Both the position numbers and the translations under genes were made by a program. A stretch of DNA of 57,862 nt from Mustelus asterias. Lineage: Eukaryota. A model generated the notes under the pieces. It worked only from the letters and a program-made list of their open reading frames with translations. It did no database searches and had not been told where the DNA came from. The stretch is taken from contig NC_135820.1 in the NCBI RefSeq assembly GCF_964213995.1, positions 3,478,139-3,536,000 on the forward strand. The letters run 5' to 3'. Position 1 is the first letter of the stretch; each line of letters opens with the position of its first letter. Positions 1-57,862 of the stretch are shown here, one piece after another.

Positions 1-379
1 GTGGCAGGGTAGAGATGTGGACATGAACTGCATCCAAACATTGCCAGCAGCCAGTGGTCAGGAATTGCCTGAAGGGAACAGAAATGAAGTCATGTCTTGT
101 CTTTCAGACTGGAAGGGGAAATGAGCTCAGAGTCCATCACTCTCCGTGCCCACTCGGCACCACAGGGACTGGCCTACTTTATCAGCCCTCTTCATCACAC
201 TTTGGTTTCGTATTTTAAACGTCCTTTGTGATTTGCTTTTTGTTTAAGGCGGTATCCCTTTGCCAGCTTGCCCCTTTAACTTGTCCCTCAGTTTGTTTGA
301 TTTATTTCAATTGTTAAGGTACAGGATCAGAAATGCCAAGTTACATCATGAAATTTAGATTAGACCCCGACTGAAGCTA

Positions 380-663
380 AAGTTAAAGTTTATTTATTTG
401 TGTCACAAGTAAGGCTTACATTAACACTGCAATGAAGTTACTGTGAAATTCCCCTAGTCGCCACAGTCCGCCGCCTGTTTGGGTCAATGCACCCTAACCA
501 GCACGTCTTTCAGACTGTGGGAGGAAACCGGAGCAGCCGGAGGAAACCCACGCAGACATGGGGGGAATGTGCAGACTACACACGGACGGTGACCCAAAGC
601 GGGAATCGAACCTGGGTCTCTGGCGCTGTGAGGCAGCAGTGCTAATCACTGTGCCACCGTGTC
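380..663 (-). mobile_element. HE1/V-SINE-type tRNA-derived SINE, tail type B (others at 6109-6418+, 9745-10045-, 15735-16022-, 21016-21285+, 25855-26160-, 34885-35065-, 35415-35732-, 43020-43320+)
   Basis: A box TGGCACAGTG, B box GGTTCGATTCC, central GTCTGCGTGGGTTTCCTCCGG domain, tail ending gtaagcc(t)tacttgtgacac..ataaataaactt. Confidence 0.92.
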
Positions 664-926
664 GCAGAAGGCGGTGAAGGCGGGGTCATCGAATATTTTC
701 AACGCAGAGGTAGATCGATTCTTGTTTAGCGAGGGAGTCAAAGTTCACTGGGGGTAGCTGGGGAATGTTGAATTTGAAACACAAACAGATCAGCCACAGC
801 CAACAAGGGATAGGCAGTGGCACAGTGAGATCGTCACTGGACGAGGAGTCCCAGAGACCCTCAGGTTAATTTTCAAATCCCACCGTGGGCAGGTGGTGGA
901 ATTTGAATTTCATTTTTAACTATCTG

Positions 927-1878
927 GGGAGGGAGCGATCCTCCCAGCGAGAGCAGCACAGCGGGCCAGGACACATAAGCAGAGGCCGTTTAGTGAGCCC
1001 CGCCCACTGGGCACAAAGGCCTCCAAACATTCCGGGCTCCATATTTCCAGCGGCGTCAGCTCCACGCCGAAAATCAGGGTGGGGCTGTTTTAAATATTTA
1101 CATCCATATTTTAATCTCAGTTGCAGGCCTGGGACTGAAGTCTCCGGGTCCGCTATCCATTCCCCCTCCCCATCAGGAGTGGTTCACTCCAGCGGGGTTT
1201 ATAACAGCTCATGGGGAGCTGGCAGCCCAAACCCGTTGGAGTGAAGGGAGGATACAGAGGCCCCCCCCCCAAGGTTGGGGGTAAGAGGGGGGGGTGCCCC
1301 CTGGGCATTGCCAAACTGGCAGTGCCAGCCTAGCCCCCTGGCACTACCAAATGGGCAAAGTGGCAATGCACCAGGGGCAACCTTGGCACTGCCCACTGGC
1401 CAAGGGTGTGTGGCCAGAGGGGCAGGGTCTATTGGGGGTGCGGCCTGTGGTAGGGGAGATTGTTGGGGGTCGGAGGGTCCCTCTGCCAGTCTGCACTTGG
1501 GATCAGTGGCAGAGGGGGAGGGAGGGGGCGGACAGCGCTGGCCATCAGATGGGGGGAGGACAGCGATCAGGCTGTGGGGGTATCGGAGGGGTAACAATGC
1601 AGGGTTGTGGGGCTGGCCAGCGATCGCTATGCCAGCAGTGTGGGGCTACTGCGTATGCGCAATCTCTGCTCTGACAGATCGGCGCATGTACAGTGGCCTG
1701 CTCAGCGCTATGCTGCCGGCCTCTCCTGTGAGAATAAGCCCCGTCCCCGGATTGTCATTGTGAATCTCGCTAGGCCACTCCATGATGCACAGAGTGTGGG
1801 AGATTCATTTCGCAAATCCCGCTGAATAAAACAGCAGGATTTACTTCATTTTTGACGCAAATTCGGCACTTCGAATTT
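927..1878. mobile_element. GC-rich non-autonomous MITE-like element (right end displaced to 4254-4280)
   Basis: Imperfect terminal inverted repeats AGGGAGCGATCCTCCC / GGGAGAATCCTAGCCCT; internal homology to 18327-20508. Confidence 0.75.
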
Positions 1879-2083
1879 CGATTTGATTTGATTTATTATT
1901 GTCACATGTATTAACATACAGTGAAAAGTATTGTTTCTTGCGCGCTATACAGACAAAGCATGCCATTCATAGAGAAGGAAAGGAGAGGGTGCAGAATGTA
2001 GTGTTACAGTCATAACTAGGGTGTCGAGAAAGATCAACTTAATGCAAGGTAGGTCCATTCAAAAGTCTGATGGCAGCAGGGAA
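1879..2083 (-). mobile_element. Rex1/Babar-type LINE 3' end (continues at 4141-4253)
   Basis: (GATTT)n tail and sequence matching 29957-30350 and the reverse complement of 40140-40350. Possible GAATTT target duplication at 1873-1878 and 4254-4259. Confidence 0.8.
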
Positions 2084-4140
2084 GAACATAGAACATAGAA
2101 CAGTACAGCACAGAACAGGCCCTTCGGCCCACGATGTTGTGCCGAGCTTTATCTGAAACCAAGATCAAGCTATCCCACTCCCTATCATCCTGGTGTGCTC
2201 CATGTGCCTATCCAATAACCGCCTAAATGTTCCTAAAGTGTCTGACTCCACTATCACTGCAGGCAGTCCATTCCACACCCCAACCACTCTCTGCGTAAAG
2301 AACCTACCTCTGATATCCTTCCTATATCTCCCACCACGAACCCTATAGTTATGCCCCCTTGTAATAGCTCCATCCACCCGAGGAAATAGTCTTTGAACGT
2401 TCACTCTATCTATCCCCTTCATCATTTTATAAACCTCTATTAAGTCTCCCCTCAGCCTCCTCCACTCCAGAAAGAACAGCCCTAGCTCCCTCAACCTTTC
2501 CTCATAAGACCTACCCTCCAAACCAGGCAGCATCCTGGTAAATCTCCTCTGCACTCTTTCCAGCGCTTCCACATCCTTCTTATAGTGAGGTGACCAGAAC
2601 TGCACACAATATTCCAAATGTGGTCTCACCAAGGTCCTGTACAGTTGCAGCATAACCCCACGGCTCTGAAACTCCAACCCCCTGTTAATAAAAGCTAACA
2701 CACTATAGGCCTTCTTCACAGCTCTATCCACTTGAGTGGCAACCTTTAGAGATCTGTGGATATGGACCCCAAGATCTCTCTGTTCCTCCACAGTCTTCAG
2801 AACCCTACCTTTGACCCTGTAATCCACATTTAAATTAGTCTTACCAAAATGAATCACCTCACATTTATCAGGGTTAAACTCCATTTGCCATTTTTCAGCC
2901 CAGCTTTGCATCCTATCTATGTCTCTTTGCAGCCTACAACAGCCCTCCACCTCATCCACTACTCCACCAATCTTGGTGTCATCAGCAAATTTACTGATCC
3001 ACCCTTCAGCCCCCTCCTCTAAGTCATTAATAAAAATCACAAAGAGCAGAGGACCAAGCACTGATCCCTGTGGCACTCCGCTAGCAACCTGCCTCCAATC
3101 CGAAAATTTTCCATCGACCACCACCCTCTGTCTTCGATCAGACAGCCAGTTACCTATCCAATCGGCCAACTTTCCCTCTATCCCACACCTCCTCACTTTC
3201 ATCATAAGCCGACCATGGGGGACCTTATCAAACGCCTTACTAAAATCCATGTATATGACATCAACTGCCCTACCTTCATCAACACACTTAGTTACCTCCT
3301 CAAAAAATTCAATCAAATTTGTGAGGCACAACTTGCCCTTCACGAATCCGTGCTGACTATCCCGGATTAATCCGCATCTTTCTAAATGGTCGTAAATCCC
3401 ATCCCTAAGGACCTTTTCCATCAATTTACCAACCACCGAAGTAAGACTAACTGGTCTATAATTACCAGGGTCATTTCTATTCCCTTTCTTAAACAGAGGA
3501 ACAACATTCGCCATTCTCCAGTCCTCTGGCACTATCCCCGTGGACAGCGAGGACCCAAAGATCAAAGCCAAAGGCTCTGCAATCTCATCCCTTGCCTCCC
3601 AAAGAATCCTAGGATACATTTCATCAGGCCCAGGGGACTTATCGACCTTCAGTTTATTCAAAACTGCCAGGACAACCTCCCTCCGAACATCTATTTCCTC
3701 CAGCCTATTAACCTGTAACACCTTCTCTTCCTCAAAAACATGGCGCCTCTCCTTGGTGAACACTGAAGAAAAGTATTAATTCATCACCTCGCCTATCTCT
3801 ACTGACTCCATACACAAGTTCCCACTACTGTCCTTGACCGGCCCTAACCTCACCCTGGTCATTCTTTTATTCCTCACATAAGAATAAAAAGCCTTGGGGT
3901 TTTCCTTGATCCGACCCGCCAAGGACTTCTCATGTCCCCTCCTAGCTCTCCTAAGCCCCTTTTTCAGCTCATTCCTTGCTAACTTGTAACCCTCAATTGA
4001 GCCAACTGAACCTTGTTTTCTCATCCCGACATAAGCTTCCCTCTTCCTTTTCACAAGACATTCCACCTCTTTCGTGAACCATGGTTCCCTCACTCGGCCA
4101 TTTCCTTCCTGCCTGACAGGGACATACCTATCAAGGACAC
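2084..4140 (-). mobile_element. CR1-clade (HER1-type) LINE, 5'-truncated, RT frame open for 532 aa
   Basis: ORF 2165-3763 with [40 protein letters not shown]; upstream ORF 3776-4144; (TTCTATG)n-type tail. Confidence 0.97.
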
Positions 4141-4278
4141 CCAAGCTGTTCTTGAGTTGGTTGATACATTACCTCAGACTTTTGTATCTTTTTCCCAATG
4201 GACAAAGGTGGAAGAGAGAATGTCCGGGGTGCATGGAGTCCTTAATTATGCTGGAATTTTTTTGGGAGAATCCTAGCC

Positions 4279-6470
4279 CTGTTACTAAAAGCCTACTGAT
4301 GACTCTGAAACCATTGTCAATTGTTGTAAAAACCTATCTGGATCACTAATGTCCCTTTCGTGAAGGAAATCTGCTATCTTTACTTGGTCTGGCCTACATG
4401 TGACTCCAGAGCCACAGTGATGTGGTTGACTCTGAAATGTTCTCAAACTGCTACCAAGTCAACAAAGAGGAATGAAACCAGATGGGCCACCTGGCACGAC
4501 CCAGGCACCAGAAATGACAACATCAAACCCAGCTCTGTCAGCCCTGCAAAGTCCTCCTTCCTAACATTGTGTGGCAGAATTGGGAGAACTGTCTCGCAGA
4601 CTAGTCAAGCAACAGCCTGATATAATTGTACTCACAGGTTCATACCTTACAGATAACATTCCGGACACCACCATTACCATCCCTGGATATATTCTGTCCC
4701 ACCAGCAGGGCAGACCCAGCAAAGGTGGCGGCACAGTGTTATACAGTCGGGAGGGAGTTACCCTGGAAGTCCTTAACATTGAATCCGGACCCCATGAAGT
4801 CTAATGGCTTCAGGTTAAACATGGGCAAGGGAACATTTTACTAGTTATCATGTACCGTCCTTCTTTGGCTGATGAATCAATACTCCTCCATGTTGAACAA
4901 CACTTGGAGGAAGCACTGAGAGTGGCAAGGGGTGCAGAATGTACTCTAGGTGGGAGATTTCAATGTCCACCACCAAGAGTGGCTCAGCAGCAGCATTACT
5001 GATCGAGCTGGTCGGGTCCTAAAGGATCAAACTGCTAGACTGGATCTGCAGCAGGTGGTGAAGGAACCAACAAGAGGAAATAACATACTTGACCTCATCC
5101 TTACCAATCTGCCGGCTGCAGATGCATCTGTCCATGACAGCATCGGTAAGAGTGACCACCGTCTTCACATTGAGAATAACCACCATCGTGTTGTGTGGCA
5201 CTATCACCGTGCTCAATGGGATAGAGAGAGACAGCGACAGACTTTGAACCAATCTAGCAACTCAAGACTGGGCATCCATGAGGTGCAGTGGGCCATCAAC
5301 AGCAGTGGAACTGTCCTCCAGCACAGTCTGTAACCTCATGGCCCAGCATATCCCCCACTCAACCATTACCATCAAGCCAGATTTTCAACCCTGGTTCAAT
5401 GCAGAGCGCAGGAGGCAATACCAGGAGCAGCACCAGGCATACCTAAAGATGAGGTGTCAACCTGGTGAAGCTACCAAACAGGACTACGTGCACCCCAAGC
5501 AGCATAAACAGTGAAAGACAGAGATAAGCGATCCCACAACTAATGAATCAGATCCAAGCTCTGCAGTCCTGCCACATCCAGTCAAGAATGGTGATGGACA
5601 ATTAAACAGCTCACTGGAGCAGCCCAGCACATCAGTGCAAAAGGAAAGACTGAAGCATTCATAGAAATCATAGAAATCATAGAAACCCTACAGTGCAGAA
5701 GGAGGCCATTCGGCCCATCGAGTCTGCACCGACCACAATCCCACCCAGGCCCTACCCCCACATTCGCAGCAATCTTCAGCCAGAAGTGCCGAGTGGATGA
5801 TCCATCTCAGCCTCCTCCAGTGGTCCCCAGTGTCGCAGACGATGCAACATCTCTGCAGCAGTCCCTCGGGGTAGTGTCCTAGGCCCAACCACCTTCAGCT
5901 GCTTCATCAATGACCTTCCCTCCGTCATAAGGTCAGAAGTGGGGATGATTGCACAATGTTCAGCACCATTCGCGACTCCTCAGATACTGAAGCAGTACAT
6001 TTTCAAATGCAACAAAATGTGGAGAATATCTGAGCTTGGGTTGACACGTGGTGAATAACCTTCGCACCACACAAGTGTCAGGCAATGATCACCGCCAACA
6101 AGAGAGAATCTGCGGTGGCACAGTGGTTAGCACTGCTGCCTCACAGAGCCAGGGACACGGGTTCGATTCACAGCTTGGGTCACTGTCTGTGCGGAGTCTG
6201 CTCGTTCCCTCTGTGTCTGCATGGGTTTCCTCCGGGTGCTCTGGTTCCCTCCCACGGCCTAAAAGATATGATGGTTAGGTGGATTGTCCATGCTAAATTC
6301 TCCCTCAGTGTACGCGAACAGGCGCTGGAATGTGGCGACCAGGGGATTTTCACTGTAACTTCATTGTGGTGTTAATGTAAGCCTTACTTGTGACACGAAT
6401 AAAAAAACTGTGAACTTTATCTCACCATCACCCTTTGACATTACCATCGCTGAATCTCCCACTGTTTGTT
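4279..6470 (+). mobile_element. Degenerate CR1/L2-superclade LINE (second family) whose 5' region is the body of a tRNA-headed SINE; head at 810-926
   Basis: APE motifs QQPDIIVLT, GGGTVLY, GDFNVHH, PTRGNNILDLILTN, KSDH; RT motif VPRGSVLGPT..FINDLP at ~5862-5920; 4285-4440 aligns to SINE copies at 25400-25560 and 40790-40925. Confidence 0.85.
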
Positions 6471-6537
6471 GTCCAATGCTGAATTAATAAATGTCAACAT
6501 CTCCTTTTTAGGGCAAAGATGGATGGTCAAGCAATAA

Positions 6538-6865
6538 GTGGCACGGTGGCACAGTGGTTAGCACTGCTGCCTCACAGTGCCAGGGACCTGGGTTCGATTC
6601 CCGGCTTGGGTCACTGTCTGTGTGGAGTTTGCACATTCACCCTGTGTCTGTGTGGGTTTCCTCCGGGTGCTCCGGTTTCCTCCCACAGTCCAAAGATGTG
6701 GGAGTTAGGTTGATTGGCCATGCTAAATTGTCTTTTAGTGTCAGGGGGTTTAACAGAGTAAATATGTGGGATTCTGGGGATAGGGTTTGGGTGGGATTAT
6801 TGTTGGTGCTGGCTCAATGGGCCAAATGGCCTCCCTCTGTGCTGTAGGCATTTTATGATTCTATG
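6538..6865 (+). mobile_element. HE1/V-SINE-type SINE, CR1(HER1)-type tail A (others at 7338-7668+, 16043-16400+, 20670-20993+, 22410-22740+, 23142-24342+, 32745-33070+, 36975-37285+, 42735-42935-, 43325-43567+, 43905-44343+, 48237-48745-, 51940-52245+, 53775-54098+)
   Basis: Same head and V domain; tail gggcc(g/a)aatggcctcc..ctg..ctgtag..attctatg resembles the CR1 3' ends in this window. Confidence 0.93.
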
Positions 6866-7675
6866 AATGTTGGGGTTGTCCTGCTATGTTCCTTCCTCAA
6901 GGAATTTGTAAAAGTCTGTAGATACAAAAATTGCTAAACTTTCCTTTGTGAGTCGATTGTTTGAATGTCATGAGGTGAGAAGAGAGAAAAAACACTAAAA
7001 GGGAAACTGTCATGTCAGAATTTCACAAGAACGAAACATTTCAGTAAACAGATTAGATCACCCACAAAGGGAAGTGGTTTGAGCATCCAAATAAATACTT
7101 CCTCCAATATTAAAAAAAGCCCTTTGAATAACGTCGCTCTCCTTTACTGGGGTTTTAAAAAAAATATTGCCCGGGTGTCTTTATCCCTGGCTTTAAACAA
7201 TAATCATTTCCCAAATCCAAACACAAGGTAGGTAATTATCGACAGAGAACTTTTTCCCTCTCTCGTGTGGCAAGGTGCCAATAGTAGCTTGGTGGTCACT
7301 TTTTGTCCTATCAGGATGGCTGTGAGTTCAAGGAAAGGGGGCGGCACGGTAGCACAGTGGTTAACACTGCTGCCTCACAGCGCCAGGGATCCGGGTTCGA
7401 TTCCCGGCCTGGGTCACTGTCTGTGTGGAGTCCGCACATTCTCCCCGTCTCTGCGTGGGTTTCCTCCGGGTGCTCCGGTTTCCTACCACAGTCCAAAGAT
7501 GTGCGGGTTAGATTGATTGGCCATGCTAAATTGCCCCTGAGTGACAGGGGGATTAAGAGGGTAAATATGTGGGGTTACCGGCATAGGTTAGGGCCTGGGT
7601 AGGATTGTGGTCAGGGCAGGCTCAATGGGCCAGAAGGCCTCCTTCTTCACTGTAGATTCTATGATTCTGTAATAA

Positions 7676-9090
7676 AGTCAAGTACAACACAGGAACAGGC
7701 CCTTCGGCCCTCCAAGCCCGTGCCGATCATGATGTCCTAACGAAACTAAAAAAAAATTCTGTCCTTACTCGGTCCTTATCCCTCTATTCACTCCCTATTC
7801 ATGTACCCATCCAGATGCCTCTTAAATGTTGTTAATGTGCCTGTTCCACCACCTCCTCTGGCAGCGCGTTCCAGGCACCCACCACTCTCTGTGAGAAAAA
7901 CCTCCCCCGCACATCTCCCTTAAACTTTCCCCCTCTCTCATTGAACCTGTGCCCCCTTGTAATTGACACTTCCACCCTGGGAAAATGCCTCTGACTATCC
8001 ACCCTGTCTGTGCCTCTCATATTTTGTAGACCTCTATCAGGTCTCCCCTCAGCCTCCGTTTTTTCAGTGAAAACAATCCGAGTTTATTCAACCTCTCCTC
8101 ATAGCGCCCAATCCACATTAAACACCTCCACCCGAGAGCCACTCTTCTCCTTATCCACGACTACCTGAAATCTGATGGAATTATGGTTGCTAAGTCCAAA
8201 ACATCGATCACTTGGCCTGGCTCAGTCCCCAGTACCAAATCTAGTATGGCCCCCTCTCTGGTTGGGTTGTCAACATACTGTATCAAAAAGCCCTCCTGGA
8301 CACACTTAACAAATTGCTCTCCAACCGAGTTCAAAACCCATGCCAGTGACTTACATAGAAACAAAGGAAATAGGAACAGGAGTAGGCCATTCGGCCGATC
8401 AAGGATGCTCCACCATTCATTATGGTCATGGCTGATCATCCAACTCAATAGTTTGACCCTGCCTTCCCTCCATATCCTTTGATCCCCTTCTCCCCAAGAT
8501 CTATGTCTAACTCCTTCTTGATGGAGATGGAATTTTACCGGCACATCCGCCCAAGGTTCATACAATCCCACCCGAGGCCAACGGAGAATGCCGTTCTCCA
8601 AGACTCGCCCACCCTCGAGGCGGGTGTGACGGTAGAATTCCGGCCACAGTGTTTTGGCCTCAACTACTTTCTGTGGTCGTGGATTCCACACATTCACCAC
8701 TCTCTGAGTGAAGAAATTTCTCCTCATCTCTGTCCTGAACAGCCTACCCTGTGTCCTCAGACTGTGACCTGTATAATTGCAGCAACACATCCCTACTCCT
8801 GCACTCGAATCCTCTCATTATGAGGGCCAACATGCCATTTGCCTTCTTTACCGCCTGCTGCACCTGCATGCTTACCTTCAGCGACTGGTGCACAAGGACA
8901 CCCAGGTTTAATTGCATATTCTCCTCCCCTAATTTAAAGCCATTCTGATAATAATCTGCCTTCTTGTTTTTGCGACCGAAGTAGACAACCTCACATTTCT
9001 CCACATTATACAGCATCGACGATGCATATGCCCATTCACTCACGTTGTCCAAATCACACTGAAGCATCTCTGCCCGCTCCCACCCAGCTT
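7676..9090 (-). mobile_element. Cluster of degenerate CR1 LINE fragments (3' ends and an endonuclease piece)
   Basis: RGRFFSQRVVGAWNALP, PTREGAILDLVLG and KKANGMLALI motifs in ORFs 7832-8020, 8161-8790, 8744-9112. Confidence 0.88.
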
Positions 9091-10384
9091 TGCCACCCAA
9101 CCTGAATCCCACATCCAGGCTGACACTCCCACCGCAGTACTGGGAGGTGGGTGGGGGTGGGTGCTACACTTGTCTGCGGTTGTCTTGGAGCGGAGGCTAA
9201 TCCAAGGCCCCTCCTGCTCTCTCAAGTTGACAGGGCAGCTGGAAGAAGAGTGGGGGAAGTTGAGGGGATAACGTTGGGGGTGGGAATGTTGGGTGGTGGA
9301 GTTTGGGTTGTTGGGGTAAATGGTGGGGGCAGCGTCCTGGGCTGGCGTATTTGTAAACCACCTTTGCCGAGTCACCGGGCTGATCATTATCTGGGTTGCT
9401 GTTTGGGGTATCTTGCTGGGGTGAACTGGCTGCCCACATCATGGCAGTGTCCTGGGAAGGGCATCATTGACAGTGAAGGTCTCTGTTTTTATTCATCCAT
9501 GGATCATGGATGTCACTGGCTGGCCAGCATTTATTACCCATCCCTAGTTGCCCTTGGAGGGCAGTTGAGAGTCAACCACATTGCTGTGGGCAGACTGGGT
9601 AAGGACGGCAGATTTCCTTCCCTAAAGGACATTAGTGAACCAGATGGGGTTTTCCGACAATCGACAATGGTTTCATGGTCATCCGTAGGTTCTTAATTCC
9701 AGATACTTTTTTTAATTGAATTCAAATTCCACCATCTTTACCGTTTATTTATTAGTGTCACAAGTAGGCTTACATTAACATTGCAATGAAGTTACTGTGA
9801 AAATCCACTAGTCGCCACACTCTAGCGCCTGTTTGGGTACACTGAGGGAGAATTTAGCATGGCCAATGCACCCTAACCAGCACGCCTTTCGGACTGTGGG
9901 AGGAAAGCGGAGCACCCGGAGGAAACCCACGCAGACACGGGGGGAACGTGCAGACTCCACACAGACAGTGACCCAAGCTGGGAATCAAACTCGGCTCCCT
10001 GTGCTGTGAGGCAGCAGTGCTAACCACTGTGTCCATCATACCACCCCATCTGTTGAGGCGGGATTCAAACCAGCCCCCCCAGAACATTAGCTGAGTTTCT
10101 GGATAAGTAGTCTAGCGATAAAACCACTCGGCCATCGCCTCCACTGGGTGTCCTGATGTGGTCAAAAGCGTTGGTCAGCCTTTTCATTGTGCAATATCTG
10201 GCATCTGGCAATGATGAAAAACCTCTTCCGTGTCCTCTTTGGAGAAGGAAGTTCCGATCTGTTTGCACTTAACACATTCCTCACTCTGTAAATTGGAAAT
10301 CCCCAGAGTCAGTTTTGAGAATACTGAGAACTCTGGAACTAGAAACTCTCTATCATTCTCAAAGGTGATAACAAAGGGTAGAAA

Positions 10385-12555
10385 TGTCATAGAGTCAGAG
10401 GCTTACAGCATGGAAACAGGCCCTTCGGCCCAACTTGTCCACACCGCCCCTTTTTTTAACCCGTAAGCTAGTCCCAATTGCCCGCGTTTGGCCCATATAT
10501 CCCTCTATATCCATCTTACCTATGTAACTGTCTAATGCTTTTTAAAAGACAAAATTGTACTCGCCTCTACTACTATCTCTGGCAACTTGTTCCAGACACT
10601 CACCACCCTCTGTGTGAATAAATTGCACCTCTAGACACTTTTGTATCTCTCCCCCCTCACTTTGAACCTATGTCCTCTGGTTTTAAACTCCCCTACCATT
10701 GGGAAAAGATATTGACTATCCAGCTGTTCTATGCCCCTTATTATTTTATAGACCTCTATAAGATCACCCCTAAGCCTCCGACGCTCCAGAGAAAAATGTC
10801 CCAGTCTATCCAGCCAGTCCTTATAACTCAATCCATCAAGACTCGGTAGCATCCTAGTAAATCTTTTCTGCACTCTTTCTAGTTTAATAATATCCTTTCT
10901 ACAATAGGGTGACCAGAACAGTACACAGTATTCCATGTCTGACCTTACCAATGTCTTGTACAACTTCAAAAAGATGTCCCAACTCCTGTATTCAATGTTC
11001 TGACTGATGAAACCAAGCATGCCGAATGCCTTCTTCACCAAACTGTCCACCTGTGACTCCACTTTCAAGGAGCTATGAACCTGTACCCCTAGATTTCTTT
11101 GTTCTGTAACTTTCCCCAATGCGCTACCATTAACTGAGTAAGTCCTGCCCTTGGTTCAATCTACCAAAATACATCACTTCGCATTTATCTAAATTGAACT
11201 CTATCTGCCATTTGTCAGCCCACTGGCCCAATTGATCAAGATACCGTTGCATTCCTAGATAACCTTCTTCTCTGTCCACTATGCTACCAATCTTGGTGTC
11301 ATCTGCAAACTTATTAACCATGCACACTATTAATTAATATAAATGACAAATAATAGTGGACCCAACACTGATCACTGAGGCACACCGCTGGTCACAGGCC
11401 TCCAGTTTGAAAAACAACCCGCTAGAATCACTCTCTGTCTTCTATCATCAAGCCAATTTTGTATCCATTTGGCTACATCACCCTGGATCCCGTGAGATTT
11501 AACCTTATGCAACAACCTACCATGTGGTACCTTATGAAAGGCCTTGCTAAAGTCCATGTAGACAACATCAACTGCACTGCCCTCATCTACCTTCTTGGTT
11601 ACCCCTTCAAAAAACTCAATCAAATTTGTGAGACATGATTTTCCACTCACAAAGCCATGCTGACTGTCCCTAATCAGTACTTGTGTTTCTAAATGCCTGT
11701 AGATCCTGTCTCTCAAAATACCTTCCAACAACTTACCCACCACAGATGTGAGGCTCACTGGCTTGTAGTTCCCAGGCTTTTCCCTGCAGCTCTTTTTAAA
11801 CAAGGCACAACATTTGCCACTCTCCAATCTTCAGGCACCTCACCCGTGACTATCGATGATTCAAATATCTCGGCTAGGGGACCCGCAATTTCCTCCCTAG
11901 CCTCCCACAATGTCCTGGGATACACTTCATCAGGTCCCGAGGATTTATCTACCTTGATGCACTTTAAGACTTCCAGCACCTCCTTCTCTGCAATATGTAC
12001 ACTCCTCAAGACATCACTATTTATTTCCCCAAGTTCCCTAACATCCATGCTTTTCTCAACAGTAAATACTGATGAGAAATATTCATTTGGGATCTCACCC
12101 ATCTCTTGTGGTTCCACACATAGATGACCTTGTTGATCCTTAAGAGGCCCTACTCTCTCCCTTTTGCCCTTTATGTATTTGTAGAACCTCTTTGGATTCT
12201 CCTTTTCTGCATCTGCCAAAACAATCTCGTGTCCCCTTTCTGCCCTCCTGATTTCTCTCTTAACTCGACTTCTACACTCTCGATACTCTTCAAGGGATCC
12301 ACTTGATCCCAGCTGCCTATGCATGTCATGTGCTTCCTTCTTCTTGGCCAGGGCCTCAATATCCTGAGTCATCCAGGGTTTCCTTCTTCTACCAGCCTTG
12401 CCCTTCACTCTCAGGAGAATGTGCTTACACTGAACCCTGGTTAACACACTTTTGAAAGCCTCCCACTTATCAGACGTCCCTTTGCCTTCCCACAGACTCC
12501 CCCAATTAACTGTTGAAAGTTCCTGCCTAATACCATCAAAATTGGCCTTGCCCCA
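10385..12555 (-). mobile_element. CR1 LINE, truncated and frameshifted
   Basis: ORFs 11755-12612, 11372-11827, 11130-11327, 10631-11119 give consecutive ORF2 segments. Confidence 0.95.
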
Positions 12556-12619
12556 TGTGATCCTGTGATTAAACTTATCAGGGGAGAGATGATGAATGAG
12601 TTCCTGAAACACCTCTCAA

Positions 12620-15522
12620 GAGGGAGGATGGACGGGGGATAGAGAAGGGGAGAGCTCAGACCAAAGGATTGAGATGTGTTTACTTTAATGCCAGGAGTAT
12701 AGTGAATAAAGGGGATGAGCTCAGAGCGTGGATCGATGCCTGGAAGTGTGATGTGGTGGCCATTATGGAGACTTGGATGTCTCAGGGACAGGACTGGATA
12801 CTACAGGTGCCGGGATTCAGATGTTTTAGGAAGGACAGGGAGGGAGGCAAGAGAGGGGGTGGAGTGGCACTGCTGATCAGGGATAATGTCACAGCTGTAG
12901 AGAAGGTGTATGCTGTGGAGGGATTGTCTACAGAGTCTCTGTGGGTGGAAGTTCGGAGTGGGAAGGGGTCGAGCACTTTGCTAGGGGTTTTCTATAGGCC
13001 ACCCAATAGTGACAGGGAGGTGGAGGAGCAGATAGGGAAACAGATCCTGGAGAGTTGCAATAATAGCCGAGTTGTTGTGATAGGAGACTTTAGTTTCCCA
13101 AACATAGATTGGAATATCCCGAGGGTAAGGGGATTGGATGGGGAGGAGTTCGTTAGGTGTGTTCAGGAGGGTTTCCTGACACAGCATGTGGACAAGCCTA
13201 CAAGAGGAGAGGCTGTACTTGATCTGATACTGACCAATGAGCCTGGACATCTCTCAGTTGGAGAGCATCTTGGGGATAGCGATCATAACTCTATCTCCTT
13301 TATGCTTGCATTGGAAAATGAGAGGATCAGGCAAGCTAGGAAAGCGTTTATATGGAGTAAGGGGAAATATGAAGACATAAGGCAGCAAATTAGAGGAGTA
13401 AATTGGAAGGAGGTATTCTCGGGGAAATCTACTGAAGAGAGGTGGCAGTTTTTCAAGGAATGTCTGTCTAGGGTTCTACAGGACAATGTTCCGAGCAGAC
13501 AGGGAGGAGTTGGTAGGTTAAAGGAACCGTGGTGCACGAAAGCTGTGCGGGACCTAGTTGAGAAGAAAAGGAAAGCGTACAAAAGGTTCGGAGAGCTTGG
13601 CGAAGATAGGGATCTAGATGAGTATATGGCTTGTAGGAAGGGACTAAAAAAGGAAATCAGGAGAGGCAGAAGGGGTCACAAGAATTGGCAAGTAGAATTA
13701 AGGAAAACCCTGAGGCGTTCTATAAATATGTGAAGAGTAAAAGGATGAGACGTGAAGGAATAGGGCCTATAAAAGGTGAAGGCGGGAAAATCAGTACGGA
13801 ACCAGTAGAAATGGCAGAGGTGCTTAATGAGTATTTTGCCTCGGTTTTCACAGAGGAGAAGGACATGGGTGGATGTACTGTGGGCTTGTGGTGGACTGAA
13901 AAGATTGAGTATGTGGACTTTAACAAAGAGGTTGAGCTGGAATCTTTGAATGGCATCAAGATAGATAAGTCGCCGGGTCCGGATGGGATGTACCCCAGGT
14001 TTTGTGGGAGGCGAGGGAAGAGATTGCACAGCCTCTGGCGATGATCTTTGCGTCGTCGATGGAGATGGGAGAGGTGCCGGAGGATTGGAGGATTGTGGAT
14101 GTGGTTCCTATTTTCAAGAAGGGGAATAGGGATAGCCCAGGAAATTACCGACCGGTGAGTCTAACCTCAGTGGTTGGTAAGCTGATGGAGATGATCCTGA
14201 GGGACAAGGTTTATGAGCATTTGGAGAGGTTTAGTATGCTCAAGAATACTCAGCATGGCTTTGTCAAAGGCAGATCGTGCCTTACGAGCCTGGTGGAGTT
14301 CTTCGAAAATGTGACTAAACACATTGACGAAGGGAAAGCGGTAGATGTGGTTTATATGGATTTTAGCAAGGCGTTCAATAAGGTCCCCCATGCAAGGCTT
14401 CCAGAAAAAGTGAGAGGGCATGGGATCCAAGGGGATGCTGCCCTGTGGATCCAGAACTGGCTTGCCCAAAGGAGACAGAGAGTGTGTATAGATGGGTCTT
14501 TTTCAACATGGAGGTCGGTCGCCAGTGGTGTGCCCCAGGGATCTGTTCTGGGACCCTTGCTGTTTGTCATTTTCATAAATGACCTGGATGAGGAAGTGGA
14601 GGGATGGGTTGGTAAGTTTGCCGATGACACGAAGGTTGGTGGGGTTGTGGATAGTCTGGAGGGATGTCAGAAGTTACAGAGGGACATAGATAGGATGCAA
14701 GACTGGGCGGAGAAGTGGCAGATGGACTTCAACCCAGATAAATGCGTCGTGGTCCATTTTGGCAGGTCGAATGGGATGAAGGAGTACAATATAAAGGGAA
14801 AGACTCTTAGTACGGTAGAGGATCAGAAGGACTTTGGGGTCCGGGTCCATAGGACTCTAAAATCGGCCCCGCAGGTGGAGGAGGTGGTTAAGAAGGCGTA
14901 TGATGTGCTGGCCTTTATCAATCGAGGGATTGAGTTTAGGAGTCCGGGGATAATGATGCAACAATATAAGACACTCATCAGACCCCACTTGGAGTACTGT
15001 GCTCAGTTCTGGTCGCCTCATTACAGGAAGGATGTGGAAAAGATTGAAAGGGTGCAGAGGCGATTTGCAAGGATGTTGCCTGGAATGAGTGGTATGCCTT
15101 ATGAGGATATGCTGAGGGAGCTTGGTCTTTTCTCCTTGGAGAGACGTAGGATGAGAGGAGACCTAATAGAGGTATATAAGATGTTGAGAGGCATAGATCG
15201 GATGGACTCTCAGAGGCTTTTTCCCAGGGTGGAAATGGCTGCTACGAGAGGACACAGGTTTAAGGTCCTGAGGGGTAGGTACAGGGGAGACGTTAGGGGT
15301 AAGTTTTTCACACAGAGGGTGGTGGGCGAGTGGAATCGGCTGCCGTCAATGGTGGTGGAGGCAAACTCAATAGGGTCTTTTAAGAGACTCCTGGATGAGT
15401 ACATGGGACTTAATAGGATGGAGGGTTATCGGTAGGCCTGAAAGGTAGGGATATGTTCGGCACAACTTGTGGGGCCGAAGGGCCTGTTTTGTGCTGTAGT
15501 TTTCTATGTTTCTATGTTTCTA
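12620..15522 (+). mobile_element. CR1 LINE with near-complete ORF2 (APE endonuclease plus RT), two frameshifts
   Basis: NARSIVNK, GDF, LDLILTN, SDHN in 12669-13733; linker 13685-14044; RT 14002-15435; tail (TTTCTATG)n. Confidence 0.97.
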
Positions 15523-16979
15523 TACTGTAATGTAGATTATTAGCTAAACACTTGGATGTGTTGCACATACGAAAGTAGAATTGTTCTAATGTCCGTTGGT
15601 CATTTATTATTTGTTGTCTGGTTAACAATTACACCTCAGGGGCGAACAAAAACAACAAGAATGTTTTTAAACATCTGAAGGCTCGTAAACCACGAGTTTT
15701 GTGAACAGCTTCATGTGGTGTTTGTGTGGCAAGTTCAAAGTTAAAGTTAAATTATTAGTCACAAGTAAGGCTTACATTAACAGTGCAATGAAGTTACTGT
15801 AAAATTCCCCTTGTCGCCACACTCCGGCACCTGTTCGGATCAATCCACCTAACCAGCATGTCTTTCAGATTGTGGGAGCAAACCGGAGCACCTGGAGGAA
15901 ACCCACGCAGACACGGGGAGAATGTGCAGACTCCACATCGACAGCGACCCAAGGCTGGAATCGAACCTGGGTCCCTGGCGCTGTGAGGAGGCAGAGCAAA
16001 CCATTGTGCCAGCGTGCCGCCCCTATTTGGAAAATCAAATAAGGGTGGCATGGTGGTACGGTGGTTAGCACTGCCTCCTCACAGCGCCAGGAACCCAGGT
16101 TCGATCCCAGCCTTGGGTCACTGTCGATGTGGAGTCTGCGCGTTCTCCCCGTATCTGCGTGGGTTTCCTCCGGGTGCTCCGGTTTCCTCCCACAGTCCAA
16201 AAATTGCAGTTTAGGTGGATGGGCCATGCTAAATTGTCCCTTCGTGTCCCAAGATGTGCAGGTTAGGTGGATTAGCCACAGTAAGTGTGTGGGGTTACAG
16301 GGGTGGAGGGGGAGGGGGAGGGCTGTGTAATATGCTCTTTTGGAGAATCAGGGCAGATTCAATGGGCCAAATGGCCTCCTTTAGCACTGTAAGGGCTCTG
16401 TGGATACAGGTCTAGGTCTGTCTGCCCTTTCTTTATAAAATAACATCAGCGTCGCTGGCCAGGCCCACATGCCAGTTATCAGACCCGTGTGTCTTTCGGA
16501 TGTGGAATGAGTCTCTGTACTTCATTTGTTCAACACGTTCTTGCCACTGACAAGGCCAGCATTTGGTCCCCATCCCTAAAACCGAGACTGTCCCGGGCGG
16601 CATTTGTCTTTGACTTGTCACTGGGTATCTCACCTGAAGAGACCTTTCCTTCCCTGTCTTGCGCAGGAACAAGAGATGCGTTGGAAGAATTTACAGGTTG
16701 ATCATCAACCTTTTTGAGGGTCACATTGATTCTCAAGTACCTGGTGAAACTGGAACAGCCTTCTGAATTCGAGGGTAGGGGGGGAAACCACTGCCTCACA
16801 AGGCTTGATGGAAACATTGCCAACGCACACAGACAAAGAAATGGTCACTGCTGAGACCTCACCACCCCCAACACAAGCCTCATTCCATTGTTTCTGTCTG
16901 CTGGTGGGAGATTGAGAAAATTATTGTCCCTAAGACAATTCCTCTGTGGTGATTTTATTGGGAGAGTAAAGCCATGGAA

Positions 16980-18015
16980 TCGTGGAGTCATAGGGGTTTA
17001 CAGCATGGAAACTGGTCCTCCAGCCCAACTTGTCCACGCCACCCAGTTTTTTGCCACTAGGCTAGTCCTAATTGCCCACATTTGACCCATGTCCCTCTAT
17101 AGAACATAGAACAGTACAGCACAGAACAGGCCCTTCGGCCCACGATGTTGTGCCGAGCTTTATCTGAAACCAAGATCAAGCTATCCCACTCCCTATCATC
17201 CTGGTGCGCTCCATGTGCCTATCCAATAACCGCTATACCCACCTTGCCCATTTAACTGTCTAAATGTTGGGACAATGGGAATAGCTGAGGCTTTTTCAGC
17301 ATTCAGAAGGAGACCATTCAGCCCATTTAGTCTGTACTGGCCCTCTAGTGCCCTGCCCTGTAACCCTTGTACATTCTTTCTTTGCAGATAGAAATCCAAT
17401 TCCTTTTTGAATATCCCAATTGAACATGCCTCCACTATCCTCTCAGGAAATTCTTTTCAGACTCCCACAACCTTCTGGGTGAAATGATTATGACAATGAT
17501 GTGGTTGAATGAGGGACTTCCACTGAAGTAATTGCTTTATGTGACTTGATGGTTGTCCCACTAGAAGAGATGCTGATACAGTTTGTAGAAGTTTACAGCA
17601 TGGAAACAGGCCCTTCGGCCCAACTTGTCCATGCCGTCCCTTTCTTTTAACCACTAAGCTAATCCCAATTGCCCGCATTTGACCCATGTCTCTCTGTACC
17701 CATCGTACCCATGTAACTGTCTAAATGCTTTTTAAAAGACAAAATTGTACCCGCCTCTACTACTACCTCTGGCAGCTTGTTCCAGACACTCACCACCCTC
17801 TGTGTGAAAAAAATGCCCCTCTGGACTGTTTCGTATCTCTCCCCTCTCACCTTAAACCTATGCCCTCTAGTTTTAGACTCCCCTACCTTTGGGAAAAGAT
17901 GTTGACTATCTAGCTGATCTGTGCCCCTCATTATTTTATAGACCTCTATAAGATCACCCCTCAGCCTCCTACGCTCCAGGGGAACAAATGTCCCAGTCTA
18001 TTCAGCCTCTCCTTA
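16980..18015 (-). mobile_element. Several short CR1 3'-end fragments
   Basis: Tail at 17101-17233 nearly identical to that at 2094-2222; ORF 17659-17931 FFTQRVVSVWNKLP. Confidence 0.88.
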
Positions 18016-19486
18016 AGTGGGGGAAAAAGTGGGGGGTAAAAAATGCTGTGGGTGGAATTTTCCTGTCCTCCCCGCCACGGGAATCATGACAGGCGGGACA
18101 CAGACCATGCAAACGTCCGTTGACTGTGGGGAGGATTTTCCAGCCTGAGAGAGAGAGCGCGGCTGGAAAATCCCATCCTGCGAGTAAATACGACATCATG
18201 AGATCCCTTACCAAGCATTTGTATCGCATCCCCAGAGGTAGTGTGTCGGTTTCCATCTGATTTCAAACAGGAGAAGTCTTGCCTTCTTGTAGAAATTAAA
18301 ACCTACTGGATACAGAGTGAAGGATATGGGCCGTGATTCTCCAATCCCGCTGCGCTGGGTCAGGAGAATCTCGCGGCAGGCATTGCACAGAATTCCGCAT
18401 GCATTCCCAACTCCATGGCATCTCCCAGTGCCAGGATTCTGGCAGCATCTGTTCCAGATCGGAAATTGGTGGCGGGAGCGCGGAATTAATATAAATGTTA
18501 TTCGAAATACAATTTAAATGCTATCAGCGGGCCCGGGACTGGATTCGCCAGGCCCGATAGCATCTCCTTCCAAACCTTTCCCCCCACCACTCCCCGCCCC
18601 CCATCCACCCCCCACCCCCCCAGCCAGAGTGGTTCACTCCAGCGGGATTTAGAGTAGCTCCCCACATTTGGGGAGCTAGCAGCATGACCCCATTGGAGTG
18701 AAGGGGGGGGCAATCGATGCCCCCCAGAGAGTGCAGGAGGTGGTGCTCCCTGGGCACTGGTACCATTGCAGTGCCAGCCTGTGCCCCCTTGGGCACAACC
18801 CAAGGGGGAAAGTGCCAATACCCGGGGTGCAACTTGGCACTGTCCACCAGGCATGGGGCAGTGCCATCGGTGTGGAGCATCTGGGGGTGGGGCCTGATGG
18901 GACGGGGCCCAGGTGGGCAGGGCCTAGGGGGCGATCGGTGGCAGCGTAGGGGTCCCACTGCCACGCTTCAGTCAGGATCAGTCGGGGATCAGTCGGGGAA
19001 AGAGGGAGGCCAGCGATTGGGGTGGGCTGTAGGGGGGCAGTCGGGGGGGGGGCGGGTGGGCAGACTGCTGGTGGGAGTTGGCACTGCGGGGGGGGGTGGG
19101 TTACTTTGGGGGGGGAAAAAATAATGCGGGGGGGGGGAGCTGGAGATCTGGACAGGCCGGAGGGGTGGGAGATTGAGGCTGGGCCCGGGAATGGTCGAGG
19201 GGCCAGTGATCGAACCGTGGGGGGCGGAGAGCCAGCGTTGCGGGGTTCGCGGGGCTGGCCAGCAATCGGTGAGGCTGTCAGTGCGGGGCCACTGCACATG
19301 CGCTGATCTTGGCACTGACAGATCAGCACATGCGCAATGGCCCCCTCAGTGCGCTGATTTCAGCCTCTCCGGTGGGAATAAGCCCCGCCTCCTGCAATGT
19401 AATGGTATTCACACTGGTGGCCTCTGCAGTGTAAGAGTTTTAACAACACCAGGTTAAAGTCCAACAGGTTTGTTTGGTAGCAAATA

Positions 19487-19523
19487 CCATAAGCTTTCAG
19501 AGCGCTGCTCCTTCGTCAGATGA
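19487..19523 (-). ncRNA. Variant hammerhead motif in the inverted Penelope arm
   Basis: TCAT-CTGACGA-A-GGAGCAGCGCTCT-GAAAGCTT-ATGG with two G-U substitutions. Confidence 0.65.
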
Positions 19524-20254
19524 AGTGGAAATCTGCTCTCAAACAGGGCACAGAGACACAGAATCAAGTTACAGGATGCTGATTAGAATGTGAATCCCTA
19601 CAACCAACCAGATCTTAAAGATACAGACAATGTGAGTGGAGGGAGCATTAAGCACAGGCTAAAGAGATGTGTATTGTCTCCAGACAGGACAGCCTGCAAG
19701 TCCAGGAGGCAAGCTGTGGGGGTTACTGATAATGTGACATAAAGCCAACATCTCGGTTGAGGCCGTCCTCATGTGTGCGGAACTTGGCTATCAGTTTCTG
19801 CTCAGCGACTTTGAGCTATGACAACGGATGAATGAACACCGCTCGACAATCACCAGGCAAGACTGTTCTCTTCCTGTGGGAGAGCACTTCAGCGGTCACT
19901 GACATTCAGCCTCTGATCTTCAGGTAAGCGTTCTCCAAGGTGGCCTTCACGACACACGACAGCGCAGAGTCGCTGAGCAGAAACTGATAGCCAAGTTCCG
20001 CACACATGAGGACGGCCTAAACCGGGATGTTGGCTTTATGTCACACTATCAGTAACCCCCACAGCTTGCCTCCTGGACATGCTGGCTGTCCTGTCTGGAG
20101 ACAATACACATCTCTTTAACCTGTGCTTAATGCTCCTTCCACTCACATTGTCTGTATCTTTAAGACCTGGCTGGCTGTAGGGATTCGCATTCTAATCAGT
20201 ATTCTGTAACTTGATTTTGTGTCTCTGTGCCCTGTTTGAGAGCAGATTTCCAAT

Positions 20255-20291
20255 CCATCTGACGAAGGAGCAGCGCTCCGAAAGCTAATGG
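20255..20291 (+). ncRNA. Minimal type I hammerhead ribozyme motif in Penelope pseudo-LTR
   Basis: CCAT-CTGACGA-A-GGAGC agc GCTCC-GAAA-GC-TA-ATGG: helix I CCAT/ATGG, helix II GGAGC/GCTCC, palindromic AGCT in place of helix III. Confidence 0.8.
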
Positions 20292-20585
20292 TATTTGCTA
20301 CCAAATAAACCTGTTGGACTTTAACCTGGTGTTGTTAAAACTCTTACTGTGTTTACCCCAGTCCAACGCTGGCATCTCCACATCATGACTTCTGCAATGC
20401 GCAGAGTGTGGGAGATTCTTCTCTGATCTCCTACTGAAAAAACAACGTGAATTACTCCAGTTTTCCCGTGATTTCAACACTTAGAATTTTTTGGCAGAAT
20501 TCCGGCCGTGTTTTCAGAAGCGGAATTTAAAAGGGTAAGTTATTAGTGTGTTTGAGGAGGGACGCAATATATTTAAACTGTGCAA

Positions 20586-20604
20586 CAGCTCCGCCTGGTG
20601 GCTC
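20586..20604 (-). promoter_or_regulatory. CTCF-like motif
   Basis: GAGCCACCAGGCGGAGCTG resembles the CCACCAGGGGGCGC core; lies in a short non-repeat island. Motif match by eye only. Confidence 0.3.
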
Positions 20605-21424
20605 ACGGCCAAACGACAAGGAGACGACCTCCATTCATTCTGAATGTCATGGTGGGCTGCTGAAAGTGTGCAGCACGGTGGCACAGTGGATAGCGCTGCT
20701 GACTCACAGCGCCAAGGTCCCGCGTTCAAATCCCGGCTTGGGTCACTGTCTGTGTGGAGATTGCATATTCTCCCCATGTCTGCTTGGGCTTCCTCCGGGG
20801 GCTCCAGTTTTCTCCCACGGTCCGAAAGATGTGCGTGGTAGGTGGATTGGCCATGCTGAAGTACCCCTTTGTGTCAGGGGGACTAGCTAGGGTAAATGCA
20901 TGGGGTTGTGGGGATGGGGCCTGGGTGAGATTATGGTCGGTGCAGACTCGATGGGCCAAATGGCCTCCTTCTGCATTGTAGGGATTCTATGATTACTGTC
21001 GGTTTATTCTGAAAGAGCGCCAGGGACTTAGGTTCAATTCCCGGCCTGGGTCACTGTCTGTGTGGAGTCTGCACGTTCTCTCCGTGTCTGCGTGGGTTTC
21101 CTCCGGGTGCTCCGGTTTCCTCCCACAGTCCGAAAGACGTGCTGGTTAGATGCATTGGCCGTGCTAAATTCTCCCTCAGTGTACCCGAACAGGCGCTGGA
21201 GTGTGGTGGCTAGGGGATTTTCACAATAACTTCATTACAGTGTTAATGTAAACCTACTTGTGACACTAATAAATAAACTTAAAACATTTTACTTCAGCAG
21301 CTGAATTGAGACATTTTGTTTACTTGCCTCAGCTTTTCAAATTTCTGACAAAGTATATTCTTTCTCTACAATAGCAATCAATAAAATATTTTTATACATT
21401 AACACAACAACTCTGTTGTCATTA

Positions 21425-21980
21425 AAGAAGGAGGTGAGGATGGGATATAAGGAGGGGAAGGTGAGGGAACAAGTGGAAGGAAATGGGGGAAATGGGGTGA
21501 GGAAGGTGATGGGAGGGGGAAGGGAGAGGGGGAAGCTGAGGGGGACAGGGAAGGAGAGAGCAGAAGGGGGAAGGGGAAGAATGGGGAGGGGGATTGGTGA
21601 AGGGGGAAAATAGGGTGGAGATTGGGATGGGGAAAGAGGAAAGGTGAGGGGGAAGGGAGAGGGGGGAGAAGGGGGAAGAATAGGACGAGGCAGAGGGAAG
21701 GGTGGAGGGGAAGGGGACGGGGAAAGTGGGAGGGGAAAGGGGAATACTGAAGAGAGAGAGGGAAAGGCAGGGGGCAATAGGGGATGGGGCAGTGGAAAGG
21801 GAGGGAATGGATCAGGGGGAAAGGAGGGGGTAACAGGGTGGAGGGCAGGGGGAAGAGAGATGGGGGAGAGCGGGATGGGGGGAATGGGTGTGTGAGAGGG
21901 GAGGAAGAAAGTGGTGGGAGGAAGGGGGAATAAAGGTAGAAGAGGGAAAGGGGGGAAGGAGGAAAGAAGGAGGGAGAACA
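21425..21980. repeat. G/A-rich polypurine low-complexity tract
   Basis: About 550 bp dominated by GGGGAA/GGGAG runs on the plus strand. Confidence 0.9.
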
Positions 21981-22303
21981 GTTTGGACAGAAGAACTCGA
22001 CATTTTACATGTAGCCGACATTGAAGCCTCAAAAAGAACTTCAGTTAAGAAGCCAAGCTAAAAGCGTGATGGTGGAATATGACTCCAGATTTTCAACCTG
22101 CACTGGATTCTGCAGTACCTGTCAGAGAGATACTTCACACCAGCTTACAGGAGGCTTGCATGTGCCACCTTAAGGAATATACTCCCCCGGAGCGTATCAA
22201 CTAGCCAAGCTGCAAACTTCCCATGACAAAAGTAGGCTTCTAAGGATCAACATTGCATCAGGGAGATTCTCCTTAAAATACATAGCAAAATCCAAATGGA
22301 CTT

Positions 22304-22401
22304 GTCAGGATGGCCGAGTGGTCTAAGACGCCAGACTCAAGGATTCAGTCCTTCCCACTGAGGGCCGGGTGTTCTGATCTCTGACTGGATCAGTTCTGAC
22401 A
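22304..22401 (+). pseudogene. Intron-containing tRNA-Leu(CAA) pseudogene lacking the T-arm
   Basis: GTCAGGATGGCCGAGTGGTCTAAGACGCCAGACTCAAG (anticodon CAA 22338-22340), ~30-nt intron, TTCTG and variable arm, then TTCTGACA pairing with the 5' GTCAGGA. No GGTTCGAATCC. Followed by ttactttt. Confidence 0.85.
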
Positions 22402-23362
22402 TTACTTTTGGGCGGCACGGTGGCACAGTGGTTAGCACTGCTGCCTCACAGCGCCGGGGACCCGGGTTCAATTCCCGGCTTGGGTCACTGTCTGTGTGGA
22501 GTTTGCACGTTCTCCCCGCGCCTGCGTGGGTTTCCTCCGGGTGCCCCGGTTTCCTCCCACAGTCCAAAGATCTGCGGGTTAGGTGGATTGGCCATGCTAA
22601 ATTGCCCCTTAGTGTCAGGGGAGTTAGTGGGGTAAATATGTAGGGCTGTGGGAATAGGATCTAGGTGGGATTGTGGTCGGTGCCATCTCAATGGACTGAA
22701 TGGCCTCCTTCTGCACTGTAGGGATTCTATTCTATGATTCAGCTGAAACTTATTCCAGACACAAACACCCAGCTTGTTATCTACGAACCCAGTTGTTTTT
22801 TTACTGGAATTATTGACCATAGCAAAATTTAGAAAAACATTTTTTTTTTCATTTTCTGTGAATTATACATAGATGTTGAACATCATGTTAAAACATTTAT
22901 TAAAAAGAATGTCTGCTGCCTCTCCTCACTGCAGCTAGACCAGAAAAAGGTGTGCAAATAAATAAGTGTAAAAACTCACCCATCATCAGTGCAAGTGACT
23001 GAGGTGAGGGAGAGAGTGCAGATTAACTCTTCAATACCGGCATTTTTGAAAGCAGAATGGGATGTTTAAATATGGCGCGCTTCTAGTGAGCATGTCCATA
23101 TTACTTCCGCATGGTTCCAATGTGCACGTGCAGTGCACAGTGGGGCAGCACGGTAGTGCAGTGGTTAGCACTGCTACCTCACAGTGCCAGGGACCTGGGT
23201 TCAATTCTGGCCTCGGGTCACTGTCTGTGTGGAGTCTGCACATTCTCCCCATGTCTGTGTGGGTTTCCTCCGGGTGCTCCGGTTTCCTCCCACAGTCCAA
23301 AAGATGTGCGGGTTAGGTGGATTGGCCATGTTAAATTGGCCCGAGTGTCAGGGGGATTACAA

Positions 23363-24237
23363 TGAACAAAGAACAGTACAGCACAGGAAACAGGCCCTTC
23401 GGCCCTCCAAGCCTGTGCCGCTCCTTGGTCCAACTAGACCAATCGTTTGTATCCCTCCATTCCCAGGCTGCTCATGTGACTATCCAGGTAAGTCTTAAAC
23501 GATGTCAGCGTGCCTGCCTCCACCACCCTACTTGGCAGCGCATTCCAGGCCCCCACCACCCTCTGTGTAAAAAACATCCCTCTAATATCTGAGTTATATT
23601 TCGCCCCTCTCACCTTGAGCCCGTGACCCCTCATGATCGTCACTTCTGATCTGGGAAAAAGCTTCTCACTGTTCACCCTATCTATCCCCTTCATAACCTT
23701 GTACACCTCTATTAGATCTCCCCTCATTCTCCGTCTTTCCAGGGAGAACAAACCCAGTTTACCCAATCTCTCCTCATAGCTAAGACCCTCCATACCAAGC
23801 AACATCCTGGTAAATCTTCTCTGCACTCTCTCTAACGCCTCCACGTCCTTCTGGTAGTGCGGCGACCAGAACTGGACGCAGTACTCCAAATGTGGCCTAA
23901 CCAGCATTCTATACAGCTGCATCATCAGACTCCAGCTTTTATACTCTATACCCCGTCCTATAAAGGCAAGCATACCATATGCCTTCTTCACCACCTTCTC
24001 CACATGTGTTGCCACCTTCAAGGATTTGTGGACTTGCACACCTCGGTCCCTCTGTGTTTCTATACTCTTGATGACTCTGCCATTTATTGTATAACTCCTC
24101 CCTACATTATTTCTTCCAAAATGCATCACTTCACATTTATCCGGATCAAATTCCATCTGCCACCTCTCCGCCCAATTTTCCAGCCTATCTATATCCTGCT
24201 GTATTGCCCGACAATGCTCATCGCTATCCGCAAGTCC
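23363..24237 (-). mobile_element. CR1 LINE 3' fragment inserted into an HE1-type SINE
   Basis: RT C-terminal motifs in ORF 23434-24354. The SINE stops at ~23360 and resumes at ~24238. Confidence 0.95.
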
Positions 24238-24565
24238 AGCAGGGTAAATCTGTGGGGCTATGGGAATAGGTTCTGGGTGGGACTGTGATCGGTGCAGACT
24301 CAATGGGTCCAATGGCCACCTTCTGCGCTGTGGGGATTCTATGTGCACAGTCAACTTAAGTCAGGATTCGGACTGGAAGTTATGGGCCATTGTGATAACA
24401 ATGAGTGCTGTTGAATGCGGTACTACAGATGATTTGTTAAAGATTTTTTTGTAGCTGTCATCGAACAATGGGATGCATACAAAATATTATGCATTGAGAG
24501 CGCATTAATCCAAGGCAAAGGATGGGCTGGGGGAAATTTCCAGTCCGGGCTTTTCTTTCTGAGGA

Positions 24566-25073
24566 TAGAACATAGAACATAGAACAGTACAGCACAGAAC
24601 AGGCCCTTCGGCCCACGATGTTGTGCCGAGCTTTATCTGAAACCAAGATCAAGCTATCCCACTCCCTATCATCCTGGTGTGCTCCATGTGCCTATCCAAT
24701 AACCGCTTAAATGTTCCTAAAGTGTCTGACTCCACTATCACTGCAGGCAGTCCATTCCACACCCCAACCACTCTCTGCGTAAAGAACCTACCTCTGATAT
24801 CCTTCCGATATCTCCCACCACGAACCCTATAGTTATGCCCCCTTGTAATAGCTCCATCCACCCGAGGAAATAGTCTTTGAACGTTCACTCTATCTATCCC
24901 CATCATCATTTTATAAACCTCTATTAAGTCTCCCCTCAGCCTCCTCCGCTCCAGAGAGAACAGCCCTAGCTCCCTCAACCTTTCCTCATAAGACCTACCC
25001 TCTAAACCAGGCAGCATCCTGGTAAATCTCCTCTGCACTCTTTCCAGCACTTCCACATCCTTCTTATAGTGAG
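24566..25073 (-). mobile_element. CR1 LINE 3' fragment, same subfamily as 2084-4140
   Basis: Ends ...HMEHTRMIGSGIA with an identical 3' UTR and tail. Confidence 0.95.
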
Positions 25074-26406
25074 GATATAGCCAAAATTCTCCGATCTCAT
25101 CCGCAACTCCAGTCCCGCTGCTGTAAATGGAGCATGGAATCCCTGCACTGCAGAAGGAGGCCATTTGGCCCATCACATCTGCACCGACAACAATCCCATC
25201 CAGGCCCTACCCCCATAACCCCATCATCTTCTACCCTGCTAATCCCCCGGTTACTAATGGTTAATTTCCCATGGTATTATCGCTAGACTATTAACCCATT
25301 AATTCAGCTAATGTTCTGGGGACCCGGGTTTGAATCCTGCCATGGCAGGTGGTGGAATTTGAATTCAATAATAAAAAAAATTCCAATTCCGATATATCTG
25401 GAATTAAGAATCTACTGATGGCCATGAAATCATTGTTGATTGTCAGAAAAGCTCATCTGGGTCACGAATGCCCTTCAGGGAAGGAAGTCTGCCGCCCTTA
25501 CCTGGTCTTGTTGACATGTGACGCCAGAGCCACAGCAAGGTGGTTGACTCTCAACTGCCCTCTGAACAAGCGCAACCAGGGATGAGCAATAAATGCCAGC
25601 CAGCCAGCGATGCCCACGTCCCACGAATGACTTAAAGAAAATCAATCTAACCCGCACATCTTTGGACTGTGAGAGGAAACCGGAGCACCCGGAGGAAACG
25701 CACGCAGACACGGGGAGACTCCACGCAAACAGTGACCCAAGCCAGGAATCGAACTCAAGCCCAAGGCGATGTGAGGCAGCAGTGCTGACCACTGTGCCAC
25801 CACTGAATCTCAAATCCTTTGTTCACACTGGCAGCAGTAAAGATTGAAGTTTATTTTAAAGTTAAGATTTTTTATTCGTGTCACAAGTAGGCTTACATTA
25901 ACACTGCAATGAAGTTACTGTGAAAATCCCCAAGTCCCCACACTCCGGCTCCCGTTCGGGTACACTGAGGGAGAATTTAGCATGGCCAATGCACTTAACC
26001 AGCACGTCTTTCAGACTGTGGGAGGAAACTGGAGCACCCGGAGGAAGCCCACGCAGACACGGGGAGAACGTGCAGACTCCGCATAGACAGTGACCCGAGG
26101 ACGGGAATCGAACCCAGGTCCCTGGCGCTGTGAGGCAGCAGTGCTAACCACTGTGCCATCATGTAGTGGGGTCTACATGATCGGAGAGTTCCAGCCTATA
26201 TCATTGCAAGATGAGAACAGAATAGGAGAAAGGGGATAAATCCGAAGAGAGTAATGCTGATTGTGGCCCATTGCTTGCCCGATATTCCTGTACTTTACAA
26301 GCCAGCCAGGGAAACAGGAGCAGGATTACACAAGGCAAGATGGATTTCAGACAGAACACGAACTGAGGCTTATACATACATATAGAAATTCACGGCATCC
26401 TCTAAG

Positions 26407-26412
26407 TTTATT
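26407..26412 (-). terminator. Candidate polyadenylation signal of the receptor gene
   Basis: AATAAA on the minus strand about 58 nt after the stop codon, in non-repeat sequence. Confidence 0.45.
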
Positions 26413-26469
26413 GCACAGATGCTGTAAACCTTTTTTAAAAGATATTCCACACAAGGCAACGGAACACTA

Positions 26470-26586
26470 TTAAGTTCGGCTGCATTTCACATCAGCGTAC
26501 ACAGTCTCCTCCGCTTTTTCCCTTTGCGATGAAGCTTTTGCCAGTACATTGAGATCCAGCGTCGCATAAACCATCTGTTGTTCGAC
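26470..26586 (-). CDS. Nectin/PVR/CD96-family receptor, terminal exon with ITIM-like and ITSM motifs
   Basis: Acceptor tctttctgcactttttaaacag|GTC, phase 0, VEQQMVYATLDLNVLAKASSQREKAEETVYADVKCSRT-TAA. Confidence 0.88.
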   Translation of the reverse strand, partial: VEQQMVYATLDLNVLAKASSQREKAEETVYADVKCSRT

Positions 26587-26884
26587 CTGTTTAAAAAGTG
26601 CAGAAAGACACATTTCAAACTTCCAATTCACCCCAGTCAGGGACATAATGAATAATGGGAGCAGAAAGACAGTCGAATTAGCAGAGGCCGTCCTCAGGCG
26701 CTGGTTTCCGTGCCCTTCTGAAGGGCTGTCCTGGCCAACAATGTCCTCATTGGAGGAAATTAGAAAGAAAAAATGATTTTTCCTCTCTAGCCTTGACCGA
26801 GTGGGTACAAAATGTCCATAAATAGGGAAAGTTAAAGTAAATAGCAAAGTGACAATCAATGCATGATGGCCACACGAAAGCTGT

Positions 26885-27910
26885 ACTTAACACACAACGG
26901 TGAGTGTAAACACTGCACTTAACGCACACGGGTTTGTGTAATACACTGGATTTAACACACATACGGGTTAGTGTAAACACTGTATGTAACACATGGGTTA
27001 GGGTAAACACTGTATATAACACAGGCGGGTTAGTGTAAACACTGTATATAACACACAGGGGTTAGTGTAAACACTGTATATAACATACACGGGTTAGTGT
27101 AAACACTGTGTATAACACACACGGGTTAGTGTAAACACTGTATATAACACACGGGTTAGTGTAAACACTGTGTATAACACACACGGGTTAGTGTAAACAC
27201 TGTATATAACACATACGGGTTAGTGTAAACACCGTACATAACACACACGGGTTAGTGTAAACACTGTATAGAACACACAGGGGGTAGTGTAAACACTGTA
27301 TATAACACACATGGGTTAGTGTAAACACTGTGTATAACACACACGGGTTAGTGTAAACACTGTGTATAACACACACGGGTTAGTGTAAACACTGTATATA
27401 ACACACAGGGGTTAGTGTAAACACTGTATATAACATACACGGGTTAGTGTAAACACTGTGTATAACACACACGGGTTAGTGTAAACACTGTATATAACAC
27501 ACGGGTTAGTGTAAACACTGTGTATAACACACACGGGTTAGTGTAAACACTGTATATAACACATACGGGTTAGTGTAAACACCGTACATAACACACACGG
27601 GTTAGTGTAAACACTGTATAGAACACACAGGGGGTAGTGTAAACACTGTATATAACACACATGGGTTAGTGTAAACACTGTGTATAACACACACGGGTTA
27701 GTGTAAACACTGTATATAACACACACGGGTTAGTGTAAACACTGTGTATAACACACACGGGTTATTGTAAACATTGTGTATAACACACACGGGTTAGTGT
27801 AAACACTGTGTATAACACACACGGGTTATTGTAAACACTGTGTATAACACACACGGGTTAGTGTAAACACTGTATATAACACACAGGGGTTAGTGTAAAC
27901 ACTGTATAGA
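26885..27910. repeat. Tandem minisatellite, 33-35 bp unit, roughly 29 copies, with a 350-bp higher-order duplication
   Basis: Unit ACACACACGGGTTAGTGTAAACACTGT(A/G)TATA. The variant ACCGTACATA recurs at 27231 and 27581. Confidence 0.97.
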
Positions 27911-27946
27911 ACGCTTGAATCAATATGAATTCCCCATTGAACATAC

Positions 27947-27981
27947 CTCCGTTTGAAAGTTGTTGTTTTGATGGTGAACTC
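27947..27981 (-). CDS. Nectin/PVR/CD96-family receptor, 35-nt cytoplasmic mini-exon
   Basis: Acceptor ttttacacaaacag|GA, donor GAG|gtatgt, phase 1-0, (G)VHHQNNNFQTE. This is exactly the phase change needed to join the TM exon to the last exon. Confidence 0.82.
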
Positions 27982-28149
27982 CTGTTTGTGTAAAATTGGA
28001 AGAAAAACATATTTTGCTGTGATCATTTTCAAGTGTACCAATCGTTACATTCAATGTTTTCACATCATACAGTTGTGCTTTGTGTGAGCTTTCTCTTTTA
28101 CGCATTTCCCCCTTTGCTGAATGAAATTTGCTTCACAGTCCTGCTTCCC

Positions 28150-29510
28150 GCAGCCTCCCCTCTCCTAATCTCCCCTCTGCAACCTCCCCTCTCCCTGTCC
28201 CTCCTCGTCCAGCCTCCCCCACTCTCCCCTTATCCAGCCTCCCCCAACCTCCCCTCCCCCATTCTCCCCTCCTCCCACCCCCCCCACCCTCCTCTCCCCC
28301 AACCTCCCCTCCCCCACTCTCCCCTCCTCCCACCTCCCCATCCTCCTCTCCCCCAACCTCCCCTCCCCCACTCTCCCCTCCTACAGCCTCCCCACCCTCC
28401 CCTCCCCCAGTCCCTCCTCGTCCAGCCTCCCCCACTCTCCCCTCATCCAGCCTCCCCCAACCTCCCCTCCTCTCATCTCCCTACGCTCCTCTCCCCCAGC
28501 CACCCCTCCCACAGCCTCCCCTCCCCCACACTCCTCTCCCCAGCCTCCTCTCCTCCAGCCTCCTCTCCCCTCGTGTTCCCTCCCCCAGCCTCCCCTCCCC
28601 CAACCTCCTCTCCCCCAGCCTCTTCTCCCCCAGCCTCCTCTCCCCTAGTGTTCCCTCACCGAGCTGAGCCTCCCCCACCCTGCCCTTCCCCAGCCCCCTC
28701 TCCCCCAGCCACCCCTCCCCCAGCCTCCCCTCCCCCAGCCTCCTCTCCCCCAGTCCCCCCATCCCCCAGTCTCCCCTCCCCCAGTCTCCCCTCCCCCAGC
28801 CACTCCTCCCCCAGCCTCCCGTCCCCCAACCTCCTCTCTCCCAGCCTCCCCTCCCAGCCTCCCCTCCCCCAGCCTCCTCTCCCCCAGTCCCCCCCTCCCC
28901 CAGTCATCCCTCCCCCACCCTCCAATCCCCCACCCTACCCTCCCCCACCCTCCCCTCCGCCACCCTCTTCTCCCCCAGCCTCCTCTCCCCCAGCCTCCCC
29001 TCCCAGCCTCCTCTGCCTCAGACTCCGCTCCCCCAGCCTCCCCTCCCCCAGCTTCCTCCCCCCCCCCCCAGCCTCCCCTCCTCCAGCCTCCCCTTCCCGA
29101 GACTCCCGTCCCCCAGCCTCCGCTCCCGCAGCCTCCCCACCCCCGGTATCCTCTCCTCCTCCCCGCTCCCAGCCTCCCCTCCCCCAGCATCCTCCCCCCT
29201 CTCAGCCCTGCTCCCAGCCACCCTCCCCCAGCCTCCCCTCCCCCAGCCTCCCCTCCCCCGGCCTCCCCACTCCCGGTATCCTCTCCCCCTGCCCGCTCCC
29301 AGCTTCCCCTCCCCCAGCCTCCCCCAGCCTCCCCTCCCCCAGCCTCCCCTCCCCCAGCCTCCCCACTCCCGGTATCCTCTCCCCCAGCCTCCCCTCCCCC
29401 AGCCTCCCCTCTACCAGACAACCCTCCCAGACTCACCTTCCCCTACTTTCTCTTCCCCACCCTTCCCCTCCCAATCCCCCCTTCCTCAGCCTCCCCTCTC
29501 CTCGCCCCCT
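28150..29510. repeat. C-rich (G-rich on minus strand) low-complexity repeat
   Basis: Iterated CCCAGCCTCCCCTCC-like units with local duplications (e.g. CTCCCCACTCCCGGTATCCTCTCCCCC twice). Confidence 0.95.
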
Positions 29511-29956
29511 GTTTTTTTTTGTCTTATTTTACCTTTCAGGTTGCTGCCGTGCCATTCACACCTCCTCTGGATGCATCTTTTGTTGTATTTTCTTGCCCCA
29601 GCTCCACGCTCCTCAGCCCTAAATCTGCAACTCTCTTGCCGTTGAATCTCTCCAGTCTTCCCCCTTCATCAGAGACCTCAGCTTTTGTCCCTTTTCCCCC
29701 ACTGCCTCAATCCACCCATTTAAACCCATGACCAGAAGACCATAAGATTTCAAAGCAGAATTGGGCAATTGGGCCCATTGAGTTTGCTCCGCCATTCGAT
29801 CCATGGCTGATAAACTTCTCAACCCCATTCTCCTGCCTTTTCCCAGTAACCTTTGATCCCCTTACCAATTACCGATCTCTATCTTAAATGCACTCAATAG
29901 CCTGACTTCTACAGCCTTCTGTGACAATAAGTTCCACAAATTAGAAACACAGAAAC

Positions 29957-30350
29957 TTTGATTTGATTTATTACTTCACATGTATTAGTATCCGGTAAAA
30001 AGTATTGTTTCTTGCGTGCCATACAGACAAAGAATACCGTTCATAGAGAAGGAAAGGGGAGAGTGCAGAATGTCGTGTTACAGTCACAGCTCGGGTATCA
30101 AGAAAGATCAACTTAGTGCGAGGTAGGTCCATTCAAAAGTCTGCAGGGAAGCAGGGAAGAAGCTGCTCTTAAGTCGGTTGGTACGTGACCTCAGATTTTT
30201 ATATACTTTTCCCGACAGAAGAAGGTGGAAGAGAGAATAACCGGAGTGCGTGGGGTCCTTAATTATGCTGGCTGCTTTGCCGAGGCAGCGGGAAGTATAG
30301 ACAGAGTCAATGAATGGGATGCTGGTTTGCGTGATGGATTGGGCTGCAAA
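29957..30350 (-). mobile_element. Rex1/Babar-type LINE 3' fragment
   Basis: YTSRCLGKAASIIKDPTH...LFHLL...RTNRLKSSFFP. Confidence 0.85.
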
Positions 30351-32560
30351 CATAGAAACTAGAAGCAGGAGTAGGCCATTCGGCCCTTTGAGCCTGCTCT
30401 GCCATTTATTTTAATCATTATTGAATTCAATATCCTGATCCCCCCTTCCCCCCATATCCCTTGATCCCTTTAACCCCAAGAGCTATATCTAATTTCTTCT
30501 TGAAATCACACAATGTTTTAGCCTCACCTACTTTCTGTGGTAGTGAATTCCAGACATTCATAACCCTCCGGGTGAAGAAAGCTCTTCTCACTTCAGTTGT
30601 AAAAGGTTTACCCCTTATCCTCAAACTGTGACCCCACAGTCCTAGACTCCCCCACCATTGGGAATATTCTTTCTGATTCTACCCTGTTCAACCCTGTTAG
30701 AATGTTATAAGTTTCTATGAGATCCCCTCTCACTCTTCTAAACTCCAGTGAATATAATCCTAACCGACTTAGTCTTTCCTCATATGGCAGACCTGCCATC
30801 CCAGGGATCAGCCTGATAAACCTTCACTGAACTCCCTCTATAGCAAGGACATCCTTCCTCAGATAAAGACACAAAAACTGCACACAATTCTCCAGGTGTG
30901 GCCTCCCCAACACCCTACACAAGTGTAGCAAAACATCCCTATACTCAAATCCTCTTGCTGTGAAGGCCAACATACCATTTGCCTTCTTTACTGCCTGCTG
31001 TACCTGCGCACTTACTTTCAACGACTGATGCACGAGGACACCAAAGTCTCGCTGAGTATCTGCCTCTCAATTTACATCCATTCAAGTAATAATCTATCTT
31101 CCTATTATTGCTACCAAAGTGGATAACCACACATTTATCCACATTATACTGCATCTTCCATGCAGATGCCCACACCCTCAGCCTGTCCAAATAATGCTGA
31201 AGCATCTCTGCATCCTCCTCACAGCTCACCCTCCCAAACTCTGGCTGAAGAAATTCCTCCTCATCTCAGTTCTAAATGGCCGTCCCTTTACTTTGAGGCC
31301 CTTGGATCCTCGTCACTCAAAGAACAAAGAACAGTACAGCACAGGAAACAGGCCCTTCGGCCCTCCAAGCCTGTGCCGCTCCTTGGTCCAACTAGACCAA
31401 TCGTTTGCATCCCTCCATTCCCAGGCTGCTCATGTGACTATCCAGGTAACTCTTAAACGATGTCAGCATGCCTGCCTCCACCACCCTACTTGGCAGCGCA
31501 TTCCAGGCCCCCACCACCCTCTGTGTAAAAAACATCCTTCTGATATCTGAGTTATACTTCGCCCCTCTCACCTTGAGCCCGTGACCCCTCGTGATCGTCA
31601 CCTCCGACCTGGGAAAAAGCTTCCCACTGTTCACCCTATCTATCCCCTTCATAATCTTGTACACCTCTATTAGATCTCCCCTCATTCTCCGTCTTTCCAG
31701 GGAGAACAACCCCAGTTTACCCAATCTCTCCTCATAGCTAAGACCCTCCATACCAAGCAACATCCTGGTAAACCTTCTCTGCACTCTCTCTAACGCCTCC
31801 CGTCCTTCTGGTAGTGCGGCGACCAGAACTGGACGCAGTACTCCAAATGTGGCCTAACCAGCGTTCTATACAGCTGCATCATCAGACGTCAGCTTTTATA
31901 CTCTATACCCCGTCCTATAAAGGCAAGCATGCCATATGCCTTCTTCACCACCTTCTCCACCTGTGTTGCCACCTTCAAGGATTTGTGGACTTGCACACCT
32001 AGGTCCCTCTGTGTTTCTATACTCCTGGTGACTCTGCCATTTATTGTATAACTCCTCCCTACATTATTTCTTCCAAAATGCATCACTTCGCATTTATCCG
32101 GATTAAACTCCATCTGCCACCTCTCCGCCCAATTTTCCAGCCTATCTATATCCTACTGTATTGCCCGACAATGCTCTTCGCTATCCGCAAGTCCAGCCAT
32201 CTTCGTGTCATCCGCAAACTTGCTGATTACACCAGTTACACCTTCTTCCAAATCATTTATATATATCACAAATAGCACTCCTACGAATGGGAGCATCTTC
32301 TCCACATCCACTCTATCCAGGCCTTTCAGTATTCTATAACTTTCACTTAGATTTCCCCTCGCCCTTCTAATCTCCATCGAGACCCAGAGTCCTCAGATGC
32401 TTCTTATACATCAAGCTTCGGTGAACCTCCTCTGGACCCTCTCCAAGGCCAGCACATCCTTCCTTAGAAACGGAGTCCAAAATTGCTCACAATATTCTAA
32501 ATGTGGTCTCACCAGAGTCGAATAAAGCCTCAACAGTACATCCCTGCTTTCGCATTCTAG
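30349..32560 (-). mobile_element. Adjacent CR1 fragments (30349-31235, 31319-32277, 32278-32560)
   Basis: ORFs 30427-31229 and 31392-32377. 31319-32277 is nearly identical to 23363-24237. Confidence 0.92.
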
Positions 32561-33526
32561 TCCTCCACTGATCAATTTTCCCAGTTCTCATGAATGATCA
32601 CCTTCAGAATCACAGAATTATTATGGAGAAGGAGGCCATTCAGCCTATCGTGTCCAGCCCCACTCTCAAATCGATTAAATGCCATTCCCCTGCTTTTTCC
32701 CCGTACCCCTGCACGTTGTTTCTACTTCGTGATCATCTAATTGGACGGTACGGTGACACAGTGGTTAGCACCGCTGCCTCACAGCGTCAGGGACCCGGGT
32801 TTGATTCCCGGCTTTGGTCACTGTCTGTGCGGAGTCTGCACGTTCTCCCCGTGTCTGCGTGGGTTTCCTCCGGGTGCTCCGGTTTCCTCCCACAAGTCCC
32901 AAGATGTGCGGATCAGGTGGATTGGCCAAGCTAAATTGCCCCTTAATGTCAGGGGGACTCAGAGAGTAAATGCACAGGGTTATGGGGATAGGGCCTGGGT
33001 GGGATTGTGGTCAGAGCAGGCTCAATGGGCCGAACGGCCTCCTTCTGCACTGTAGGATTCTATGATTCTAATGCCCTCTCAAACACCTCGATTGAATCTG
33101 CTTCCACCACACTGCCAGGCAGTGCATTCCAGACCTCAAACATTCGCCGTGTGGATAAGGTTTTACTCACATCACAATTGCCTGAAACATTAAACCTGTT
33201 TCTCTCTCCATAGATGCTGCCTGACCTGCTGCACACTTCCAGAAGTTTCCATCCTTAATTTTTTTACTAATGCACATAGGGATTCGGAGCTGAAGAAGGC
33301 AACTTCAGTCCTTCGAACCTACTCCGCCATTCAATCCGATCATGGCTGATCTCTCCCTGGTTTCAAATCCACGTCCCCACCTGTTCCCCATATTCCTTTA
33401 ACCCAGTTTTTGTTGGAAATACATCTATCTCTTCCTTGCAGCCATTCAACGATTCAGACTCCACCGTGCTATGGGGCAGCGAGTTCCACAAATTCATCAC
33501 CCTCTGCGAGAACTAGTTCTTCCATG

Positions 33527-34260
33527 GAGTCACAGAGTCATAGAGGTTTAAGACATGGAAAACAGGCCCTTTGGCCCAACTTGTCCATGCCGCCCTTTTC
33601 TCACGACTAAGCCATTCCCAATTGTCTGTGTGTGGCCCATATCCCTCTATACCCATTTTACCCATGTAACTGTCCAAACGCTTTTTAAAAGACAAAATTG
33701 TACCCGCCTCTACCTCTGGCAGCTTAGTCCACACATTCACCACTCTCTGTGTGAAAACATTGCCCCTCTGAACCCTTTTGTATCTCTCCCCTCTCACCTT
33801 AAACTTAAGCCCTCTTGTTTTAGACTCCCCTACATTTGGGAAAAGATATTGATTATCTAGCTGATCTGTGCCCCTCATTATTTTATAGACCTCTATAAGA
33901 TCACCCCTAAGCATCTTACGCTCCAGAGAAAAATGTCCCAGTCTATCCAAACTCTCCTTATAACTCAAACCATCAAGTCCCAGGAGCATCCTAGTAAATC
34001 TTTTTTGCACTCTTACTAGTTTAATAATAGGGTGACCAGAACTGCACAACAGCATTCCAAGTGTGGCCTTACGACTTCTTGTACAACTTCAACAAGACGT
34101 CCCAACTCTTGTATTCAAAGTTCTGACCAATGAAACCAAGCATGCCGAATGCCTTCTTTACCACCCTGTCCACCTGTGGCTCCACTTTCAATTCGTTATG
34201 AACTTATACCCCTAAATCTCTTTGTTCTATAACACTCCCCAACGCCCAACCATTAACTCA
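33527..34260 (-). mobile_element. CR1 LINE 3' fragment
   Basis: ORF 33513-34055 RVQKRFTRML...RGDLIEVYKI; same subfamily as 10385-12555. Confidence 0.93.
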
Positions 34261-34486
34261 TCTCAGAATGAATGCCATTCACTCCTTGTCGGACCCAACA
34301 AGTGGTAAAACTCCCAGAAGGGGGGCCGGGAGATTCACCTCATGGGTCATGTAAATTGGGTGGCATTTCATGGATACTTCATTCCCCGCCTTGCATGGTA
34401 TGCGTTTCCCGTGGCTGTGACGAACATCTAAAGAACTTCTTGGAAGCAATCAGTGCAATAATGCATGTCAAAAATTAATCATTCAC

Positions 34487-34591
34487 CTTGCATTTTTCGC
34501 TTCCTCCACAGTAACGCCACCGTCAACACAGTGACAATGAAAGCCACAAGAACAGCCGCAATAATAACCTTCTTTAAAAAGTCATCATCAC
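34487..34591 (-). CDS. Nectin/PVR/CD96-family receptor, transmembrane exon
   Basis: Acceptor tgtgtttccgcag|GT, donor G|gtgaat, 105 nt, phase 1-1. DDDFLKK-VIIAAVLVAFIVTVLTVALLW-RKRKMQ is an uncharged hydrophobic span followed by a basic stop-transfer. Not in the ORF track. Confidence 0.92.
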
Positions 34592-36448
34592 CTGCGGAAA
34601 CACATTTGAAATGAATGAGGACAATGTCACTCAAAACAGTAAACAGAGCGGACAGAATGTACTTGATGGTAATTGAGAAAATAGACTGTGGGCATTCTAC
34701 AAATGCTTTACTGTTGTGTAATTATGGTATAGAGGGCGCAGCAATCAGTAATAATATAATACATTTAATTGTCATTTGTGAAGAGAAATTTTATTTGCTC
34801 CTGTTAGGGAACAGATCAGAAACACCAATGTGTATTATGAAGTTAGACCCCAACTATTTTTGAATTTGGCATTAGAGTGATTTAAGTTTAAGTTTATTTA
34901 TTAGTGTCGCAAGCCGGTTTAAGTTAACACAGCAATGAAGTTACTGTGAAAATCCCCTAATCATCATCCACCAATGCCTGTTTGGGTACACTGAAGGTGA
35001 ATTTAGCACCTAACAAGCAAGTCTTTCAGACCACGAGAGGAAACTGGAGCACCCGGAAGAAACCCAGAAGAGCTCCTGCTCCTTGCCAATCCAAACAGAA
35101 ACTGCCTGCCTTTTTCTCTTTAAGCCTCACTCTTCCCATTAGCACAGGACTCTCTCTTGTCAATCTACCTAATTAAGCCCTACTCTGAAACACAGGGGAA
35201 AAATCCAAAACATAACAAAGCTGCATTAATTCAGATTAAAACAAACAGTCCAATAGTTAGGAGAAATTATGCTTCTGCATTCTCCGCAGTTGGGCTGCCT
35301 GGAGCAGACAAAGCGGCACCAGGTAAACAGACTTGAACATTAACATCTTCTTCACAAGAAGCATGGCACAAAATATATTTATTAATGGCACAGTATGGTC
35401 ACACTGCACATTCAAGGTTTAAAGCTTGAAGTTTATTTATCAGTGTCAGAAGTAGGCTTACATTAACACTGCAATTAAGTTATTGTGAAAATCCCCTATT
35501 CGCCAAACTCCGGGGCCTGTTTGGGTACACTGAGGGAGAATTTTGCATGGCCAATGCACCTAACCCGTACATCTTTGGAGTGTGGGAGAAAACCGGAGCA
35601 CCCGGAAGAAACCCATGCTGTCATGGGAAGAATGTGCTGACTCCACACAGACAGTGACCCAAGCTGGGAATCGAACCCGGGTCCCTGGCGCCCTGAGGCA
35701 GCAGTGCTAACCACTGTGCTACTGTGCCGCCCATTTAGTCACATGTTAACATGGTATCAAACTTTGTATTTATAACATTATTATTGTGAATAAATGTTTT
35801 CCATTAAACTTTACAAAATTCTACAAATGCTTTACTGAAACAAAATGAAATATTTCAATATGAAATTATTGAAATATACAGAACAGTTAAATATGAGAAT
35901 TATAAAATGAAGTAGGCAAGGCAGAAGAATACTAATGATAAACACATTTAGATTTCCACGGCCCAAAATATCAACTTTTTTTTGATCATCTAACCAGCAC
36001 ATCTTTCGGACTGTGGGAGGAAGCCGGAACACCCGGAGGAAACCCACACAGACACAGGGAGAACGTGCAGACTCTGCACAGGCAGTGACCCGAGGGCAAT
36101 TGGAACTGGGAAATCAATCGTGGCCTCGCCTACAATTCCCATATCCCATAAAAGAGTTTAAGAAAAAGTTTCAACAAATAAGGAATTGAAATGTAAGTAC
36201 AAAAGAAATACAATTGCATCACAATTAATGCATGAGTTGATTATTTTCTCAAGACTCCTGACAATTAAACACTGATGAACAACAAGATTTCGCTGACAAT
36301 ATTTCACTGGTTTGTCTGAGAGGAGGTATGAAAGTCTGGAGATGTGTTTTCAAAATAATCCAAATTCCTTTTTACTTGGTGCCCCCTCTGATATTTTGTA
36401 ATTGTTGACATGTTAGGAGAAAAAACAATCTTTTTAAACCTTTGGGAA

Positions 36449-36727
36449 AAGAACATAGAAAAACTACAGCACAAACAGGCCCTTCGGCCCACAAGTTGCG
36501 CCGGTCATGTCCCTACCTACTTCGGCCTATATATAGGCTTACCTATCACCCTCAATCCTATTAAGTCCCATGTACTCATCTAGGAGTCTCTTAAAAGACC
36601 CTATCGAGTTTGCCTCCACCACCATTGACGGCAGCCGATTCCACTCACCCACCACCCTCTGAGGGAAAAACTTACCCCTGACATCTCCTCTGTACCTACT
36701 CCCCAGCACCTTAAACCTGTGTCCTCT
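36449..36727 (-). mobile_element. CR1 3' end, same subfamily as 12620-15522
   Basis: RGHRFKVL...WNRLPSMVVEANSIGSFKRLLDEYMG. Confidence 0.93.
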
Positions 36728-36754
36728 TGGCGTATTGCATAATTGGATACATAA

Positions 36755-37585
36755 TCTACAAGGCACAAGTCAGGGGTGTGATGGAATATTCCCCACTTGC
36801 TTGGATGGGTGGAGCTCCAACAACACTCAAGAAACTCGACACCATCCAGGACAAAGCAGCCCCGCTTGATTGGCACCACATCCACAAACATCCACTCCCT
36901 CCACCACCGACGCTCAGTAGCAGCCGTGTGAACCATCTACAAGATGCACTGCAGGAACACAGTAACCCTCATTCAGTGGCACAGTGGTTAGCACTGCTGC
37001 CTCACAGTACCAGGGACCCAAGTTCAATTCCGGCCTCGGGTCACTGTCTGTGTGGAGTTTTTACGTTCTCCCCGTGTTTGCGTTGGCTTCTTCCTGGTGT
37101 TCTGGTTTCCTCCCACAGTCCAAAGATGTGCAAGTTAGGTGCATTGGCCATGCTAAATTGCCCCTAGAGTCAGGGGATTAGCAGGGTAAATATGTGGGGT
37201 TACGGGAATAGGGCCTGGGTGGGATTGTGGTTGGTGCAGACTTGATGAGCCGAATGGCCTCCTTCTGTACTGTAGAGATTCTACGAACTGCATCTTCCAA
37301 AACTGTTGTCTCTAACACTTAGAAGGGCAAGGGCATGGGAACATAATGATCTGGAGGTTCCCCTCCAAGTCACTCACCATCCTGACTTGGAAATGTATCA
37401 GCCGTTCCTTCACTGTGGCTGGGCAAAAATCCTGGAACTCCCTTTCTAACAGCACTATGGTTGTACCTACATTTCAGGGACTGTGGCTGTTCAAGAAGGC
37501 AGCTCACCATCACCTTCTCAAGGGGCAACTGGGGTTGAGCAATAAATGCTGGCCAGCTAGCAATAAACACATCCCATAAAAGAAT
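36755..37585 (+). mobile_element. 3' end of second LINE family, split by an HE1-type SINE (36975-37285)
   Basis: IYKAQVRGVMEYSPLAW...DTIQDKAA, then FTVAGQKSWNSL...FKKAAHHHLLKG and tail caataaatgctggccagc. A further copy lies at 43640-43875. Confidence 0.85.
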
Positions 37586-37898
37586 AAGCACAATGTTCAG
37601 GTCAGCCAGGGTTATCAGAGCAGAGAAAACAACAGCTCCTCGAGAAGATTGGGGGTAAAGTGGGTGAAATGGTGGCTCTGAAAAGATGCCCGATGCTTTG
37701 AGTCTGTGAATCACTCATCATTGAAACAATAAATTACATTTTTATAGCGCCTCTCACAATCTCCACCAGTCTCAAAGTGAGCTCATCATTCCAATGACCT
37801 AATCTGATATTGGTTGTTGAATAATCTCTGTCACCATTGTGTCCATGAACAAAATGAAAGGAATCAGTCACTTTCTATTACAATTCATTTATAAATAC

Positions 37899-38038
37899 CT
37901 TTAATATAGTCTTTAAATATTATCTCAATTGTGGCATTTCCAGTCCCGATTGAATTGCTCATAAGACAGCTCACGTTTCCATTCATCCCGGTCTTTACGA
38001 ACACTGAAGTTTTGTTTGTCTCCACTCCTTCTGGTAAC
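37899..38038 (-). CDS. Nectin/PVR/CD96-family receptor, third Ig domain second half
   Basis: Acceptor ggcttttccaag|G, donor G|gtattt, 140 nt, phase 2-1. LPEGVETNKTSVFVKTGMNGNVSCLMSNSIGTGNATIEI supplies the second Cys and the N-x-x-G motif. Confidence 0.9.
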
Positions 38039-38244
38039 CTTGGAAAAGCCAACAACACACATTGAAGAAATGTCCTGGTGACTAAATCCAGGTGATTAAT
38101 GTTAACTCTGGGCTCGATGGAGCAGCCAACCCATTCTGCATTCCTCCAGCTTGTACCTACCACTGGTTGGACGGGTAGGGGACGTCAGGAGGGGTGTATA
38201 ATGGGGCACAAGTGATACAGATGGTATTAATAAGTTAAGGACAA

Positions 38245-39612
38245 ATGAAAGGAAATAGGAATGACCCTGGTAATTATAGGCCGGTTAGTCTTACTTCAGT
38301 GGTCGGTAAGTTAATGGAAAAGGTCCTGAGAGATATTTATGACCATTTAGAAAGATGCAGCTTAATCTGGGATCGTCAACACGGATTCGTGAAGGGTAAG
38401 TCTTGCCTCACAAATTTGATTGAATTCTTTGAGGAGGTAACTAAGTGTGTTGATGAAGGTAGGGCAGTTGATGCTGTATACATGGATTTTAGTAAGGCAT
38501 TTGATAAGGTTCCCCATGGTCGGCTCATGAAGAAAGTAAGGAGGTGTGGGATAGATTGGATAAGTAACTGGCTATCTCATAGAAGACAGAGGGTGGTGGT
38601 GGATGGAAGATTTTCAGACTGGAGACCAGTTACCAGCGGTGTACCACAGGGATCAGTGCTGGGTCCTCTTCTATTTGTGATTTCTATCAATGACTTGGAG
38701 GAGGGGGCTGAAGGGTGGATCAGTAAATTTGCTGATGACACCAAGATTGGTGGAGTAGTGGATGAGGTGGAGGGCTGTTGTAGGCTGCAAAGAGACATTG
38801 ATAGGATGCAGAGCTGGGCTGAAACATGGCAGATGGAGTTTAACCCTGATAAGTGCGAGGTGATTCATTTTGGTAGACAAATTTGAATGCAGATTACAGG
38901 GTCAACGGAGGGTTCTGAGGAATGTGGAGGAACAGAGAGATCTTGGGGTTCCTATCCATAGATCTCTGAAGGTTGCCACTCAAGTGGATAGAGCCGTGAA
39001 CAAGGCCTTTAGTGTGTTAGCGTTTATTAACAGGGGGTTTGAGTTTAAGAGCCGTGGGGTTATGCTGCAACTGTACAGGACCTTGGTGAGACCACATTTG
39101 GAATATTGTGTGCAGTTCTGGTCACCTCACTATAAGAAGGATGTGGAAGCATTGGAGAGAGTGCAGAGGAGATTTACCAGGATGCTGCCTGGTTTGGAGG
39201 GTAGGTCTAATGAGGAAAGGTTGAGGGAGCTGGGGCTTTTCTCTTTAGAGTGGAGGAGGATGAGAGGCAACTTAATAGAGGTTTATAAGGTGATGAGGGG
39301 GATAGATAGAGTGGACGTTCAGAGACTATTTCCTCGGGTGGATGTAGCTGTTACTAGGAGGCATAACTATAAGGCTCATGGTGGGAGATATCGGAGGAAT
39401 GTCCGAGGTAGGTTCTTTACTCAGAGAGTGGTTGGGGTGTGGAATGGACTGCCTGTTGTGATAGTGGAGTCGGACACTTTAGGAACTTTCAAGCGGTTAT
39501 TGGATAGGCACATGGAGCACACCAGAATGATAGGGAGTGGGATAGCTTGATCTTGGTTTCGGACAAAGCTCGGTACAACATTGAGGGCCGAAGGGCCTGT
39601 ACTGTGCTGTAC
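38245..39612 (+). mobile_element. CR1 LINE RT fragment
   Basis: ORFs 38245-38886 and 38870-39550. Confidence 0.95.
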
Positions 39613-39789
39613 TGGGTTAAATGGTGATGGAATAATCAAGATCGGAAGCACTGAGATAGAGGAACAATCTAAGTACATTCTGTCAATGATAAACATCAAG
39701 CTTACATCCACAAATACAATCACATTGGTGTCCAGATCACCAAAAACCTGTCCTGGTCCCCCCAGGCCGACACTATAGTTAAGAAAGCT

Positions 39790-40350
39790 CACCAATGCCC
39801 CTACTTTCTCAGAAGACGAAGTAAATTTGGCATGTCAGCTACGATTCTCACCAACTTTTACAGATGCACCATAGAAAGCATTCTTTCTGGTTGTGTCACA
39901 GCTTGGTATGTCTCCTGCTCTGCCCAAGGCCACAAGAAACTACAAAGGGTCTTGAACGAAGCCCAGTCCATCACTCAAACCAGCCTCCCATTCATTGACT
40001 CTGTCTACACTTCCCGCTGCCTCCGAAAAGCAGCCAGCATAATTAAGGACCCACGTACCCCGGACATTCTCTCTCCCACCTTTTTCCATTGGGAAAAGTA
40101 TACAGAAGTCTGAGGTCAAATATCAACCGACACAAAAGCAGCTTCTTCCCTGCTGCCATCAGATTTTTGAATGGTCCTACCGCGCACTAAGTTGATCTTT
40201 CTCTGCACCCTATCTATGACTGTAGCATTACATTCTGTACTTTCTTTTCCTTCTCTATGAATGGTATGCTTTTTCTGTAGAGCATCCAAGAAACAATACT
40301 TTTCACTGCATCGCAATACATGTGACAATAATAAATCAAATCAAATCAAA
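39790..40350 (+). mobile_element. Rex1/Babar-type LINE 3' fragment
   Basis: LTNFYRCTIESILSGCVTAWY...KKLQRV; tail tgacaataataaa(tcaaa)n. Confidence 0.88.
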
Positions 40351-40659
40351 TGAAAACATTTAGATTCACTCGGGTAAGAGGCATGACCAGGTGAGCTGAG
40401 TAATCTCTGTAAGTCCAACAGCATCAGCATGAGGGTGATAACATGTCTAATTCAGTCACTAGAGTGCATTGTTACACTCCATGGAGCTGAGAATTGGACT
40501 CTGAAGGGTGAAGTTGAGTGAAGAACAGCTTTTGAAATAAGCTTTTGGTGGAGGATGCTTCGAATCAGTCGGAATGACAGAAAGACAAACGAGGGGGTCA
40601 GATCAAGAGGAGGAGTTGAGGAGTCAAAAGGGTTTTTGAAAACGGTAACAGAAAGTAAG

Positions 40660-41000
40660 GGGAGGTGATGGCCCAGTGATATTGTTGCTAGATAATTAAT
40701 CCAGAAACTCAGTGAATGTTCTGGGGACCCGGGTTCGAATCCCGTCACAGCAGCTCGTGGAATCTGAATTTTTTAAACATCTGGAATTAAGAATCTGCTG
40801 ATTGCTGATTGTGGGAAAAACCCATCTGGTTCACTAATGTCCTTTAGGGAAAGAAATCTGCCGTCCTTACCTCGTCTCACCTTCATGTGACTCCAGAGCC
40901 ACAGCAATGTGGTTGACTCTCAACTGCACCTCGGGCAGCTAGGGATGGGCACTAAATGCTGGCCAGCCAGCGACACCCATGTCCAATGAATGAAAAAAAG
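40660..41000 (+). mobile_element. Second tRNA-headed SINE family (others at 9487-10143-, 25272-25630+, 55457-55690+)
   Basis: A box TGGCC(C/T)AGTG, B box GGTTCGAATCC, body aaacccatctggttcactaatgtcctttaggg, tail agggatgggca.taaatgctggccagccagcga. Confidence 0.88.
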
Positions 41001-41597
41001 ACAACTGCATTTGGAGTTTGGAAATGAAGACCTGAGAGTGTTGCCATGGCAACAATTGATGGAGGGAGTGAGGGTAAAGAGAAAGAAGGAGGGTTGGACA
41101 GGAGGATGCTATTGAGATTGGATTGTGGGAGGATTGTAGGAAACCAGAGAAGAAGGAAGACAATGTTGATGATCCTGCTGAGGGGAATGTGACAATAAGC
41201 AAAGATACAATGGGAGACCAATCTTCTACTGCCTGTTTCCCTTTATCACCCAAAGGGAAATCTGTCCCAAAGATTTCTGGCACAGAACCTCGTACAACAA
41301 ACCATCCTAATTGCTATTTGTCAGAAGTTCTCCTGCACTCTGGGCTTCTCGATAACATCTGTTGTACATCAGTCCAATCCCACCCAGGCTACTTAGCGCG
41401 CGATACACACTCTTGTATTGTGGGTGCATTTAGACCGATATTAAACTCCAATACATTAGTTTACCCCATCATCTTATTCATAAGTATTGCCTGCATGCTA
41501 ATCACACACATAATGATATCCTCCCCTTCTCCTTCCGCGCTGCCTTAACCTGCAGAGCAGATTCATTCTTAATGCTGGTTCTAGTGACCGGCCATAT

Positions 41598-41945
41598 AAA
41601 GAACAGAAAATGCCGGATCACCTCAGCAGCTCTGGCAGCGTCTGTGGAGAGAGAGAAGCAGAGTTAACATCTCGCGACCCCATGACTCTTCTCAGAGCTG
41701 AAGAGGGGTGATGGATTATACAGTGAGAGAATGTGTCCCAGAATCGGGATGGGTTGAAGTTCATGAAAGGTGTAATGGACACAAGACAAAGGGAGTGTTA
41801 ATGGCAGCATGAAGGACTAAAGAAGGTGCGGGTAGTGGCAAAGATAGCAGAATATGTGAATCGGAGAACAAAGGTCAGTGCTTATTGAAAGCAAAGCTGA
41901 TGAACAAGTGACAGGTGGCCCTGTGGTGAGAGGGAGAGGGAGTGG
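41598..41945 (-). mobile_element. Degenerate pseudo-LTR of a probable second Penelope-like family (related piece at 33180-33250 on plus)
   Basis: aacagaaaatgccgga...cagcagctctggcagcgtctgtggagagagag...gttaac with a decayed CTGA..GAA hammerhead-like core on minus. Family assignment is from memory. Confidence 0.5.
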
Positions 41946-42527
41946 TTGATTTGGGCCAGTAACAAGTCATGTTGGTTCTGCTCACTAAGCGGTTAAGTGG
42001 CCAAAGGACACATAACCCTGAAATACAAATGTTTTTTTTGGGTTTAGTTGTATTTTGTGGGTGTGACATTTCACTGGGCTGAAAGTGGCAACTCAGATTG
42101 TTGCATTTTTTTTTCCAACTACCCACACAATGAAACACAAACCTCCAGTTGTGTTTGTTTTATTGTTTAATCTAGTTGGTGTTCCTGGAGCTGAAGGTGC
42201 AATCTGATGATGATGAGTTTAGGAAATGACCTCGCTCTTCTCTGACAATCTATTTCCACCTGGTCACAGGATCCAGATTCTCAGTTCACTGTTTCTCATT
42301 GAAACATACATCCAGCGGCAGCCAGTGAAGATTCAGCTCTGACTCCCGTGTGTGTCCAACACATTTTCACCAATGTTGCCCTGGAAACAGCGACATGTGG
42401 AGAGAGGTTGCCGGGATAGACCTGTTTTCCCAGTTTAATGGCATGTCACAATTCTGAACCATCCATTATCTCCACAGGATCGGAAATATACACAATGAAA
42501 TTCTCAATGAATTCAGCACATGTTTAC

Positions 42528-42630
42528 CCTCGCCAAGAATAGGTTCCTGCTGGAGGATTGGCTTCCGCGACACATTTGAGGCTGACACCCCCGTTGCCAT
42601 CGTCATGTATTATGGTCACTTCTGGTGGAT
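42528..42630 (-). CDS. Nectin/PVR/CD96-family receptor, third Ig domain first half
   Basis: Acceptor ttcccccatag|AT, donor GG|gtaaac, 103 nt, phase 1-2. (Y)PPEVTI...LKCVAEANPPAGTYSWR matches the start of nectin/PVR domain 3. Confidence 0.93.
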
Positions 42631-44088
42631 CTATGGGGGAAATGATTGTGTTCATGTGGTCAGTGCCTCCAGTATAGCAAAGAATCCAACTTTGTATTTG
42701 TGTCAAAGTGGCCACAGCAACAAGAAACTATATTAACCATAGAAACATAGAATCATACAGTGCAGGAGGAAGCCATTTGGCCCATCGAGCTTGCACTGAC
42801 AACAATCGCACCCAGGCCTTATCCCTGTAACTCCACATATTTACCCCACGAGTCCCACTGACACTAAGGGGCAATTTAACATGGCCAATCCATCTTACTT
42901 GCTCATCTTTGGACTGTGGGAAGAAACCAGAGCTCCTGGATGAACTATGCAATCTTAAAATATCAAAAAGTGATTGCTTTCAATGTCGAATGAACCACAA
43001 GCATGTGGTAGAACACAGGAGGTGGCACGGTCGCGCAGTGGTTAGCACTGCTGCCTCACAGTGCCAGGGACCCAGGTTCAATTCCGGCCTCGGGTCTCTG
43101 TCTGTGTGGTTCGCATGTTCTCCCCCTGTCCGCGTGGGTTTCCTCCGGGTGCTCCAGTTTCCTCCCACAGTCCGAAAGATGTGCTGGTTAGCTGCATTGG
43201 ACATGCTAAATTCTCCCTCAGTGTACCCGAACAGGCGCCGGACTGTGGTGACTAGGAGATTTTCACGGTGACTCCTTTGCAGTGTTAATGTAAGCCTACT
43301 TGTGACACTAATAAATAACTCCACACTGTTTGTGTGGAGTTTGCACATTCTCCCCGTGTCTGCATGGGTTTACTCCGGGTGCTCCAGTTTCCTCCCACAC
43401 TCCAAAGATGCTCGAGTTAGGTTGATTGGCCATGCTAAACTGCCCCTTGGTGTCAGGGGGATTAACACGTGGGGTGACGGGGATTGGGCCTGGGTGGGAT
43501 TGTGGTCTGTGCAGGCTCGATGGGCTGAATGGCTTCCTTCTGCACTGTACGGTTTGTCTGATTCTATAAAACATCCATAGTTTAACATATCCCCTGGAAT
43601 GTGTGACTTCCACACAAGGGGAAGTAGATATTTCGGAAGACCACCGCCTGGAGGTTCCCCTCCAAGCAACTTTCCATCCTGACTGGTAAATATATCGGCC
43701 GTCCCTTCACTGTCGCTGGGTCAAAATCTTGGAACTCCCTCCTGAACAGCGTTGTGGGCAAACCTATACCTCAGAGACTTCAGCGGTTCAAGAAGGCAGC
43801 TCACCACCATCTTCTCAAGGGGCAATTAGGGATGGGCGATCCTGATCTGCCCACATTCCATAAATGAATTTTTAAAGACTTGTTCTGACAACTGAAGTCT
43901 CAGCCACCTCACAGCATCAGGGACTCCAGTCCGATTCCAGCCTCAGGAGTTTGTCTGTGTGGAATCTATTTGTGCGGAGTCTGCATGTTTTCCCTGTGTC
44001 TGTGTGGGTTTCCTTCAGGAGCTCCGTTTTCTTCCCACAGTCCCAAGATGCGCGGGTTAAGTGGATTGGCCGTGCCAAATTGACACTC

Positions 44089-44216
44089 TGGGCGGGATTT
44101 TACTGGCACGTCTGCCCAAGGTTCGTACGATCCCACCTGAGGCCAGTAGAGAATGCCGATCTCCGAGCCTCGCCCGCCCCCAAATCAGGGCTGGCATGCT
44201 GGTAAAATTCTGGCCT
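44089..44216. mobile_element. Short MITE with related termini (similar short elements at 8528-8647, 18048-18178, 47740-47937, 54628-54752)
   Basis: GGGCGGGATTTTAC...GTAAAATTCTGGCC; interrupts an HE1-type SINE; shares cccacc(t/c)gaggcca..gagaatgccg with 8565-8592. Confidence 0.7.
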
Positions 44217-44698
44217 TCGTGTCAGGGAGAATAGCAGGGTAAATATATGGGGTTATGGGGATGTGGCCTGGGTGGGATTGTTCTCAGTGCAGGTTCGATG
44301 GACTGAATGGCCTCTTTCTGCACTGCAGGGATTCTATGATTCTCGGATAATGTCCATTTTGCACTACAACAACCTGCTACATTGATGTAGCAATTTTCAT
44401 ATTGTACTCCAAATTGTAATTTCTGAAAAAGAGTGATTTAATAACTGTACGTTGATCAGATAGTTGCTTAAATCTGCGCTCTGGAACAATATGTTGGTCT
44501 TTGACTTATTTAATATATTCAGTTGGGGTTTACAAATGGACGGGTGGTGAAATGAAACAAAACCGCTCGTTCCGAACCTCCCAGAAACCCTGTCATTGCA
44601 GATACCCAGAAACACAATGAGATAAATTTAATCCTGTTCCAATTGAGCAGGAGTTTGCTATCGTGCGTCTCTAATTGGATTGAACTATTTGTCTTTGC

Positions 44699-46522
44699 AC
44701 ATAAGAACATAAGAACTAGTAGCAGGAGTAGGCCATCTGGCCCCTCGAGCCTGCTCCGCCATTCAGTAAGATCATGGCTGACCTTTTTGTGGACTCAGCT
44801 CCACTTACCCGCCCGCTCACCATAACCCTTAATTCCTTGACTGTTCATAAATTTATCTATCCTTGCCTTAAAAACATTCGATGAGGTAGCCTCAACTGCT
44901 TCACTGGGCAGGGAATTCCACAGATTCACAACCCTTTGTGTGAAGAAGTTACTCCTCAACTCAGTCCTAAATCTGCTTCCCCTTATTTTAAGGCTATGCC
45001 CCCTAGTTCTAGTTTCACCCGCCAGTGGAAACAACTTCCCTACTTCTATCTTATCTATTCCCTTCATAATCTTATATGTTTTTATAAGATTTCCCCTCAT
45101 TCTTCCGAATTCCAATGAGTATAGCCCCAGTCTACTCAGTCTCTCCTCATAAGCCAACCCTCTCTACTCCAGAATCAACCTAGTGAATCTCCTCTGCACC
45201 CCCTCCAGTGCCAGTATATCCTTTCTCAAGTAAGGAGACCAAAGCTGTACACAGTACTCCAGGTGTGGCCTCACCAGCACCTTATACAGCTGCAACATAA
45301 CCTCGCTGTTTTTAAACTCCATCCCTCTAGCAATGAAGGACAAAGTTCCATTTGCCTTCTTAATTACCTGCTGCACCTGCAAACCAACTCCTTGAGATTC
45401 CTGCACAAGGACACCCAGGTCCCTCTGCACAGCAGCATGCTGCAATTTTTTACCATATAAATAATATTCCATTTTGCTGTTATTCCTACCAAAATGGATG
45501 ACCTCACATTTACCAACATTGTACTCCATCTGCCAGACCCTCGCCCACTCACTTAGACTATCTCTATCCCTTTGCAGACTTTCAGCGTCCCCTGCACACT
45601 TTACTCTGCCACTCATCTTAGTGTCATCTGTGAATTTTGACACACTACTCTTGGTCCCCAACTCCAAATCATCTATGTAAATCGTAAACACTGATCCCTG
45701 AGGCACACCACTAGTCACTGATCGCCAACCAGAAAAATACCCATTTACCCCCACTCTTTGCTTTCTGTTAGTTAACCAATCCTCTATCCATGCTATTACA
45801 TTACCTGTAACACCGTGCACCTTTATCTTATGTCGCAGTCTTTGGTGCAGCCCCTTGTCAAATGCCTTCTGGAAATCCAGATACACCACATCCACAGGTT
45901 CCCCATTGTCCACTGCACATGTAATGTTCTCAAAGAATTCCAGCACACTAGTCAAACATGACCTGCCCTTCATGAACCCATGCTGCGTCTTACCAATGGG
46001 ACAATTTATATCCGGATGTCTCGCTATTTCTTCCTTGATGGTAGATTCAAGCATTTTCCCTCCTACAGAAGTTAAGCTAACTGGCCTATTGTTACCTGCC
46101 TTTTGTCTACCTCCTTTTTTAAACAGTGGCGTCACATTTGCTGTTTTTCAATCTGCGGGAACCACCCCAGAGTCCAGCGAATTTTGGTAAATTACCACCA
46201 GTGCATTTGCTATTCCCCCGCCATCTCTTTTAACACCCTGGGATGCATTCCATCAGGACCAGGAGACTTGTCTACCTTTAGTCCCATTAACTTGCCCAAC
46301 ACTACCTCTTTCGTGATAATGATAGTTTCTAGTTCCTCACCTGCCATAGCCTTCCTGTCATCAATTTTTGGCATGTTATTTGTGTCTTCCACTGTGAAGA
46401 CCGACACAAAATACCTGTTCAATGCCTCAGCCATTTTCTCATTTCCAGTTATTACATCCCCTTTCTCGTCCTCTAAAGGACCCATGTTTACTTTCGCCAC
46501 TCTTTTTCGTTTTATATATTTG
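44699..46522 (-). mobile_element. CR1 LINE fragment starting ~30 bp after the domain-2 exon donor
   Basis: ORFs 46210-46500, 45164-46135, 44795-45157; (TTCTTATG) tail. Confidence 0.95.
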
Positions 46523-46551
46523 TAGAAAATATATTTGTACAGGGGACTTAC

Positions 46552-46845
46552 AGAGGATGGACAGTTTTATTGTCAACGGAATGGTGCTCTGTGATGCTGG
46601 GTGGGAGATAACACAAGTCAATTCTTGACCATCAGTGGATCGAGTGGGTGCCACCTTGTACAGGCTGGTGACAGTTGTTGTTCCATTGTCGCTTTTATTC
46701 TGGGTTGTTGTATAGTTTCCATGGAGATTGGAAATCCAGCTGATCCCGGCTGGCGGGTTCCCATTGGCTGAAACACATCTTGCCACAGGCACTTCTGAAA
46801 GGCCAGCTGTTGCAGGAATCGGTGTCGCTGAGTTGATGGGATTTA
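46552..46845 (-). CDS. Nectin/PVR/CD96-family receptor, second Ig (C-type) exon
   Basis: Acceptor tctcccccaag|TA, donor T|gtaagt, 294 nt, phase 1-1. VARCVSANGNPPAGISW...TVTSLYKVAPTRSTDGQELTCVISHP is typical of nectin domain 2. Confidence 0.95.
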
Positions 46846-47210
46846 CTTGGGGGAGATTAACAAGAAATAGATTCAATGTCAGTTTCAAACATGACAATAT
46901 CTTGTAATTAATATAGAACAGAAACATGAAACAGATGAATATTTCTATGTCCCAAAGTGTCAAATAGCCCAAAGGTATGATGGATATGTTATAGGAAGAG
47001 AGAGAAACAAAGAGGGAAAGTGAGAAAGAGGGAAGAAGACATTGTAAAACATAAGGAATGAGCAGGAATATAATAAGTAATGTGATTGTTTTCAATTTGG
47101 AAACATCCTTTACCCTTACTGATTAAAATCTTTCTATCTCAGCCTTGAACACACTTAATGACCCAGTCTCGACAGCCCTCTGCGGTTTCAAAGTCAGTTT
47201 CAAACATATC

Positions 47211-47258
47211 GTTTCTGCTCCAGACGAGTTACGTTTGTAACTCGTCTGGAGCAGAAAC
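47211..47258. repeat. Perfect 22-bp inverted repeat with 4-nt loop
   Basis: GTTTCTGCTCCAGACGAGTTAC-gttt-GTAACTCGTCTGGAGCAGAAAC. Confidence 0.97.
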
Positions 47259-47289
47259 ATGAGTTAATGTCTCTTTAGGTAAATGTGGG

Positions 47290-50025
47290 TATTATTCAGC
47301 ACAAATTAACTGAATTAACGACAGAAATTGAGGTTAATGGGTGTGATCTTATAGCCATTATAGAGACATGGTTACAGGGAGATAAAGCTGGGAGCTATGT
47401 GACAGAAGTATGCAAAATGTTGGAAGGATAGGCAGGAAGGAAAGAGTAATGGGGTCGCTTTGTTAGTATGAGATGGAATAAGTACAAAAGCAAGAAAGGA
47501 TCTCCACCCATCCATTTGGGTGGAGGTACGAAATAACAAGGGGAAGAACACACCGGTGGGAGTAGTCTATAGGCCCCCTAGTGGTAGTGATACTGTCGGA
47601 CAGAGAATAAATCAGGAGATAATGAGGGCATGTAAAAATGTAAAAGAAAAGTGCATCAATCGTGGCTGACTTTAATTTTTATGTGGGTTGCAAAATTCAA
47701 ATTGGCAGAGGCAGCCATGAGGAAGAATATGTACAAAAGGTGAGATTCTCTGGCTTCCGAGCTACGTGTTTCCCGCCAGTGGGAGGGACCATGTTGTTTG
47801 TTAGCGGTGGGATTCTCTGTCGTCGATGGGGATTCACATTGACATCATCCCACACCGGCAGGAAACCCCCGGGCAGGTGAGTGCAGCCAGCGGGACTGGA
47901 GAATCCCGCCAGCGTGAACAACTGGAGAATTCTGGCTAATGTATTGGGGACAGTTTCCGAGTACAATATGTGTTGGATACAACCAGGGGTATTTTGGATC
48001 TGGTAATGTGCAATGAGGCTGATTTAATGAACAGTCTCAGAGTAAAAGGTCCCAGAGAAAAGAGTGACCATGACATGGTAGAACTTAGCATTCAGTTTGA
48101 GAATGAAGACCTTGGGTCAAAAACAACTGTGCCAAACTTAAGTAAGTGTAATTACAAAGAAGTTGGGACAGAGCTGACTGGAGTGGACTGGGAAAGGAGC
48201 CAATCAGAAAAGTTGGCTGATCAGCAATGGCAGTCATTCATAGAATCATAGAATCCCCACAGTGCAGAATGAAGCCATTCAGCCCATCGAGTCTGCACCG
48301 ACCACAATCCCACCCAGGCCCTATTCCCATAACTCCATGCATTTACCCCAACTGGACCACCTGACACTCAGGGTCAATTTAGCATGGTCAATCCACCTAA
48401 CCTCACACATTGTGAGAGGAAACTGAGAAGGAGGCCATTCGGCCCATCGAGTCTGCACTGACAACAATCCCACCCCAGGCCCTGTCCCCGAAACCCCACA
48501 TACTTACCCCCCTAATCCCTCTAAAATACATATCCTGGGACACTAAGGGGCAATTTAGCATGGCCAATCAACCTAGCCCGCACATCTTTGCACTGTGGGA
48601 GGAAACTGGAGCACCCGGAGGAAACCCACACAGGCACGGGGAAAATATTCAAACTCCACACAGACAGTGACCCAAGCCAGGAATTGAACCTGGGTCCCTG
48701 GCGCTGTGAGGCAGCAGTGCTAACCACCGTGTCACTGTGCCACCAATAGGCGAAAATAATCTGTAACTCTCAACAAAGATATATCCCAGTGAAGAAGGAT
48801 TCTAGGAAGGGGATAAAAGAACATATCTCAGAATCGAACAAAGAAGATAAGGATAGTATTAAAGTTAAAGAAAAAAGCAGAAAATATTGCAAAAATTAGT
48901 CAGAGGATTGGGAAAGTTTCAAAAGCCAAAAAAGATGACCAAAAATAACAGAGGGAAAAGATAAACTGTGACGGTAAACGAGCAAATAATATAACTCTGT
49001 ATGTTATCCAGAAAGAAATATATATTAAAAAATCAGTCATTGGAGATTATTTAAATATATAAAAAGGAAGAGAGAGAGAGCAAAGTGAGCAGAGCGCGCT
49101 TCGAGAATCAAACTGGGGAAATAATAATGGGTGACCAGAAAATGATAGATCAGTTAAATAAATACTTAACACCAGTCTTACATAGAACCATCGACAGGTT
49201 ACAGCACAGAAGAAGGCCATTTGGCCTATCTTGCCCATGCCAGGCCAAAGACACTCATGTGTCCATTCTGATCCCACCTTCCTGCACTTGGCCCATATCC
49301 CTGTAGCTTACAGCACTTCAGATGCAACTCCAGGTATATTTTAAAAGAGTTTAGGGTCTCTGCATCCACCACCAACTCAGGCAGCGAATTCCACAGACCC
49401 ACCACCTTCTGCATAAGGAAGTTCTTCCTCAACTCCCCTTCTGCCACTTATCTTGAATCTATGTCTGCTGGTTCTAGGGGACAACTCTCTACAATGCTAC
49501 AATGCACTAATTGCATTCAAATATATGACAGAATGAAGGGACAAAAGGGGCAGGATGGGAGAGGAAATAATACAATAGCTATCAATAGAGAGAAAGCACG
49601 AGGGAAACTAATGGACCTAAAGGTCGATAAGTCCCCTGGACTTGATGGGCTGCACCTTAGGGTATTAAAGGAAGTATCTGCAGAGATAGTAGATGCATTG
49701 TTAGCAATCTTCCAAGAATCCTTGAAGTCTTGAAAAATCCCAGAGGATTGGAAAACTGCCAATGTAACGTCCCTATAGAAAGGGTGGGAGACAAAACAAC
49801 AAGTATCTAAAGCCTAACATCTGTCACTGGGATAATGTCAGAGTTCGTTATAAAGGATGTAATAGCAGAGCATTTAAAAATACATCATATAATCAAGCAG
49901 TCAGCATGGCTTCATGAAGGGAAAACCATGCCTGAAAAATTTCTTTCTGGTGAGGATTGAGCAGGATAGATATAGGGAAACCAGTAGATGTAATATATTT
50001 GGATTTTCACAAAATATTCAATGAG
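47290..50025 (+). mobile_element. Old degenerate CR1 LINE (APE to start of RT) with nested SINEs, MITE and a CR1 tail
   Basis: ILDLVMCNE...KSDHDMVE (47970-48251), KVDKSPGLDGLHLRVLKE (49461-49733), cagcatggcttcatgaagg at ~49902. Confidence 0.85.
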
Positions 50026-50027
50026 AT

Positions 50028-51810
50028 CATTGAGTCATAGAGATTTACAGCATGGAAACAGGCCCTTCGGCCCAGCTTGACTATCCCACCCCCTTTTTGT
50101 AACCCCTGAGCTGGTCACAATTGCCCACGTTTGGCCATATCTCCCTATACCCATCTTACCCATGTAACTGTCTGAACGCTTTTCTAAAAACAAAATTGTA
50201 CCCACCTCTACTACTACCTCTGGCAGCTTGTTCTACACACTCACCACCTCTGTCTGAAAAAATTGCCCCTCTGGACCCTTTTGTATCTCTCCCCTCTCAC
50301 CTTGACCCTATGCCCTCTAGTTTTAGACTCCCCTACCGTTGGGAAAAGATGTTGACTATCTAGCTGATCTATGCCCCTCATTATTTTACAGACCTCTATA
50401 AGATCACCCTGATCATCCCATTGCTGTCCACTATGCTCCAGAGAAAAAGTCCCAGTCTATCCAGCCTCTCCTTATAACTCAAACCATCAAGTCTGGGTAG
50501 CATCTTTTCTGCACTCTTTCTAGTTAATAATATCCTTTCTATAATTGGGTGACCAGAACTGTACACAGCATTCCAAGTGTGGCCTGACCAATGGCTTGTA
50601 CAACTTCAACAAGACATCCCAACTTCTGTATTCAATGTTCTGACCAATGAAAGTAAGCATGCTGAATGCCTTCTTCACCACTCTGTCCACTTGTGACTCC
50701 ACTTTCAAAGAGCTATGAACATGTACCCCTAGATCTCTTTGTTCTGTAACTCTCCCCAACACCCTACCATTAACTGAGTAAGTCCTGCCCTGGTTCAATC
50801 TACCAAAATGCATCACCCTGCATTTATCTAAATTAAACTCCATCTGCCATTCGTCAGCCCACTGGCCCAATTGATCAAGATCCCATTGCGATCCAAGATA
50901 ACTTTCTTCACTGTCCATTATGCCACCAATCTTGGTGTCATCTGCAAACTTACTAACCATGCCTCCTATATTCTCATCCAGACCATTAATATGAATGATA
51001 AATAACAGTGGACCCACCACCGATCCCTGAGGTACACCTCTCGTCACAGGCCTCCAGCTTGAAAAACAACCCTCTACAACACCCTCTGGCTTCTGTCATC
51101 AAGCCAATTTCGTATCCATTTAGCTACCTCACCCTGGATCCCGTGAGATTTAACCTTACCTTCTTGGTTACCCCTTCAAAAAATTCAATCAAATTTGTGA
51201 GACATGATTTTCCACTCATAAAGCCATGCTGACTGTCCCTAATCAGTTCTTGCATCTCTAAATGACTGTAGATCCTGTCTCTCAAAATACCTTCCAACAA
51301 CTTCCCCTCCACAGATGTGAGGCTCACTGGCCTGTTGTTCCCAGGCTTTTCCCTGCAGCCCTTTTTAAACAAAGGCACAACATTTGCCACTCTCCAATCT
51401 AAGGCACCTCACCCGTGACTATCGATGATTCAAATATCTCTGCTAGGGGACCCGCAATTTCCTCCCTAGCTTCCCACAATGTCCTGGGATACACTTCATC
51501 AGGTCCCGGGGATTTATCTATCTTGATGCACTTTAAGACTGCCAGCCTCTCCCTCTCTGTAATATGTACACTCCTCAAGACATCACTATTTATTTCCCCA
51601 AATTCCCTAATATCCATGCTTTTCTCAACAGTAAATTGAGAAATATTCATTTAGGATCTCACCCATCTCTTGTGGATCTGCACATAGATGACCTTGCTGA
51701 TCCTTAAGAAGCCCTACTCTCTCCCTTGTTACTCTTTTGCCCTTTATGTATTTGAAGAAGCTCTTTGGATTCTCCTTTGCCTTATCTTCCAAAACAATCT
51801 CGTGTCCCCT
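50028..51810 (-). mobile_element. CR1 LINE fragment with internal deletion
   Basis: ORFs 51399-51650, 51124-51390, 50520-51047. Confidence 0.94.
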
Positions 51811-51819
51811 TTTTGGATA

Positions 51820-52483
51820 GCGTTATAGTCAGAGCGAGGGTGCGGAGAAAGATCAACTTAATATCAGGTAGGTCCATTCAAAAGTCCGATGGCAGCAGGG
51901 AAGAAGCTGTTCTTGAGTCAGTCAGTACATGACCTCAGACAATGGTTAGCACTGCTGCCTCACAGCGCCAGGGACCCGCGTTTGATTCCCAACTTGGGTC
52001 ACTGGCTGTGCGGAGTTTGTACGTTCTCCCCGTGTCAGCGTGGGTTTCTTTCGGGTGCTTTGGTTTCCTCCCACAGTCCAAGGATGTGTGGGTTAGGTGC
52101 ATTGGCCGTGCTAAATTGCTCCTTAGTGTCAGGGGGGCTCACAAGGGTAAATATATTGGGTTATGTGGATAGAGCCTGGATGGGATTGTGGTCGGTGCAG
52201 ACTTGATGGGCCGAATGACCTCCTTCTGCACTGTAGGCTTCTATGATTTTGTATCTTTTTCCCAACGGAAGAAGGTGGAAGAGAGTATGTCTGGGGTACG
52301 AGGGGTCTTTGGTTATGCTGACTACTTTTCTGAGGCTGTGGGAAGTGTAGACAGAGTCAATGAATGGGTGGTTGGTTTGCGTGATGGACTGGGCTACGTT
52401 CACAACCCTTTGTAATTTCTTGCGGACTTGGGCAGAGCAGGAGCCATACCAAGCTGTGATACATTTGGAAAGAATGCTTTTGA
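51820..52483 (-). mobile_element. Rex1/Babar-type fragment split by an HE1-type SINE (51940-52245)
   Basis: SILSKCITAWYGSCSAQVRKKLQRVV in ORF 52161-52514. Confidence 0.82.
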
Positions 52484-52662
52484 TGGGGGGATAGGGGGTG
52501 TGCTTCGGGACCAAGGGAAATGTTCAGAGCAGAGGGGTTTCTAGAGGTGAATTAGAAATGTAGCAAGGTGTGTGAAAAACTGGGCTGGCTGGGTTTCTGA
52601 AACCATCGATAGATGTTAGGAGGAAGCTGTGCAATGGTATCAAAACACTGGTGATATTTCAG

Positions 52663-53606
52663 AGTAAGAAGCCTCACAACACCAGGTTAAAGTCCAACAG
52701 GTTTATTTGGTATTTTAGAACGTAGAACATAGAACAGTACAGCACAGAACAGGCCCTTCGGCCCACGATGTTGTGCCGAGCTTTATCTGAAACCAAGATC
52801 AAGCTATCCCACTCCCTATCATCCTGGTGTGCTCCATGTGCCTATCCAATAACCGCTTAAATGTTCCTAAAGTGTCTGACTCCACTATCACTGCAGGCAG
52901 TCCATTCCACACCCCAACCACTCTCTGCGTAAAAAACCTACCTCTGATATCCTCCCTATATCTCCCACAATGATCCCTATAGTTATGCCCCCTTGTAATA
53001 GCTCCATCCACCCGAGGAAATAGTCTTTGAATGTTCACTCTATCTATCCCCTTCATCATTTTATAAACCTCTATTAAGTCTCCCCTCAACGTCCTCCGCT
53101 CCAGAGAGAACAACCCTAGCTCCCTCAACCTTTCCTCATAAGACCTACCCTCCAAACCAGGCAGCATCCTGGTAAATCTCCTCTGCACTCTTTCCAGCGC
53201 TTCCACATCCTGCTTACAGTGAGGTGACCAGAACTGCACACAATATTCCAAATGTGGTCTCACCAAGGTCCTGTACAGTTGCAGCATAACCCCACGGCTC
53301 TTAAACTCCAACCCCCTGTTAATAAAAGCTAACACACTATAGGCCTTCTTCACAGCTCTATCCACTTGAGTGGCAACCTTTAGAGATCTGTGGATATGGA
53401 CCCCAAGATCTCTCTGTTCCTCCACAGTCTTCAGAACCCTACCTTTGACCCTGTAATCCACATTTAAATTAGTCCTACCAAAATGAATCACCACTATCAT
53501 TGCTCAACAATCATTGCTACCAGATAAACCTGTTGGACTTTAACCTGGTGTTGTGAGACTTCTTATTGTGCTTACCCCAGTCCAACACCGGCATCTCCAC
53601 ATCATG
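52663..53606. mobile_element. Tiny inverted Penelope pseudo-LTR remnants (52663-52712 and 53515-53606) flanking a CR1 insertion
   Basis: acaccaggttaaagtccaacagg and its reverse complement, the same terminus as the 19431 and 55692 elements. Confidence 0.8.
52717..53491 (-). mobile_element. CR1 LINE 3' fragment, same subfamily as 2084-4140
   Basis: ORF 52799-53500 nearly identical to the C-terminus of ORF 2165-3763. Confidence 0.96.
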
Positions 53607-54860
53607 CATATTTCAGAGTTCAGACTGAGACATCTCTGTGGTGGAAACTTAATCTCGTCAGCAGTAATGCGATCTTTAGCCTGGGCCTGTGTCACTGGGA
53701 GGTGTGATCTGGGTCCTCGCCTCCGGCTGAAGTAAAAGCTTTGGTGCCTGCTATGGGGAAGGGGCAGGTGACATGGGCAACACAATGGCACAGTGGTTAG
53801 CACTGTTGCTTCACAGCACCAGGGACCTGAGTTTGATTCCTGGCTTGAGTCACTGCCTGTGCGGATTCTGCACATTCTCCCCGTGTCTGCGTGGGTTTCC
53901 TCAGGGTGCTCCGGTTTCCTCCCACAGTCCACAGATGTGCAGGCCATGCTAAAGTGCCTCGTAGTGTCCCGAGATGTGTATGTCAGAGGGATCAGCGGCG
54001 TAAATGTGTGGGGCTGTGGGGTTAGGGCCTGGGGTGGGATTGTTGTCGGTGCAGACTCGATGGGGCGAATGTCCTCCTTCTGCACATAAGGATTCTATCA
54101 CACTTCAGACCAGGACACTATGATGATCTACATGCTAAAGGACAAGTCAGAGCAATTAATCTGTTGCAAGGCAGGACGATGGAAGTGAATGAATTGGGGA
54201 CAGATTGAGAGCGAGTGTCACAGAGCTGTGTTAGTTTGAAGAAGACAGGGGAGGACCTTTGTCTCTGACAGAGGAAGTGAAGTGATTTGGAAAGTAACAT
54301 GGGCTAAGTGTAGAGGTGCCTCCCAAAATTCTCCAGTTCTGGGGATTTCCCTCACCTCACGTTCCCGTCAGTTAGAGATTGCCAGAGATTGATTGCTCAG
54401 AGCAGTCCACCACTGGGTTCCTGTTACAGGATGTCACTGCCAGTAACTGGAGAAACCAAACATGACGCACATCAATCCATTTTAAAACAACCCTCCCAAC
54501 TTCCAATCCCAACTGCTCAGCAAGCACTCACCATTAATAACTCGATGATAACACCATGAGCTGGAATGTGACTGGATTCAAACATTAGAATGATGCAGCA
54601 ATATTCTGATGATGATTGCAGAGATAATTGCCGGAATTGTACCGCCTCGCCCACCCGATTCTGGGGCAAGCGAGGCTGGCAGGACGGCATTCCCTGTTGG
54701 CCTTGGGCGGGATCTTACAAACCTCGGGCGGGCGAGGTTGTAAAATACCGACCATTAAGTTTTCACCAGGACGCACAATCCAATACACTGTCCCCATTCC
54801 CCCCCCTCTCTTATTACACTTACCCTCACACAGCAACAACACTCCTGGGAAAATACATAC

Positions 54861-55199
54861 CTAGAACTGTCAAATTCATTGTTTCTTCATGATTTCCCTC
54901 AGGGAATAAACTGAGCTCACACGTATACATTCCCTCATCCTGCATCTGCAAAGACTTTAATAGAATGGATCCATCCAATAGGGAATTGTTTCTGAAAACT
55001 ATCCGACTGGAATCATGTGGGTTTAAGTTGTTGATCCCATGCTTATGGTGATATGCAATGAAGGAAATATTTTCAGCATCTTTCTTCCAGGCAATTTGCA
55101 CCAATGTTGTGTTGTTTCCTGTTCCCTGGCACGGCAGTAGCACCTCCGCCCCAGCAAAAGCAGTGAGGGTCACTTCTGTGACCTGGTTCTTTGCTGTAA
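54861..55199 (-). CDS. Nectin/PVR/CD96-family receptor, IgV exon (first coding exon visible)
   Basis: Acceptor ttgttgttcgtgcag|TT, donor G|gtatgt, 339 nt, phase 1-1. Encodes VLLPC...VQIAW...IAYHHKHG...DGSILLKSLQMQDEGMYTCELSLFPEG...LTVL, a V-set domain with PVR-family-like motifs. An alternative in-frame AG lies 6 nt downstream. Confidence 0.93.
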
Positions 55200-55691
55200 C
55201 TGCACGAACAACAAGCATTGACACCATTAGAAAATACACTGGGAAACGGTTTACTCTCAATCTGGATCAAACTCATCATCAAAACGCTCAAATCCCAAGC
55301 AGACACGTCTCAGCAGTTAGAAAGTACTTCAGCAGCCCCTCGCTGATAGCCAACCTGTAAGCAGTGTCAATACTGGGGCCAGGCTTAAGCATGTGGCGAC
55401 ACCTGGCTTGCCCGTTGCTCGCTGGGCCCAATATTCAACTGCATTGGCATCAACATGGGGAGGCGATGGCCTAGTGGTATTTTCGCTAGATTATTAATCC
55501 AGAAACTCAGCGAATGTTCTGGGGGCCCGGGTTCGAATCCCGCCACGGCAGATGGTGGAATTTAAATTCACTAATAAATATCTGGAATTAAGAATCTACT
55601 GATGACCGTGAAACCATTGTCGCTTGTCAAAAAAACCCACCTCGTTCACTGATGTCCTTCAGGGAAGGAAATCTGGCGTACTTACCCGGTA

Positions 55692-56423
55692 GTCATGATG
55701 TGGAGATGCTGGCGTTGGACTGGGGTGAACACAGTAAGAAGTCCCACAACACCAGGTTAAAGTCCAACAGGTTTATTTGGTAGCAAATACCATTAGCTTT
55801 CGGAGCGCTGCTCCTTCATCAGATGGATTGGAAATCTGCTCTCAAACAGTGCCCAGAGACACAAAATCAAGTTCCAGAATACTGATTAGAATGCGAATCC
55901 CTAAAGCCAGCCAGGTCTTAAAGGTACAGACAATGTGGGTGGAGGGAGCATTAAACACAGGTTAAAGAGATGTGTATTGTCTCCAGGCAGAACAGCTAGT
56001 GAGATTCTGCAAGCCCAGGAGGCAAGCTGTGGGGGTTACTGATAATGTGACATAAATCCAACATCCCGGTTTAGGCCGTCCTCATGTGTGCAGAACTTGG
56101 CTATCAGTTTCTGCTCAGCGACTCTGCGCTGTCGTGTGTCGTGAAGGCCGCCTTGGAGAACGCTTACCTGAAGATCCAAGGCTGAATGCCCGTGACTGCT
56201 GAAGTGCTCCCCCACAGGAAGAGAACAGTCTTGCCTGGTGATTGTCGAGCGGTGTTCATTCATCCGTTGTCGTAGCGTCTGCATGGTTTCCCCAATGTAC
56301 CATGCCTCGGGACACCCTTTCCTGCAGCGTATCAGGTGGACAATGAATTCCTGTGGTCGACTCTTGCAACTCGGCCAACATTGTCTACCTGATACGCTGC
56401 AGGAAAGGGTGTCCCGAGGCATG
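55692..56423 (-). mobile_element. Penelope-like element 3' fragment (GIY-YIG endonuclease plus pseudo-LTR) with short 5' inversion
   Basis: ORF 56036-56422 HLIRCRKGCPEAWYIGET...RMNEHR...GLN; ~45-bp inverted repeat 56300-56345/56378-56423. Confidence 0.93.
55790..55826 (-). ncRNA. Minimal type I hammerhead ribozyme motif in Penelope pseudo-LTR
   Basis: Reverse complement CCAT-CTGATGA-A-GGAGCAGCGCTCC-GAAAGCTA-ATGG. Confidence 0.8.
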
Positions 56424-57319
56424 TGACACTAATAAATAAAGTTAAACTTCAAAGTTTCCCTCATATCTGCAATTTCCCAGTCCTGGGTGACAACATCCTC
56501 ATAAATCTTCTCTGCACTCTCTTGAGTGAAACTGTATCCTTTCTGTGACAAGGCAACCAGAACTGTACAAAGCGCTCATGTTGTGACCTAACTAATGTTT
56601 TCTACAATTCCAGCATAACCTCCCTCCTCTTATATTCTGTACCACTGCTAATAAATGAAAAGATTCCACGTTCCCCGATCACCTCATCAGCCTGTCCTGA
56701 TGCATTTTGGAATCTGTGGATACTAATAAATAAACATTAAACTTTAAAAAACTTTTGTTACTCATGGAGTAAAAAGAGGATCAAGAAGGGCCTATGAATA
56801 AACTGATCTGAAAATGGGCAGTGTGAGGTTGGGTAAATATACTGATTCGTGAGAGGAATGTGAGACAAGTTCAAACACCTACGCAGTGGACTATAATCGA
56901 CAATAAGGAAACAGGAGAGTTGTTAACGAATGTCTTGTGTCCACTTTCACTGCAGAGCAACCTGAAAGTGAGATCAGGGGCCCAAATTCAGTGGAGTCAT
57001 TTGTGTTGAAAGATTGGCAGTGGAGTAAATCAAGTTTGGGGAATCTCTGTCAGTTGTGGGGAAGTGGCTGGGATCTATCATTAAGGATAAGCAGCTGTCT
57101 AAGTTCATAGTGATCAGTGAGTGCGGGTATGGGTGATTTACACTGTTGGATGTGTCTGGCGAAGCCTGTGTTGATTGTTATTTGAGGAAGTCACAAATCA
57201 CCAGAGAGGAGAATATCGGTGCAACCTGCTGAGTTCACCCAACAGTCATCTGATAAAATCCACTCACGAAATTGTCAGATTATTCAGAAAAAAATGAGGA
57301 AGTTGGAGGGGAATAAATA

Positions 57320-57560
57320 GATAGAAGGAGGAGTAGGCCATTCGGCCCTTCGAGCCTGCTCCGCCTTTCATTTTGATCATGGCTCATCATCAAATTCAAT
57401 ATCCTGATTCCCTCCCCTTCCTCCCATATCCCTCAATCCTTTTAGCCAAGAGCTATATCTAATTTCATCTTGAAATCACAGAACGTTTTGGCCAAAACTA
57501 CACTCTGTGGTAGTGAATTCCACACATTCACCACCCTCTGGGTGAAGAAATTTCTCCTCA
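57320..57560 (-). mobile_element. CR1 3' end fragment
   Basis: RRNFFTQRVVNVWNSLP; similar to 30349-30600. Confidence 0.88.
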
Positions 57561-57614
57561 CCAAGACAGATAGATAGGCTGAGGGGTATGCAGAGAGATG
57601 GATATGCAGATAGC

Positions 57615-57630
57615 TAGATAGATAGATAGG

Positions 57631-57690
<60 letters not shown>
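57615..57690. repeat. (GATA)n microsatellite
   Basis: Direct agat/gata iteration. Confidence 0.97.
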
Positions 57691-57862
57691 CATGTTGGAT
57701 GATTGTTAGGGAGACAGATGAATGGAGAGATGAGCAGATGAATGAATGGAGGGAAAGAAGACTGGGCAGACAGGGAGATAAGTACAAAATCCCGGCTTGG
57801 GTCACTGTCTGTGTGGAGTTTGCACATTCTCCTCGTGTCTGCGTGGGTTTCCTCCGGGTGCT

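Follow-up and report, generated by a model that had tools for sequence, protein, structure and literature searches.

The locus raises the question of whether a nectin-type ectodomain, joined to a tail with two tyrosine motifs, belongs to an adhesion molecule or to an immune receptor. The window analyzed, 57,862 nucleotides from the shark Mustelus asterias, contains a candidate inhibitory gene, here called gene A, with seven exons on the minus strand (Table 1). A preliminary description had joined these exons into a V-C-C-TM-cytoplasmic product of about 377 residues. All seven were present, with AG/GT ends and compatible phases of 1, 1, 2, 1, 1 and 0 at the predicted splice joints. The length was correct for the window, where the exons encode 376 residues and a stop, but not for the whole protein, which has 394 amino acids when a leader exon at G000:C20:3547692-3547641, 11.7 kb beyond the window, is included. 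The 11 N-x-S/T sequons, two of them overlapping, and the transmembrane segment with no charged residues (top 19-mer hydropathy of 3.09) were also found as described when re-counted.

Table 1. Features of gene A, in window positions
Feature	Position	Strand	Details
IgV exon	54861..55199	-	339 nt, phase 1-1, one Cys pair; F-P aromatic key intact, lock motif with I instead of A
Second Ig domain exon	46552..46845	-	294 nt; CD80-like C2-set_2, nectin D2 type
Third Ig domain, first half	42528..42630	-	103 nt, phase 1-2
Third Ig domain, second half	37899..38038	-	140 nt, phase 2-1
Transmembrane exon	34487..34591	-	uncharged; one copy only in 658-kb region
First cytoplasmic exon	27947..27981	-	35 nt, phase 1-0
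Last exon	26470..26586	-	phase 0; two tyrosine motifs and stop
ITIM-like motif MVYATL	26557..26574	-	Y345, Tyr codon 26568-26566
ITSM TVYADV	26488..26505	-	Y368, Tyr codon 26499-26497
Candidate poly(A) signal AATAAA	26407..26412	-	58 nt past stop
In-window part of DNA block common with ITAM-type paralogues B and E	37748..57731	-	segments of about 89-97% identity, introns included

The two tail motifs, reported earlier as lying on one terminal phase-0 exon with their tyrosines 23 residues apart, were located there. Classical nectins end in the afadin-binding motif (E/A)xYV. This motif is absent from the tail of gene A, as had been stated, and from the C-terminus of all 21 family and neighbor tails. 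Moreover, the 43.5 kb downstream of the transmembrane exon holds two xYV-stops, neither with E/A at -3, and thus no alternative (E/A)xYV end. When the tail was compared across the 10 inhibitory-type shark sequences (9 species, gene A included), a check proposed in the preliminary description, both tyrosines and the ITSM consensus were found in 10/10 and a strict ITIM in 7/10, indicating that the motifs of gene A did not arise by chance. Residue Y-2 is T in two of the remaining sequences and M in gene A, whose first motif had accordingly been termed ITIM-like and non-canonical. In the available part of one source, the reported preference of the SHP-2 N-SH2 domain tolerates M at Y-2 and A at Y+1, and binding sites for SHP-1/-2 are described as conserved throughout jawed vertebrates (PMC12151841).

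Gene A is the first gene of a 0.45-Mb cluster with seven close V exons on C20 (3.53-3.97 Mb). Four paralogues have an ectodomain closely related to that of gene A but have in common another transmembrane exon and three tail exons, which encode a YxN motif and an ITAM (YxxL/I-x7-YxxL/I) split by a phase-0 intron. Three of these ITAM-type paralogues have open frames and one is a frameshifted copy. Within the cluster, the transmembrane segment and tail of gene A's type occur in gene A only, and its DNA similarity to paralogues B and E stops between the last C exon of the ectodomain and the transmembrane exon. Of the earlier reading from the window alone, the conserved ITIM-like plus ITSM tail was borne out; the main point, the ITAM-bearing paralogues with near-identical ectodomains, lies outside the window. 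The common block spans the whole ectodomain with its introns, the pattern expected of a fresh duplication. Paralogues B, D and F have the same orientation as gene A, which was counted against the paired-receptor explanation. The cluster also has degraded members: the V exon of paralogue E is 338 nt, with a one-base deletion, two genes are partial and five tail cassettes are orphaned. Visual inspection of about 60 kb on either side revealed no other recognizable gene, and there were no Rfam matches.

Both tail types recur across sharks and the family was found in both major shark lineages, the orthologues compared being mostly predicted NCBI or UniRef models. Among activating-type shark sequences, 7/8 have a strict ITAM and 7/8 the YxN motif. 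Inhibitory and ITAM forms of the same species share 89-97% identity in V, 95-100% in C1 and 89-99% in C2, but 25-39% in the transmembrane segment and tail. The V domain of gene A is 47-61% identical to those of the eight inhibitory-type orthologues compared. In the ectodomain tree, inhibitory and ITAM forms are sister pairs within species in all five full-length cases (bootstrap 99-100), and a clade of all ITAM ectodomains was rejected (p-AU 4.9e-60). The tail tree (FastTree) is instead split by tail type with a support of 99; the ITAM tails, kept in 7 shark species, form one old clade apart from the inhibitory tails. Additionally, an ITAM form of Carcharodon, P0205, has a single V that is 97% identical to the V of its inhibitory partner. 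Pairing of ectodomains within species, while tails group by type, is on these trees concerted evolution of a paired-receptor family. As far as gene models allow, gene A has the features that define such receptors, namely similar ectodomains, opposing tail motifs and clustered genes. Gene A is therefore likely, with a probability of roughly 0.65, to be the inhibitory side of a paired-receptor family in sharks, with the ITAM paralogues as its activating counterparts.

In the CEACAM family, the N domain is without Cys and is followed by A/B constant domains. The ectodomain of gene A differs: it is a V-C-C of nectin type, and its V domain contains a disulfide; furthermore, the CEACAM tail has three exons and the inhibitory tail of gene A two. 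In several respects the shark family resembles CEACAM1/CEACAM3 of mammals, Xenopus and reptiles as described in the accessible parts of three sources: one member with ITIM and ITSM, both on the last exon; several members whose tail carries YxN and, downstream of it, an intrinsic ITAM interrupted by a phase-0 intron; species-specific clustering of ectodomains; and ITAM forms with a single V (PMC5112662, PMC2832619, PMC13278318). The features applied here to the shark family are those by which CEACAM paired receptors are defined, according to the available text of two of these (PMC5112662, PMC2832619). Homogenization, as far as the available account of Xenopus CEACAMs goes, is limited there to the V exon, whereas in the shark family it covers the entire ectodomain. 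Judged by predicted genes, the shark family repeats the CEACAM1/CEACAM3 design with a nectin as its scaffold.

The neighborhood was also considered. On C20, gene A has tail exons of nectin-2 to one side and, to the other, a separate CEACAM-like cluster (C20:5.65-6.02 Mb) in which an N-like exon lacks Cys. In a CEACAM-like gene 2 Mb off, the ITAM exon matches that of the shark family in length (44 nt) and phases (0-2), with 20-21/44 nt identical and an HMM E of 0.006, and a YVN stretch lies upstream of this exon. An ITIM/ITSM exon resembling that of gene A was not found in the 200 kb examined, which is part of the CEACAM-like cluster. The synteny marker CLPTM1 is on C24 and C2 rather than C20, so the match to human 19q13 consists of the nectin-2 tail and CEACAM-like exons only.

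Substitutions concentrate on the C-C'-C''/FG face of the V domain. Between A and B, 11/13 V differences fall within 43/110 front-face sites (p 0.0005, with the partition drawn after viewing the alignment), and among orthologues the front face is more variable (3.5 vs 2.6 residues per column, p 0.002). No dN/dS significantly above 1 was obtained among five full-length genes, either in 10 comparisons of the whole V (0.43-0.84) or in 10 of the front face (values about 1); relaxed constraint therefore explains the front-face pattern equally well. In C1, the positive-selection test for the pair B-E gave p 0.026, uncorrected.

If gene A acts as the inhibitory partner, a ligand bound at the C-C'-C''/FG face would lead to phosphorylation of both tail tyrosines by Src-family kinases, after which SHP-2 or SHP-1 would dock on the tail through its tandem SH2 domains and damp activation. 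The ITAM copies, recognizing that same ligand, would act via Syk-family kinases and Grb2. Less surely, repeated conversion or re-duplication may keep the ectodomains alike because a pathogen exploits the inhibitory receptor, with the ITAM copies serving as uptake-triggering decoys, as proposed for CEACAM1/CEACAM3. It is possible, although the odds are against it, that the cluster is a shark pathogen-decoy system, in which nectin-2-related ectodomain exons were joined to signaling exons common with the CEACAM cluster, a nectin-binding pathogen enters by way of the inhibitory receptor, and the ITAM copies trap it for phagocytosis. Since herpes-, morbilli- and picornaviruses use nectins as entry receptors (PDB titles), a nectin-based inhibitory/activating pair would extend the decoy principle of CEACAMs to another scaffold from the same neighborhood of the chromosome. 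The predicted turtle gene models P0073 and P0209 join a nectin-2 V-C to a CEACAM ITAM tail and, if the decoy reading is true, would be an independent repeat. No description of this shark receptor family was found. Innate paired-receptor families described so far in cartilaginous fish are few; the multigene activating and inhibitory Ig receptors of skate, MDIRs, known here second-hand and in part (PMC3031540), resemble CD300/TREM/pIgR and not nectins. The shark family bears its own ITAM in place of an adaptor and has been obscured by annotation. Gene A and its paralogues supply reagents for identifying the ligand and the carrier cells.

The possibility was considered that the inhibitory and ITAM members form a checkpoint pair that reads a self nectin on target cells without any pathogen; of the alternatives, this one comes nearest to the preliminary description. 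TIGIT, CD96, PVRIG and CD226 likewise combine a nectin-related V domain with opposing signaling inside one family, and TIGIT vs CD226 would be the comparable case; they are divergent single genes, not near-identical pairs within species. TIGIT is, moreover, a single IgV, unlike the V-C-C of gene A, and the nectin/PVR V motifs are an AX6G lock and a T(F/Y)P key, according to the available part of one source (PMC10486284). Gene A has I-X6-G and L-F-P; its lock is degenerate, so nectin-type binding is uncertain. A checkpoint pair is favored by retention of the F-P key in 10/10 and AX6G in 4/10 inhibitory-type V domains, by the proximity of a conserved neighbor of nectin type and of the nectin-2 tail exons, and by the lack of significant positive selection in V in the dN/dS tests. 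However, the binding face should be conserved if the host ligand is, and it is the front face that varies more; the key is altered in ITAM paralogues D (without F and P) and F (without P); and species-specific homogenization suits a changing ligand. This explanation was considered unlikely.

A second alternative is that gene A encodes a protein of adhesion or motility that resembles PVR and carries an ITIM tail, and that the ITAM copies are mostly decaying duplicates with no functional pairing. The ectodomain of gene A (Pfam V-set, C2-set_2 and Ig_3) is nectin-type, as first described, with nectin-1 D1 as its best match by sequence and by structure (top PDB hits). It has the fold and domain order of classical nectins 1-4 and differs from them in its degenerate lock, the missing C-terminal xYV and its place in a fast-changing multigene cluster. 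M. asterias has separate nectin-1-like (C68) and nectin-3-like (C10) loci, labeled by sequence resemblance. At its nectin-2 locus (C20:2.87 Mb) only transmembrane and tail exons were found, and the 90 kb upstream, which include a 200-N gap, yielded no ectodomain exons. A 25-row tree was built by removing 16 rows, six of them long or partial and ten redundant within the family, from a 41-row quick tree with long branches. The family formed its own clade (support 100/100) and, like PVR, fell in a nectin-2-related branch (98/98). PVR (P0054) joined mammalian nectin-2 at 100/100, and a clade of the family with PVR was rejected (p-AU 5.6e-52). CD96 and TIGIT, like PVRIG and CD226, ranked below nectin-1 by sequence and fold. 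Of the original assignment to a PVR/CD96/TIGIT type rather than an ordinary nectin, the ectodomain, the absent afadin motif and the ITIM-like plus ITSM tail survive; PVR orthology does not, and the rankings lend no support to a nearer relation to CD96 or TIGIT. The precedent for a PVR-like protein is mammalian CD155-alpha, which, in the available part of the source, combines a nectin ectodomain with an SHP-2-binding ITIM and no afadin motif (PMC7037299). Gene A shares the V-C-C plan, the absent afadin motif and an inhibitory tyrosine motif with it, but it is non-orthologous, its tail has an ITSM as a second motif, and it has ITAM partners. Broken copies in the cluster fit decay; decay would not, however, preserve ITAM tails of one old clade in seven species. 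With PVR orthology rejected as well, this alternative was judged quite improbable.

The NCBI model P0001 (XP_078093165.1), in which the exons of gene A are identical until the second motif, fuses the gene with its neighbor, using a GT donor within the terminal exon and, around window position 68, a small exon. It is highly improbable that the locus yields this 817-aa read-through, which loses the ITSM +3 residue: the product would carry two transmembrane segments and place an ectodomain on the cytoplasmic side, the downstream gene starts with a leader exon of its own, orthologue models of eight other species stop soon after the ITSM, and contigs of runs X4 and X6, which come from other organisms and are only presumed to be RNA, cross the stop, with stop and T-V-Y unchanged among the matches listed. 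In the comparison of run contigs with the last two exons and the 3' flank, those of runs X10 and X1 left the last exon uncovered, the 35-nt exon was covered by no run, and no splice joint appeared among the matches listed, a result that speaks neither way. The models of two paralogues omit the ITAM, and the labels in use are nectin-1-like or uncharacterized, much as the preliminary description had expected of annotation.

Most probably, the focal gene (A) is the inhibitory partner within a nectin-type family of paired receptors in sharks. On the minus strand, it comprises seven exons (phases 1,1,2,1,1,0) with AG/GT boundaries that encode 376 residues and a stop. The product carries 11 sequons, three Ig cysteine pairs and an uncharged transmembrane segment (TM), and tyrosines 345 and 368 both fall within the last exon. 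The spliced exons bear out the preliminary description in its seven-exon anatomy, sequons, TM and last-exon tyrosines. The leader exon was located 11.7 kb outside the window, and the full protein is 394 aa. Pfam assigned V-set, CD80-like C2-set and Ig_3 domains. Among solved relatives of the V exon, nectin-1 scored best, followed by nectin-3 and -4, with PVR, CD226 and CD96 lower; nectin-1 was also the top structural match of the predicted AlphaFold2 V domain (mean pLDDT 85).

The only database protein with the exact focal V exon is P0001 (XP_078093165.1), an uncharacterised Mustelus asterias model of 817 aa. It leaves the focal last exon by splicing and continues into the next gene, and is taken to be a model fusion. 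Contigs of sequencing runs X4 and X6, which are from other organisms and RNA by guess, span the last exon, starting at its acceptor and extending beyond its stop; two further runs had no last-exon coverage. The 40 of 149 X4/X6 differences listed cover positions outside the range of the first tyrosine.

A search of the same genome gave 15 V-like matches, seven of which (58-100% identity) all lie at 3.53-3.97 Mb of contig C20. Across 658 kb of continuous sequence, the focal TM and tail exons each occur once. Four paralogues, B, D, E and F, share an uncharged TM that differs from the focal one. In their tails, exon 1 has YVN, exon 2 ends in Y-M and exon 3 completes YxxL-x7-YxxL/I. As assembled here, B and F are open from leader to ITAM, and the NCBI models of both end upstream of the ITAM. 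D is open to the ITAM when its acceptor is shifted as in NCBI model P0023, and E, with a V exon of 338 nt, is frameshifted. The cluster also holds two partial genes and five orphaned tail cassettes. One further V-like match (66%) is on C3700, an unplaced contig of 27.8 kb whose V, C1 and C2a exons (L004, L122-L124) belong to another family member or an allele; TM and tail exons were not found on that contig.

Coordinates of nectin-type and CEACAM-like features on contig C20 of the Mustelus asterias genome (G000)
Feature	Position on C20	Content
Nectin-2	2.87 Mb	TM and tail exons
Gene N (L066-L069)	3469049-3441894	
Paralogue B	3.63-3.60 Mb	paralogue TM and three tail exons
Paralogue D	3.80-3.77 Mb	paralogue TM and three tail exons
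Paralogue E	3.82-3.85 Mb	paralogue TM and three tail exons
Paralogue F	3.98-3.95 Mb	paralogue TM and three tail exons
CEACAM-like cluster (L086-L105)	5.65-6.02 Mb	paired constant exons
CEACAM-like cluster	5940209	Cys-less N-like exon
CEACAM-like cluster	near 5888880	TM
CEACAM-like cluster	5882610	ITAM exon

Both tail types were recovered in other sharks by searches with the catshark orthologue. None of the ten inhibitory-type sequences (nine species) had lost either tyrosine or the ITSM consensus; a strict ITIM was found in seven, and the tyrosine spacing was 23 in seven and 24-26 in three. The activating type (eight full-length sequences, six species) had a strict ITAM in seven, the eighth having V at the first +3, and YxN in 7/8. 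Carcharodon has additional forms of V-TM-ITAM layout, which match its own inhibitory gene at 88-97% identity in V. In rays, searches from the catshark orthologue returned matches of the N type only, which cannot establish absence.

In the five closest within-species inhibitory/ITAM pairs, the ectodomains were 89-100% identical per domain and the TM and tail 25-39%; the focal V was only 47-61% identical to the eight orthologues compared. An ectodomain tree of 21 rows placed the two types as sisters in all five species with both (bootstrap 99-100). A single clade of ITAM-type ectodomains was rejected (p-AU 4.9e-60), in a test for which the group was named after the first tree was seen and V-only and broken genes were left out. 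The TM and tail tree split by type (support 99). At DNA level, segments of about 89-97% identity, in introns as well as exons, link the focal gene to B and E between the leader and window position 37748; past that point no such segment occurs. Within-species likeness, sister pairs, type-split tails and the shared DNA block therefore establish that the ectodomains of the shark inhibitory and ITAM genes are paired: two tail types sit on matched ectodomains and are kept across sharks. No published description of such a family was found in a literature search without most subscription journals.

ITAMs act by recruiting Syk-family kinases, and YxN is a Grb2-binding motif. Tandem ITIM/ITSM motifs engage the two SH2 domains of SHP-2; SHP-2 binding sites are conserved across jawed vertebrates, and its N-SH2 domain is tolerant of M at Y-2 (PMC12151841). 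Ligand binding would cause the focal receptor to damp activation, and the same ligand would trigger the ITAM copies. The family resembles CEACAM1/CEACAM3 in design, but the focal gene is not a CEACAM, nor is it a classical nectin. YxN also features in two CEACAM papers (PMC5112662, PMC2832619), and in the CEACAM literature the pairing is read as pathogen use of an inhibitory receptor, countered by decoys. By analogy, a pathogen most likely exploits the inhibitory receptor here and the ITAM copies would be decoys, a reading favoured by the greater variability of the binding face relative to the framework. A self-nectin as ligand of the family is a serious alternative, since 10/10 inhibitory-type sequences retain the aromatic key. 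Between A and B, 11 of 13 V differences fall at the 43 front-face sites (p 0.0005), and the C1 exons of A, B and E show 5-12 replacement versus 0 silent differences; dN/dS above 1 in V was significant in none of ten pairs.

The preliminary description had proposed a PVR/CD96/TIGIT-axis inhibitory receptor; an inhibitory-type nectin-like gene stands, and PVR orthology does not, a clade of the family with PVR being rejected (p-AU 5.6e-52, 25-row tree). In that tree PDB comparison confirmed the PVR row and one of the nectin-2 rows, and five rows (presumably one nectin-2, two nectin-3-type and two nectin-4-type) and model P0102 took their labels from tail motifs or were unlabelled; the shark family formed one clade (100/100), which a 98/98 node united with the N genes plus the nectin-2/PVR clade and separated from nectin-1, -3 and -4. 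In Heptranchias, the focal orthologue and nectin-2 are on equal-sized contigs. N, just downstream of the focal gene (V 41% identical), is a nectin-type gene conserved in skate and electric ray, where orthologues occur; the N tail shows kinship with the inhibitory type, and one or both tyrosines are lost in each species. A single nectin-type V exon at C20:9.18-9.19 Mb (L012, L119-L121) shares 43% identity with the V-TM-ITIM gene that makes up the N-terminal part of the fused Heptranchias model P0011, and the locus has a candidate last exon with two tyrosine motifs at 9178629; this gene is possibly a PVRIG/TIGIT-like inhibitory receptor. At C10:36.4-37.4 Mb (L011, L013, L014), a putative nectin-3-like and two further V exons sit side by side, an arrangement that resembles the nectin-3/CD200/CD96 region.

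One gene of the CEACAM-like cluster has an ITAM exon identical in length and phases to the paralogue ITAM exon, with a YVN stretch upstream. This suggests tail exons common to the shark nectin-type paralogues and the CEACAM-like gene, although the match falls short of proof because the ITAM motif itself constrains it. Painted turtle models P0073, P0208 and P0209 join nectin-2 V-C exons to a TM and YxN+ITAM tail that partly matches turtle CEACAMs at 75-87% identity, reflecting either genuine shuffling of exons or an artefact of the models. ITAM-pattern tails also occur in other nectin-like or Ig proteins (P0079, P0161, P0059, P0153); P0079 has two such patterns and was placed in the nectin-2 clade of a quick tree.

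The window (C20:3478139-3536000) is repeat-rich. A minisatellite at 26881-27912 (32-bp unit, 32 copies, 90% matches) lies in the intron separating two cytoplasmic exons. Fragments of LINE reverse transcriptase and SINE-like repeats are numerous, occurring at 13969-15432, 38239-39547, 45167-46147, 52802-53503 and elsewhere, and about half of the window consists of high-copy repeats of the 658-kb region.
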